A stretch of DNA of 63,996 nt, filler included, from Reclinomonas americana ATCC 50394 (lineage: Eukaryota): assembly GCA_048213135.1 (NCBI GenBank). It is 5 parts of 4 records of this genome, joined end to end, with 100 filler letters (N's around TTAATTAATTAA, not from the genome) between each part and the next. Parts side by side here need not be neighbours in the genome. Positions count along the whole stretch, not along the records: positions 1 to 27,223 come from PS015334.1; positions 27,324 to 49,472 come from PS015335.1; positions 49,573 to 54,409 come from PS015337.1; positions 54,510 to 61,990 come from PS015337.1; 1 more part is not named here. One strand, given 5' to 3'. A model generated the notes under the pieces. It was not told where the DNA came from. It saw only the letters and a list, made by a program, of their open reading frames with translations, and did not search any database. The translations under genes were made by a program, and so were the position numbers. Position 1 is the stretch's first letter, and each line of letters opens with the position of its first letter. Below are positions 1 through 63,996 of the stretch, in pieces.

Positions 1-15
1 CACGCATGACGCAAC

Positions 16-1009
16 GCCCGACTCCACCAGTTTGCCGCACACAGTGGGGAAGAGAAACGGATTACCGTGCAGCTGCGAGCAGACCTGTTCCAGGAGAATC
101 ACCAGCAGTAGCTCCTTCCGCGGAAGCGCAGCCACATGCAACGACGACGAGGTCGGGCGGTGCGAGGACGCCAACGCAATCTGCGAGTCACTACGCGGGT
201 ACGGCGGTCGTGCAGCAGCACGGTCGGTAGCATGCGACGGAGAGGCCGCCGAGGCCGACGACGACGACGACGATGCAATGTCCACCTCAGCCTGCAGTGT
301 TCGAGTCGAGTCAGTACAATTACAATCCACACAAAGGAGATGTGTGTGTTCGAACCCAGTACGAGGGCGGCGGCAAGCGCGTGTACAGGCTGTCGGTCTT
401 GGTGGCGCCGCCATTGGGCGGCGGTTGTGCGGAAGGCAGTGGCGGAGGCGGAGGTGGCGGCGACGAGGACGACACGGGTGTCGGCGGCATCGGCGAGGTC
501 GCCGCCGCCGAGGACACCGACGAAGAATCGGAGCTGCGACTGCCGCCGACCGAGGCCGTGCGGCCCAGCATCAAGTGGCCGACAAGATCCTGCAGAAACT
601 TCTTCGACCTGGACACATACTGCTGCGTGCTGGAGAGACGCGACGAGATGGCCTCCTCATCCTGCCGACCAATCACCCGCTTCGTTCGACGCCGTCGCTT
701 CCTCAGCGGCGGTGACGACGCCACACGCGGCAACTGCACCGACGCACTATCATCAGTCGCTGTTGTTGTCGTCGTTGTTGCTGTCGTCGACGTGCGCTCT
801 GCATCTGCATCTGCTGCCGCGTCTTCGCCAGTCTGTGACGACGCAGACGACGACGATGATGATGCAGATCGAGTCTGTGTGTGCTGATCAGCGTCTCGCC
901 TACACAAGCCAACGCATGCACACGGCATAGGCGTAACTGTAGACCCCAGAGCCACACGCCGTGCCGGTCGATGCCGATGACGCGCATGATGACGCGACGA
1001 TGCTGACGA
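16..1009 (-). CDS. 5' exons of the HRI-like eIF2alpha kinase on an apparently inverted contig (partial)
   Basis: Spliced minus-strand frame ends RKELLLVILLEQVCSQLHGNPFLFPTVCGKLVESG, then a phase-0 donor at 15; resembles the HRI N-terminal motif (LLLVSLLEHL...FKLLC..F.KMG) and continues as YLSSNDF at 1971 on the + strand. Confidence 0.7.
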
Positions 1010-1970
1010 NNNNNNNNNNNNNNNNNNNNNNNNNNNNNNNNNNNNNNNNNNNNNNNNNNNNNNNNNNNNNNNNNNNNNNNNNNNNNNNNNNNNNNNNNNN
1101 NNNNNNNNNNNNNNNNNNNNNNNNNNNNNNNNNNNNNNNNNNNNNNNNNNNNNNNNNNNNNNNNNNNNNNNNNNNNNNNNNNNNNNNNNNNNNNNNNNNN
1201 NNNNNNNNNNNNNNNNNNNNNNNNNNNNNNNNNNNNNNNNNNNNNNNNNNNNNNNNNNNNNNNNNNNNNNNNNNNNNNNNNNNNNNNNNNNNNNNNNNNN
1301 NNNNNNNNNNNNNNNNNNNNNNNNNNNNNNNNNNNNNNNNNNNNNNNNNNNNNNNNNNNNNNNNNNNNNNNNNNNNNNNNNNNNNNNNNNNNNNNNNNNN
1401 NNNNNNNNNNNNNNNNNNNNNNNNNNNNNNNNNNNNNNNNNNNNNNNNNNNNNNNNNNNNNNNNNNNNNNNNNNNNNNNNNNNNNNNNNNNNNNNNNNNN
1501 NNNNNNNNNNNNNNNNNNNNNNNNNNNNNNNNNNNNNNNNNNNNNNNNNNNNNNNNNNNNNNNNNNNNNNNNNNNNNNNNNNNNNNNNNNNNNNNNNNNN
1601 NNNNNNNNNNNNNNNNNNNNNNNNNNNNNNNNNNNNNNNNNNNNNNNNNNNNNNNNNNNNNNNNNNNNNNNNNNNNNNNNNNNNNNNNNNNNNNNNNNNN
1701 NNNNNNNNNNNNNNNNNNNNNNNNNNNNNNNNNNNNNNNNNNNNNNNNNNNNNNNNNNNNNNNNNNNNNNNNNNNNNNNNNNNNNNNNNNNNNNNNNNNN
1801 NNNNNNNNNNNNNNNNNNNNNNNNNNNNNNNNNNNNNNNNNNNNNNNNNNNNNNNNNNNNNNNNNNNNNNNNNNNNNNNNNNNNNNNNNNNNNNNNNNNN
1901 NNNNNNNNNNNNNNNNNNNNNNTGCCTTGTGTGTTCTGTCTGTCTGCCTGACGTGCTCGTGTCACTGCAG

Positions 1971-4786
1971 TACCTGAGCAGCAACGACTTTCTGAACGAC
2001 TTGCCCGCCATTCGCGAAATGTCTGCCATGTTGGATTTCCGCATGCTGGACGACGACGGTGCCACGATGGCCGCGGCAACTGCCGCCGCCGCTGCTGCTG
2101 CTGCCGCTGGTGCGCCGGACGGTGGCAACGGGCACCGATTCCATCACAACCACCTCCACCACCATCATTTGCACGGTCGACCACCACCGCCACCGTCAGC
2201 GCCAGCACCAGCACCATCGAGCGGTGCGCAGGCAATGTTGAACGCCAATGGCGCACGATTGACTCGCGCCAGCAGCCACGATTCATTTCTGCAGTGCGAG
2301 TCCATTTCGCATTTTGCGTTTGGTGCCGGCGGGGAGCTGCCAATTTCCACCACCGCCGCCGCAGTCGTGCAGCGGCCAATGCCTGCTCCGCAGGGTACGT
2401 TGACGGCCGACATGCGTCCGTCGCGTTATCATGCGGATTTCGTGGAGTTGCGCAAGCTGGGCACCGGAGGTTTCGGAGACGTGTTCGAGGTGGTGCACAA
2501 GGTTGACGGACTGCATTACGCGGTGAAGAAGATCAAGTTTTCTTTCCGCTCGCTCGTCGACTTGGAGCAGTCGTACAAGCGAGTGACACGCGAGGTCAAG
2601 ACGCTGGCGCGCATGGAGCACCCCAACATTGGTTTGTGTGTCTGTGTGCATCATGTGTATCTATGTGCGTTGTGTTTTCCCACTCATTCACACATGCATG
2701 TGTGTGTATAGTTCGCTACCAACATGCTTGGCTGGAGGCGGTGATGGATGGCGACGGAGACTCCACGCACTCTGGGTTGGACTCGCACGATTCGATGGAC
2801 TCGAATCGCACGGACCAGTCGTACTCACGACCCGCGCTGCGACGACTGCCGTCGTTTGGCGCACCGCAAGCAATGCTGACGGCGGCGTTTGGCGGCAGCC
2901 GCGGCAGTCTCACCGGCGGCTTCGGGGGCGATGCTGTCGGCAGTGGAGCCGAGGACGACGCCAGCTCCACTGCGCGGAGCAGTGTGAGTACGCAAGCGAC
3001 GCAGTCGTCGGCCACCTCACCGTCGGTCTCGAGTTCGGTGACGCGCTCCAACAGCATCCTGGGCACTCGGCGCCTGGTTTCCTCACGCAAATCACTGAAA
3101 GCTAGCACTCGCCGCCGTGCTGTGTCGTCGGCTGCCGCGGCTCCGACCGCCAGCGGCAGTGGCGGTGCGCCGACTGCCACTGCTGCTGCACCGGCGTTGC
3201 CTCGAATTGCATCGGAGCAGGAGTGGTGGGAGGTCGGCGGACAGGAGGAGGAAGCTGAGGACGATGACGACGATGAAGATGATGATGATGATGAGGATGA
3301 GGAGGAGGAGGAGGAGGATGAAGAGGAGGAAGAGGATGGAGACGGAGAGCAGGAATCCAGTGAGGAGGAGGTGGGCGTCGAAGTCGAAGACGAAGACGAT
3401 GATGCGGATGATGAGGAGGAGGATGACGATGACGCTGGAGAGGAAGACGAGGAGGAGGAGGAGGAGGAGGAGGAGGAGGAGGAGGACGTGAAGGAGGTCG
3501 TGGATAGAATCGTCAGCGGCGACAAGCAGGAACAAGCTGTTGGCGTATCGGTGGGTACGCCCGGTGTGGTGTCGGCTCCGGCAAGCGACGTGGACAGCGG
3601 CAGTGTGCTCAGCACCGCCCGGGTACTGTTTCCCGACTCGCGACCCATGTCGCTGATGGATACGGTGCCGAGTGTGCCCGTGTTTCTGTCGTCGGCGACG
3701 GCAAAGCCTGTGCAGGACAGTTTGGCGGTTCCTCTCGCTGCCGCGCACCGGCAACCGAGTCCGGCAGGCGACGATCGCAGTCTGTCGCCGTTCGACCCGC
3801 TCGACGCCGGCTTCATGTACTCGGAGGATGGTGGCAAGAGTTCACCCAGCGAGGAGATGTTTGATCAGTTTCAGGAACTCATGCGTGACTTGCGGTCCTC
3901 GGCGGCGTCTTCCGCACCACCCAGTGCTGCTACCACGCTGCCGGTCACAGCTTCCGCTGGCAACGGTGCGTCAGGTGCCGGCAGTCGCGGGCATGGTTCG
4001 CCGGGTGGAGCGTCGGATGGCAGTTCGCCATCTGCCCCCGTCGCCGTTCCATCCAGCTCCGGCAGTGCTCGTTCACAACCCATCAACATTCTTGGCACCA
4101 GCGCGCGCTCCATGCTGTCGTCTTCCAGTTCGTCGGCGCCGTCCAGCCCATTCACCGCGGGTATGTGATCCATATGTCTCTCTCGTTCTCTTACTGCTGA
4201 TGCTGATCAATGGGGGCATTGTGGGCAGAGTACCGCAACAGCTCCTTCAAGGAGCTCATGCGCGACGTCATTGGCGATCAGTCTCAACTTCGGCACGTAT
4301 CGCAACACGGACACAGTCACGGTCACGGACAGCAACGACAGCCACAGCCGCAGCAACCGGGCTCGCCGTCCGCAGCCGCGGCCACGGTCAACAGTGCGCA
4401 GTCACCCAAGTCGCCGAGTGGCAGTCGGTCGGGACTCCTGTCGTCGTCACTGTCGGTACCCGAGTCGCCGTCGAGGCCGCCTCTGGCACCGGGACCGATG
4501 TCACCGCCCAAGTTGCCACCGCGCCCCATGTCAGCATCGTCGCCGAAAATGTCGGCCGCGCCAGTGGCCCCCAATTCGCCTTCCACGTTGGCTCGTGCTT
4601 CGACTCCACCCTCGCCATACGAAGAGGAGTTGGACGACGTGGCCGCCGAGGTGCCACAGCGTGTGTACGGCGGCATCCCGACAACGCCGTCGCCGTCAAC
4701 GCTCTCCGGCCGTGCCTCATTGTTCCCTCCGACTCCCGAAGCCGACCACATGTCGCCGTTGCAGGAGCGCTATCTGCGTGAAAGGA

Positions 4787-4830
<44 letters not shown>

Positions 4831-5747
4831 CAACAGTACGCGCGACACGACGCGCGGATGACGGTCGGTGCATCGGCAGTGTCTGCAGACGACACACCGG
4901 CTGCGGCGTCGAAGCGTCGTATGCCGCCACCCAGTCTCCGACTGCCTGCGGATGCGTTTCGCAACCAGGGCGAGAACGGCGTTGCTGGTCGCGTGATCAG
5001 TTCGCCTGTGGCCTCTGCCATGCACCGTTCGTCGTCGTACGCGCGCTACTGCGGCTCAGCCGATGAGGCCACCACCACCGAGACGGAAAACGATTCGCAA
5101 GGTGACGATGGAGACGACAGTGGTGAGAAGGCGCTGCCGTGTCGTGGCAGGAGGCGCGCTACTGCTGCTGCTGATGATGACGAGAGAGCGACCCAACAAC
5201 GGCAAGCGTCGGTGCGGTCTCATCCAGTTGCGTGTGTTGAGCTGTGTGTGCTTGTTGAGTTGTCAAGTGTCGAAATCACATGTGTGTCGCCGCAGCCACA
5301 TCAGCCGTCGCATGATGCGGCCGGCGATGACGACGTGCTTGCCACAACGGCAGCGTACCGAGTTGAATCGGTGTCGTCGCAGGCCGAGTCAGAGGCGTCG
5401 CCGTCGGGTGGTGGCTCTCACCTGCACGAGCTGCCGAGCCACCCCAGTATCGTCCTGAACGATCTGTACAATCCACGCAAGCAGCGATTCGAGTTGATGC
5501 TGTACATTCAGATGCAACTCTGCTCGGCGCACACACTGGAGAACTATCTGGTGCGCGCCCGTTTGCCATATGTGTATGTTTGTGTGTTGCGTGGCCCGGA
5601 CTGATCATCTGCGATGCACCACCCATTAGCAGCGCTCGGATGTGCGGCCGCCGCGCTCTGTACAGTGGTCCATTTTCCGACAGATCGTGGACGGATTGCA
5701 GCACATTCACTGCCGCGGAGTGATTCATCGGTACGCTTGTGTACTCT

Positions 5748-5779
<32 letters not shown>

Positions 5780-6700
5780 TGTTGTTTGTGCGATGGATGA
5801 TGTCTCATGCCCCTTGTTCCTGTGCAGTGATCTGAAACCAGGCAACATCTTCCTGATGACGCCGAACGGGAGTCCCGGAGAGAGCCCGTTGGAGGGTGGA
5901 TCGGCGGCCGAGTTTCTCATCAAGATCGGCGACTTTGGCTTGTCCAAGCTGTTGCACGAGATCGACGGTTGGTAGAGAGGCCAGAGTGTTGAGTTCTTCC
6001 GTGAGACTCACAACTTCGCAGAGGATGCGCTGGACAATGGCGGTGTCATTGGCACGAGCGCGTACCAGCTTGCTCTCCGTCGGCACACGGGTGACATTGG
6101 GACAACGCTGTACGCCAGTCCGGAGCAACTGGCTGGCGCCTCGTATGGGCAAGCCACCGACATTTTCTCGTTGGGAGTGATTCTGTTGGAGCTGCTGTGT
6201 CGCTTCGGCACAGGCAGTGAGCGCATCCGGGTGCTGACGGACCTACGCCGTGGCGTACTGCCCACACGATTGTGTGAAGAGTGTCCGGTGGAGACTGGAC
6301 TCGTGCGCAAATGCGTGGCCAAGAATCCTGCTCAGCGGCCCACAGCCGCCGAGATCTTGGCCATGATCGACGACTACGAAGAGAAGGAGCGTGAAAAGGT
6401 CCGCGGGTTCTTTCTTCGAGTGTGTTCGTATGTGTAACAATGTTGTTAACTGAGCGTGTGTGTCGTCGACATTGTCCAGGTGCTGGAACGACGTTTCCGC
6501 TCCGAGATGGAGGAAAAAGATCGACTGATTCGTTCGCAAGGTGATGAGATTGAGCGCTTGCTCGAACGTCTCCGTCAGCTCGAGTCCGGTGGTGCTGGCA
6601 AGCATATTGTTGCGTCCCTTCCAAGCGCAGCAGAGGAGCGTGGTGTGCATGGCTCACTTTTGCTTTTCCTCGATAATTGCAGTCGCCGCCGGCCACGTGA
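1971..6700 (+). CDS. eIF2alpha kinase, HRI/EIF2AK1-like, multi-exon, with very long low-complexity kinase insert and C-terminal coiled coil
   Basis: SRYHADFVELRKLGTGGFGDV, YAVKKI, HPNIVRYQHAWLE, LYIQMQLC, IHRDLKPGNIF, IKIGDFGLS, HTGDIGTTLYASPEQ, DIFSLGVIL, assembled through phase-consistent GT-AG introns. The last exon boundary is less certain. Confidence 0.88.
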
Positions 6701-6813
6701 CCACAAAAGAATAACAATAACAGTGTCAATAAAGTACATTTGTATGTGTAACAAGATCGGCGACGATCTCTCTCTATGTCTAACTTACAACACCAAGGAT
6801 TAAAAAAGAGTGC

Positions 6814-8856
6814 TCAACGCCAGCCGCGACGGTCGAGGACGGCACGACTGAGCGATGACGCCTTGACACCCGGCGCCGGGCAGTACTCGACCTCAAAGTC
6901 TTCGCTGTCGGTGGTGCACGCCGACGACTCACTGCCGATGGACATGCGACGCTTGTCTGGGGCCTGTGGCTTGTTGTTGGCGACTGCAGAGCTGGTGGCC
7001 GCAACATTCGGCAGCGGCTTCTTCTTGTCGCCAAATGCCGACGGCCTGGCAGGCGATAATTGCGGCAGAGGGAGCGGCGTCGAAGCGGCAAGCGGGGTCG
7101 ACGAGAGCGGCCGGAGGGCAGGTAGTGGACTGAGATGAGACGGTGGCGGGATCACCAGTCGACTGCGGCCGTCCATGACCGCGCCGCTATCGTTGTTGAC
7201 GCTGTGGCTGTTTGTCGCAATCGGCTGCAATGGCAACGACGGCAACGCGGACAGTGCCCGCGACTCCTCCGACAGTGGGAACGTCATGCGCGGGTACACG
7301 TGATGTGCGGGCCGGTGCGGCGACGTATGCTGCGACGACGACACCGATCCGGTGGCCCCGCGGTGACTGTCATCGTCGTCGCGCCAGTCGATGCTGCCAG
7401 AGTTTAGCGAGCCGGCTGGACTGTCGGCATCTGACCCACCGCCAGCGCCACAAGCGTCCAAATTCACCGAGCGTGCAAACGTGGCCTTGGTGCTGCTCAC
7501 GGAGATTGTCGGCGTGTGCGCACTGCGGTCTGTGTCCATGTCGAAATTGTTCATCATCGACATGGCCACGGCGGCCGCAGCAGCAGCATCACGACTGCTA
7601 TCGACAGCAACAACGCCAGTGGTGGGCAGGCCATATAGACCGCCGGCACCCCTGGCCGAGAGGGCGAGTGGCGGAACCAGTGGGTGTGCCGGATTCGCAC
7701 GCTGGCGAGTCGGCGCGGCTGCCGACGCGTCGAGACTCTGATCCAGTTGCTGCTGCAAGGCCGCGCGCCGCTGTCTTCGTGACGACGCCGACGGCGATCC
7801 GACCACCGGCACCCGCCGAGGCGTTTTGGCGCCCGAGGTGGAACCCGACCACCGCGACGACGTTGGTGCCGACGACACTGGCGAGCCGGAGATAATGTCT
7901 TCGCTGTCAAAGGTGGCCAGGTCGCGCAGACTCGGCGTGTGCTCCAGAGAAATGCGATTGAACGACACTCGCCGCTTGGAGCGCATCCGACTGGAGCCGC
8001 CGCCGCCACCGAGCGCATTCGGTGCATCGGTGCTCGACGCAAACATGGAGTCGGCCGGCACCGATATCGCCTGCGAGAAGGCCGCAGTGCCGTTCACCGG
8101 CAGTGCCAGCATCGCGTCACTCGACTGATGGTGCCTGCGGTGACCGCCAACTGAAGACGGCGGTGGAGTGGTGAGAAGTTGCGAAAGTTGTAGTGTTGGT
8201 GGTGTTGGTGGTGGTGGCGGAAGTGGCGGTGGATGTTGTTGCTGCTGTTGCTGTTGCGCAGCCACTTGCTGCAGCTGTGCGGATGAACCAAAAGCGCTGG
8301 AGCACGTGCTCGACGAGGCCGTCTCCTCAATCAGCACCTCCCGCAAACTCGGACGTCGTGCACCGCCATAATACAGCTGCTTGGTACTGAACGCACGACT
8401 GCCGCCGCTGACAGCGTGTGCAACATCGGCGCTCAACTCGACCGTGGGTATCGCCATTGCGGTGTCGTGCGACGCAGGCAGCAGCGACAGTGATGGCGTC
8501 ATCACCACGCGGGTGGCGGCGGCAAACGCGGCAGCCTCAGTGGCGGCGGTTGTGGTCCCTCTCCTGTCCACCTTCCGCCGCTCTTTCCGAGTCGAGGCCG
8601 TGGAGATGGTCGACACTGTAGGCGCTCCAGCTTCTGGCGGCAGGCGTGGTGACGACTCGGCCGGCGACTTGGACGGGTCGGAGACTTGTGACGAAGACGA
8701 CGACGACGATGACGATGAGGATGAGGACCCTGACGAGAAGCCCGTGTACGAGGCGGCGAGGTCAAAGAACCCCGTGCGCTCGGTGCCCACAGTGGGAGCC
8801 GAGATAGTGCCCATCGCGCTGGCCGATTCACCACGGGTAGCACCAGTGCCCGCCAT
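6814..8856 (-). CDS. Ser/Ala/Pro-rich low-complexity hypothetical protein, apparently single exon
   Basis: Uninterrupted ORF of about 680 codons from ATG at 8856, convergent with the kinase; no recognisable domain. Confidence 0.6.
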   Translation of the reverse strand: MAGTGATRGESASAMGTISAPTVGTERTGFFDLAASYTGFSSGSSSSSSSSSSSSSQVSDPSKSPAESSPRLPPEAGAPTVSTISTASTRKERRKVDRRGTTTAATEAAAFAAATRVVMTPSLSLLPASHDTAMAIPTVELSADVAHAVSGGSRAFSTKQLYYGGARRPSLREVLIEETASSSTCSSAFGSSAQLQQVAAQQQQQQQHPPPLPPPPPTPPTLQLSQLLTTPPPSSVGGHRRHHQSSDAMLALPVNGTAAFSQAISVPADSMFASSTDAPNALGGGGGSSRMRSKRRVSFNRISLEHTPSLRDLATFDSEDIISGSPVSSAPTSSRWSGSTSGAKTPRRVPVVGSPSASSRRQRRAALQQQLDQSLDASAAAPTRQRANPAHPLVPPLALSARGAGGLYGLPTTGVVAVDSSRDAAAAAAVAMSMMNNFDMDTDRSAHTPTISVSSTKATFARSVNLDACGAGGGSDADSPAGSLNSGSIDWRDDDDSHRGATGSVSSSQHTSPHRPAHHVYPRMTFPLSEESRALSALPSLPLQPIATNSHSVNNDSGAVMDGRSRLVIPPPSHLSPLPALRPLSSTPLAASTPLPLPQLSPARPSAFGDKKKPLPNVAATSSAVANNKPQAPDKRRMSIGSESSACTTDSEDFEVEYCPAPGVKASSLSRAVLDRRGWR

Positions 8857-9615
8857 CCACTTGTTGTGCTTGCGGCTGTCGACACTGGTGGTTCGGGTCG
8901 CTCTGGTGGACACCACGTATGCGTTGCTGTGTGGGAGGGGAAAGCGAGGTGAGCTGCCGCGGAGGATGTGTGGAGGGGAGTTTGACGAGGAAAAGCGGTC
9001 CTCCCCCCGGGAAAGCCGGGGATCGTCTCGGAACAAAAAACTGTCGACAGGGGGGAAACGCACCTGGCTTCTGTCGGCATCACGCGTGACCGTGATTGGG
9101 CACCACCGCCGCCACAACAGGGCGCGCCTCTTGACGTGCACGATCCCATGTGGGTGAGACACACCGAGAAAAACCAGTGTGCTGAACTTGGGCCACGACG
9201 ACGACAACAACAACAACAGCCTGTTTTTTGTGGCACGACAGAATGATCAGCACCACTGTGCTGTTGTCGGCCTGGAGAGAGACACGAACGCACACACCTC
9301 TACTGCTGTTGCAGTGTTGCGACGCAGACAACACACCCTTTCTCGCAAATCACAACGAAATTCACTGATGACTCATAGTATTGCAACGAATAAATTCTGT
9401 ATCACAGCACGCACCTGTGCGCAGCAAGCAATCGTGAGATACAGCACAGAGCTGGGGCAATGGGGAGTATCACGACGAAGAACAAAGAAGTGTGCTCAGA
9501 CACAGCCAAGAGTCGACGTGAATTCGCTCACACTTGAGTCGGTCGTACTGTCTTTTTAATCCCCGCACTCTCTCTCTCTGCCTATTCGTGGGTGCCCCGT
9601 GTCAACAATGCTCAC

Positions 9616-9667
9616 CTTCGAATGAGAACACAATCTTGGAGAGGGGGACTTCCAGTTCCTGCTGCTG
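9616..9667 (-). CDS. Isolated exon fragment, possibly a SUMO/Rad60-like ubiquitin fold
   Basis: AG-flanked frame QQELEVPLSKIVFSFE(G) followed by a GTGAG donor; F.FEG recalls SUMO-like domains. The rest lies in the gap or is unresolved. Confidence 0.25.
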
Positions 9668-10099
9668 CGCGCGCAAGGCACATGTGAACCATGCATGACA
9701 CACACACGATGGGACTGNNNNNNNNNNNNNNNNNNNNNNNNNNNNNNNNNNNNNNNNNNNNNNNNNNNNNNNNNNNNNNNNNNNNNNNNNNNNNNNNNNN
9801 NNNNNNNNNNNNNNNNNNNNNNNNNNNNNNNNNNNNNNNNNNNNNNNNNNNNNNNNNNNNNNNNNNNNNNNNNNNNNNNNNNNNNNNNNNNNNNNNNNNN
9901 NNNNNNNNNNNNNNNNNNNNNNNNNNNNNNNNNNNNNNNNNNNNNNNNNNNNNNNNNNNNNNNNNNNNNNNNNNNNNNNNNNNNNNNNNNNNNNNNNNNN
10001 NNNNNNNNNNNNNNNNNNNNNNNNNNNNNNNNNNNNNNNNNNNNNNNNNNNNNNNNNNNNNNNNNNNNNNNNNNNNNNNNNNNNTTTGCATACATGCAG

Positions 10100-10569
10100 G
10101 TGGTCGTACGATTTGAGTGCGGCAAACGCCGCCGTCCCGCTCCTGTTCAACACCACCACTGGCATTCTCATTCCACCACTGCCCACGGATCGGCACTCGG
10201 GACTCGTTGCGTCGCCCCGCAGCGTGGTAGTTTTTACACAGTGACCAGCCCTCACCTTCTCTCCTCCTTCAGACCGAGTTTGTGTACTACGTGTTCGCGC
10301 CGTTGCTGCCGCAGAGCAAGGTCTTCTTGCTGGGCGAGACGGCCAAGATCGCCACCGTGAGCGAGCAGCGGATCGTGTCCATCAGTGACACGGCCGCGCA
10401 GCTGCGCGTGCAAGTGCGCGGCGAGATGGGCGAGTCGGTGCAGCTGACATTCACCACGCCCGGCAGCCAGCTGGCCGCTGTATTTTCGAAGAATTGTGTG
10501 ATTCCACCGAATCAGAGCACAGTGGCGTTTGTGGTGCAAGCCGGCACACGCACAGTTTCTTGCCAGTGA
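10100..10569 (+). CDS. 3' exons of the glycoside hydrolase-like gene on an apparently inverted contig
   Basis: WSYDLSAA...|TEFVYYVFAPLLPQSKVFLLGETAKIATVSEQRIVSIS...SCQ*; acceptor phase matches the donor at 12135 on the - strand. Confidence 0.72.
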
Positions 10570-10860
10570 CACAACCGTTTCTGTAAAACTCGACCCTTGT
10601 ACGTACGGTAGACAATGACGTGGCGCATTCGAGACCCCTCTTGGCAATTCGCGCGCCCATCATCGCAACCCCTGTTCGCTCGCGCCATCCTGTCCATCAA
10701 CAAGTTTTCGCGCTTTTCAGAGACTTCGTCGTCCCCCCTCAACCTACTCACCCATCAGGTCAGTGTTTCCCGCGCACATCCACTCTTTGTGTGTGTGAGC
10801 ATGGCAACTGAAAGGAGTGATGGGTGTTGTGTGTGCGCGTGTGTGAAAAAAACAGTCGTC

Positions 10861-11447
<587 letters not shown>

Positions 11448-12135
11448 GCGTCTCCTCCCCCTCTGCTCTGGCAGTCCTGATGTCCATCCACTCCCTTCCC
11501 CCCTCTATCTCTATCCACACCTCTCTTGTTTGTGTGCTGCTGTGCCGCATGCGTGCCTCATCGTTGACGCGCGTGTTGGTGCACTGTGCCGACAAGAACC
11601 GGGCAGCCTGAGACAACTGGGCCGATTGTGATGATCGTGCTCGGTGTCTCGTGGCTTCTCTCTCCCTTTCTTACTGGCGTTTCTGAACGCCACTCCCCCC
11701 ATGTCACCGAGAGAATNNNNNNNNNNNNNNNNNNNNNNNNNNNNNNNNNNNNNNNNNNNNNNNNNNNNNNNNNNNNNNNNNNNNNNNNNNNNNNNNNNNN
11801 NNNNNNNNNNNNNNNNNNNNNNNNNNNNNNNNNNNNNNNNNNNNNNNNNNNNNNNNNNNNNNNNNNNNNNNNNNNNNNNNNNNNNNNNNNNNNNNNNNNN
11901 NNNNNNNNNNNNNNNNNNNNNNNNNNNNNNNNNNNNNNNNNNNNNNNNNNNNNNNNNNNNNNNNNNNNNNNNNNNNNNNNNNNNNNNNNNNNNNNNNNNN
12001 NNNNNNNNNNNNNNNNNNNNNNNNNNNNNNNNNNNNNNNNNNNNNNNNNNNNNNNNNNNNNNNNNNNNNNNNNNNNNNNNNNNNNNNNTTCAACAAGCTG
12101 CACAACTCTTGCACTGCAGTGTGCGCACAGTGTAC

Positions 12136-15100
12136 CATATGTAGGGTACGCTGTCGGGCAGGCCAAGGTGCCACGGCAGCAGTGTGTAGTTGGCATACGT
12201 GTCGGCTGGTGGAAAATTAAAAACCAGTTAGCCTCGGTGCGCCAACAACTTTCATACGCTGCGCAAGCGCACCAGCAAAAAAGAGAATCCAATCATTGTT
12301 GGCGATGGAGGTCTTGGCGGCGTTGACCTCGCCACGCGGTCCGTCGTCCAGGAACACCGCGTCGAGCGTGGTGGCCGGCTGTTCTCTCCTTCGTGAGATA
12401 TCAAGAACAAGCACATCACTTCGGTCACACGCACCTTGCTCGGACGCAGAAGTGTGCCCCCCTGGTTGCACGTGCGCATGACGAGCAGCTTGTCGGTGTA
12501 CCCAATCTGCATCACCAGTAAAAAATCAGCACGGCATCATCGAGGCGCGCCCATGCGCGGAGTGACGCACTCCATCACCAATGCCCACAGGTCCGGCACT
12601 CAGAGCACTGACAATTGCCTGCAGCGCAGGATTCGGCTCATCCAGGTACTGCGACGGTGCACCAGGCTGGTGGCTCGTGGACCAAAAATTATCTGCAAGC
12701 ACCTCGAGCTCAGCACGACAGACGATGTAAAGGCACGCTCCTCACACGACAAGACCCTTGAAAGGCCGCAAGCCCACTGCCCAGGCCAGCATCGAGGTGG
12801 TGCCGATCTGTGCATGAGCAGTCAGCAGCAGTGCAACTGCGGCAGCAGCATCACTGCACAACAAAATGCACCTTCCATTGCTGTGGCGCACGTGCCAGGT
12901 GATAATCGTCACTGCACCCAAGAGTTAAGGGAGATTGACTCAGCACGTACATCCCTCTCTCTGTCTGCACAACGCAACGAGACACGAATGTGCGTGACTT
13001 GCGGCACCATTGTGCTAACCAAGTAATCACTCGGCAATGCCATGCAGTACTCGATGGTGAGGTTGGCACGCTGCGCCGCACGACCCATCTCCAGCATGTA
13101 CGACTGCATGGGATTCTGGTCGACGCCAGTGATGCTTGTCCTGGTGACATTGACCCAGTTGAACTGGCCGACAAAGAAATAGTGCGCGTGAGTTTGGAAC
13201 TGGGATAGAGTAGAGGAGTGCCAATGTACCTGATCAATCAGCCACTGTGCACACAAGAGTGAGTGCTGGTCGCAGTACGAGGAAGGCACAATGCACACGC
13301 AACATCCTGCTCGTACACTTTGAGTCTGTCGAGACAAGAGACAAGTACTTTTTTTCAGCAGCCTGATAACGCGTACGCAACACGACTCACCACTCACCCC
13401 CACTGCTCGCTGAAGCGGAAGAGATAGTCAAACAGCTCGGGCAGATCGGGCTCCAGCGGAATCGAGGCCAGCGGCGGAGTGACTGAGAAAGCCCAACCTT
13501 TCTTCTGGTAGTCGTTCACAGCCGCGTACCTGAAACTTATGATCAGACACTGTGCGGCATCCACACGCCACATTGGCCACTGACCAGCGGTTGTGTTGGA
13601 TGAATGGCAGGCCGACGAGGTCTTGCAGGTGCTCAATACCATTCGGGAACACCTCGGGCATGGGTTCCCACAGCACAAGGCCGTTGGAGTTGAAGGCCAT
13701 GGTTGACTTGTAGTACCACCACGAGTCGAGCTGTCACGCGGAATTTTGTTAATGAGAGAGAGGACGAGAGAACGCATCTCCACAAGAACCGACCTGCATG
13801 TAGCGGATCGGGATGCCGGCCTGCAGGTAGCTGACGCGAGCGTCCACCAAGGTCTGCTCATAGTTCTTGCTGCATCGTGTGGTCAGCGGCGCAATGTGTG
13901 CGGCATGAATACACACAGGTGAACGTTTCCACTCACCCACTCTCGGTGTTGTAGTAATAGTAGGCGCCATTGTCGGTCCTGTGGAACACTCTGTGTGTGT
14001 GAGAGCGTGGAGAGATAGTGCGCATAGAGCTGTGTCGCCACGCAACCAGTAGCCCTGCCACACGACACAATGTCAAACACGGCCATGATGAGGAAAGAGA
14101 GAGGCTGTCACGAACCAAATTCTCCACCACGACATCGGCATTGGCTGCCGCGCGCTGCTTGCCAGATTGCTGCAGGAGCACGGCGCCCCACGCGTGCACA
14201 GTGTGATTGATGCCGTATCCAGCCACCAGCAGCGTGCCGTGCGCAAAGTTTTTCGGCAACGACGACGCCAGTCCCTGCACCGCACACACAATCAGTTTGA
14301 CGCAAAAGCGCAAACACGCGACCAACGGCAGTACCTCAATGCCAAACGCCAGCGCCGATCCAAGAGCCTGCGACACAGTCTGCAGCGCCACCTTGAAATT
14401 GGCCAGCGGACTCAGCACGAGCGTGGTGGGCGACTTGGACGGCTGGCGGAGTCATTACATCAGCACAAACGGAAACCGACCACATTACGAGACAGTTATC
14501 TCCACGCACCGTGGGATCAAAGATGACGAGAGGCACGCCACCTTGCAGAGAGCCACGGTAGGAGCGCATGAGGTCGCGACCAATCACCGGAACCGCATGC
14601 AGACCCTCGAAGGTGGCAAAGCCGAGGCCCTCCAGCCACGCACTGTCGACAAACGACGGGAACGCAGTGATCACGTCTGCATCGGAGCCCGCACTATTAC
14701 AACAACGCACATGAGCACATGAGAGGCAGAGAGGCAAAGAGTGAGTGAGAGAGAAACCTGCACGCGGGCAATCCACTCGGAAATTCTTGCGCAAAGATAA
14801 TGGCATTGAGGGCGGCATACACGCGAAACCGTGTAATCACCGGCACCGATGCCGCATTGTGCCACGTAATCACTGTCTCCTGATAATCACCAAACTTGTC
14901 CTGAAAGAAGAGCGCGAGAGTGAGCGCGTTAAGTGTGTGTCACCGACCGCATCTGCGTTGATGCGCAACTCGTCCACTCCCGCGCGAGCTCTGCTGCACC
15001 TGCAGCGATCCGTCGGTCGAGCGGAACCACCGCCCGCCAGTGTGCACGGCGGTGGCGCCGCTGGAGAGCCACTGCAATCCGTCGACGTTCACCGAGTACG

Positions 15101-15221
15101 ATCCATTGCCGGTGTTCACATTGAGCGCCAACTGCGGCTGCGAGTCGTCGCTTGCGCTCACTGCGACGACAGCGAGCAGGAGCGGAAGCAGGAGGAGAGC
15201 AAAAGCTCGCCGTGGCAACAT
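12136..15221 (-). CDS. Secreted glycoside hydrolase-like protein, GH36/clan GH-D-like TIM barrel, many exons
   Basis: Signal peptide MLPRRAFALLLLPLLLAVVAVSA; motifs TDNGAYYYY, YMQLDSWWY, VYEQDW, IEYCMA, CSDDY, LSAGPVGIGD, MRTCNQGGTLLRPSKP, similar in layout to raffinose synthase/alpha-galactosidase families. Confidence 0.7.
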
Positions 15222-15261
15222 GAAAAACGTCCTGTGCACAGCTGTCCTGCGTGTCATCGCA

Positions 15262-16771
15262 ATGGCTGCTCGTGTTCCGCGGCCGGTGGTTCTGCTTCTG
15301 ATCGTCGTGCTATGTTACTGCGCTGTGCTGCTGGTGTCAATGACGTGGCAGCCGGTCGACGCACAGCGCGAGGATCTGTCTGCGCGAACAAGAACACGCA
15401 ATGTCCTCGACAAGGTTTTCCTCCTCCTCCTCCTCCTCACGCACACTCTCAACGCACAGCTTGCTTACTCTGTCTGTGTGTGTGTCCATGCGTGCGCAGT
15501 TTGCTGATAGTGATGATGATGATAGTGGAGACAGTGATGAAGATGAGTTTGAGCGCGATCGCTCCGAGACACCGCAGTTGGCACTGGAGGAGCTCGAGCG
15601 ACGATACGCACGACAGCCGTACTCTGACATTACTCTGCGCGACTTTAACTTGTTGCGTTGACTTGATGCATGCACACACACACACACACACGTGTCGGTG
15701 CTGATGCGTGGAGAGAACAGCTTTGCGTTGCCTCCGCGCAAGCACAACCTCGTGGTGTTCTTCTCGTATGAGACCGAGGGATGCCGGCACTGTCCGTTTG
15801 TGCATGAGCAGATGCAGCGCATTGCGGATAAGTACCGCGAGGTGCGCAAGGCGTTTGCCGACAAGGCGCCCGTGTTCCTCGTGCGCTTCCAGGTCAATCC
15901 CGACATGATGCACATTGCGGAGAAGGTTATTATCAAGTCTGTCTCTGTTGAGGGCAAGAGAGACTCATCGTGTGCTCATTCATTCCACCAGTTCAAGCTC
16001 GACACGGTGCCGGCGCTGCTGCTGCTGAAGCCCGGCAAGACGTTTGTGCGCTACGACTTTCGGCGAGATGGAGCGTCGGCGCATGCGATTGCCACGTGGT
16101 TGGAGCGACACACCGGTGTCGACATTCGTGTGCGCATGAGATTACGCGACTCGGAGAAATCGGCGTGGGGCCAGTATGTGGAGGTCGGCGCCATTGGTCT
16201 CGGCACGCTCGCCCTGTGGATGCTGATCACGTGGTCGCCGATCATGTCGGTGTTCCGCCTCAAGGGTCGCTCCTTTGTGTTCTTCACCGTGGCTGTGGTG
16301 CGTCTCATCCTCCTGTAACACGCGAAATCTGTGCTGACTCAGTCAATGACAGGCGGTGTGGATGTTGAGTGTCGGCGGCATGTGGTACACGATTCATAGC
16401 AACATGCCGGCGTTTGGCGTGCGCGACGACGGGTCCATATTCTTCTTTTACCCATCGTGGCAGCGACAGTTCACACTAGAGGGCGTGCTGGCCGGCATTG
16501 TGGCACTCATGATCGCCTGGTCCATCATCTACGTGTCGGAGATTGTGACGCGCGACGACCTGGACGGCGGGCAAGCCATGCTGGCGACCATGATGACGGG
16601 CAGTTGAGTGATGATGATGATGATGATGATTCCTGCGCCGCGTGTGTGCGTGAGAGACAGTGTTCGCTCACCTGTGCTCGCACAGTGCTGTTTATCGGTG
16701 CGCTGGCCGGCATCATCATCTTCTCGCTAAAGATGCCACAGTACGGTCGACAAGTCATGTCGCTTGTGTAA
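15262..16771 (+). CDS. Oligosaccharyltransferase subunit, OST3/OST6 (MAGT1/TUSC3) family
   Basis: Signal peptide, thioredoxin-like CRHC motif, about 4 TM helices, SVGGMWYTIHSNMP and QRQFTLEG motifs. Confidence 0.85.
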
Positions 16772-16821
16772 GTGTACATTGCCATGTGATCTGCAGCTGT
16801 CGCCTCCTCCTCCCCCTCCAA

Positions 16822-18846
16822 TCATATCAGCGGGAAGGTGTTCCACAGCGACGAGTCGCACGTCTCGAACTCGAAGATGCCACCTGTGCGTGCGATGAGT
16901 GCACGAGGACGGCGACGGAGACGACATTCGGCACTCTCTTGGAGCTCACCGTACTGTCGCTCCTGAACGCCAATCAACAGGCGACTGGAGTCCGTCAAGA
17001 AGCACATGCCCGACACGTCGCCGAACAGCGTGAACGATTGCACGTCGATGAACTGCGAGTCCACACCAAACACATTGACGTGGTCGATGGATTCGGCCAC
17101 GGCCAGGTACCTTCGAGCGAAGAAGACAATGATGAGCGCACTCTGCAACGGCGAGTGGATCGGCAATCCGTTCAAACGAATACCTCTTGTCGGGGCTGAA
17201 CTTGACATTGCGCACAGCGGCGAGCTCGGCACCCAACACCGCCAGCGAGAGACGCAGGTTGCGCGAATCCCACACACGTGCCGTGGAATCCTGACCGCCA
17301 GTGGCAAGCAGAACACCATCCGGATGCCAGTCGCAGCCAAAGTTGTAGTCAATGTGTCCCTCCAGTGTGGCCACGACTGTGAGGAGCAGCGATGAGCTAA
17401 GAGACGAAAAGGTCAGCTCGCCACCACCTTGCCGCAACTCTGCTTGCTTCGCACGTCGTACAACAAGCATTCACAGCTGTCGCCGGTGACCACCAGTGTG
17501 TTGCCGTCGGGAGAGAGTGCGGATCTCTGCACACTCGTCCTTCAGCATGCACTCCCGACGCACACGATTGAAGAAGATGCACGACGACGCAACATTGACG
17601 GGCCAGGCAAAGTCAAAGCGCTCCGTGCACACAAAGGTTCGTGTGTCGAGGAAACGCACACGCATGTCGTTGTTGGAGCAGATTAACCGCGTGACTGTAC
17701 ACACGTCAACATCATGCCTCGTGAAGACTTGCCAGCAAGCCACGCAACTTCCGCTGTCAGTGGTGTGAAAGTTGAGTGCATTGGTAATGGCGTTGTCGCT
17801 GTCGCACAGCTTGCCATTGAAGACCTCGGTCTGTATCCCGCCCGCCCACACGTGGTGAGGGCACTGAGACAACACAGAAAGGGGCATGCGAGACAGACAC
17901 AACTCCGGTCAGCAGATTGCGACAGATGAGCTCCCCGTGCAGACCGCCGACAGCCACCAGCTCGTCGTTGACACACTGTGACGTGTGGCGTCAGATGGAG
18001 AACAAAAGAGGTCCATGCACGAACGCACGCTCTCGCACCATGCTGCACAGATGCACCGATGGCAGACCCTCGGGCCGCGCAAACGAAAACAGCTGCTCCG
18101 GCACGCCGACACGGAACTCGTTGCGCGTGTTGTGCACATCCAGTCGCTGCACGCTGTGATCGGCTGCACGCAAGACCACAGGCACAGTGAGTCAGAGAAG
18201 AGGAGGCGGAGGCAGCAGAAGAGCCGCACCAACAAAGTAGTACTGATGATCGTTGGGCGCCCACAGCATGTCCTTGAGCTGAAAGTGCACCGCCGACGGC
18301 ACCACCGACCGGTACGTGTGCCGAAACTCAAAGAACGACGTCACCTTGCGCTGAGGCGCTCGCAGCTGCTCTCCCCCCCTCGCAACGATGAGAGAATCGC
18401 AAGACACTGTTGTCAGTCAGTCAATCGCACCTGCTCAACCAGCCGCAAACTGGTCGTGGTGTTGCGGTAGCCTTCGTAGGTCTGTGAGCGCCGCCGCCGC
18501 ACATCCTCAGGACCCCACCGCTCACTCCACTTGATGCCCTGCATGTCGACACCGCCCTCCACCACCATCTCCCGCGTAATATCTAAGTCTCTCTACAAGC
18601 ACACAGACACATGAGCAATCAATGCACCCTCTCTGTCTCTGTGAGCGCAAGAGATGAAAGGAGCGCAACAGAGGCCGCGGCCTTTGCGCGATTCGGAACA
18701 ACACTCGCCCAACAGGGCTCTCGCAAGCGCGCGGAATCCGCCGCCGACCGCACCACATCATTGACCAACAAGCCACCGGCCAAGTCATCGTCCACTGGCA
18801 GCGTGTGCTCGCGCACCGCCGGAGCAGAGGATGCCGCGGCCGCCAT
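16822..18846 (-). CDS. WD40 repeat protein, DUF2415 / S. pombe C2A9.03-like
   Basis: DMQGIKW, VHFQLKDMLWA, AVGGLHGELIC, SNNDMRVR, WPVN, GHIDYNFGCDWHPDGVLLATGGQDSTARVWD, AVAESIDHV. Confidence 0.82.
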
Positions 18847-18933
18847 CCGCACACAAACGCGTTAACGAAGCGAAAGCGAGCACTCCGCGATTGTTCTTTC
18901 TTCTCGACTTTGCGCGCGTTTTTTGCACAAAGA

Positions 18934-19903
18934 ATGGCATCACCGCCCGCCGCCGCCGCTCCACCGAGCATCCGAGTGACCTACTTCAACTCGCCAGGGC
19001 GGGCCGAAGCACTCCGGCTGACGCTGTTCATTGGCGGCATTCCATTTGGTGTGGTTTCTTCTCTCACTCGCTCTCCAAGCACAGCCTCGCCAGTCACTGA
19101 TTGTGCGTGCACAGAGGACGAACGCATCTCGTACTCACAGTTCCTCGAGGGTCGGCAAAGGTAACAGCAGCACAGCATCTGATCCGCGACTGCATCTTTG
19201 CTTGCTTGCTTGCGCGCTCATTCGGAGTGTGTCGTCAGTGGGCGCTTCCCGTACGGGCATGTGCCGGTGATGACTGTGGACGGGACGCTGTATACGCAGA
19301 GTCTGGCGCTGACGCGGTACGCGGGTCGACTGAGCGGCTTGTACCCGCACGTGTGCGCGGCCTCGAGCAGCGATCAGGTGCTGAAGGACGCCATGCGAGT
19401 CGACGAGGTGCTGGAGTGCGTGGAGGAGATGCGTACGTCGTTTGGGTTCACGTTCCACGAGAAGGACGAGACGAAGCAGGTGCGGCTGCGAGAGGAGCTG
19501 GTGGAGAACCAATTCCCGCAATGGTTGGGCTACCTCGATCGCCTCCTCGCGGAGAACCCCACACACAGTGGCTACTTTGTGGGCGACTCACTCACGGTCG
19601 CCGACTTGGTGGCGTATGCGTTTGAGTTGACGGTCCGGCAAGGTCACACGCCCGGGTACGTGCAACTGCACAGCTTCAGCGACAATTGGGGTAGCTGAAC
19701 AGCAGTGCTTGTTTGCAGCATTCCGTCGACGCTGTTTGAGCCGTACGAGAACCTCAATCGCATGATCTCACAGGTGGACTCGCATCCACAGGTACATTGT
19801 CGCTGCTTGCGCTGCATCTTTTGAGGAAAGACATGTCAATTGTCATTGTTTGCAGGTCATCGAATGGCACCGTCTACACGCCGCCAAATCACCCCACCAC
19901 TGA
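18934..19903 (+). CDS. Glutathione S-transferase, sigma-like
   Basis: TYFNSPGRAEALRL, FEDERI, PYGHVPVMTVDG, QSLALTRY, YFVGDSLTVADL; four introns. Confidence 0.92.
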
Positions 19904-20015
19904 GCCACGGCGGCCTCTCTGTGTAGAAGGAGACCAAGCAATGTCTATCGGCCCCCTCCTTCTGCCTCTCAAAGTGAATGAAGTTGTCCTGCGCTGGATG
20001 TGAAAGAAAGAAAAA

Positions 20016-21163
20016 ATGGTCGCCGGAGGCAGCAGCGGAGGCGGATGGAAGGACATGCGTAACGGTGCAGTGTTGCAGGTGGCAGAGGCTGCCTCACTCG
20101 GTCTGCCCTTTGAAGTGTGGAAGACGCGCATGGGACGGTCTGTGTGTATACCTCACTCTCTCTCCACACACAATACGCATGCATTCATCGTGCACTCCCT
20201 CCCGCATAGGTATCGCGAGGAGTCCACAGTGCAAGCACTGCGTGCAGTGTACAATCGAGGTGGAGGAATGCGTGCATTCTGGGCCGGATTCACCCCGAAG
20301 ATGGTGGAGAGTGCCAGCAAAGGCGCAGTGTTCATGTACTCCAAGGAGGTCTCCCTCCCTGCCTCGCTCTCCGTTCTCCTTTCAGTGTACAATGCGCTCA
20401 TCTCTCTGCCTCCCCAACGCAGGCGATCCTCGCGCTCTGCAACACCGTCAACATGCCGACAACTGTGGCGGCCTTTGTTGGTGGTGCCGGTGCCGGCATC
20501 TGCCAGGTGTCTGTGATGGCCCCAATGATGCTGCTGGTGACGGGCGCGGTGACGGGCGACAAGTCGGTGTCGACCATGCAGCGTGCGAGTCGGATCTGGA
20601 GTGCGCACGGTCTGCGTGGTTTCTACCCGGGCGGCACACCGATTGCCTTCCGACAGGCCACCAACTGGGCCAGTCGCGAGGGATTCACGGTGGCCGTGCG
20701 CCAGTTTTTGCGCCGCACGCTCCATCACGGTGACATGAATGCGCGCTTGTCGGCGCCCGAGGAAGTCTGTTGCGTCCACGAGTGGCTTTTGAGGGGAGGG
20801 TAAAGTTGACTGACTGCCGGTGCTGACTGTGTGCAATGCAACCAGTGGCGGCGGCCATTGGTGGTACTCTGTCGTGCTGGAACCACCCGTTCGAGGTGGC
20901 GCGCATTGAGATGCAGAGTCGGGCCGATCTCGGCCAGTCGAGAATCACGATGATGCAGGTACACTCTCGCGTGCATGCACTCTCTGTGCTGGCGGCACCA
21001 CACTCACCCTTGACCTTCGCGCTCGCAGTGCTTTGCCCAAGTCTACAAGGAGCGAGGAATCGCCGGTCTCTTCCGTGGTGTCCCTCCGCGCATCCTCTTG
21101 TCGGTGTGGCAGACGCTGTTCATGGTCACTGGCGGACGCATCATCAAGGAGCGCCTCTCATGA
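20016..21163 (+). CDS. Mitochondrial carrier, YHM2-like citrate/oxoglutarate carrier
   Basis: LGLPFEVWKTRM, ESASKGAV, RQATNWASR, LSCWNHPFEVARIEMQS, characteristic of the YHM2 subfamily. Confidence 0.88.
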
Positions 21164-21426
21164 CACCAGTGAGACGACGCACATAGTTGTCCCATCCTTT
21201 GTTCACCGCTCTTTTCATTCTGCCCCTCTCTCGCTTCTTTCATCTTTTTTTCGAGTTGGCCCTCGGCCTTCTCCTCCCAATCTCCTCGGTGTGTCGGTGC
21301 ACCGAGAGTACACACGCCATAGAGACGGCAGACAAACAGAACAATATTTTACTTGGTCTCTGTGTGCGTGTGCGTAAGTGTGTGCGCTCGTCGCTTGCTC
21401 AACGCCGCCGCCGCCGCCGCCCCCGC

Positions 21427-22749
21427 TCAACGCGAATCGGGAGGGTGTGCGATCTTGCGGAAGTTGGGCACCACTTGCGCCACATAGTCACGCATTTGAA
21501 TGACTTGCTCCTCAATCGTCCACGTGTCCGAGTACGGCATCTGTACAACCTTGCAAGTGATGGGCTCCGAGCGTTGCACATTAAAGGCGTCCAGCGCCTG
21601 CATCTGCGCCGTGAACTGTTCCCGCGGATACCGCTTCGGCAGCGTAATCTCCGTGATGACGGGGAACTTGTCCATCTCGAACAGGTAGGTGATACGGAGG
21701 CCGACGTACGACTCGGACACCTCCAGCGGCCGCCCAATGTGCTTCAGGCAGTTCGACACAAAATCGCGCACACCATCCAGGTGCACACGCACGTCAATCA
21801 CCGACGTGGTGACCAGTTGCAGCGCATTCGGGTAGTAGTCCATCAGCATGGTGTCGTGATACCAGTACGGAAGCTGCAGAGAGTGTGCTGTGAGACGGAC
21901 GATGGTCACTGCAATGCAGTCCATGCACGACACGCAACTCGGCACTCCTCCAAAAACGTGAGATTAGGCGGGCACAAGATCCGCGTGGTCGACAGCGACG
22001 GCTTGGCGGGGTTGAAGCTGAGCAGCAGGCGCACCTGATCGGCGCCCGGCTCACCACGCAGCGGCTCAATGTTGAACGGAATGAGGAACTTGATCTCGAC
22101 CTCGTCGCCCGTGTTGTCAAACAGGTACTCGGTGCCCGGAATCGACGACGCATACTGGAACTCCACATCCACCCGCGACTTGCCTGATCGCGACACGCGA
22201 CGCCGTTGTGACTCCTGTCCACCACAGAGTCAGCGCGCGGACACACATGTACACGTCCTCTCTTTCTCCGATGAACACCTTGTAAAACTCGAGGACTTCC
22301 TTGACAACGGCGACCAGTGAGGCGGGATTGTGCGCGTCCCACACGTCCGGCGACAGCGTACGCATGCTCTCCCACTCCACCATGTCGGCGTCGGTGTTGG
22401 CGTCAAAGATCAAGTCGGGCGCCAGCTGCGGATGCCGACTGTCGAATAGGAATTCCCCTGTGTGTGTGTACATAAGAGAGGTGAGCAAGCAGAGAGAGAG
22501 AGTGAGTGCGTGTGTGTGCGGGGTAAGATGACGCAACAGCGAATGCGGCGTGTGCAGTACGGAACCTGCGTGCGTGTTGTTGTCAGCGTGAGGGGGGAAA
22601 TGGTCACGCGCGTGACAACAAAAAATACTCACCTCCACCACAAAGCGGTCTCCCAGTCGTACGTCCAGCGGCTCCACCTTGTACCCTTCGCGCACCAGTG
22701 CGCTGACCATCGGCCGCAGCCATGCAGAAACCCACTCGGGCGCAGACAT
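21427..22749 (-). CDS. BABAM2: BRE/BRCC45 (BRISC and BRCA1-A complex member 2)-like
   Basis: DRFVVEVPYC, EFLFDSRHPQLAPDLIF, WDAHNPASLVAVVKEVLEFY, ITLPKRYPREQ, MPYSDTW, VVPNFRK, collinear with BRE UEV domains. Confidence 0.78.
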
Positions 22750-22815
22750 TGTGATTGGTGGTACAGTATGGCATCGGCGAGCACTGTCGCTGTCTGTCCA
22801 CTTCGATCACCAAGA

Positions 22816-25800
22816 ATGTCAGCGGGAGGCAAGAAGGCCAGCAAGTTCTTTGGCACTGCGTCATCCAGCGAGGAGGAGGAAGAGGAGGAGGAGGAGGAGT
22901 CCGACTCCGGCAGCGACGACAGTGGCTCTGATGATGTTGCGTGTGTGCGCACAGAGTGACAATGTCCACCCAGAGCGCCCTCTTCTCTCTCTATGTCTGT
23001 CGAGCATCGTGGAGTGTGGTGGTTCCCTCCCCTGTGTGGTGCACTGTGTGTGCACTGAGTGCGGCGGTGTGAGAGGCTGTGGGTGTGAGGAGCGAGAGGA
23101 CATGGCTGCACATGTACGACAGACAAGGCGGCGGGCATGTGGACACGCGCACCCCCTCTCTCTCTCTTCCTCCCTCTCCGACTGCACACTGCTGCGCTCT
23201 CTCATGCACGCACACGCACGTGCACGACTCAGAGAATGACAGACGATGTGCAGAGATCCCCGAATTGGATCACTGATGTTGGTGCTGTGTGTGCAGATCT
23301 CTGATGAGGACAAGGCCGGCCCTGCGCGTGTGAACTCGGCTGGTGCACGCCGCGCCGTCGCGGCCATGACTCGCGACGACGATAGCGACTCTGACGATGG
23401 CAAGCGCAAGGTGCGACCGGCGTTGGAGCGCAAGCAAGACGAGATCAGGGTGAGTCCAGCGTCTTCTCTTCCTCCCTCGCGCTGCCTCTCGCGCTACTCA
23501 CACTCTTGCTGGATGCAGAATCTGGCACAATCGTTGTCGCGTCGCCTGGCTGTGGCACACCCGGTGTGGTCGGAGGTGTTGGAGGGATTCAATGAGTTGA
23601 CGGCCACATTCTCCAAGTCGCAAAAGGTGCTCGGATCGCTGCTGCCGGAGCCGATGCTGCTGGCGATGGCGCGTCTCGAGAGCCGTGTGTTCTCCACGGA
23701 CAGGAGCACCATCTCTTCGAAGCCCGACACCAAGGCCTACAACACACTGCGACAGCGCATCAAGAAGCACAATATGAGCTTTGGTGCGGACATGGACGCC
23801 GCTCGTGCCAAGGTGGAAGCCGAGCAGCCGACCGTCGCAGCCTCGCGCGATGCATTGTCGCCGGTGGGTGGTGCATCGTCGTCGGGTGCTTCGCGCTCCG
23901 GTGGCGACGAGGACGGCGACGGTGACGACGACGACATTTTCGCCGATCTCGACGACGAGGACGAATTGAGCGATGATGGCGAGCGAGGAGGGGCCAGTGG
24001 CAGTGGTGTCCGTGTGCTCCGCAGCAAGTTCTTCGATGTCGGGGTGCGTATTTCTCGTCATTCTTTCCCCCAGAGGTGGTGCGTGGAGACAACTCACCCC
24101 ACTTTATCTCGCTCTCGCAGTCATCGGATGATGAAGAGGAGGACGTGGCAGACGATGGCTCGAGCATGGACTCGGACTCGTCGGCGTCGAGCAAGAGCGA
24201 CGGCATGGTGGAGGCCATTATGGCGCGCGGTCCGATGCGCACGGCCGAGGGTCGCCTCATCAAGACCGGCATCAACTGGTTCCTTTCCGAGTCCGAGTCT
24301 GAGGAGGACGAGGAGGAGAAGAGGAACAAGAAGGAGAGGCGCGAAAAGAAGCGCGCAGAGCGCAAGGAGCGCCATCGCGCCAAGAAGGAGATCACCTTCT
24401 CAGAAGAGCAGGCCACCAAGCGCCCAGACGCGGTGGAGGAGGTGCTGACAGACGACCAAATCATCGATCGCATTGGCCAGATTTTGGAGCGCAGGAAGGT
24501 CGGTCGACAATCACTACACGCAGCACACACCCCTCCTACCTGTGCTTACCTCTCCCTCTTGGTGCACACTGCAGCTTCGCATGGACCGTCAGCAGCAGCT
24601 GCGCGCTCTGCACTCGCTTGTGCGCCGCATCTCGTCGCCTGTGCTGGTTCTCGACGGTCTGCTCAGTCTCATCAGCATGCAATTGGAGTTCCGCGTCGGC
24701 AACGTTATGCCTCTCTCGCTGTGGAAGGAGTTGAGTAGATGGAGACTGTCTGTTGGTGTAGCCATGGACTAACATTTGCTTCTCGACACCAGTTGCTTCC
24801 AAAACGTGTCGCAGTTGATTTCCGTCATGGAAGAGCACCCGGAGGTTGTGGCTTCACGGCCAGCAGCCCGCGACGAGGAGGAGGTCACACCGGTGAGTGT
24901 CGCACTGTGTTGTCATTGCACACTCCCTTGTCGCTGCGATTCTCATGCGTCGTCGTATAGGCCCGTCGCATGGCCCGCATGAAGGGCAGCCTGGTCAACT
25001 TTGTGGAGCGCCTCGACGACGAGTTCACTCGCCTGCTGCAGTTCACCGATCACCACTCGGACGAGTACGTGGAGCGTCTCGAGGACGAGTATTTCCTGGT
25101 GGACATGCTGGAGCGTGTGTACGAGGTTTGTGTGCATCATCAGCTTGGCGCGTGTGTGCGCGATTCCTCTGACTCAATTCTTTCCCGTGTGACTGCAGTT
25201 GCTGGAGGGCGAGGGCACGGGCCCGGAGCTGCGCGCCAACCTGGCGTCCCGTCTCATCGATCACATTTACTACAAGCGCATTGAGGGCTACATCAAGGCG
25301 CTGCAGCGCCAGAAGTCGGTGGTCGGTCAGGCTTCCGAGCGTGCCGCTCAGGGGCTGTACACCGACACCCACGAGAACCGCGACGGCGACGCCATGCCGG
25401 TGCGCATGCCGTCGGAGGCCGTCAGCGAGAATTCGGCCGACAACAAGGACGACAGCTCGGAGGCGGCGGGTGCCTCTGCGGCCACCACCCTCAGCATCCT
25501 GCTCGGCGAGCAACCGCGCACCAAGCGCATCACGTGCGTCACGAGAAAGAAGAGATGCGAGGTGATGGACGTCTGCGCTCACCACATTTTCTCTCTTTGT
25601 GCAGTGCACGTGCCGGCCGACTTGGACGCACACTGACCGAGGATTTGAATCAGACTGTAATGGCGCTGTCACGAGTGGTGTTCCAGTTTGCGCTGGACCG
25701 CATCAAGGCTCGCGTCATTCTCCAGCTGGCCTACCACTTGGCCGTGCACGATCAGTTCTACGCCGCTCGCGACATGTTCCTCGGCAGCCATGTGGGTGAC

Positions 25801-27223
25801 GGTATCCAGCACTCGGACGTGAATATGCAAATCTTGTTCCACCGCACCACTGCACAAATCGGTCTGGCCGCGTTCCGCATTGGCCTCCTGGAGGATGCTC
25901 ATGCAGCGCTGCAAGAGATTTGCTCCACCATGCGCATGCGTGAGCTGTTGGGACAGGTGAGGAATGCGACACCGCTGGGGTTTCCCTCTGTCTCCATCTC
26001 TCTTCTCTTCTCTTCTCCTCTCTTTTGTGCCTCCTCTTGTTCTCCCTGCATACCGCAACGAGTCAGTGCTGCATCCACTACCTCCATGGTGCAATCGTGT
26101 TAGTGTTGCGGTACATCAATCCCCTCGCGATGCCGTTGTCTGTTGTGCGCGCCGATTGAGCCTTGTCGGTTATCGACGGGCGCGTTTGGTAGAGGCAGTG
26201 GACTCCGTCTATTTTCTAGATGGCGGCATTCTGTTGAGGCTGCGTCACGAGGCCGAGCTCGCTTTTGTGAGAGACTGTCCACTGTATGCATTTCCCTTTT
26301 TTGAGTGGCCAGTCTGCCTCTGTGGGCAGCGACATCCTTTTTTCTTTCTTCTTCAGCGCTTGTTGCTGAGATCTGTTGCGCAGGGCCAGCAACGGTTCGC
26401 CGAGCGCACACCGGAGCAGGAGCTGAAGGAGCGCCTGCGTCTGGTGCCGTTCCACATGCACATCAACCAGGACACGCTGGAGGCGTCGCATCTGATTTGC
26501 GCCATGCTTCTGGAGGTGCCTGACATTGCCGCGCACCCGCACGACGCCGGCAAGCGGCTGAAGAGCAAGGCCTTCAAGCGCCTGCGTGACCACTACGACA
26601 ATCAGATGTTTACCGGCCCGCCAGAAAACACGCGCGATTACATTAATGCGGCATCGCGTGCACTGCTCAAGGGCCAATGGCGCGAGGCATACGACCTGCT
26701 GGCACGCATGCCCTTCTGGACCCTCGTGTCAAATGCGAGCGCGACTCAGGAGCTGCTGAGAAGGTCGGTCGCCGCATGTGTTTGTCCGACAAGTCTCTGC
26801 TACTTGCATGTACTGAACATTTTTCATGGTGCAGACATGTGCAAGAAGTCGGTCTGAAGGCATTCCTGTGGACGTACGCCACCTTTTACGAAAACATGGG
26901 CCTCGATCACATGGCTGAGCTGTTTGAGTTGCCGCCGAATGTGGTACACCGCACCGTGTCGAAGATGATCTTCACCGACGACTTTTCGGCCTCGTGGGAC
27001 CAGCCAAACAATCTGCTGGTGTTCGACCAAGTACGACCAGCACGTCTGCAGTACCTGGCCAGCCAGTTTGCCGACGAGACGGTGAAGATGGTGGATCAGA
27101 ACGAGCGTCTCTTGTGCCAGCTGTTTGGCACACCCGGCGGTCGCCAGGATGGTGGCAAGGGCGACGGCGAGGGCAAGGACGGTCGTGGTGACCGACGTGG
27201 AGACCGCGGCGGCCGCGGTGGTC
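22816..27223 (+). CDS. EIF3C: Translation initiation factor 3 subunit C, 3' end truncated by gap
   Basis: SKFF plus acidic N-terminus, VERLDDEFTRLLQFTDHHSDEYVERLEDE, DHIYYK, QILFHRTTAQIGLAAFR, VPFHMHIN, FTGPPENTRD, PCI domain. Confidence 0.95.
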
Positions 27224-27267
27224 NNNNNNNNNNNNNNNNNNNNNNNNNNNNNNNNNNNNNNNNNNNN

Positions 27268-27279
27268 TTAATTAATTAA
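27268..27279. other. Artificial scaffold spacer TTAATTAATTAA inside an N run (also 49517-49528, 54454-54465, 62035-62046)
   Basis: Identical stop-in-all-frames 12-mer centred in 100-nt N blocks, four times. Confidence 0.97.
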
Positions 27280-27355
27280 NNNNNNNNNNNNNNNNNNNNN
27301 NNNNNNNNNNNNNNNNNNNNNNNCGTCGTCGTCGTACGTCGTCGTCGTCGTCGTC

Positions 27356-27435
<80 letters not shown>

Positions 27436-27712
27436 ACTTCTTTTCTTTCTTTCTCTCTCTCTCTCTGCACAAACACGCACCTCTCCGTCCCCCCCCCCCC
27501 GCCTTTCCTCTCCCTCGTTCGCAGTCTCTTTCTGCCGTCACTCCGTTTCCGCTCGTGCTTCGCGTCTCATTCCTTTTTTATTCATCTCAACCTTTTTCTC
27601 ACGCGCATTCCTTCGTCCCTCCCATCATTCCTGCTGTGTGCCTCTCTCGCTCTCTTCCCTCCTCACCCTCTCTCTTCCCTTCTCCTCTTCCATTTCTCAT
27701 CGCCCGTCACAG

Positions 27713-29821
27713 CGCATCGACTTGGAACACGCGTTGATCATGCTTCGCGAGGAGCACGACGACCTGCTGGCGGTACGCTGCTCCTTGCTCTCTTCACCTC
27801 TTCATCCGCTTTCTCACCCTCGACCCGTGCACTCACAGTCGCTCAACGAGACTCGCTCGCAACTGAACAAGGCCTCCACGGAGTTGGAGCTGTCGATGAC
27901 GCATCAGGGCATGCTGGAGAAGTCCGCCAAGGATGCCGAGCACCTGGCCAAGGTCCGCCAGATGCAGCTGGATTCGGCGCGTCAGCGGTTGCAGCTGCTG
28001 GATCGCGAGGTCTCGTCGTTGCAATCGGCACTGGAGGAGGAACGGAAGCACAGCAAGGGTCTGTCGAGTCGTCTGGAGCGGCTGGCCGCCAAGCAGTCAG
28101 GTTGGATTTCCTCGCTCTCTGTTTTGCGGCAGTTGCATGTCGTCGACTCATCTCGTGTTGCAGCGGCCAAGAGTTCCGCTCAGGAGGCCGAGTCGGCAGC
28201 GGATGCGAGGGAGCGATTCCGCCGCATGGGTGGTGCGTGTTTATGTCTTGTGCACACAGGAGATGGCGTGGTACTCAACCTTATTGTCTGCAGGTCGCAC
28301 CGACTCGGTTCTCGACGAGTTCCGCTTGAAGGAATCGTCACTGGCAGAGCTGGAGGAGAAGCTGCGCGTCGCTCGGCAGGAGTTGCACGCCAAGAATGAG
28401 AAACTGGAGGAGGCGTCGCAGTATGGCCTCGAGCTGGCGCAACAGCTGGACTCGGTACGACAGCAGTTGGTGGACGAGGAGACACAGGTGATGAAAATGA
28501 GTAGGTTGTTGTCGAGGTCTCCAGCTGTCCTGAACTTTTGTGCGACAAACGCAGCGTGCGGAGGTGGAGAATGAGGCCACATTGCTGCGCGAGAATGTTC
28601 ACGAGCTGAGCGAGGTTTGTTGCAGTTTCTCTCTCTCCCAATTCTCTTCTTCTCTCGCTCTGTCTCTCGCTCCCCAGTTTCCCTTTGGATTCCTCCTTGA
28701 GCTGTTCGTCTGCTTTCCTTTCCTCTCTCTTTCTTTCTTTCCCCACCTCCCTTTTCGTGTGCTCTTCTCGTCGTTTTTGTGTTGTATATCGCCTTCAGTT
28801 TGTCTTGTTTGTCTTGTTTTCGTGTCTCCCTTTCTTGTCTGTCTTCTGTTTCCAACTTTACTTCTCCTGTGTGTTTCTCTCTCCCTCGCTCTCCTTTTCC
28901 TGTGAATTCATTTTTCAGTTGGTCGTCCGCTTTCCACTCCTCTCTCTTTCTTTCCATCCCACTTCCCTTCTCTCATTGTTCTTCTGTTGTTTATCTGCAT
29001 TTACTTGTCTCCCTTTCTTGTCTGTATTCCATTTCCGTCTTGTCCTCCTGCGATCTCTCTCTNNNNNNNNNNNNNNNNNNNNNNNNNNNNNNNNNNNNNN
29101 NNNNNNNNNNNNNNNNNNNNNNNNNNNNNNNNNNNNNNNNNNNNNNNNNNNNNNNNNNNNNNNNNNNNNNNNNNNNNNNNNNNNNNNNNNNNNNNNNNNN
29201 NNNNNNNNNNNNNNNNNNNNNNNNNNNNNNNNNNNNNNNNNNNNNNNNNNNNNNNNNNNNNNNNNNNNNNNNNNNNNNNNNNNNNNNNNNNNNNNNNNNN
29301 NNNNNNNNNNNNNNNNNNNNNNNNNNNNNNNNNNNNNNNNNNNNNNNNNNNNNNNNNNNNNNNNNNNNNNNNNNNNNNNNNNNNNNNNNNNNNNNNNNNN
29401 NNNNNNNNNNNNNNNNNNNNNNNNNNNNNNNNNNNNNNNNNNNNNNNNNNNNNNNNNNNNNNNNNNNNNNNNNNNNNNNNNNNNNNNNNNNNNNNNNNNN
29501 NNNNNNNNNNNNNNNNNNNNNNNNNNNNNNNNNNNNNNNNNNNNNNNNNNNNNNNNNNNNNNNNNNNNNNNNNNNNNNNNNNNNNNNNNNNNNNNNNNNN
29601 NNNNNNNNNNNNNNNNNNNNNNNNNNNNNNNNNNNNNNNNNNNNNNNNNNNNNNNNNNNNNNNNNNNNNNNNNNNNNNNNNNNNNNNNNNNNNNNNNNNN
29701 NNNNNNNNNNNNNNNNNNNNNNNNNNNNNNNNNNNNNNNNNNNNNNNNNNNNNNNNNNNNNNNNNNNNNNNNNNNNNNNNNNNNNNNNNNNNNNNNNNNN
29801 NNNNNNNNNNNNNNNNNNNGC

Positions 29822-29877
<56 letters not shown>

Positions 29878-32800
29878 CCCCATCCTTTTCCCACTTCCTC
29901 TTCCCCCATCTCCCCCCTTCCCCCTTCCCCTTCGCCCTCTCACTCTACCCCGCCTCCTCGCAGCAACTCGCCGAGTACAAGGCCCACGTCGTGGAGCTCG
30001 AAACCGCCAGCGAGACGGTGAACGAGCAGCTGCACGTCGTAGAAAGTCAACTCCACGAAGTGCAGAAGCAGGTGTTGGCCAAGGAATCAACTGTTGCGTC
30101 GACCACATGGCCTCTGGCAGTCCTCTTCTCGACTCACACACAAGTGCAACAGTTGGAAGAGATGCGCACCAAGGCGACCAGCGACAAGACCAAGATCGAG
30201 GAGCTGAACGGCAAGGTGGCCACGTTGCAAGGTTTGTTGGAGGCACGTAGCTATCACGATGACCTGTGCCTGACCCGTCGCGATGAACAGGATCCTTGTT
30301 GGAGGCAGAAAAGACAATGATCAGTGCGGAAGAGGGTCAGCGGTTACGAAGCGAGATTACGGTGAGCATGAATGGTTGTAATCGTTTGAGCTGCTCTGTC
30401 GTTTTGCTGACAGACGTTCTCTCGCAGACGCTGAAGAGTCGCATCGTCGAGCTTGAGCAACTGGTGCAGGAGCTCCGCGAACAGATCGCCAAGATGCAGC
30501 ATTCGGCGGCTCCTGCGCCTGCATCACCAGAGACGTTCAAGGTGCCGACTGTGACATTCGACAGGCGTGTACACACGAGAGAAGAGAGAGAGGAGATTGT
30601 GTTTCTGTTGTGCTCATGGCCCCGCCACAGCCCGCCGGAAGACGTCGTGCGACTGCAGTTGCCGCCGCCTGTGTCATCGGGTATCACCCTCGAGGTGAGG
30701 TGGTTTTGTTGTTCTTCGTTGTTTGTACGGCAGTGTCTTACCCCACCAAAGATTGGTCGCCGCGACATGGCCGTGGTCGAGGGATGGAATGTGGAGAACA
30801 AGTTCGCCAGCGAGACGCTGTCCACCATTCGCTGGCTCTTTAACCAGTTCAACATTGACGCCGCTGGTTTCCTCCAGCTCGAGGAGTTTACGCACGTGCT
30901 GCAGAGCACGTATCCGTCGGTGGATGTGGAGACAGCCAAGGCCGTAGCCACGATTGCCGACTTTGACGACGACGAGGTCGATTGGTGGGATCTGTTGTCG
31001 GTGAGCAGTGGCGGAAGATAGTTGACTGGAATCTGATTCTGTTCGAGGAGGTGTTGTGACGTGACTGTCCCTCTCTCCCTCTGCTTTCTGCCAGTTGGCG
31101 TTTGTTTCTGCTCGTGTGTCTCTCCCGTTTATTCTTTGCCAATTCTTGCCTTCCGTCCTTCGTTCTCAACCTCCTCACTTTGCCGCCCCTGCCTTCATTC
31201 CTTCCTTCCATCTCTCTCCCCGTTCCTTCCCGCTTCTCCTTCCCCCTGTTCCTCCCCCTTTTCCTTCCCCTGTTCNNNNNNNNNNNNNNNNNNNNTCCTT
31301 CCCCCTGTTCCTTCCCCCTGTTCCTTCCCCCTGTTCCTTCCCCCTGTTCCTTTCCCCTTTACCTGTCACCTGTTCCTTCCCCCTGTTCCTTCCCCCTGTT
31401 CCTTCGCCCTGTTCCTTCCCCCTGTTCCTTCCCCCTGTTCCTTCCCTGTTCCTTCCCCCTCCTCCTTCCCCCTTTTCCCTTCCCCTTCCCCTTCCCCTTC
31501 CCCTTCCCCTTCCCCTTCCCCTCCCCCTCCCCCTATCCCCTTACACAATTGTCACCCAGACACTTTACGCGGTGGATCACGTGGGCGTGGCCGACGCACA
31601 CGCTTTCACCATGGCGCTGGAGGGCGACAAGATGGCCATCCAGAGCGAGGGTGCGTGTGCTGTCGTCTCTCACACACTGTGCTTCTTTTTTTCTTCTCAC
31701 GCCTCTGCGTGCACCAGGTGTGCCGTCGGTCGAACGCTGGGTGGTGGACGAAGAGTTGGAGGTGTACTGTCAATTTGTTAATGAGCGCCTGTCCAACTTG
31801 CCGCTACTGGCCGGCCGTTTGCCAGTGACCGCCAGCACCTTTGTCGCCGCCTGCCACGACGGTGTCATCTTGTCGTTGCGTGACACGGCTCATCTCGGTC
31901 GTGCTTTCATTAGCTGACACTCATTTCGTGCCTCGCAGTGCACTATTGAATTACTTTGTGCCGCATACCATCGACGACCGAGTGGTCATCACCTCGCGTC
32001 ACATGGCGGTGACCGACCGGTATCAGAATCTGAATCTGGTGCTCAACTCGGCCAAGGGCGTCGGATGCCGTCTGCGCGACAACATCACGGCGGCCGACAT
32101 TTCCGAGGGCGCCGTGCAGCACGTGGTGGCCATTATCTGGCAGCTGTTCATGGTTCGTGGCGAGTGTCCATTCGAGGAAAAGAGAAGAGTGGTCTCACGC
32201 AGCGTTTGTTGCGCAGGTGAACATGGGCAATCACCTCAGTGGCAAGATGCACCCGGAGATCATCCACCTGGCGACGGCGGACGAGAATGTCGACGCACTG
32301 CTGAAGCTGCCGCCGCTGACATTGTTGATGCGCTGGGTCAACCATTTGTTGAAGAGAGTTGGCTATCCGTCCACTGTGCGCAACTGGAACACGGATTGGG
32401 TGAACGGAGAGGCGGCAACGGTGAGTTCGTTGTTTCCATTTATTTCTAGAGTGTGCCACACACGCTCAACCACCACGGTGCAGTATCTGTTCCAAGCGGT
32501 CGCCGACTCTGGCACATTCGACGCTGCCAAGGTGCTGGCAGACACGCAGGATCCCGTCGAGCGTCTGGAGCGAGTGCATGAGGCGGCAGCTTCGTCACGC
32601 GCCGGTCACCACTTGTTCCTGGTGCCGAGCGCGGTGGCGCACGGTCACAGTCGGCTAATTATCGGCTGGGTCGGTGTGCTCTTCCAGATCAACACGTGTT
32701 TGGCGCCTGTGAGCCCGGCAGAGAGCGCTCAGTATGCACAGCTGCTGGCACACGACGAGGAGGGTTCACGACAGGAACGAGGTGCGCCGATCACAATCCG

Positions 32801-33664
32801 TTTCTTTATTGGTCATTGCTCACTGCGGTGGTGGTGGTGCAGCATATCGCTTCTGGTTGCAGAATCTCGGATTCCAAGTCAACAATCTGTACGAGGATGT
32901 GCGCGACGGCCTGCTGCTGCTCAAGGCCTTTGACTGCATCCACCCCGGCATCGTGCAGTGGAAGCGTATCAACCTCAACCCACGCAGTGTGTTCGCCATG
33001 AGCGGCAACTGCGATTGCGCGCTGTCGATTGGTCGCGATCTGCAGTTCTCGCTCGTCAACATTTCCGGCTCCGACATTGTCAACGGCAACAAGAAGCTGA
33101 TTCTGGCGCTGGTGTGGCAGATGCTGCGTGATCACATTGTGACCACGCTGCGCGCCATGTCCAAGACCTCGCAGGCGATCACCGAGGCCGAGATTTGCGC
33201 GTGGGCCAACAGCAAGGTGCAGCAAAGCGGCCGCGAGTCGCACATTACCAGTCTGCACGATCCGGTGCTGGCCACTGGCCGCTTTATTCTCGAGCTGTGC
33301 GATGCGGTGCGACCGCGCATCGTCAACTGGGACAATGTGAAGCCGGGAGCCACACGTTGCGTCGCTGTCGAGCTGTGTGTGTCATTGGGCGAAGGTGTCT
33401 CATCTGTGTCATGGCAGCCGACGAGCGCAAGTCCAACAGCCAGTACGCCATCTCTGTGGCAAGAGCGCTCGGAACGACGCTCTTTGGTTGCCTATGGGAG
33501 GACATTGTCGTTGCGTTGTACACACGCAGAGAGGGGCTTCCTTTTGTGAAGCAGTGCGGCTCACGTTCCGCATTTCACAGGAGGTCAACTCGCGTGCGAT
33601 CTTGCTCATCCTCGGCAACTTGTGGATGATGGATCGTCCGGCGAATGCAAGACCTGTGCGCTGA
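27713..33664 (+). CDS. Fimbrin/plastin-like actin-bundling protein with long N-terminal coiled coil and EF-hand region, 5' truncated
   Basis: Four CH domains (HDGVILSALLN, PHTIDDR, QNLNLVLNSAKGVGC, LLMRWVNHLL, NNLYEDVRDGLLLL, SLVNISGSDIVNGNKKLILALVWQMLR, YAISVARALG, WEDIVEVN) joined in phase to upstream EF-hand-like and heptad-rich exons. Confidence 0.88.
31239..31460 (+). repeat. Intronic tandem repeat of about 13 bp (CTTCCCCCTGTTC)n grading into (CCCTTC)n
   Basis: Directly visible periodicity in a fimbrin intron. Confidence 0.85.
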
Positions 33665-33787
33665 CAGGAAGACTACCTGTCATCGCAATGACCTTTATCA
33701 CACACAGCAGAAGAGAGGAGGAAAGAAGAAGAGAGAGGACCAATGAATAACGAAGTGTGTCCCGTTTGTCATCAGTCTGCAGACTGA

Positions 33788-36700
33788 ATGCAGTGCGAAT
33801 GGGCTGCACTGGTGCACGCCTTGCAATCACCATTGACCTCTCGCGGTGAGGAGGAACACCGGGCCACAGCAGTTCTCGCCTTTGCTCGGCGATTCCCAGT
33901 CTTTGCGACACGCACTGCTCGACTTGTCATTGTGCGCGCAAACACACACACACAGACAGACAGAGAGCATGCAGCAGCAACGTTGCTGACACACACACAG
34001 TGTGCACAGAGTCGACCTCCAGTGTCACCACAGCTCACTGATGTTGCGTCTGTCTGTGTATATGCACACAGCGCTCTCTCACTCATTCCTCACAGGCTCT
34101 GTGCATTCTGTGTCTGGAGGGCCTGCTGGAGCCGCGAGCTGTGCACTCTGTGATTACTGCGGGTGCACTGGAGGATGCAGAGCAGTGGCGCGTGTTTGCG
34201 CGCTTTGCCTTGCTGTGGATCACGTGCACGAGAAAGAAGAATGCGCATGCAACGAGGAGTGTGGTGGAAGCGTGCTTGGCAGGCATGCAACGCGATGTGG
34301 CGGTGGTGCGAGCGCAGTGGGAGAGTGGTGCGTGCGGGATCGGGAGGGAAGAAAGGATCGTTGAGCTCTCATGCTGGCAGTGCAGGATCGCCTTCTGTGC
34401 TGCAGTGGTGTTTGAGGTGGTTGTCGCCGGCGTGTTGTGAGCGTGTGACTGTGCTGGTGCGCGATGAGGCGCTGCTGGAGGCGCTGCTGCAGCAGGGTGT
34501 GGGGCGTGATGTCGTGACGCCAGTGCTGTCGGCCCTCGGTGCCTTGGCAGGTGATTCTCATAACTTCTTGCCCCTCTCACGGCGCTCACTGTGCGCCCGC
34601 AGCCGCGTTGCTCTCGGCGTGGAACACCGCGCCAGTGCCTCTGTCTTCTGTTGCTGGTGGTGTGGATTGTGTGGAGTTGTCGTCGGAGACCGATGTCGCA
34701 CTGCAGGAGGCTGTTCGTGCGGCGGTGATGCGTGGACGGCTCGGCCTGCGCGAGCGGGAGGAAGTGGTGCGACGCACGACGGAGGCGTTGATGGGTGGCG
34801 CATGTGAACGACGGGTGTCGCAGGCGGTGTGCGGCTTTGTGGAGCGCACGTGGGGCGGAGTGGATGACGACATGACCAAGCCGCCGTGGTGGTTGCTGAG
34901 TCGAGTGGTGGAGCATGACAAAGACTTGCTGGGTGTTCTGGAGTTGCATCGACTGGCCTGGCACATTGGTGTGTGCGTTTGATGTTGAAGTGCTGCGTGC
35001 CTTGCACTGGGATTGTGTTTTACTGTTGTGCAGGGGGCGATGTGGGTGCTGCAAGCAGCGCCGTTCGTCGATTGGCACTGTCGGTGCCTGCTGAAGAGCT
35101 TGCCGACACGATGCGTGCGTGCTTGACCGATGTGGGGATGGATGGGGCGGTGAGTGCCTGTTGTACGCAAAAAGGAAGAGAAGAGAGTTGCTTATCGCGG
35201 TGTGGCACAGCGACGGGCTGGATTGGGCGAGATTGTAGCGGCGGTGATTGCTGTGAATGATGGCAGCCGGCTCTCCACAATCAAGGAGGCACTCGAGTGG
35301 CCTGCAGCCAGCACGCAGTCGCCGTCCGTGGTGGCGGAGGCGGCCATGTTCTGCTTGGAGAGCACGCCAGCAGGCGCGTCCATTGTGCAGGTGTGTTGAC
35401 ATTCATGCATGCTGATATCTGAACTTGCAAACCCAACAATTTCTCGTCGCAGCGCCTGTTGTCACCGCAACTGGTGAACTTGTGGGACTTTTTGATGACG
35501 ATTCGGATTCACGACAAGGTTTCTCCCTCTTCGACGCTGTGTGATGAAAGCATTGACCTCGTTGATCACTGTCTCGCCTCAATGCAGTCGCTGTTCCACA
35601 TATTATCACCGCCGCATGCAAATCTGAGTGTCGCTCGAGTGGATTCGTTGGTCGAGTTGGCAATGCTGCTCGACACCCGGCTGCACTCGACGGCGGAGGA
35701 CGACTCCAAGTCGCCGCTGTTTGAGATCAGCGAGTGGTTGATACGTTTGGCGCACGGGAATCGGCAGCTGCTGGCGGCGGTGCAGTCGCGTTTGGTGCCG
35801 CAGTGTGAGGCCAGTGAGTTGTTGCGGAGGTTGTCAGTTGCGTGCAAAGGGTTATAAAGGGAAAGGGAGGTAAAGGGAAAGGGAGAGGGAGGGAGGGAAA
35901 AGGAGGGGGCGAAGGGAGGGAGAGGGAGAGGGAGAGAGAGGAAGGGACAAGGGAAGAAGGGAAACGAAGAGGGGAAGAGAGGGAAAGGGAGCAGGGAAGG
36001 AGGCAGAGGGAGGAAGGGGCAAGGCAAGAAGTGAAACGGAGAGGGAGGGAGAGTAGTCAGTTGCGTTAAAGAGGGGAGGGTGGGAAAGGGAGCGGGGAAT
36101 CAGGCAATGGAGAGGAAGGGATAAGGAAAGAAGTGAATTGGGGAGGGAGTGGGGAAGGAGGCAAAGGGAGAGGGAGAGGGAGAGGGAGCGAGGCGGAGGG
36201 TAGTCAGTTGCGTGGAAGGGAAAGGGAGCGGGGAAGGAGGCAAAGGGGGAGGAAGGGATAAGGAAAGAAGTGAAATAGGGAGGGGCGAAGGGAGAGGCAG
36301 TGAGGACATTGGAGAATTGAAAAGTTGCCAAGGTAGTTTAGAGAGTACTTGGAGACTTCTGATGGAGAAGATGTCCAGAATGGGTGTTGTTGGAAGTGCA
36401 TGGCGATGCGCCTGACCGTGAAGACTTTTGGTGCAGAAGATAACCAGAAGTAGAGATGAGTGTTCTCTGTCCACCATGACTTGATTAGAGACTCACGATT
36501 GCTGGCATTGCGCAATGTTATGACCAGAGTAGCGCCCAAGAGCATGAGTGTTTTCTTTTCGTAGTCACTTGCTTGAGCAGAGAGGCACGGCCCACGCATG
36601 CACGAGTGCGTGCTGTCTCGCCATTAATCTGTCAGGCGTTAGTGTTTTCTGAGTGAGTACCATGCATGTGCGTGCTCAGCACGTTTGTGCACCGTGTTGT

Positions 36701-39700
36701 TTGCATGAGTAGCGCTCAATCGTGTTCGAGTGCCTCCCATCGTCTGTCGAGTGGGAATCATGTGCGTGCTGTTTATGCACTGCAGTGTACTTGAATGTAG
36801 AGACGCACGAAACGTTGTCATTTTGCTTGAATGAGGACACCCAAGTGAGAGAGTGTGTGTTGGCGTGTGTGTTGCTTGAGTGTGGCTTGTTGTATTGCCG
36901 CCACGCAGCATACTTACCGCCAATTGTGACGCAGGATGTCAATCCATCACTGCGCACTCGTCTTGCTCGAGCTCTGCAAGTGTGCACGGAGTGGGTTGTG
37001 TCGAGGTTTGTCGCCTTCCAACGCATCTTCCTGTGCGTTGTTGTGCCTGACAGCCCCATGCAGTGGATGGTCAGATATCGACATTGAGTGCCTCCGCCGC
37101 ACAAGTAGCGCAATTCTTGGTGAGTGCAACGCACACACTGCGAGGGGACGTGTTCTCTCTCTCTCTCTCCGTGTGTGTGTGCCTCTCTCTCTCCCTGTCT
37201 CTCTCCGTGTGTTCTCAACGAGTATCTTCGCATCCTCAGGCGATGCATCTGAGGACGGTGCACCGGCGGAGAAGCGTCGTCGCACTCTTCAATCTTCCTC
37301 GTCGTCGTCAACTGCAATCGCAGATGATGTGGCTGTTTTGTACTTGAAGATGCTGAAGGTATGGCTGTGCAAAGGAGTGTGCTTCCTTCTTTGTTCTCAC
37401 GTTCCTGTTATGGCAGTCTGACGTCGGAGCTGCGCGATCGCTCTTTCGCTTCGCTCTCGGTCGTGGCGAAGGCGCATGGAGTGCGTATCTTCGCGACACG
37501 CTACTTGCCACTGCACGAACTGCGGATGACACGGTGGCGGAGGTGGCGCAACGAGCACGCCACTTGCAGGCACTGCATCTATGGACCCCTGACGGTTTGC
37601 CGTCTGCGTGAAGTCGTTAATGGTTCTGCGCTCAAGAAGTAGAGGATACAGGATCCCGATTGGTTGCCCTCCGTCCACTCTCAACTCCACTGCCACCAGC
37701 ACTCCTCAAACAAGGCCACTCGCTAACTGCGTCGTCGTCGTCGTCATCCTCCAGGTTTGTCATTTATCTGCATTTCTTTTTGGCGTTGTGCTGATCGTTC
37801 GTCGCAGCCTGTACGCACAAGCAGAGACGATCTCACAGATCGGTCGCCTCAGCATGCACTACATGCAAACGGCGTCGTTCCCGAATGGGATTGCCCTCGG
37901 TTCGGCTCGTGTGTGACTATCCATGTAGGCAGTGCCTCATTCCTGTGTCACCAGCTCGGTTTTTGTCCAACGTGCTGCGCAATCTGTCAACGAGTGCCGA
38001 TGTAGCGAGACTGGTGGAGGAGTTGCAGCGCTTACTGCCGTTTCTGTTGGAAGACACTCTTGCTGGCTTGCTTCGGTGCGTGAAACAGTTAGCTCACAGC
38101 ATCAATTCAGCGCTAATGAGCGCATCCGCGAGCGCAGTTCCGTCCTTCTCGACGCACTGCAGCCAGGGTGTGAATCTGATGAGGTGCATTGCTCTCGAGT
38201 CGCCGGCGTGATGCGACTTGCCACGCAGCAGCCGCAGCTTCCGTGGAGCGCAGTGTTCGATGGCGATGTTTGCGCTCGTCTCGTGTTCAGTCGCGCGCAG
38301 GCAGTGCGCCGATCACGATTGCAGACGGTCGCCAAGCCAGTGGCTGAGCAAGTGATTGAGCTGCTGGAGACGGCACGTGGTGGCACCGCTCGTCTCCTCG
38401 GCGAATGCACGCTGCCGCGCAGTCGGCTGTGGTGGTTTGCCACTCGATTCGCTCCTGCCACTGTGCAGGCACGCATACTGTCCTACGCCTGTGGTGATGG
38501 AGGGCAACAGCAACAGCAACGACAGCAGCAGCACCAATGTGCAGACGAGGAGGATGGGCGGAAGGAGATGGACGATGAAGATGACATTGGTTTGTGCATC
38601 ACCGTGGAAAGTCATGCAGCAGCTCTTCTGACGAAATGTGAATTGCGCAGCGTTGCTGGATGCTGGCAAAAGTGCCAGTGCACCTGCGTTGCCTCCACCC
38701 CGGATGCTGCTGTACACTGAGTCAGGTGAGTGGGTGTGGCGACTTTCCCGTCTCATAGTGTCACTGACAGCACTCTCGTGATGCAGGCACGTTTGTGGAC
38801 CCGGAGGTGAGCTCCGGAAGCGACAAGACAATGCGTCGTTCATTGCTCACATGCAGCGCAGATTTCGTGGTTTGAGCGGCTGGCGGCGCTGGTGGTTTCT
38901 GGCAACCGATGGACTCCCGTCGTTGAATCCTCTGTGCGACCCTGTGAGCGGTTTCCTCACGGTCCATCACCTGTGCCACCACTGCGTGACCTGCTGCTGT
39001 GGGAGTGGCAGCGCGACAGTGCATCTCCGTGGAGCGTCGGTGTGTATCTCCAGGAACTTAATCGTGCTGCCGGCATTACTGACCATGCACATGTGCAGTG
39101 CCATTGCTTCGCACAATGGTGGACGTTCATCTGCCTGCAGTGTTTGGCGATTCAGTGACAGACCTGGCACAGGAGGTGCTGGTCGAGGCAGGGAACTTGA
39201 GAGATCGTGTGCAAGAGTTTCGTGAGGATTCAGAGACAGACAGTCAATGCACTTGTGCTAATGTTGTGGCAGAGAGCGACGCATCGTGGACACTCTACAG
39301 TGCCTGTTTCAGCGGCTTCACGAACATGCCGCTGTTCAAGGTGGTTTGCGCGACTGGGGCGAGGTGGTGAGCACTGTAATGCAGCGCGTGCCACTGTCGG
39401 CGCAGTCGAGAGTTGTGGAGCGACTGGTGGTACCCGTGGTCGTCTCGCTGCGTCCACCACTTGGTCAAGCATCGTCGATGGCGTATGCAGAACACCAGAT
39501 GCACCAGCTCGATCAATGCATGTCAGTGCTCGGTGATGGAGACGCACTCCGTCGACTGCTGCCGCATTTTCTGGTGCAGGCGTGCGAGGCTGGTCTTGTG
39601 GCCTCCACGCTCCTCTCGCAATGTCGGGCGGTGGCCTCGTGGTGCGGTCGAATGGGTGCTGAATACTGCCAGCAGCTGGTCGACGATGCGTTGCAGTGCG

Positions 39701-40145
39701 CGGTGCTCTCCATGCGGTGTGTCTACATGCTGTGAGTGCGATTGATGAGTGTCAATGCTCACTGTTGGAAACAGCGTGAACAAGGACGCAGCAGATGGCT
39801 TCTTGGCTGATCTTCGAGAGGCCATCATGTCGGCAGCTCCGTCTGCGATTGCGACGACGGCTTCTGGAGAAGTGTGCACACAGCAGCCGAGGTCAGCGGG
39901 CTACAACTGTTGCTTAAGCACCTCGTCTGATACTGATTGCTGGTTGTTCCAGAACTCCATCGCCAGTCAGCATGCTGGTCGACACCGTAGTCTTCCAGCG
40001 CTCGCCTTCTCCTCCTCCTCCACCACCACCACCACCACCACCACCAGCAGTCCCCACTCGACCGGCTGCAACACTTGCACTGCCGCTGCGATCCGCCACA
40101 CCAGCGAAACCAATGCTGGTGCGCAAAACAACGGTGCGACGATGA
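33788..40145 (+). CDS. Large multi-exon hypothetical protein, Leu/Ala-rich and probably helical; may be more than one gene
   Basis: Series of AG/GT-bounded open frames (e.g. LVNLWDFLMTIRIHDK, LGFCPTCCAIC region, SDASWTLYSACF region) ending in a Pro-rich last exon; no family recognised; boundaries approximate. Confidence 0.5.
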
Positions 40146-40186
40146 ACGTGGATGACGCATCGACTGCATTACATTCGGGAGTGTAG

Positions 40187-41223
40187 CTATTCTGACATGG
40201 CTTCGGGAGCCGCCTCCTCTTCTCGTGATGGTAGTGCAATGCCCCTGCGCCAACGAGAGAGAGGAAATGTGAGGGACGAGGAACAGAGGGATGGGGCGAG
40301 CCGAAGGCGAGCAAGGAAGGTGAAGGGAGACGAACGAAAGAATATGAGAGGCGAGCAAAGGATGGGAAGAACACGAAAGAATGAAAGCAACAGCAGCGAG
40401 ATGAAACACGACACCAGGCAGAGCTCCCTCCCAATTCACCCCCCTTCACCCCGCTCTTCTCCCTTTCTCTCCCCCCTTCTTCTCACCTTGCCTCCGCCGC
40501 ACTCTTTGCACGCTTCAACAACCGCTCCTCCACAATGTTGGCCTCCTGGATGCGCAGATTCTTCTCCGCCAGCTCATACATGGCGTTCTCCAGCATGGCC
40601 AGCGCCTCACTCGATCCCATCTGCGACGACTTGCGTTTCCTGTTCACATCGTCGACTTCGGCGCGTGTCGAATCCAGCCGCGCCGTCGCCTGCCGTCCAT
40701 AGTCCTCCACCAGCGTGTTGCTCTTGCGCCACGCGTTGGGTCCATACTTTTTCGCCAGCTCCAGATTGATGATGCGCGTGCTCTGGTGCTGCAGCANNNN
40801 NNNNNNNNNNNNNNNNCTCTCTCTCTCTCTCTCTCTCTCTCCCTCCCTCCCTCCTCTTGTCCCCTTGCATCCCTCTCAATCACCTGCGACGCCACACCCT
40901 GCTCCGCACGCTGCAACAACGTCGCCAAGAACGGCGACTCCTACCAACCACACACACACACATGAGCCAAGCAACATCATACTTCCCTCAGAACAACGAC
41001 AACTACGAAACAAATCGCAGCTCATAAGGCGGGAACTCCTCCTTCACCCGCTGATGCTCCACATTGGTCGACACACCCGACGCGCGCAACTCCTGCTGGA
41101 TCATCGAGTGCACAAGCTGCTGCATGCGCGGGTCCTCCTACAGAGACAAGCAAAGAACGAGTGAGAAAAAGAGAAAGGAGATGGCCATGTCACACTTGCC
41201 TGCAACAACAAGCGACGGTGTGT

Positions 41224-41303
<80 letters not shown>

Positions 41304-41503
41304 GAGGAGAGAGAGAGGAGAGAGAGAGAGAGAGAGAGNNNNNNNNNNNNNNNNNNNNGCAAGTGTGTGTGTGCAAGTGTGTGCAAGTGTGTGAGAGAGA
41401 GAAGAGAAAGAGTGTGCACGTGTTTGTTTGTTTGTGCGGTTCACGCAACATATTCATGGTCGATGTACGGCAACGCGTCAATCTGCACCTCCTCGTCTTC
41501 CAT
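40187..41503 (-). CDS. BCAS2: Pre-mRNA splicing factor SPF27/BCAS2, internal gap at 40797-40816
   Basis: MEDEEVQIDALPYIDHEY, LVHSMIQQEL, QHQSTRIINLELAKKYGPNAW, VDDVNRKRKSSQ. Confidence 0.9.
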
Positions 41504-41599
41504 TGCACACGCACACGCACACACAAAAGAGCTTGACGATCAAAGTGCGATTCACCGTCTGATGCGATCGATGGATCTCGCTTTTTTTTTTTATGATTG

Positions 41600-41774
41600 A
41601 TGGAGCGTAGTTTGGCTGTTGCTCGAACGCTTCTTACGCGGCTGCCGCCGACGCGCTTCGCATTCGGTTATGGGTCGTCGTTTTTTGCGCAGACGAATTA
41701 TGCCGTGTCGACTTTGAAGGTGTGGGCGAGTGAGGGAAGGGAGAATGTGTGTGTCTCTCTCCGCGTTCTCTCTA

Positions 41775-41808
<34 letters not shown>

Positions 41809-44296
41809 GCACATTCAAGTCACTTGCAGTCTCTGTGAGATTTCCCTTGCATTTTTGACAGATTGTGCGAGTTGTCTTGCATCTTATCGCTTTCTCTCAT
41901 TCTCTCTCTCTCTTACACACACACACACCTCCATGCTACTCTACACGTGCACCTCTGTGCTCAATGCCTCAAGTGTCTCCCTGCGAGTTTTCTCTGTGGA
42001 ATCACGAGTTGTCTTGCATCTTGCTGTTGCTCTCTCTCACACACACCGTTCTCTTCATTCTCAATCTCACACTCTCCTTCCCCTCCCCCCTTCTCCCTCC
42101 CCTCCATCTCCCTCTCACTCTCTTCCTTTCCCTCCACACAGGCCCCCGTCGTGGACGTCGTCGTCGCGGTGGAGAACCCCGCCCTCTGGCATCACGAGAA
42201 CATGCTGTTGAATCGACAAGACTACTCCACGCTGGCGGTGCTCATGGGTTTGTCGTTTTATTTCGCGCCAACAGTGATCACCTTGATGCCGACGTGTGGC
42301 GCTGCAGGTGGTCGACTGGTGGGCGGAATCGCGCAGAGCTTTGGTGCACGAGTGTGGTACAATCCGTATGCCACTGTGGATGGAGTGGTGTGTTGTTGTA
42401 TCTCTTGCTCCATCTCTCTTTGCCGCCTTTCCCTTCTCACCACCCTCCCCCCCCCAGCGCGTCAAATACGGCGTGGTGAGCATGTCAGCACTGGAGAACG
42501 ACTTGCGGCATTGGGAAACACTATTCCTCGCCGGCCGGTTGCACAAGCCGGTGTGCACCACTCTTTGTCATGCCCTTCTTGCTTGTGCCCCCTGTGGCCT
42601 TACATTGTCGGTAGGTCAAGTTCATTCACGGCGAAGCCCCACTGCCGGAGCATCTGGAAGAGGCACTGCAGCAGAACCTACGTAGTGCGGTGTACACGGC
42701 GCTGCTGATGCTGCCAACGCACTTTACCGTGGGTGACTTGTACCAAAAGATCACTGGCCTCTCGTACACGGGTTTGTTTGCAGGCGTTTCTGCGGATCCC
42801 TCAGCAGATCACCGCTGACGTCTATGATGCAGGCGATCCACGCATGGGCATGGCAGAGAATCCCGACAAGGTGCACAACATTGTGCACGGTCACCTGCCG
42901 CTCTTTGAAGAGCTCTACGCACCACTCCTGCCATCCATACGTGGTCTCCACGCCAATGTCGACACTGGAAATTGCTCGGTGAGTGCCTTTCTCTCTCTAT
43001 CTCTGTTCATCTTGCCTGTGTGTCCGAGCGCTTCTGTCTGTCTGTCTGTCTCTTCATCTTGCGTGTGTGTGCAAGTGTGTCTGTCTGTCTCTCTGTCTGT
43101 CTGGCTGACTGTCTCTCTCTCTCTCTCTCTCTGTCTGTATCTCTCTCTGTGCGTGCGTGTGTGTGTGTGTGTGTGTCTGTGACAGCTGTCTGTCTGTCTG
43201 TCTGTCTGTCTCTCCGTCTCTCTCTCTCTCTCTCTGTGCGTGGGTGTCTGTGCGAGTGTGTGTCTGTCTGTCTCTCTCTATATGTCTCTCCTCTCTCTCT
43301 CTCTCTCGCTCTCTCTCTCTCTCTGTATGTGTGTGTGTGTTTTTCTGCCCTTCCTCTCACCGTTTTACAGTTTGACCACTCGCCCGAGTCCGTGGCGCAC
43401 GCGCTGAGTCAGCTCCCATGGTGGCTGCAGCAGGATGTGCTGGAGACGTGGCGCGGTGCCTCGCCACCAGAGCCACCGCGGGACGGTTTGTCGCGCTCCC
43501 ATCCTTCATTCCTTTCACCCCATTGTCAGCGCTGACGCAATCCCCATGCAGGCCTGCTGCGCATCACCTCGCTGGATCTGGTGGGCGAAACGGTCACCAT
43601 CTCCAACGTCGGCTACCTGCCAGTGTCACTCGAGGGGCACGTGCTGATGGATCACCAAACACACATTGGTCAGGCGAAGCGCGGACGATACACCTTCCCC
43701 GCCGGTGTGTGACAAAAGGAACTGTGATACGATGACATCGGTGCGCCACTGACGTCTGTGCGTTGCGTGAGCAGGAATGATGCTGGGTCCAGGCCGAGCG
43801 GTCACTCTGCACAGCGGGCCGCGAGCCAAGCGCACACGACAGTACGTTTGTTGATGGGAGAGATGATCTCGTAACCCGCTGACCCGCTGCTGCACAGAAC
43901 ATACGACGGCACCTCGCACATCAACTGGATGTACTATCGAGTGTGGAACAATGACGGTGATGTGGCGTATCTGCTGGACTCGCAAGGCGCCGAGGTGCAC
44001 CGTTTGGGACGTGGTCCGCGTGGTGAGCAGTCGCCTGCTCAGCGATCTTTTCCCCGCAACCGTTGTCTCACCACATGGCAGGCAACGATCCACTCTACGA
44101 GATGGCACTCCACGAGCACGATCGGGGGGCGTCACGCGTACCCTCGCTGGTCGAGCAGGCCGTCAGTCGACGGGTGCGCTCGAGCATGAATGGTCAGTAT
44201 TTCCTCGGTGTACTGTCGGCGGGCCCACTCGGCGCCCTCCGATATGTGCGGGAGAAGGTGGAGAAGAACTGGCGAGTGCGTGCCACGCGAAGGTGA
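41600..44296 (+). CDS. TAM41: Mitochondrial phosphatidate cytidylyltransferase TAM41 with inserted lamin-tail-like domain
   Basis: FAFGYGS, VDVVVAV, WHHENM, VKYGVVS, DLRHWETLFLAGRLHKPV, NLRSAV, GLSYTGDPRM..AENPDKVHNIV, and C-terminal Q..LGVLSAG...Y..EK..K. Confidence 0.92.
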
Positions 44297-44329
44297 CTCC
44301 AAGCGTGATTAAAGGGAAATAAAAGATTG

Positions 44330-45320
44330 AATGCATTGTGCTTCTCTCCTCATTCGGTCGGGGGAGAAGAATTGGCGCACATGCGTGCCAGGAGGATGAT
44401 AATTCCAAGCTTGGTGAAGAACGGAAACACTCTTTCCGTTGTGCTTCTCTCTGCGCGCATGAAGCGGTCCGGAGAGAATGATGCGTCAAGCGTAATACGA
44501 AAGAGGAAAGACTCCATCGTTGTGCTTCTCTCGTCGTGCCTGCTGCGGCCCAGAGAGAAGCATAGACGACGAAGAAAAGATTGGATCCATTGCTTCTCTC
44601 TGCGTGCATGAAGTGACCCGGGGGCGAAGCAAAGGCAGCAGAGAAAGACTGCATCCATTGCTTCTCTCTGCGTGCACGAAGCGGCGCAGGGAAGGACTGG
44701 AATCAGAGAAAGACTATTCTCCACTGTGCTTCCTTCCGCCTGCCAGAAGCGGCCTTAAGCTTGGGAGAAGAAAAGGAAGAAGGAGGAGAAGAAGAAGGAG
44801 AGGAAGAAGAAGAAGAAGAAGAAGAAGAACACCAATAACAACAACAACAACAACAACAACATCAACAACAAGAACAAGAACAAGAACAAGAAGACCAAGA
44901 AGAAGAAGCCACGCGAAGGAAATTCCAGAGGTAATGCTGGAGCCATTGTGCTTCGAAGCTTCCCCTCCGCTTGCGTGAAGTGACAGTGCCACACGAAGAA
45001 ACTGCACGCGACATTGAGGGCAAAAGATGCTTGCATCCTTGTGCTTTCCTCCACATGCCTGAAGCGACCGTGCCACACGAAGGAACTCCACGCGACATTG
45101 ACGGCAGGAGATGACTGCATCCTTGTGTTTCCCTCCGCGTGTCTGAAGCGACCGCGCTACACGAAAGACGTTGAAGGCAACAGATGCTTGCATCCAGCGC
45201 GCCTCCCTCCACATGCCAGAAACGACCTGTGGAGCAAAAACTGGCAAGCACAATCGTGATTAAAGAAAAGAAAGATTGGATCCATTGTGTTTTCCCCCGC
45301 GTGCCTGTGAAGCAGGTGCA
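44330..45320. repeat. Degenerate tandem repeat array between TAM41 and LEO1
   Basis: Roughly a dozen copies of CCATTGTGCTTCYCTC..GCGTGC.TGAAGCG.CC-like core at 60-90 bp spacing, split by (GAA)n/(CAA)n at 44770-44910. Confidence 0.7.
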
Positions 45321-45333
45321 CCGCGCGCGTATG

Positions 45334-48256
45334 CTACTCATCGTCCTCGTCCATCAGCACACGACCACCCTCACGCGCCACGTGCCGCACAAGTTTCCGT
45401 GGCGGCGCCTTTGCCGGTGCAGCGGCTGGTTTCTTCGCGGTCTTTTTCCTGACATCTTCCTCCTCCTCTTCCTCCTCGTCCTCATCATCATCATCCTCCT
45501 CCTCCTCCTCCTCCTCATCGTCGTCGTCTTCCTCGTCGTCCGAGCTGGACGAGTCATCCGAGGCCGACGATGACGACGATGAATCGGACGAGCTCGAGTC
45601 CGACTCCGACGCCTCCTCCTTGTCTTTTTTCTTGGTGACACGACCGACCTTGCCGGAGGTTGCCTGATGTGCGAGGAACGGTGGGCGGGGTGAGGGGAAG
45701 AGCAAAGTGAGGAAGGCGAACTCACCTTGCTCTTCTTGATCGCCGGCGCTCCGTCGTCGCCGCCACCGCGCGCTGTTCGTTTGCTGCAATAGAGTAATGA
45801 ATGAAGAAGACACACGCTGAAGGTATGAGGCGGAGAAGATGGAGCGTACCCACTGCACAATAGACAGGAGATGGTGAGACACAGCACTCGAGGAGGAAAC
45901 AGAAATGAGAAGCAACGCACGTGACAGTAGTGCGGACTCGGCCCACAGCTCCGCCCTGCAGACGAGGTGAGAAGACGAATCTCTCCAACGAGAGTCACTT
46001 CCATCACTCACCTTCTTGGCGCTCAGCAGGCGCCGGTGACCCTCATCGTCGTCGTCTTCTGTGGCGAAACGCATCTGCCCCGGTCGCCATTGTGATCCCC
46101 TGTATAGCGAGGAGTGTGAGAAAACAAACAAAGGAGGCACAAGTTGCTCAGGCCGCAACTCGGCATCGTCGTCGTCGCGACTGAGATCGGCACCCTCTAG
46201 CGCCGGCGTTGACCATCGACCACCATTCTGCACTTGCTCGGCCGCCCGCCGCTTCCGTCGTCGCTTGCCGTGCTTTTCTTCCAGTTCGCGCAGCCGCTCC
46301 TCGAGATTCGACTCGGCCAGCACGACGGCCTTGCGAGTGGACTGGCGCGAGAGCAGGTCGATTTCACGCGAGCGGGTCAGGGCCTTGCTCGCGTCGGCCA
46401 CCAGTGACCAGCGGGAGGCGATGGAGCCCTGCGGGGGAGGCGAGGGGAAGGGAGGGGAGGGGGAGGAGGAGTGAGGGGGAAGGAGGGGGAAGGGAGGGGG
46501 AGAGCGAGAGGGGAGAGCGAGAGGAGAGCGAGAGGGGGAAGAGCGAGAGAAGGAGAGAGCGAGAGGGGNNNNNNNNNNNNNNNNNNNNNNNNNNNNNNNN
46601 NNNNNNNNNNNNNNNNNNNNNNNNNNNNNNNNNNNNNNNNNNNNNNNNNNNNNNNNNNNNNNNNNNNNNNNNNNNNNNNNNNNNNNNNNNNNNNNNNNNN
46701 NNNNNNNNNNNNNNNNNNNNNNNNNNNNNNNNNNNNNNNNNNNNNNNNNNNNNNNNNNNGAGGGAGAGCGAGGGGAAGGGAAGGGAAGGGAAGGGAAGGG
46801 AAGGGAGAGGAGAGGAGAGGAGAAGGAGAAGGGAGAGGGAGAAGGGAGAGGGTGAGAGGGGAGAGCGAGAGGGGAAGCGAGAGGGGAGAGCGAGAGGGAA
46901 GAGCGAGAGGGAGAAAACCAGAGGGGAGAGCGAGAGGGCGAGAGCGAGAGGGGGAGCGAGAGTGACAGAGTGGTACGAAGAGAGAGTGAGAGAGTGAGAA
47001 TTACAAGAAAGAGATTGAAAGATGAAGATAGAAAGAGCGACAGCGATGAAGGATGGGAGAGGAAAAGAGTGAATGACGAATGAGAGTGAAAGGGAAGTGA
47101 ATAATGCAGCGAATATTGTGCAGGCGAGAAGAGAGAGAAAGAAGAGAAAGGTTTGAGAAAGAGAGAGAAGAGTGGAGAGAAGAGAAACGAGAGAGAATGA
47201 GCGAGAAAGACAAAGAGAGAAAGACAAGAGAAACAGACGGAGGGGAGAGTGAGAGAGAGAGAGAGGAGTTGACCATCGTCATTGGGACATAAGTCCGACA
47301 ACAAAAACACCAAACTTCGCAGAGGCCAATCGAGGAAGACATGTTGAAGAGGTCGATCTCGCCCTCTGGCTGATGCTCCCTGATCGAGTACCACTGCGCA
47401 GAAGAAAGATGAGTTGCACAAACTAACATGAGCAGTGACTGCGTTGAAGCAGCGCACCTGATCACCGACATGCAGTGTCATGCTGTTGTCCGACCACCGA
47501 ATCACGCGGGCATTGCTTTGTGGTGCCTGTGATACAAGTCAGCAAAGAAGAACTCTTGACATGACGTGCACGACAGTACCGCACCCCATGCTCGTCCAGC
47601 TTCCATCGAATAATGTCACGCACACGCAGCCGCTCTTCCAACTCCTTGATCCTCGCCTCCAGCACTTTTTCGTCCTCGGGTTCATCCGCGCCTACCGAGC
47701 ACAAGAGTGAGCTCCACAGAGCGCAGAGTGTCGATAAAGTGTGCACACTCACCAGGCCAATCGTCATCGTCATCCACGCGGCCAGCTTTGCGATTGCGCA
47801 CTCGCTCCAGCTTGCGCACGTTGCGGGAGGCCTCGTCGAGGAGGGCCTTGTACTTTTCGGTGGAGTGGAGTTCGGGGTCGAACTTGGCGCCGGTAGTGCG
47901 AAGGAGGTACATCTGAACAGGGGGAGGAAAGGGGGACGGGAAAGGGGAGGGGAAGGGGGAGGGGGAAAGGGTGAGGGGAGGGGAGGAGAGGGGAGGGGAA
48001 AGGAGAAGCAGGGGTACGGAGCAGAAAATACTCGCTCAACAGCGTGCAGGAGAGGAAACAAGCGTGCACGTTCCTGGGTACTATGGGTAGACATCGTGGC
48101 GAGAGTGGAGATGAGGATGCAGCATCAGCAAAAAAGGGAGAGGGAGAGAGGGAGAGAGAGAGGGGAGAGAAAGCGCACAGAGAGACAGTGGTGCGAGGAC
48201 TTGAAGCGCCAAGAGCACATTGAATGCAGAGCGGACAGAGTGACGGAAACAAGGAG

Positions 48257-48332
<76 letters not shown>

Positions 48333-49106
48333 GAGACGAGACGACGAGAAAGAAANNNNNNNNNNNNNNNNNNNNGAGGAAGGCAGACGCAGGAAGAAAA
48401 ACAGAAAACCGAGACAGAGCGCACGGAATACAAATAGAGGTGAATCGCCAGAGGGACCCCTTCATGCACTTCACCTTCTTGGCACCGCTGACGTGATCCA
48501 GTGGTGGCACCGAGATGGTGTCGGGAACATTCTGCACGCGATATCTGCCCCAGAAATGCGGTAAGCTCACGCGATGACGAAGATTCGCACGCTCATCCAT
48601 CGCAACTGCTGCGGCTGCTTCTTCTGCTTTGGCGCCGCGGCCTTGTCCTGCGCCTGCTTCTTCTTCTTGCTCAGCGCAGACTTGCGTCCACGCGCGCTCT
48701 CCTGCCCACCGGCGCTATCACTGCTGCTCTCCTCCGCCATCTCCTGGTCCTCGCCTTGCTGGTCGAGCATGTAGGCATCCGGCACTGCAGACGCACGAGG
48801 TAAGAGAGGTGAATGCAAAAGCAGAAGCTACCAACGAACCGTCAGCATCACCACCATCGTCATCATCGTCGCCACCGTCGCCAAACAAGTCGTCGTCCAC
48901 CGACGATGTCGCTGCCGCCGATGTGGCTGCTGCCGAGGCGGCGGATGCACCGGTCGACGCGGGCTTCTCCGGCGACTTGTCGTCCCCGTCAGACTCCTCG
49001 TCGGGTGCAAACAGTGGCTCGGATTCGACTGCCGCACTGTGCTTCTTTTTCGGTCGCACGGGTGGTGATTCGGGGCGCTCGGGTGGGGCAGGGGTGTCGG
49101 TCTCGA
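45334..49106 (-). CDS. LEO1: RNA polymerase II-associated PAF1 complex subunit LEO1, 5' truncated
   Basis: RVRDIIRWK, QSNARVIRWSDNSMTLHVGDQ, DDDLFGD acidic N-terminal region, RRLLSAKK and acidic tail. Confidence 0.82.
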
Positions 49107-49411
49107 CTGCGGGGTGGAAGGGAGGGTGATGAGGGGGAGGAGTGGTGGGAGGGGGAGGGAGGGGGGAGAGGGAGGGAGAGAGAAGAAGAAAGAATGCAGA
49201 GGCTTTGAGGCATGCATTGAGAGGAAGACATGAAGGGCGATGGCACAAGGCGATGCGATGAGAGTAAAACGCAGCGAGAGGACAAGAGAGTGAGCGTGCA
49301 AAGAGAAGAAGGGAGGAACGCAAAGACATTAGGAAAGGCAATGACAAGGGAATGCAGTGAGAATGCAAGGAGGACGATAGGAGAAAAAAGAGAAAGACCT
49401 ACATCGTAGGG

Positions 49412-49452
<41 letters not shown>

Positions 49453-50095
49453 AGTAGAATAGACGAAGGGAGNNNNNNNNNNNNNNNNNNNNNNNNNNNN
49501 NNNNNNNNNNNNNNNNTTAATTAATTAANNNNNNNNNNNNNNNNNNNNNNNNNNNNNNNNNNNNNNNNNNNNGGGGAAGGGGAAGGAGAAGGGGAAGGGG
49601 AAGGGGAAGGGAGAAGGGGGCAGGACCAGGAGGAAACGAACAGGGAAAGGAGAAGGGGAAGGGGAAGGAGAAGGAGAATGAGGGGGAAAGAGGGAGAAAG
49701 AGGCAGCAAAGGAGGAAAGGAGGAATGAGAGCGAAGGAGAGCAGAGAGGGAGAGAGAGGGAGAATGAGGAAGACGGAAAGGGGGAAGGGCAGAGACGAGA
49801 GGAAATGACACAACCTGCGGCCAACTCGGCATTGCTGACGCTGTTAAAACAGGATGAACATGACGGATTGCGCGAAGGATGCGCAGCAGTGTTCAGCACA
49901 TGAGAGAGAAGGAAATAAGGGAAATGGCAAAGAGAAGCAAGCGACAAGATCGGGCTTGCTCTCACTCGGCTAATGAGGAGTCCATCGAATGATAGAAGGA
50001 GACATATTTGCTCTCACTGGCCACAAGAGGTTCGACGGACGCGATGATCGACATGGCTGAGTTCTCAGATCGCCCCCGCCAGCCACCCAACATAC

Positions 50096-52444
50096 CTTCA
50101 CAGAATGATCACCCGTGTACGATCCATCGTAGTGGGTGTAGATGCCGGAGGCGTACGAGAAAAAGTCGCCAAACACTGCACAGGGGAAAGAGGTGAGCGA
50201 GCAAAGAGAAGGCAACACACGAGGTGATCCACGCGTGCACTGACCCGACATGACCGCCGACAGGGGTCCTTCCGTGAAGAGGTCAGCTGTGGGAGGCAAG
50301 TAAGCGTGTGCCGCAAAGGCCAAGAGACATCATCACGCACGCAACTGCGCATGGTGGTCTCGTCGCCCAGGTGCGCAAGGGAGTTCGTGGAGGAGAAGAA
50401 GCGCTTCGTCGAGTCCTTGCAATCCTGTGTCAAAGGAACCGACAATTAGCTGCCACTCCCTGGAAGCAGCTCTGTACGCACAAACATGGACACGAACCGA
50501 AGGCTCAGAGCTGCAGGTCGGAGCGACGCCGTTGTGCGACGTGTAGGGGAAGCACTCGGAGGTCGGCACACCGTGCTTTTCGAGATACTGCGTCACGACA
50601 GCTGTCACATGAGCCGATGCATTGCAACAGCGGCACGAGTCTGTGGACGCAACTCTCCAGGCGCGATCCAGGAAACCACCGCTGCAGCCTGTGATGCGAT
50701 AAAAGGATGTCAATCGCACGCCAAAATTGAGAGGCAGTGGGAATTGAGTGCGAACCCATGTCGGCCGTGTCGCAGCTGACCATGTCTTGCACGCTCAGTG
50801 GTAGCTGCACACATGAGTAAGGCACTTGACCACTCGCAGCAAGAACGCGACAGGTTGTCGATACGCACCAAGGATGAGTTGCCGCCGTTGGCGATGCAGA
50901 GACGCTCGCTGAATGATTGCACGGCAGCGAATGCCCAAGAGGAGCCGCACTGCGAGGAGGGGGAAGGTGAGCATGAAGGTGGGGGAGGGAAGGCAAGAGG
51001 AAGGACAAGAGAGAGAGAAAAGAATAAGAGGCATCACAACGGGATGCGCAGACTCATGTACAGCGAGAAGGAGAGAAAGAAAGAAAGAATGAGAGAGAGA
51101 GAGGGAGAGAGAGAGAGAAGAAGAAGAATACAAGCACACAAAGCAGCCCACAACTCACCGGCCCTTGATCAGCAATCGCATTCATGCAGTCGGGCCATTG
51201 ATTCCGCGCATCAAACCTGCGTACATCCACGTATAAGAGACTTGTGAAGATCACCAACAATTGTGATAGCGGTGCACGACGCACGACGACGGGAGGCGTA
51301 TTGAGTGCAGATAGAGCGGCGGTGCATCAATGTTCGCACGCTCCAGTCTCGGCGACAACATGGAACGCGCATCGGCGACGGTCATTCGGGCAAATCTTGA
51401 ATGCCGTGCCGCGCGCCACAGGCCATCCGGTCGCGCATTAATCCTCCGAATCATGTCATCGTTGAGCAGTGGCATCGAGCCGTCGTCGTCGTCGTCGTCG
51501 TCAATAACAGGGTCGGCGATCTCCACCAGATTCAATGGCGTCACCTCGATGCGGCCGTCGTTTCCGTCCTCCACATCAAAGTCGAAGCGCACACACGTAA
51601 TCTCCACCGTGCCGTCCTCCGCCGACACTGTGATGTTGCCGGCGTAGCGTCCGGCGGGGAATGTCGGTGGCAGCTCTGCTGTGTAGTTGTTGGTGTATGG
51701 GCCGAGGGGGACTGCACACGAGGGAGATGATAAGGATGAGGGTGCGGAAAAGAACAGATAGGAGAGTGGGATGCACGGCGCACTTGGGCACTTGATTGTG
51801 GTTTGCGGATCGCAGAGCGGCAGGTGCTGGTCCAACAGTTCGTGGCTATTGTACGCAATGGCTGTGTGGAGGGGGAGGAGAGGTTGGAAATGGAGACCAG
51901 AGATATAGAGGGCAGACAAACACGCACCAATGTGCAGCGTGGCCGAGTCCGGCAGCTTGTCCAGCACGTTGCCGACGAGTGACACGGTGAAGGGCTGGCG
52001 GAGGGAGAGAGAGAGCGGTGAGGGGGGATAGAGGAGAGGGAATGAGAGAGAGAGAGAGAGAAAGGGAGAAGGCAGACAACAGGATGCGAAAACGACACAA
52101 CAAGGCGCTTTACCTGGGGAGAGTGAACGAGAAAGAGAGAGAGAGAGGAGGGAGACAGAGACAGACAGAGAGAGAGAGAGAGAAAGAGCACACAGACAAG
52201 CAGAGAACAAGCAGCTGAGCAAGTGAGAGACAAGGTAGACAAGGGTGTTCCATTGAGAGAGAGAGAGGGAGAGAGAGAGAGAGAAGGCGAGACCTCACCT
52301 TATTACGCAGCGGAGGACTTGGAGTCACAGACAACGAGTCAATGCGGAAGAGAGCCTTTGAGGTCGAGCACTGCGCGCGCGCACACACAACCGGTCACGA
52401 TCAACAACAATACGTCATTCACACAATGCACACACTCACACACA

Positions 52445-52476
<32 letters not shown>

Positions 52477-52572
52477 GCACACACAACTCGACGCAACAAT
52501 AGTGATATCAGCCACGACCGAGTGCGATGCGAGTGCGAGAAGAAGTGCAAGACTGACAATGAGCACATGCAT
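50096..52572 (-). CDS. Secreted ML (MD-2/NPC2-like) domain + cathepsin B-like protein with catalytic Cys to Ser; 3' end unresolved
   Basis: Signal peptide; CSTSKALFRIDSLSVTPSPP...LPLCD...KCPVPLGPY...LPPTFPAGRY...EITCVRF (ML-like); propeptide; FDARNQWPDC, DQGPCGSSWAF, SVQDMVSCD, GCSGG, DFFSYASGIY, GDHSVK. Confidence 0.82.
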
Positions 52573-52772
52573 TCTCGCAGCAGCAGCACCACTGCTCTCT
52601 CCTCCACATGCTCGTCGTTCTCGCGCGAGCCACTGTAATGACACACTGTGCATGTTCTCCCGTTCGTCACACAGAGACACACAACGAACGATGATTGATT
52701 GGAAGGACACTCGCGACGTTTCATTTGTTGTTCTGCCAACGTCTAGTCGTCGTCGTCGTCTTCTGTGCAGCG

Positions 52773-52880
52773 TCATGGGCGCTGCTCGACAATGTGGTGG
52801 TGGTGGCTGTGGTTGGCCCACTTGATGAGGCCGATGCCGAAGCCGAGCGGCAGGGCGGCGTCGATCAGGAAGCGCTTGGC
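52773..52880 (-). CDS. Terminal exon of a small membrane protein, possibly cytochrome bc1 subunit 8 (QCR8)-like
   Basis: After a pyrimidine-rich acceptor: AKRFLIDAALPLGFGIGLIKWANHSHHHHIVEQRP*, strong C/G-ending codon bias, one TM segment with P and W spacing like QCR8. Confidence 0.35.
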   Translation of the reverse strand, partial: AKRFLIDAALPLGFGIGLIKWANHSHHHHIVEQRP

Positions 52881-53012
52881 CTGTGAAGGGGGTGGAGAGG
52901 TGAGGAGATGAGGGACCAAATGAAGATAGGAGAGTGGGAAGCCTCAAACACGGCGCAGAGATATGCACAAAGCAGATACGAAATGGTGCAGAAGAGGAGT
53001 GGAAGGAGGGCG

Positions 53013-53400
53013 CAGACGCTCGAGGTGCGAGGAACACGGCGCAGAGACACGCACACATGGGGAAGCGAAGAATGCACGTGCGATGACAGTAGCAGCACGG
53101 AATGCAGAGGAAGAAGGATGCACGCACAGACGCTCGAGGTGCGAGGAACACGGCACACATGGGGAAGCGAAGGATGCACGTGCGATGACAGTAGCAGCAC
53201 GGAATGCAGAGGAAGAAGGATGCACGCACAGACNNNNNNNNNNNNNNNNNNNNAAGCGAAGGATGCACATGCGATGACAGTAACAGCACGGAATGCAGAG
53301 GAAGAAGGATGCACGCACAGACGCTCGAGGTGGGAGGAACACGGCACACATGGGGAAGCAAAGGATGCACGTGCGATGACGGTAACAGGGAATGCAGAGG
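53013..53400. repeat. Tandem repeat of about 102 bp, at least 3-4 copies, interrupted by a gap
   Basis: CAGACGCTCGAGGTG...GGATGCACGTGCGATGACAGTAGCAGCACGGAATGCAGAGG recurs near 53013, 53127 and 53317. Confidence 0.85.
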
Positions 53401-54363
53401 ACGAGCAACGATCATTCTGGCAATGAAGCCAACAAGACGCAACACAGAACGACAGTCATGAAGAAGCACGACCTCTGCCACACAGAGACAAGCAAACCGG
53501 AGCAGAACAGCGTCCAAACGGCGACAAGCAGACGCAAGGGACGAGGAGGGGAGCACACAATGCAAGAGAGCAACGATGGAGTGCGAAACACCACAAAGCT
53601 GAACGAGACTGAATGCGCGGAGAATGATAAGTGCAAAGGTAGTTGGAGAGGTAAGGGAACACAACAATGAGACACGCAAGTAGGCAACAAACTGCACGAA
53701 TGGCAGAACGAGACTGAGTGGTGAACTCACGGAAGGCGGCGACTAAACGGCGACAGGCAGAGGCAAGGGAGGAGGAGGGGAGCACACAATGCGAGAGAGC
53801 ACAATGGAGAACGAATACCACAAAGCTGAATGCGCTGAGAACAGAGGAGGAGAGAGAAAAGCGAGGATGACAGGATGAGTGCATAGCTGTGCGTGAAAAC
53901 AAGCTCTTGCGAGGATGACAAGAACGAGACTGAGAGGGGAACACACGGAGAGCATGTCGGCAGAGGGAGGCACAGAAGAGCAGGGCGGCGTTCGTATGGT
54001 GGGGATGTACAAGGGGAGTGAAGCACAGGTGAAGAGAGTGAATGAGAGAAAGGAGAGAGAGAGAGAGAGAGAGAGACAAGAGGAGATGCACAAGAGAGTG
54101 AAGCACAGGTGCACACACACATACACACAGAGAGAGGGGGAGAGAGAGAGAGATGCATCAGACGTCAGCACGCTCTCTCTCTCTCAACAGCAATGTGCAC
54201 TGCTCTCACTCACTCACTCTCCTCTCTCCAACGCACACACATGCACACACACACGCATCAACACACACAGTCACAGTGAGTGTGCGTTGAGTGAGCGAGT
54301 GAGTGAGTGCACGCATGGCCATGGCACTCACAAACGCACCTCTCACTCTCTCTCTCTCTATCG

Positions 54364-54409
<46 letters not shown>

Positions 54410-54639
54410 NNNNNNNNNNNNNNNNNNNNNNNNNNNNNNNNNNNNNNNNNNNNTTAATTAATTAANNNNNNNNNNNNNNNNNNNNNNNNNNNNNNNNNNN
54501 NNNNNNNNNGCCTCCCTCCCTCCCTCCCTCCCTTCCCTCCCTCCTCTCCCTCCCTTCGCCTCCCTCCCTCCCTCCCTTCCCTTGCCTCCCTCCCTCCCTT
54601 GCCTCTCCCTCCCTTGCCTCCCTCCCTCCCTCCCTACAC

Positions 54640-55243
54640 TCACACTGTCACTTGACACGAGCTGGCAATGCGACCATGACACGCATACATCTTGGCAAAA
54701 CTCCACCGCCACGACTCGTCCTCCCACTCCTCGATCGAGATGGCCAGCGACGATCGACCCACCATGACATCGGGATCGCCAAGCGAGCCGAGCTCCGCCA
54801 TCTCCGTTGCGCGCGACTCCGCCTCTTCACGCACCCACACCCCGCGATGCGTGTGCTTCGAGAACAGCGCGCTCACCGCCTCCAGCACCACCGACGACGA
54901 CGACGACTTTTCCGCACCCAATCTCGGAAAAAAGTGCGTAAAGAACGCCACCACATTGTCGACACTGGCCTCCACCTCCGTGCGACCCTCCTCCCGCGAC
55001 GGATAGCGCGGCGGGTTCGGGTGCCACTCGTGCGCGCCTCCCAGCTGCGGCTGATCATACGAGAACACCTCCGGACGATCACTCAGAAACGCAATCCACT
55101 CGCCACGCAGCCGCTCCGCCTCCACCGTCGATGTCGACCACCACTTGTCGGTGGCAATGCGCACCGCCCCATCCACTGCCTCGCGTGCAGCGAAAAAGTC
55201 AATGAGCTCCGGCGCAGCATCCATGGCGCGAAGAGCTTCCAGA
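54640..55243 (-). CDS. Partial hypothetical protein
   Basis: About 200 intron-free open codons of globular-looking composition (EWIAFLSDRPEVFSY...EVEASVDNVVAFFTHFFP) running out of a gap. Confidence 0.5.
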
Positions 55244-56273
55244 NNNNNNNNNNNNNNNNNNNNNNNNNNNNNNNNNNNNNNNNNNNNNNNNNNNNNNNNN
55301 NNNNNNNNNNNNNNNNNNNNNNNNNNNNNNNNNNNNNNNNNNNNNNNNNNNNNNNNNNNNNNNNNNNNNNNNNNNNNNNNNNNNNNNNNNNNNNNNNNNN
55401 NNNNNNNNNNNNNNNNNNNNNNNNNNNNNNNNNNNNNNNNNNNNNNNNNNNNNNNNNNNNNNNNNNNNNNNNNNNNNNNNNNNNNNNNNNNNNNNNNNNN
55501 NNNNNNNNNNNNNNNNNNNNNNNNNNNNNNNNNNNNNNNNNNNNNNNNNNNNNNNNNNNNNNNNNNNNNNNNNNNNNNNNNNNNNNNNNNNNNNNNNNNN
55601 NNNNNNNNNNNNNNNNNNNNNNNNNNNNNNNNNNNNNNNNNNNNNNNNNNNNNNNNNNNNNNNNNNNNNNNNNNNNNNNNNNNNNNNNNNNNNNNNNNNN
55701 NNNNNNNNNNNNNNNNNNNNNNNNNNNNNNNNNNNNNNNNNNNNNNNNNNNNNNNNNNNNNNNNNNNNNNNNNNNNNNNNNNNNNNNNNNNNNNNNNNNN
55801 NNNNNNNNNNNNNNNNNNNNNNNNNNNNNNNNNNNNNNNNNNNNNNNNNNNNNNNNNNNNNNNNNNNNNNNNNNNNNNNNNNNNNNNNNNNNAGGGAGGG
55901 AGGCAAGGGAGGGAGGGAGGCAAGGGAGGGAGAGAGGGAGGCAAGGGAGGGAGAGAGGGAGGCAAGGGAGGGAGGGAGGGAGGCAAGGGAGGCAGGCAGA
56001 GGAACAATTGAGCGCCGCCTGCTGATCAATCTTGCTTTGCAGCTTTGCCGCTCCTCCACTACCTCGCAGACGGCATCGCTGAGTAAACATCGTGAAACAG
56101 ACAGTTGTTTCGTTTTGGGGTTTTTCGTGTGCTACATTCCACCCACCACCACGCTCACACACGCAGGTGCGCAGAGCAACAGAGGGAACAGAACACAGCA
56201 AATTCACAGGGAATTGAAAAGGGGGGAAAAGAAGAGTAGTATCACAACAAAAAAGAGTACAGGGACAACAGGA

Positions 56274-57320
56274 TTACTTGGAGCTGTCGTACACGCCGGC
56301 GTAGACCTGCGACTCAATGCCGCACTCGTTCTTGCCGCGGCGGATCCAGAAGACGCCGTCCATGCCCCACGAGGTGCCCCAGCTGTTGTTGACAATCCAG
56401 TACTCCTCCTTCTTCTCATCCACACCCCAGCCAATGATCTTGACGGCGTGGCCGCCAGCCAGGCTGCCGTGCGTGTGGTGGTACACACCAGACTTGTAGT
56501 TGAAGAAGTCGTCGTAGACCGAGAAGCCAGCCTCCACCGGGCCGTTGGTCATCACCTCAGTGGCGATCGAGGCAGCATCGGTGAACGAGCCGGTGCCCTT
56601 GGCGTAGAAGTACTTCGAGTTCGACGGCGACGGGCACGCAGAGGTGGCCGGGAGCGGCTTCGGCGGCACAGCAGTGCACGTGCCAGAGTCGCCGCCACCA
56701 GAGGTGTACGGGTAGCACGAGTCGAGCGGCACGCCAGACTGGGTCATGAAGGCCCAGGCGTTCTGCAGGTAGCCGCCCTGGCAGCCGTAGTCGGTGGTGT
56801 CGCAGCTCACCAGCTCCTGCGGGGAGAGCACCGGCTCCAGCTGGCCCTTGGTGGCAATGCACACGCGGTCGGCGAACGACTCGGTGGCGGCAAACGCCCA
56901 GCAGCTGCCGCACTGCGCCTGGTCGCGGATGTTGTTGATGCTCTTGGCGCACTCGGCCCACTGGGTGGCGGCGTTGAACGAGTCGGGAATGTCGGCGCGG
57001 TGCAGCACCACCTGAGTGCCAAACACCGGGGCGTTCTCAGTGTCCAGGCGCAGGCCCAGGCGCTTCTTGGCTGAGAGAGAGAGAGAGAGAGCAAAAAAGT
57101 GAGGACGAGTCACGCAAACACGGACAACAACTGCGATGTGCCACTCACCATCCTTGAAGGTCACACCGCGGAACACCTCATTGTCGCCGGCGACCCAGCT
57201 GGCACCCGAGTTGTTCACAATGAACTGGGTGCGCTTGCTGAGCACCAGGTCGTCGTCCTGCAGAGCGGACGCGACCACCACAATGGCGGCGATGATGGCG
57301 ACGACAATGAACTGACGCAT
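56274..57320 (-). CDS. Cathepsin B-like cysteine peptidase (C1A), active site intact, single intron 57071-57148
   Basis: Signal peptide, IRDQAQCGSCWAF, LSPQELVSCD, GCQGG, GGHAVKIIGWG, YWIVNNSWG; no obvious His-His occluding loop. Confidence 0.96.
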   Translation of the reverse strand: MRQFIVVAIIAAIVVVASALQDDDLVLSKRTQFIVNNSGASWVAGDNEVFRGVTFKDGEWHIAVVVRVCVTRPHFFALSLSLSAKKRLGLRLDTENAPVFGTQVVLHRADIPDSFNAATQWAECAKSINNIRDQAQCGSCWAFAATESFADRVCIATKGQLEPVLSPQELVSCDTTDYGCQGGYLQNAWAFMTQSGVPLDSCYPYTSGGGDSGTCTAVPPKPLPATSACPSPSNSKYFYAKGTGSFTDAASIATEVMTNGPVEAGFSVYDDFFNYKSGVYHHTHGSLAGGHAVKIIGWGVDEKKEEYWIVNNSWGTSWGMDGVFWIRRGKNECGIESQVYAGVYDSSK

Positions 57321-58324
57321 GCTGCGAGTGGGGAGAGAGGGAGACTGCAGTCAGTCGCTGAAAAGCGCGTGGAGTTTTGCAGAATATTCTTCAGAGAGGA
57401 GGGAGGCAAGGCGCACATGGAGGAAACGAAGAGCGGAGAGGAGGAGGAGGGCGAGGAGGGAGAGGAAAGGGGGGCGGAAAAACAGGCGAAATGCGCCATG
57501 ACAAGAGTTTGCCCGCCGCGTGCCACGGCACTCACACAAACACACACAAAGCATCATGCAACAGCGCCCCTGTCACAAGTGGAAGCAGTCATGCGCACGC
57601 ACAAGAAAAAAGAGGAGGAGTGGAGTGTGGTGAATGAAAAGCGAGGAAATGTGCGCCATCTTCTCGCACGCGCTCCAAAAAATGCAACGACCCCCACTAC
57701 ACACACACGCGCAGTGTGCATGTGCAGCGACTCGCAGAGTCTCTACACTCCCCAGTCGGGAACATGCAGGAGACGTGTCACAACAAAAAAAAGAGACCAA
57801 GCAATCAATCGCAGCAGGTTACACTGTAACCCAAAAGAGAAAAAAGTCGACAACCAATGACACAGATAGGAGGAGGAGAAAAACAGGGTAGCAAGGGGGA
57901 AGGCGGAGGGGAATGGGAGAGGAAGAGTAAAGGAAGCGCGTTCTCACCTCTCTCAACACAAAATGTGGAAATGAAAAAGTTAGACGACGGAAATTTGCGG
58001 CTCGGGGGTCGCTGCCTCGACTCCGGCGTGCCGGCCGCCACAACAAAAAAACACAACTCCTCTCGCACCGCGCACTCTGCACGAGAGACAGTGTGAGAGA
58101 GCGCGAGCGACAGACAACTCTGCACACTCCGCAAGCACCAAGTTCCAAAATCGGACAGGAATATTCTGCATTGAGATCGTGGTTGATGCAGCAAGCGGCG
58201 TAAAGTGCAAGAGATTGCGCCAGAGAGGATCCGGAGAGACATCAGAAGGAGGAAGCGTGACCCAGCGCAATCAGAACTCAGTAACCGAATTGGCCGCCAT
58301 TTCAATCCGTTGCACAAACAAACA

Positions 58325-61237
58325 ATGGCCCTTGCGCCGACACAAGTACTCTCCGGCCAACAACATGGCCACGCGCCACTCTCTGCATATGCAGTGCCCT
58401 ACACCGACATGTACAGCGCAGTGCCGACGTTGACAGGTGCGCAAGCACCACCGCAACAGCACATGGAGTGGGAGAGCGTGCCACTGCCGACAACTCCCAC
58501 CATGTCGATGCGCACGACGACCATGGGAGGCGCAGAGGATGATAATAACAGCAGTGGTGGGAAGGCGGTGGCGGATGCGGTGTTTGGGGACGGAAAGAGC
58601 GTGCAGTCGCAGTTGGTGCGCGGAGTGGCGGGATCGGTGAGCAGACTCTCAAGCACCAAGCCAAGCGCGTCTTCGTATTGTGTTTCTTATGGTGGGTGCA
58701 AAGATGATGAGCAGTGTGCAGCAACGCGTGTCGGGAGTGTTTTCGTTGGATCCGCTGCGACCGTACTTTGAGCATGTGGACACGCGTGAGGTGTTGCGGA
58801 GGGCGCTCATGGCGTTTGTGCCGAAGCGCGATCGGTTGTCGAGTGAGAAGCCGGAGTTGTATGGTTTGAGAGAGGGAAAGGGAAGGGGGGAGGAGGAGGG
58901 GGAGAGAGTAACTTTGATTTTTTCCGATTCTGTGGATCTGTTGTTTTCGCCCTTCCTCACGTTCTTTGCCTTCTGTCTTTCATCTGCATTCCTGCAGGCG
59001 CTGGGGCGTCCTTATCATCTTCGCAGTTGTCTCTCTGCTACGCCCTCTGTCCCATCTCTGGCGCTGTGTACTTGCCGTTCCGACCTTGCTGTGCCCTCTG
59101 TCCTTTATTCGCTCTCCCCCATACGCTGTGGCGACGACGTCCTTGTCTTTGCTGTCCTTGACATCTCACTTGCCTCGCCCACTGTCTTCACTCTCATCCT
59201 TGACTTTCTGCATTGCTGCCCGCTCACTTCATCCGTTCTCTGTCCTTCATCCGCTCACCCGTCGGCACTGTGGCGTCGTTGTCCTTACGCTCCCCTTGCT
59301 GTGCCCTCTTTCCTTCATCGGCTCTCCCACTTGTGCTGTGGCGTGCTTCCCCTGACCTCTCACTTGCCTCGCCCACTGTCTTTCATCTCGTCCATGACTT
59401 TTGCATTCCTGCCCGCTCACTTCATCGCTCTCTGTCCTTCATGTGTTCTCCCAGCGCACGGTGGCGTAGTTGTCCTTCCGCTTACCTTGCTATGCCTTCT
59501 TTCCTTCATCCGCTCTCCCATATGTGCTGTGGCGTGCTGCCCCTGATCTCACATGAATCGCCCACTGTATTCCATCTCGCCCTTGACTTTTTGCATTCCT
59601 GCCCTTCGACCGTTCTCCCAGTGTACTGTGGAATTCTTGTCGCCCCGCTGCAGTTGTCTTTCTGCATCGCTTTGTGTCTTTCATCTCAGGCGCTGATGTG
59701 TCGTTCTTTCATCGCTGCGTTTGACCTCTTACTTGCTGCACCCACTGGTTTCTATCTGCTCGCCCTCATGCGCTGTGGTGCACTTGTCTGTTCACCTTCC
59801 TTGACCTCTCACTGTCCTCCATCGACTTGCTATGGCGTCGTTGTCCTTCCTTCGTTCTTGACCTCTCACTTGGTGCACCCTCTGTCCTTCATATACTCGC
59901 TCACACTCTTTGTTGCCATTGGAGACCTCTCTGGAATCACTCTTTCATCCACCCCCATGCTGCCATGGTGGCATCCTCCCACTCCTCTCCCTCCTCTCCC
60001 TCCTCCCCCTCCTCTCCCTCCTCCCCCTCCTCTCCATCCCCTCTCCCTCCTCTCCTCTCCTCTCCTCTCCTCTCCTCTCCTCTCCTCTCCTCTCCTCTCC
60101 TCTCCTCTCCTCTCCTCTCCNNNNNNNNNNNNNNNNNNNNNNNNNNNNNNNNNNNNNNNNNNNNNNNNNNNNNNNNNNNNNNNNNNNNNNNNNNNNNNNN
60201 NNNNNNNNNNNNNNNNNNNNNNNNNNNNNNNNNNNNNNNNNNNNNNNNNNNNNNNNNNNNNNNNNNNNNNNNNNNNNNNNNNNNNNNNNNNNNNNNNNNN
60301 NNNNNNNNNNNNNNNNNNNNNNNNNNNNNNNNNNNNNNNNNNNNNNNNNNNNNNNNNNNNNNNNNNNNNNNNNNNNNNNNNNNNNNNNNNNNNNNNNNNN
60401 NNNNNNNNNNNNNNNNNNNNNNNNNNNNNNNNNNNNNNNNNNNNNNNNNNNNNNNNNNNNNNNNNNNNNNNNNNNNNNNNNNNNNNNNNNNNNNNNNNNN
60501 NNNNNNNNNNNNNNNNNNNNNNNNNNNNNNNNNNNNNNNNNNNNNNNNNNNNNNNNNNNNNNNNNNNNNNNNNNNNNNNNNNNNNNNNNNNNNNNNNNNN
60601 NNNNNNNNNNNNNNNNNTCCCTCCCCTTGCCCCTCCCCTCCTCTCCCTCCCCAATGCTCGCCTGCACTCACTAAATCTCCTTTGATGCAGGACCAACTCT
60701 CGCCATGTTCCTATTCGCCTGGGTCTTCCACTTGATGGCGGGCATGGAGCAGAGCTCGGGCGTGCTGGCGGCCTCCACAGTGTGGATGTTCTCGGCAGGC
60801 GGTTCGTTTCCCCCATGTTCTTTCCCCACGCACATTTGTGCCCTCACCACCACTCACTCTCGCTACAGCCGCCTTCTCCGTCATGTTCATGCTTAATCTG
60901 CGCGTGGGCATTGTGCACTGCTTCAGCGTCGTCGGCTACCTCTTTTATCCGCTCACAGTGGGTGCGCTGATGTCCACTCTCCCGTCGTTCCTCTTCTTCC
61001 TCGGCCTCTGCGCTGTCATGGGTCTCGGGTGCTCGTCGCTGGTGAGTACGCACTTGCGCAATGCCCCCTCCCCTGTGCGTTGGTGTCGCTCACACGGAAA
61101 AAAACGACAACCAGGTCTTCAACGTTCTGGCCATGGACGAGCTGACACATTCCAGCTTGCAACAGCGGCTACTGAGCGGCATCCTAGCAGCTGCCGTGCC
61201 CGCCATATTCTCCGTAGTCATGTATTTCATGCTCTAA
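58325..61237 (+). CDS. Yip1-domain membrane protein, YIPF3-like
   Basis: LDPLRPYFEHVDTREVLRR...PELY|GPTLAMF, SVVGYLFY and several TM segments; long repeat-filled intron 58864-60690. Confidence 0.75.
59080..59610. repeat. Degenerate intronic tandem repeat of about 200 bp, three copies
   Basis: CCTTGCT.TGCC.TCT...GCTGTGGCG...TCTCACTTGCCTCGCCCACTGT...TTGACTTT.TGCATT recurs near 59084, 59294 and 59485. Confidence 0.75.
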
Positions 61238-61308
61238 AAGCCGTAGGGCATCACTTCAATAGATCGCAATCATCATGTTGTATCTGCCGTGCTCCTCCTC
61301 CCCTCCTC

Positions 61309-61920
61309 TCACTGCATGTTCCACTTGCCGGCGTACGCCTGCCCCACGATATGTGAGCGAGTCACGTGAGTATAGAGAGATGGGGAGAAACGAGCGTCAC
61401 ACCTGATCCTCAATGCCGCACTCGTCGGTGCCGCGGGCAATCATAAAGTAGCCCTCCATGCCCCAGCTGGTGCCCCAGCTATTGGCCACCAGCCTGTGCG
61501 CGCACACATGCAGGTGAGGGGAAGCGGTGGATGTGGCAGGGAAAATCACATGAAAGCAACGCACCAGTATTTCTGGTTCGCAGTCGGGTCCACTCCCCAG
61601 CCAATAATCTGCGTGCGACACGCGAGTGAGAGCAACGACAAAGCTATCACGCGTCTCGTGTTGGCAGCAGACCTTGATGGCGTGTCCGCCAGCCCTGCGA
61701 TTCACAGTGAGCAGTAACGAAGGAAAATGATGTAAGGGGGAAACCCAACGCAACAAATCGCCAGCCACGTGCTTGTACACGCCCGTGGTGTAGCTGCGAA
61801 GCAGAGCAAAATGAGTGGCGCGTCCAATGGGAAGACAATCGCATCACGCGCGCAAACCTGAAAAAGTCCTCATACACTGAAAAGCCGGCCTCCAGGGGTC
61901 CGTTGTTCAGGATTTCGGCT
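61309..61920 (-). CDS. Third cathepsin B-like peptidase, 3' part only, intron-rich
   Basis: [47 protein letters not shown]...YW|LVANSWG...[16 protein letters not shown]. Confidence 0.88.
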
Positions 61921-62090
61921 GCGCATCAACGGTGAGGGGTCGCTTCGAAACAACGAAAGGCAAGTGTGAGGAGGCGCAACTCTGGATGCTNNNNNNNNNN
62001 NNNNNNNNNNNNNNNNNNNNNNNNNNNNNNNNNNTTAATTAATTAANNNNNNNNNNNNNNNNNNNNNNNNNNNNNNNNNNNNNNNNNNNN

Positions 62091-62907
62091 AGTTCACTGG
62101 CCCAGTGTGCCCTACCAACCGCCGCACTTCCTTGCCACTCGCTATTAACCAGATGCGCACAGTTTTGTCCCAACTACCACTCACCACGTGGCGACCATCG
62201 GGAGTGACGGCGACAGACATAACCATATGCGCGTGACCCACTATTTGTCGCAATTCCTCGCCGCTCTCCACGCACCACACTCGAACCGTCCCGTCCCAGC
62301 TCCCGCTCACCACGTGCCGGCCGTCAGGAGTGACTGCGACAGAGGCCACGGCTGCCGAGTGTCGGTCCCACCGTTGCAGTTGTTCTCCAGTCGCCAGAGA
62401 CCACACGCACACTGTATTGTCCGCACTCCCACTGACAACATGCTGACCGTCAGGAGCAAAGGCAACAGAGTACACGGCACGAGTGTGCCCCTCCAGCCAT
62501 TGCACTGTCTCGCCGCTCGCCAGCGACCACACTCGCACACTCTTGTCGTCGCTCCCACTCACAATGAACTGACCATCCGGAGAGACGGAAACGCAACGCA
62601 CTGAAGCTTTGTCTATCTTCGACCGCTGCACTTCCTCTCCGCTCGCCAGCGACCACACACGCACAGTGCCATCAACCGCTCCACTCACAATGTGCTCACT
62701 GTTGGGAGTGACGGCGACGGCTTTCAGCCTACTTGTGTGTCCCTGCAAATGCAACACCTGCTCTCCACTCGCCACAGACCACACTCGCACGCTGCATCCA
62801 CTCGCAGACACCACATGTTGACCAGTGGGAGTGACTGCGACGGAATAGACGGTGTCGGGGTGTCCATGCAGGCACCGAGAAGGGAGAGATGGACGAGCAA
62901 CGGACAT
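62091..62907 (-). CDS. Intronless WD40 repeat protein, copy A, 3' truncated
   Basis: Regular GH...V.SVAVTPDG.HVVSGS.D.TVRVW repeats. Confidence 0.9.
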
Positions 62908-63264
62908 GAAGTGTGAGTGAGTGTGAGGGAGAAGAAGAAGGAAAGGGAGAAGGGAGAGGAAGGGAGACAGAGAACGTGTGTGCCCGATCGCGTGTTCTGC
63001 GTACAGCGTGTGAATGCGGCGTCCTCAAGTTGGAGGACGATTGATTGCTCCGTTGTCGAAGTGTTACATGAAGGGGGTTTTTGAGCAACCTCGACCTCCC
63101 AGCGTGCACCCAGAACGTGTGCTTTCCCCTGCACACCTCGACTCAACGGAGATTCACTCCAGCTGCACGAATTGACGTATTTATACACTACGAGACAGCG
63201 CAACAGAAAAGACAAGAAAAAACAACATCCTCTCAACACATGTGTCCATTCCTTTCCCCCACAA

Positions 63265-63996
63265 TCAAAGGCTGTCGTTCGTGAAGCGGTGATAGACAAT
63301 GACCTCTGCCTCCTCCACCACAAAACAGCGCATCACAATCTCCACCAAACAGCGCGGATCTGGATCGTCTTCCCCTTCACCCTCGATCAGCATCTCCTGC
63401 ACTGCTTGCATGGCCGACTGCGCGCATCTGACCTCCTGTCGAGCGAGTCCATACGATGTGGACCACACGCGCACTGTCTTATCCACGGATCCGCTCACAA
63501 CGTGTTGACCGTCGGGGGAGACGGCGACAGAGTTCACTGGCCCAGTGTGCCCTACCAACCGTCGCACTTCCTCGCCACTCGCCATGGACCACACTCGCAC
63601 GGTCTCGTCCCAACTGCCACTCACCACGTGGCGACCATCTGGAGTGACGGCGACAGTCGTAACCCTTTGCGCGTGACCCATTACTTGTCGCAATTCCTCG
63701 CCGCTCTCCACGCACCATACTCGAACCGTCCCGTCCCAGCTCCCGCTCACCACGTACCGTCCGTCGGGAGTGACTGCGACAGAGGCAACGACTGCCGAGT
63801 GTCGGGCCCACCGTCGCAGTTGTTCTCCACTCGCCAATGACCACACGCACACTGTGTTGTCCGCACTCCCACTGACCACATGCTGACCGTCGGGGGTGAC
63901 GGCAACAGAGAACACGGTACGAGTGTGCCCCTCCAGCCATTGCACTGTCTCGCCACTCGCCAGCGACCACACTCGCACACTCTTGTCACCGCTCCC
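63265..63996 (-). CDS. Intronless WD40 repeat protein, copy B, 5' end outside window
   Basis: Same repeat pattern; DNA 63531-63996 aligns closely with 62091-62556. Confidence 0.9.
   Translation of the reverse strand, partial: GSGDKSVRVWSLASGETVQWLEGHTRTVFSVAVTPDGQHVVSGSADNTVCVWSLASGEQLRRWARHSAVVASVAVTPDGRYVVSGSWDGTVRVWCVESGEELRQVMGHAQRVTTVAVTPDGRHVVSGSWDETVRVWSMASGEEVRRLVGHTGPVNSVAVSPDGQHVVSGSVDKTVRVWSTSYGLARQEVRCAQSAMQAVQEMLIEGEGEDDPDPRCLVEIVMRCFVVEEAEVIVYHRFTNDSL

Follow-up and report, generated by a model that had tools for sequence, protein, structure and literature searches.

Introns of the window

The window, by which we mean the whole stretch of DNA analyzed (63,996 nt, filler included) from the intron-rich protist Reclinomonas americana ATCC 50394, carries intron-containing genes for fimbrin, cathepsin B (paralogs A, B and C), eIF3c, OST3/OST6 and a mitochondrial carrier, together with WD40-like, BRE-like and Leo1-like genes and a 13-intron gene without an assigned family. 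The usual intron start is GTGNGT, and a genuine second class of 5' splice site, GTTGCGT, is found in about 20–25% of the introns (one in four or five), which are otherwise ordinary U2-type GT-AG introns. Donors of the second class, with the core GTTGNG, are referred to below as class 2 and those following an exonic G as class 1 (Table 1).

Introns were fixed by spliced alignment with 14 cathepsin B and 12 fimbrin homologs, the donor being chosen freely among all GT and GC. There are about 27 class-2 donors in all, six of them fixed by homology and the remainder predicted by a self-trained gene finder, which recovered 13–14 of the 18 verified donors and joined exons incorrectly in at least one place. 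Five of the homology-fixed donors (61754-, 50345-, 31875+, 33356+ and 33510+) had been listed in the original prediction, which was made from the sequence alone. Among its other sites, 13303-, 14969-, 10206+, 15652+, 16603+, 17903-, 20769+, 21938-, 24730+ and 30093+ were recovered by the gene finder, as was 6609+, although only with a 215-base intron. The exon chain proposed around 17748-, 17593- and 17438- forms a single open WD40-like frame, though the gene finder wrongly skipped these exons. Of the three remaining sites, 15- lies at the window edge, 41449- meets a run of N and 52497- falls outside the gene models.

Table 1. GTTGNG introns of the window and donors used for comparison. Coordinates are those of the intron; exon ends are in lower case and a slash marks the exon–intron boundary. 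GF, self-trained gene finder; GF±, gene finder with and without a donor model.
Donor	Gene and exon end	Coordinates	Strand	Support
GTTGCGT	fimbrin, ...gtc	31875..31938	+	12 of 12 fimbrin homologs
GTTGCGT	fimbrin, ...cac	33356..33417	+	9 of 12 homologs; two took a GC donor 3 bases downstream, one another
GTTGCGT	fimbrin, ...gtc	33510..33580	+	12 of 12 homologs
GTTGCGT	cathepsin B paralog B, ...ttt	61695..61754	-	14 of 14 cathepsin B homologs
GTTGCGT	cathepsin B paralog C, ...aga	50588..50653	-	14 of 14 homologs; not in the original prediction
GTTGCGT	cathepsin B paralog C, ...gca	50287..50345	-	13 of 14 homologs
GTTGCGT	WD40-like	17695..17748	-	donor GF; acceptor keeps frame open through next two exons
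GTTGCGT	WD40-like	17527..17593	-	open-frame continuity of the proposed exon chain; missed by GF
GTTGCGG	WD40-like	17378..17438	-	open-frame continuity; downstream exon matches Pfam WD40
GTTGTGT	WD40-like	17831..17903	-	GF
GTTGCGT	BRE-like	21874..21938	-	GF; first residue of downstream exon is Pfam BRE position 224
GTTGCGT	BRE-like	22458..22537	-	GF; downstream exon begins at BRE profile position 59
GTTGCGT	13-intron gene	12912..12978	-	GF
GTTGCGT	same 13-intron gene	13245..13303	-	GF
GTTGCGT	after exonic G, the sole exception	13979..14046	-	GF±
GTTGCGC	same 13-intron gene	14901..14969	-	GF±
GTTGCGT		10206..10272	+	GF
GTTGCGT	OST3/OST6	15652..15720	+	GF±
GTTGAGT	OST3/OST6	16603..16685	+	GF±; upstream exon stops at OST3_OST6 profile position 270 of 294
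GTTGCGT	mitochondrial carrier	20769..20845	+	GF±; flanking exons match Pfam Mito_carr
GTTGAGT	eIF3c	24730..24792	+	GF±
GTTGCGT		30093..30152	+	GF
GTTGCGG	Leo1-like	46100..46159	-	GF±
GTTGCGA		48545..48606	-	GF±
gtc/GTGCGT (comparison)	sole homology-fixed non-G donor other than GTTGNG	51217..51284	-	14 of 14 homologs
atg/GTGAGT (G class, comparison)	cathepsin B paralog A	57071..57148	-	spliced alignment with one homolog, P0020
cag/GTGAGG (G class, comparison)	eIF3c, 427-base intron	25957..26383	+	sequence reading; flanked by Pfam eIF-3c_N positions 536 and 540

Frequency of the GTTGCGT class

The original prediction had proposed GTTGNG as a frequent, real donor class, and the motif given for each of its 22 sites was present in all 22, preceded by A, C or T. 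The claim was borne out not only by the homology-fixed introns and the gene finder but also by comparison with base composition. Counted on both strands of the whole window, GTTGCG occurs 68 times against 50.0 ± 6.2 expected from 100 dinucleotide shuffles, none of which reached 68, and GTTGCGT 32 times against 11.3 ± 3.3, a roughly threefold excess (shuffle maximum 19). Predicted or verified intron starts make up 20 of these 32 copies, while three others (35837, 36060 and 36207) are non-intronic copies inside a purine-rich repeat. A branch-plus-AG module was found 45–130 bases downstream of 26 of 66 GTTGCG sites, against a background of 19.4% (p = 1.3e-4), the strongest such enrichment of any GT hexamer with at least eight occurrences. 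An unsupervised two-component mixture resolved the donors into [AC]AG/GTGcGT (about 75%) and H/GTTGCGT (about 25%).

It is very improbable that the class is an artefact or due to chance, the GTTGCG sites being either false cleavage sites or copies of one mobile 'introner' element. Most of them do rest on gene-finder prediction, and the copies within the repeat are non-intronic, but six sites are each fixed by 9–14 homologs under free choice of donor, the excess over shuffles is clear, and similarity beyond the splice signals was seen in only one pair of GTTGNG introns. The 5' motif is also unlike the consensus of U12-type introns. The branch motif is CTNAY, which precedes the 3' end in 25 of 26 class-2 introns (median distance 17 bases) and in 76 of 83 class-1 introns (18.5 bases), and these shared branch and 3' signals indicate that both classes are handled by the same type of spliceosome.

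Dependence on the last exon base

GTTGCGT is tied almost exclusively to exons ending in a base other than G. Among the 18 introns fixed by spliced alignment to cathepsin B and fimbrin homologs, it begins 6 of the 7 that follow a non-G base and none of the 11 that follow G. The original prediction had linked GTTGNG to the -1 base, and this was upheld when the donor model was blind to exon bases (23 of 40 donors after non-G, 1 of 61 after G; p = 5e-11) and when no donor model was used (10 of 32 and 1 of 38; p = 0.0017). In a further tally the proportions were 27 of 46 and 1 of 89, the lone GTTGNG donor with an exonic G before it being 14046-. Only five non-G donors in that tally were GTGCGT, and the two common normal-register starts were divided unequally, GTGCGT occurring 5 times after non-G and 11 times after G, GTGAGT 0 and 15 times (p = 0.043).

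Donors after G fit G/GTNNGY, with GTGAGT and GTGCGT the most frequent. They had been described as very degenerate, which was an overstatement, as G occupies +5 in all 11 homology-fixed cases and in 71 of 84 in the self-trained set. With 14046- excluded, the +5 G is absent from 12 of 83 class-1 donors, and all 12 carry A at -2.

A one-base displacement of the motif

When GTTGNG donors were scored on the G-class donor matrix, they reached +2.24 nats when shifted by +1 and -4.66 when unshifted; with columns +3 to +7 only, the values were +2.81 and -4.24. GTTGCGT is thus the normal heptamer G/GTGCGT displaced by one base, in agreement with the original view of it as the usual motif with its G moved from +5 to +6. 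There is a further, specific feature at +5 of class 2, where C outnumbers A by 22 to 2, compared with 16 C and 22 A at the matching G-class position (p = 1.2e-4); a plain register shift does not predict this bias. Class-2 positions -1, -2 and +8 gave no sign of extended pairing.

Pairing with U1

The canonical U1 5' end is ACUUACCUG. Its mean predicted duplex energy was -7.15 kcal/mol with G-class donors and -1.35 kcal/mol with GTTGNG donors, the latter being weaker than with random GT sites (-2.57 kcal/mol). When all 16,384 heptamers were placed at U1 positions 3–9, canonical ACUUACC ranked 2nd and ACGUACC 3rd for class 1, and ACUUACC fell to 15,621st for GTTGNG. The best heptamer for class 2 was ACGCAAC (-10.89 kcal/mol vs -4.55 for background), and no single heptamer served both classes well. 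Because ACUUACC ranks second and every class-1 donor lacking the +5 G has A at -2, class 1 points to a near-canonical U1. The original prediction offered, as one possibility, the routine use of ordinary U1 in a shifted register; the displaced motif supports the shift, but its routine use by ordinary U1 is not supported as worded, since canonical U1 is predicted to bind these donors worse than random GT sites and a plain shift does not predict the +5 C. The other option of the original prediction, a variant U1 or U6, is therefore at least as likely. A search for snRNA genes within the window found none.

The weak pairing could also mean that GUUGCGU is read independently of U1, by a protein or by U6/U5 at a later step, as an extreme form of the trade-off between AG//GU and //GURAG donors. 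This seems improbable, given that GUUGCGU in the normal register is presumably not evidently complementary to the U6 ACAGAGA box, and that coincidence would then have to account for a seven-base motif matching the class-1 U1 site at an offset of one base. Two donor classes with such a trade-off do occur in worms, humans, plants and fission yeast, according to the accessible part of PMC11347140.

The best explanation, to which we assign a probability of roughly 0.55, is that the GTTGCGT class pairs in a shifted register, either with a second U1 or with one whose 5' end is altered. Through its 5' end, a U1-type snRNA would recognize a heptamer of one shape, G-[G/U]-U-G-N-G-U, at -1 to +6 in the common class (G/GUGNGU) and at +1 to +7, one base deeper into the intron, in the GTTGCGT class. 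Later U6/U5 steps would then place cleavage at the heptamer's first GU, as has been demonstrated for the rare human sites of shifted register. The partner is probably other than plain canonical U1. It may be one U1 with G at position 5 (Mastigamoeba-type ACGUAC) serving both registers, or a further variant of U1 able to pair with GUUGCGU. We infer all that is said here of snRNAs in GTTGCGT recognition, and the pairing partner is hypothetical.

A hint of G at U1 position 5 comes from the +5 C of class 2, from the presence of GTGCGT and not GTGAGT among non-G donors in the normal register, and from AUACGUACCUG, which is predicted to form six contiguous pairs with the class-2 consensus in the shifted register (-5.3 kcal/mol, compared with only -0.6 for the canonical end). 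A single U1 of this kind does not explain the 27:5 excess of GTTGNG over GTGCGT, because H/GUGCGU would pair with it better (-8.4 vs -5.3 kcal/mol for H/GUUGCGU).

That excess would suit a strong dedicated partner, namely a second U1 for GTTGCGT alongside canonical U1 for G/GTNNGY, with for example ACGCAAC at positions 3–9, three changes from ACUUACC. This heptamer is first in the class-2 ranking, and the five variable positions of class 2 are all specified, the +5 C included. The pairing register would be the same as in the best explanation, but with two RNA species. We nevertheless regard a dedicated second U1 as unlikely, as the candidate gene is hypothetical, the match of six bases in seven to the class-1 heptamer demands the extra assumption that the variant derives from canonical U1, and no organism is known to us in which a variant U1 handles a large fraction of introns.

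A bulge is still more doubtful: the same U1 would keep to the normal register, one of the two U's at +2/+3 being looped out, instead of all pairs being shifted. The sequence requirements and predictions are identical, but a bulge is usually costlier than a 1x1 mismatch, and the free-folding model took the shifted, unbulged duplex with every U1 variant tried. A bulged duplex would also gain a pair from G at -1, yet this G is missing in 27 of 28 class-2 donors, although selection of the class only where G is impossible would give the same pattern. Bulges of one nucleotide at +2/+3 count among the registers proven in humans, for which 68 sites are predicted, in the accessible text of PMC4856993.

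Comparison with known donor systems

A text-only search of the literature found no published description of a GTTGCGT donor class. The rare shifted-register donors named in the original prediction are of the type GUUAAGU, whereas the motif here is GUUGCGU, with a nearly absolute tie to non-G exon ends; canonical U1 is, moreover, predicted to bind the class found here worse than random GT sites. In human cells, shifted and bulged U1 registers are proven, with cleavage fixed at GU, and validated non-canonical registers together account for about 1.5% of sites (Tan et al. 2016, PMC4856993, citing Roca & Krainer 2009, as far as the accessible text goes). The two systems share the U at +3 after GU, a conserved G at +6 instead of +5, the displacement of the U1 site by one base and cleavage at GU, but not the proportion of introns involved.

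In Archamoebae, atypical donors have co-evolved with U1 5' ends, as in Entamoeba (donor GUUUGU(U), U1 ACAAAC) and Mastigamoeba (donor GUGCGC, U1 ACGUAC), according to the available portion of a preprint (Roy & Bowser, bioRxiv 10.1101/2022.06.08.495308). The donors described there have U at +3 (Entamoeba) or C at +4 (Mastigamoeba), features also seen here, and are explained by the changed U1 5' end; however, one consensus serves nearly all introns, whereas here two classes coexist, set by the last exon base and one of them apparently register-shifted. A Mastigamoeba-type U1 would form a six-pair duplex with class 2 of the window.

Strict GYGCGY donors in Mamiellales were reportedly described by Irimia & Roy in 2008 (PMC2483917). 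In the available portion of the same preprint (bioRxiv 10.1101/2022.06.08.495308), these donors form a single class with standard U1, as in Ostreococcus, no GTTGCGT class is described, and a +4 C preference accompanies standard U1 in both Thecamonas and Mamiellales. The C preference seen here is therefore a weak argument that U1 is altered. A GC-rich genome, short introns, GTGCGT-type donors and a CTNAC-type branch motif are shared with Mamiellales, but the window has two donor classes.

The two major donor classes AG//GU and //GURAG (Shen et al. 2024, PMC11347140, accessible part) offer a parallel in the trade-off between exon and intron sides: donors lacking the +5 G here end the exon in AG (12 of 12), and a strong intron motif appears where the exon side is weak. 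The intron-strong class is nevertheless //GUUGCGU and not //GURAG, and the split is far sharper than in that description. GTTGCGT serves exons whose coding sequence forbids a final G, and its near confinement to such exon ends suggests that in this organism intron starts are read by the splicing machinery in either of two positions, offset by a single base.

Introns fixed by homology

The window consists of eukaryotic nuclear DNA, with a G+C content of about 45–61% (4-kb windows), a GC3 of 0.75 in confirmed coding sequence, 4,198 N letters, and numerous short introns (median length 66–69 bases). Genes recognised by Pfam encode a protein kinase, OST3/OST6, BRE, eIF3c, fimbrin, Tam41, Leo1, three cathepsin B paralogs (A, B and C), a mitochondrial carrier, a GST and WD40 proteins. 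The nearest cathepsin B match in the protein collection was 49% identical, and a cathepsin B exon compared with metagenomes matched 80 loci, the top one at 53% identity, so the lineage is poorly sampled. Matches in the Atlas were confined to generic calponin-homology clusters. All of the evidence described here rests on 64 kb from a single genome.

A protein-to-genome spliced aligner was written for this analysis, free to take every GT or GC as donor and every AG as acceptor. The 14 homologs of cathepsin B fixed four introns of paralog B and seven of paralog C, and the one fixed in paralog A used a single homolog; 12 homologs of fimbrin fixed six more, with that at 32421 weakly placed. Of these 18 introns, seven follow an exon that does not end in G and 11 follow an exonic G. 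Six of the seven non-G donors read GTTGCGT (listed in the table below), and these introns are called class 2 (GTTGNG donors, mostly GTTGCGT), as distinct from class 1, which follows an exonic G (G|GTNNGY). Each of the six was placed by 9–14 homologs, and its removal restores a reading frame that matches them. Among the 11 donors after G (GTGAGT, GTGCGT, GTTCGT, GTCAGT, GTTTGC and similar forms) GTTGNG is absent and G at +5 is invariant. The split of 6/7 versus 0/11 gives p of about 4e-4 (Fisher's exact test, calculated by hand). Class-2 donors beyond these six rest mainly on our own gene models, and the table includes two likely GTTGCG introns that those models did not call.

Features of the window, with homology-fixed donors after a non-G exon end and likely GTTGCG introns
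Feature	Position	Strand	Remarks
Homology-fixed donor	61754	-	GTTGCGT
Homology-fixed donor	50653	-	GTTGCGT
Homology-fixed donor	50345	-	GTTGCGT
Homology-fixed donor	31875	+	GTTGCGT
Homology-fixed donor	33356	+	GTTGCGT
Homology-fixed donor	33510	+	GTTGCGT
Homology-fixed donor	51284	-	gtc|GTGCGT
Likely GTTGCG intron	5227-5292	+	Kinase gene, cca|GTTGCGTG...CGCCGCAG; uncalled by gene models
Likely GTTGCG intron	61919-61980	-	Cathepsin B paralog B, aga|GTTGCGCC; 1 of 14 homologs; uncalled by gene models; exon upstream of donor 61980 lost in N run
Protein kinase gene	2217-7060	+	
Histone H3 gene	10861-11444	+	From gene models
WD40-like gene	17378-17903	-	
eIF3c intron	25957-26383	+	427 bases
Purine-rich tract	35821-36300	+	
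Cathepsin B paralog	49800-51709	-	
Cathepsin B paralog	56277-57326	-	
Cathepsin B paralog	61312-61980	-	
WD40-repeat ORFs	62035-63996	-	Intronless; 126-base period (70% matches) at 63558-63909

The cathepsin B paralogs differ in intron number, with one in paralog A, at least eight in paralog C and at least four in paralog B, the front of which is cut by an N run. The exons ahead of paralog C have weak matches to an ML domain and a C1 propeptide, and the same architecture occurs among the database matches. The kinase gene is large, with very long acidic, serine-rich and polyglutamine tracts separating the kinase subdomains, and its profile runs on across the intron at 5731. The histone H3 gene is, presumably, somewhat divergent from the usual H3, and has two short introns after G (gcag|GTGAGA and cccg|GTGAGT). 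The long WD40-repeat ORFs received low scores from the self-trained codon model despite very strong Pfam matches, and their codon usage may differ from that of the remaining genes.

Frequency of the motif and gene-finder counts

The hexamer GTTGCG occurs 68 times in the window versus 50.0±6.2 times in shuffled sequences, and is preceded by G in only five of the 68; the heptamer GTTGCGT occurs 32 times versus 11.3±3.3 (maximum of 19 among 100 shuffles), and 20 of these 32, counting both strands, are predicted or verified donors. When GT hexamers seen at least eight times were scored for CTNAY plus YAG at 45–130 bases downstream, GTTGCG was the most enriched (26/66 versus 19.4% overall, p=1.3e-4), and GTTGCGT had these signals in 16 of 30 cases. 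The original prediction had listed 22 GTTG[C/A/T]G donors after non-G exon ends; the motif is present after A, C or T at all 22, and most have CTNAC...CAG at 50–85 bases downstream. The purine-rich tract contains three non-intronic copies of GTCAGTTGCGT (35837, 36060 and 36207) inside a dispersed or tandem repeat, with GGGAAAGGGAG-like runs of purines after each copy.

The gene finder scored codon log-odds, frame consistency, acceptor plus branch signals and intron length. Run without a donor model it called 70 introns, with GTTGCG the commonest donor hexamer (n=8) and GTTGNG at 10/32 donors after non-G versus 1/38 after G (p=0.0017), a set that is noisy because it recovers only five of the 18 verified donors. 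Unsupervised self-training of a two-component donor mixture separated [AC]AG|GTGcGT (about 75%) from H|GTTGCGT (about 25%; H being A, C or T), and the trained finder called 116 introns, including 14 of the 18 verified donors. Since this mixture sees the last exon base (-1), training was repeated with the model limited to positions +3 to +9; of the resulting 101 introns, GTTGNG was found at 23/40 non-G donors versus 1/61 G donors (p=5e-11). In the union of all sets the counts are 27/46 and 1/89, the single GTTGNG donor after G being that at 14046 (-).

The self-trained finders recover 13–14 of the 18 verified donors, missing four verified cathepsin C introns, and wrongly join 17748 to 17377, omitting two small exons. 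With the donors at 17593 and 17438 proposed in the original prediction, the skipped exons form one continuous WD40-like frame; three class-2 introns beyond the six placed by homologs were positioned by open-frame continuity. In the same WD40-like gene the GTTG[C/T]G donors at 17903, 17748, 17593 and 17438 are exactly 155 bases apart, so that every exon-plus-intron unit is of equal length. Tandem Repeats Finder detected no tandem DNA repeat as a source of this spacing, which may stem from exon-intron units duplicated long ago, or from chance.

Homologs of eIF3c for spliced alignment were sought and none were found, so support for the introns of this gene comes from the gene finder and from Pfam profile coordinates. 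The 427-base eIF3c intron, the longest that is well supported, contains a long pyrimidine-rich stretch; the first gene-finder runs limited introns to 400 bases, and it split the gene model.

Donors after an exonic G

Donors following G had been described as very degenerate, but 71 of 84 have G at +5, and 73 of 84 have T or C at +6; the commonest hexamers are GTGAGT (14) and GTGCGT (10). G at +5 is lacking in 12 of 83, among them GTCTCC, GTACAT and GTTATT, which the original prediction had cited, and in every one of these 12 the exon ends in AG (A at -2, G at -1). Donors with A at -2 have G at +5 in 21 cases and lack it in 12, versus 53 and two for donors without A at -2. This is classic exon-intron compensation, described in other eukaryotes as AG//GU versus //GURAG classes (PMC11347140). 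As in that architecture, consensus positions on the exon side and the intron side are negatively associated in the present genome, but its intron-strong class is GUUGCGU rather than GURAG: GTGAGT is absent from non-G donors and GTAAGT occurs once.

Intron type

All class-2 introns have a 5' GT and a 3' AG, partly by construction, as alignment was restricted to GT or GC donors paired with AG, and gene finding to GT with AG. A CTNAY branch motif is present in 25 of 26 class-2 and 76 of 83 class-1 introns, with the caveat that the acceptor score itself rewards CTNAY. The branch motif, the distance from branch to 3' end and the CAG end are common to class 2 and the other introns, indicating that class 2 is U2-type and not U12-type. 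The U12-type consensus is [AG]TATCCTT at the 5' end with a branch of TCCTTAAC, and class-2 introns were rejected as members of this type given their GTTGCGT 5' end and the same CTNAY branch as class 1. Descent from copies of a single element (introners) was likewise rejected: comparing 101 intron bodies all-against-all gave 14 similar pairs, just one of them within class 2, and both of its members are long, doubtful intron calls.

Proposed pairing with U1

The heptamer GTTGCGT is that of class 1 (G|GTGCGT) with the second base changed to T, and class-2 donors score +2.24 nats on the class-1 matrix when shifted by +1, versus -4.66 unshifted, which is the signature of the shifted register in humans (PMC4856993); non-canonical registers are put there at about 1.5% of human sites. 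Class 2, like the human sites, fits a U1 site better when moved one base, in line with the shifted register of the original prediction; routine use of that register by an ordinary U1 is not supported, and the alternative in that prediction, variant U1 or U6 snRNAs, is at least as likely. Mean predicted duplex energies with AUACUUACCUG are -7.15 kcal/mol (class 1), -1.35 (class 2) and -2.57 (random GT sites), so that class 2, unlike the human case, would not pair stably with canonical U1. When all 16,384 heptamers were placed at U1 positions 3–9, the canonical one (ACUUACC) ranked 2nd with class-1 donors and 15,621st with class-2 donors, for which ACGCAAC ranked first. At +5, class 2 has 22 C versus two A, and the matching class-1 position 16 C versus 22 A (p=1.2e-4). 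Together, these modelled energies and ranks and the C at +5 argue against unaltered U1 as the partner.

A single altered U1 with G at position 5 would account for the C preference, and resembles the U1 5' end reported for Mastigamoeba (ACGUAC; bioRxiv 10.1101/2022.06.08.495308). Among normal-register donors, GTGCGT and GTGAGT number five and zero after non-G, versus 11 and 15 after G (p=0.043). Such a U1 is predicted to form six contiguous pairs with class 2 in the shifted register (-5.3 kcal/mol), yet it would bind H|GUGCGU better (-8.4), and H|GUGCGU is fivefold rarer than GTTGNG. A second U1 carrying ...ACGCAAC... would read class 2 at -11.4 kcal/mol, and would remove the difficulty posed by the rarity of H|GUGCGU. 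The C preference alone proves little, as Thecamonas and Mamiellales likewise favour C at +4 and, according to the same preprint, have a standard U1. A bulged U at +3 gives sequence predictions identical to those of the shift. A search of the window with Rfam gave no snRNA match at the gathering score, and none at E-values up to 1, where just three weak matches to microRNA families, far under their cut-offs, were returned.

From the cis motifs and nearest-neighbour energies, which ignore the proteins holding the U1-donor helix, the best-supported mechanism is one in which a U1-type 5' end would pair with the class-2 donor one base deeper into the intron. We tentatively propose, with a probability of roughly one in three (0.35), a two-register or two-U1 code in which a single snRNA 5' end, or two U1 variants, would read G|GUNNGY in its usual place and GUUGCGU shifted by one base into the intron, as dictated by the last exon base.

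Relation to known systems

Text searches revealed, within the papers covered, no GUUGCGU donor class and no two-register system dependent on the -1 base, sequence logos in figures lying beyond such a search; GTTGCG-type motifs together with splicing terms appeared only in primers, aptamers and unrelated uses. In Entamoeba and Mastigamoeba, U1 and donor have co-evolved, with one consensus per genome (bioRxiv 10.1101/2022.06.08.495308). Features of the human registers, the Archamoebae U1/donor pairs and the AG//GU and //GURAG classes are newly combined here.

Donor recognition by U1 ranks with the most conserved steps in gene expression, and known departures are either rare single sites (the shifted or bulged registers of humans) or a change of both consensus and U1 across a whole genome (Entamoeba). 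Two sharply different donor motifs in one genome, with the last exon base choosing between them, would, if true, be a natural system for addressing how U1 binding is uncoupled from the actual cleavage site, how snRNAs co-evolve with thousands of introns, and what influence coding constraints at the end of an exon have on intron signals. Gene finders trained on a single donor matrix would mis-call about one in five introns of a genome of this kind. A rare human curiosity would then be a routine, genome-wide feature of gene structure, with exon ends freed from G.

Follow-up and report, generated by a model that had tools for sequence, protein, structure and literature searches.

Introduction

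The closest described relatives of the protein reported here are the Tam41/TAMM41 enzymes (PF09139), represented by the structures 6IG2 and 6IG4 from S. pombe and 7ECD from Firmicutes, which we found using the homologue P0002 and which show the same order of a nucleotidyltransferase and winged-helix core followed by C-terminal helices. According to the part of PMC7018664 that was accessible, TAM41 is located on the matrix side and attaches to the membrane through a C-terminal amphipathic helix of positive charge. As a rule TAM41 is a plain enzyme, and none of the 155 relatives examined in this work has an ordered domain inserted beside the membrane anchor. The TAM41 of Reclinomonas americana ATCC 50394 (assembly GCA_048213135.1) differs from these proteins in an additional lamin-tail domain (LTD) of 115 residues in the loop before the C-terminal helices, and in a leucine replacing the nearly invariant lysine of the C-terminal QxxKG motif. 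It was identified in a stretch of 63,996 nucleotides, filler between its parts included, which is called the window in the following.

A jakobid counterpart is Tam41 from Andalucia godoyi, for which the excerpt of PMC7050145 gives 348 residues and an intronless gene. Compared by eye with the excerpted sequence, both proteins have a short N-terminus and a serine after YGS, the latter being found in only 3 of the 155 other TAM41s. The two anchor motifs are separated by about 109 residues in this Tam41 (by eye, same excerpt) and by 244 in our query, thus leaving no room for an LTD in the Andalucia protein.

Membrane targeting by the LTD was reportedly proposed in a paper of 2004. In the available sections of PMC6085458 the role of bacterial LTDs is stated as not elucidated, with membrane targeting as a suggestion, and deletion of the LTD from the nuclease ExeM is described to lower the activity in vitro, in a membrane-free assay, and hardly in plate assays. 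Prokaryotic LTDs of the WNNDGD type, as they occur in SNase, MBL/ComEC-like, DUF1524 and EEP proteins, show the same motifs as the insert in TAM41. They are C-terminal and mostly acidic, whereas the insert is internal, split by two introns and basic, with two longer loops and a histidine in place of a core tryptophan. The tail of the nuclear lamins (lamin A/C, B1 and B2) belongs to the same fold family and is about 25% identical to a prokaryotic template, but lamins possess a coiled-coil rod, an NLS and a CaaX end, while our LTD is flanked by TAM41 on both sides, with neither rod nor CaaX; the TAM41-LTD protein is not a lamin.

A precedent for LTDs on non-lamin proteins of protists is found in the accessible part of Koreny and Field 2016 (PMC5630835), the supplement of which has 0 occurrences of Tam41 or Mmp37. 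The stramenopile proteins W7TNN4, D8LHR1 and XP_012194028 in that part carry the LTD N-terminally, before a membrane domain and not inserted, and one of them also has a histidine at the LxGW position. This membrane domain resembles, by eye only and in the sequences as given there, a degenerate phosphatidylinositol-synthase-like CDP-alcohol phosphatidyltransferase, so that these proteins form a possible second link of LTDs to CDP-DAG chemistry in protists.

Results and Discussion

Gene structure and the TAM41 core

The TAM41 gene comprises 11 exons on the + strand (41600-44296), and its spliced frame of 458 codons contains one stop and none internally. The features of the locus are as follows:

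40483..41502, - strand: BCAS2/SPF27 gene, Pfam BCAS2 match on its last exon, start read from the sequence
41600..41719, + strand: TAM41 exon 1, start codon and YGS motif of the nucleotidyltransferase domain, Pfam Tam41 3-29
42142..42978, + strand: TAM41 exons 2-6 (42142-42247, 42308-42387, 42458-42550, 42615-42771, 42833-42978), core of nucleotidyltransferase and winged-helix domains, Pfam Tam41 35-216 in order, also found with intact splice sites in the second copy
43371..43485, + strand: TAM41 exon 7, final core helices, then a proline-rich linker before the insert
43486..43551, + strand: TAM41 intron 7, 66 nt (second copy 56 nt), phase 1, upstream edge of the LTD block
43552..43704, + strand: exon 8, first LTD half, containing a basic loop insertion, Pfam LTD 10-53
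43775..43841, + strand: exon 9, middle of the LTD and beginning of the second basic loop, aligned by the prokaryotic LTD profile
43898..44022, + strand: exon 10, final strands of the LTD including the WNNDGD motif, followed by a Gly/Arg linker, Pfam LTD 83-107
44023..44081, + strand: TAM41 intron 10, 59 nt (second copy 61 nt), phase 1, downstream edge of the LTD block
44082..44296, + strand: TAM41 exon 11, C-terminal helices, which by homology form the membrane-binding region, and stop codon, Pfam Tam41 277-322

All ten introns are of the GT-AG type and eight of them are 56-70 nt long, introns 1 and 6 being longer with 422 and 392 nt. The first-pass annotation had placed three in-phase exons between the TAM41 core and its last helices at 43552..44022, and these coordinates proved to be exact, with one open frame across the joins 43485/43552, 43704/43775, 43841/43898 and 44022/44082. 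The three exons encode residues 273-387 of the spliced protein. Its N-terminus is short and basic, without a long presequence, and an in-frame stop directly precedes the ATG. The starts of BCAS2/SPF27 and TAM41 lie head to head about 100 bases apart (41502-41600), as in a very compact shared promoter, which leaves little space for an additional upstream TAM41 exon. Intron 2 (42248-42307) is a peculiarity of its own, as its 60 nt are in frame and free of stops, homologues have no insert at that point, and 59 of the 60 bases are identical between the two copies, which is more than in most of the short introns.

Scanned exon by exon, exons 1-6 match Pfam Tam41_Mmp37 (PF09139) at positions 3-216 in order and exon 11 at positions 277-322 of 322, with four exons each exceeding the 24-bit cut-off alone. 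Exon 7, without a Pfam match of its own, aligns to residues 235-264 of P0002, a homologue lacking an LTD for which an AlphaFold model from a 96-row alignment was used (pLDDT 96), and exon 11 corresponds to the helices 272-302 and 304-322 in this model. Of 59 columns with at least 85% conservation among the 155 homologues the query retains 55, including the motifs YGS, KYG, GRxxKP and GDxR and the acidic residue of the first domain. Its C-terminal helix region has a net charge of +2 to +5 and a modest hydrophobic moment of about 0.3, with one conserved lysine being the leucine mentioned above, and the protein ends in a basic tail. The nearest homologue is only about 36-39% identical, the sampled set containing no close relative of the organism, and in a tree of 156 sequences and 305 columns the query is located on a long branch (support 0.71), so that the organism is not assigned to a lineage by this tree. 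From its sequence the enzyme looks intact, and the protein would be the TAM41 of this organism, a predicted active mitochondrial CDP-diacylglycerol synthase using CTP and phosphatidic acid and feeding cardiolipin synthesis.

The insert is a lamin-tail domain

The suggestion that the insert is an LTD is borne out by several profile comparisons. Pfam LTD was scanned against single exons and the unspliced frame only, where it matches exon 8 at profile positions 10-53 (E 0.033, 15 bits) and exon 10 at positions 83-107 (E 0.012, 16.4 bits), that is in profile order and below the cut-off of 34.3; exon 9 has no Pfam match by itself, and the unspliced genomic frame reaches 27.8 bits with PF00932 against the same cut-off. 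We therefore scored the spliced protein with an HMM from 47 prokaryotic loci sharing the exon-10 WNNDGD motif, from which the query was left out, and obtained 68 bits for residues 271-382 over profile positions 22-120 of 122. As these loci had been found by the insert's own WNNDGD motif, the 89 residues before the motif were scored separately, giving 33.7 bits compared to 5.9 for the best of 500 shuffles. Of the 26 prokaryotic ORFs scanned from the 47 loci, 25 exceed the Pfam LTD cut-off. When a profile of templates plus exons was run against the PDB, all 16 matches at E<=0.1 were lamin tails. For one prokaryotic template, 44-50% identical to exons 8 and 10 of the insert, an AlphaFold model has a pLDDT of 89 and a TM score of 0.84 to lamin A/C. 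By these profile matches exons 8-10 are an LTD.

Some features set the insert apart from the LTDs compared. The core tryptophan of LxGW, 90% conserved among them, is a histidine, and the two loops bearing lysine and arginine are longer than in seven aligned templates. The insert has a pI of 9.2-9.8, while 44 prokaryotic LTD segments have a median of 4.3 and only one of them exceeds 9. This difference may merely stem from the protein being mitochondrial or from an archaeal bias among the segments compared. The GC3 of 0.71 is the same for the LTD and the TAM41 core.

Two copies of the gene, splicing and selection

PF09139 matches two places only in the assembly, this locus (contig C327) and the short contig C5879, which may be an allele or a recent duplicate of it. 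As C5879 begins in TAM41 intron 1 it lacks exon 1, but the LTD exons are present in both copies and all compared splice sites are kept. The 419 codons compared contain 24 synonymous changes and 1 replacement between the copies. Within the insert exon 8 is identical down to the nucleotide, exon 9 shows 1 synonymous difference and exon 10 shows 3, adding up to 4 synonymous and 0 replacement changes over 255 replacement sites. The eight short introns differ at 33 of 490 positions (6.7%), from which about 17 replacement changes would be predicted in exons 8-10 (P about 2e-8), and introns 7 and 10 vary in length between the copies while the exons do not. Kept splice sites and the lack of replacements despite 6.7% intron divergence suggest that the insert is translated and selected, and judged from this comparison it is under purifying selection.

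These data also bear on the way in which the exons are used. Since intron 7 carries an in-frame stop, it must be spliced out for a TAM41-LTD fusion. One could imagine exons 8-10, which are removable without breaking TAM41, to be a gene of their own within a TAM41 intron, or else an assembly artefact. However, exons 7 and 8 are separated by merely 56-66 bases, no in-frame start codon precedes the LTD, read-through beyond exon 10 stays open for 104 codons in one copy and for 71 in the other, and the same arrangement is found on two contigs, so that both explanations are extremely improbable. The exons might also be cassettes that enter some transcripts only, giving a normal TAM41 besides an LTD-bearing isoform. 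Both flanking introns are of phase 1, and skipping this symmetric block would yield an in-frame TAM41 of normal length (343 residues) and an intron of 596 nt, comparable to introns 1 and 6. On the other hand, introns 7-10 are 56-70 nt long and have donor and acceptor sites resembling those in the TAM41 core, and skipping of three exons is uncommon in genomes with short introns. Cassette use is accordingly rather improbable, and exons 8-10 are very probably spliced constitutively.

Position of the insert in the TAM41 structure

On the P0002 model the insertion site falls at residues 263-265, in the loop 260-264 after helix 251-259 and before the helices of the C-terminal region. Among 152 homologues in which the linker at this point could be measured its median length is 49.5 residues, with 151 of them falling between 24 and 131 and one reaching 362; in the query it is 176 residues with the LTD and 61 without. 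The model thus places the LTD in a length-variable surface loop ahead of the membrane-binding helices. As the site maps before the C-terminal helices, the insert would adjoin the anchor and lie outside both domains of the CTP pocket, and it probably folds independently between the proline-rich and the Gly/Arg linker.

Such a loop could also tolerate a mere passenger, retained since damage to it would misfold an essential enzyme. Long unrelated inserts of up to 362 residues in the same loop of other TAM41s agree with this idea, as does the finding of the architecture in no other TAM41 among the 155, and even the sequence of a passenger might be constrained by selection against misfolding. But with both borders in phase 1 a clean in-frame loss is only one deletion away, and the LTD persisted long enough to acquire two introns and the GC3 of its host, with none of the 255 replacement sites changed. 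A passenger is therefore unlikely in our view, and we regard a translated and selected fusion with a non-catalytic binding role, whatever its ligand, as likely.

Occurrence of the fusion

A TAM41 profile search of 1.84 billion representatives identified 3442 proteins at E<=0.001. An LTD was found in none of 155 TAM41s (the best 150 of the 3442 plus five more), the highest LTD-profile score being 1.9 bits, and a Pfam scan of 40 longer TAM41s also gave no LTD. Conversely, PF09139 was absent from the best 120 of 1075 LTD matches; both counts are samples and not a census. Within these samples the first-pass statement that no other TAM41 with this insert is known is upheld from either side. A search of the mostly open-access literature did not find Tam41 together with the lamin tail, and publications on the lamin tail domain and mitochondria included none on TAM41, as far as their titles or the beginnings of their abstracts tell. 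Single exons proved too insensitive as queries. This applied to exon 5 in the protein collection (0 of 32 candidates), to exons 8 and 10 in PDB sequences and plasmids, to exon 8 in metagenome contigs (0 of 597 pattern matches confirmed) and to the exon 10 frame in viral contigs (0 of 61). Look-ups in the atlas gave weak LTD leads only, namely 0.85 with an LTD on 45% of the members and 0.91 with an LTD on 13%. From the sequences compared, the LTD-TAM41 architecture appears real and selected; it is seen in one genome and was not found elsewhere in the searches run.

Some TAM41s have other additions. P0222 carries about 360 residues of low-complexity sequence inserted in the linker that holds the LTD here, P0188 an N-terminal GNAT domain and P0240 a C-terminal lipase domain, the latter two of which may be gene-model fusions.

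Relatives and origin of the LTD

The closest LTDs found are prokaryotic and match over the full length with 35-46% identity, among them P0032 (the best with 45.6%) and L071 (40%). Sorted by partner, the best 120 of 1075 relatives comprise 44 MBL/ComEC-like, 34 DUF1524, 25 SNase and 2 EEP proteins, 1 phospholipase D and 14 LTDs alone. Taking DUF1524, as we assume, to be a nuclease-type domain, 105 of the 120 listed relatives have nuclease-type or MBL-fold partners, in a sample that is biased because the LTD profile was seeded with MBL and EEP carriers. The support drawn earlier from LTDs accompanying membrane or lipid enzymes in bacteria appears weak.

In a tree of 244 LTDs, eukaryotic ones not among them, the insert joins a metagenomic clade on a long branch with weak support (0.83). 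From the nine members of this clade, the sister of the insert, two were scanned, and both are SNase-LTD proteins. A donor paralogue was not detected in the assembly itself, where exon 8 and two prokaryotic LTD queries matched only both TAM41 loci. Twelve other PF00932 matches at 11 loci of the assembly were considered as donors and rejected as unrelated (best tblastn E 1.0), in a search by which intron-split copies could be missed, and nine CDP-alcohol transferase loci from the assembly have no LTD within them. Host-like GC3 (0.71) and two internal introns show that the LTD block did not arrive recently. Probably the simplest account for a domain placed in a tree without eukaryotic LTDs is an ancient horizontal transfer from a prokaryote, after which two introns were gained. 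Alternatively, it could have been shuffled from a lost or undetected eukaryotic LTD gene, which the phase 1-1 borders would suit, as phase-symmetric borders favour domain shuffling in exon-shuffling theory. In this one genome the locus would be a clean example of how a core eukaryotic gene takes up a domain, here of probably prokaryotic descent, in the form of a phase-symmetric block.

LTDs of another subtype, unrelated to the TAM41 insert, end the near-identical and apparently intronless ORFs L003-L008 (C9521, C2227, C2697, C9451, C3453 and C2698 of assembly G000), which contain Cys-rich and in some cases other repeats and lie on short contigs with host-like microsatellites. Contigs C1, C2 and C12384 of the same assembly are gene-dense, microsatellite-free and bacterial-looking, and the assembly appears to include other organisms. 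With PF08334, used to check a jakobid affiliation of the genome, the only match was on a contig of bacterial appearance, in a search by which a split gene could be missed.

Possible function of the LTD

The best reading of the locus is probably that of an otherwise ordinary CDP-DAG synthase to which a basic binding module was added long ago, probably by horizontal transfer. The first-pass annotation had gone further and regarded the LTD as an accessory module for membrane or lipid targeting; its identity, its place inside TAM41 and its apparent novelty stood up to analysis, whereas the lipid-targeting step is only plausible. In the mechanism that we propose the LTD would be a non-catalytic binding module, the two basic loops of which add affinity for the anionic surface of the inner membrane beside the anchor helix. 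We favour an added affinity for phosphatidic acid or cardiolipin because the insert is basic and adjoins an anchor that acts by positive charge. Provided that the insert is translated, we hold binding of these lipids at the inner membrane to be a tentative assignment, with somewhat less than even chances. It is a point against it that only one lipid-type enzyme, the phospholipase D, occurs among the 120 listed LTD relatives.

Instead of lipids, the LTD of a translated fusion might dock proteins, for example the enzymes that follow TAM41 in the cardiolipin pathway or a mitochondrial complex peculiar to the lineage. Lamin tails have been solved in complexes with BAF and emerin, as seen from PDB titles, and the entire LTD, surface included, is invariant between the two copies. 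Yet no partner was identified, and the main text of PMC8134430, which deals with mitochondrial T2SS-associated proteins of jakobids and heteroloboseans, contains neither 'lamin' nor 'Tam41'; protein docking is rather unlikely.

Nucleic acid is a further candidate ligand, by which CDP-DAG synthesis would be tied to the mitochondrial nucleoid at the matrix face of the inner membrane. It would fit the nuclease-type or MBL-fold partners of the 105 relatives, the SNase-LTD proteins in the sister clade, the two Lys/Arg-rich loops gained by the insert and, as far as the cited sections go, the matrix-side location of TAM41 (PMC7018664) and the loss of ExeM activity upon LTD deletion without membranes being involved (PMC6085458). 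Prokaryotic LTDs are mostly acidic, however, which makes DNA binding no obvious inherited property, and we consider this ligand improbable. Slightly less improbable, but still quite unlikely, is a broader scenario in which a nuclease-associated LTD of a prokaryote was captured by an essential mitochondrial lipid enzyme and re-tuned, from acidic to basic and with two new loops, into a tether that would keep CDP-DAG and with it cardiolipin synthesis at a particular place on the inner membrane, with the mtDNA nucleoid as the tethering point in its boldest form. The searches run turned up no further mitochondrial lipid enzyme with an LTD.

An LTD on an enzyme with a simple read-out, either rescue of a yeast tam41 deletion or a CDP-DAG synthase assay, makes the membrane-tether idea testable, and if a tether it is, the protein would offer a direct assay for what LTDs of the prokaryotic type bind.

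Two minor observations concern the remainder of the window. Degenerate repeats of about 60 bases follow the TAM41 stop at 44300-45300 and are present in the second copy too. At 56274-57350 on the - strand a papain-family cysteine protease has its catalytic domain in one open frame, which is unusual in this intron-rich window.
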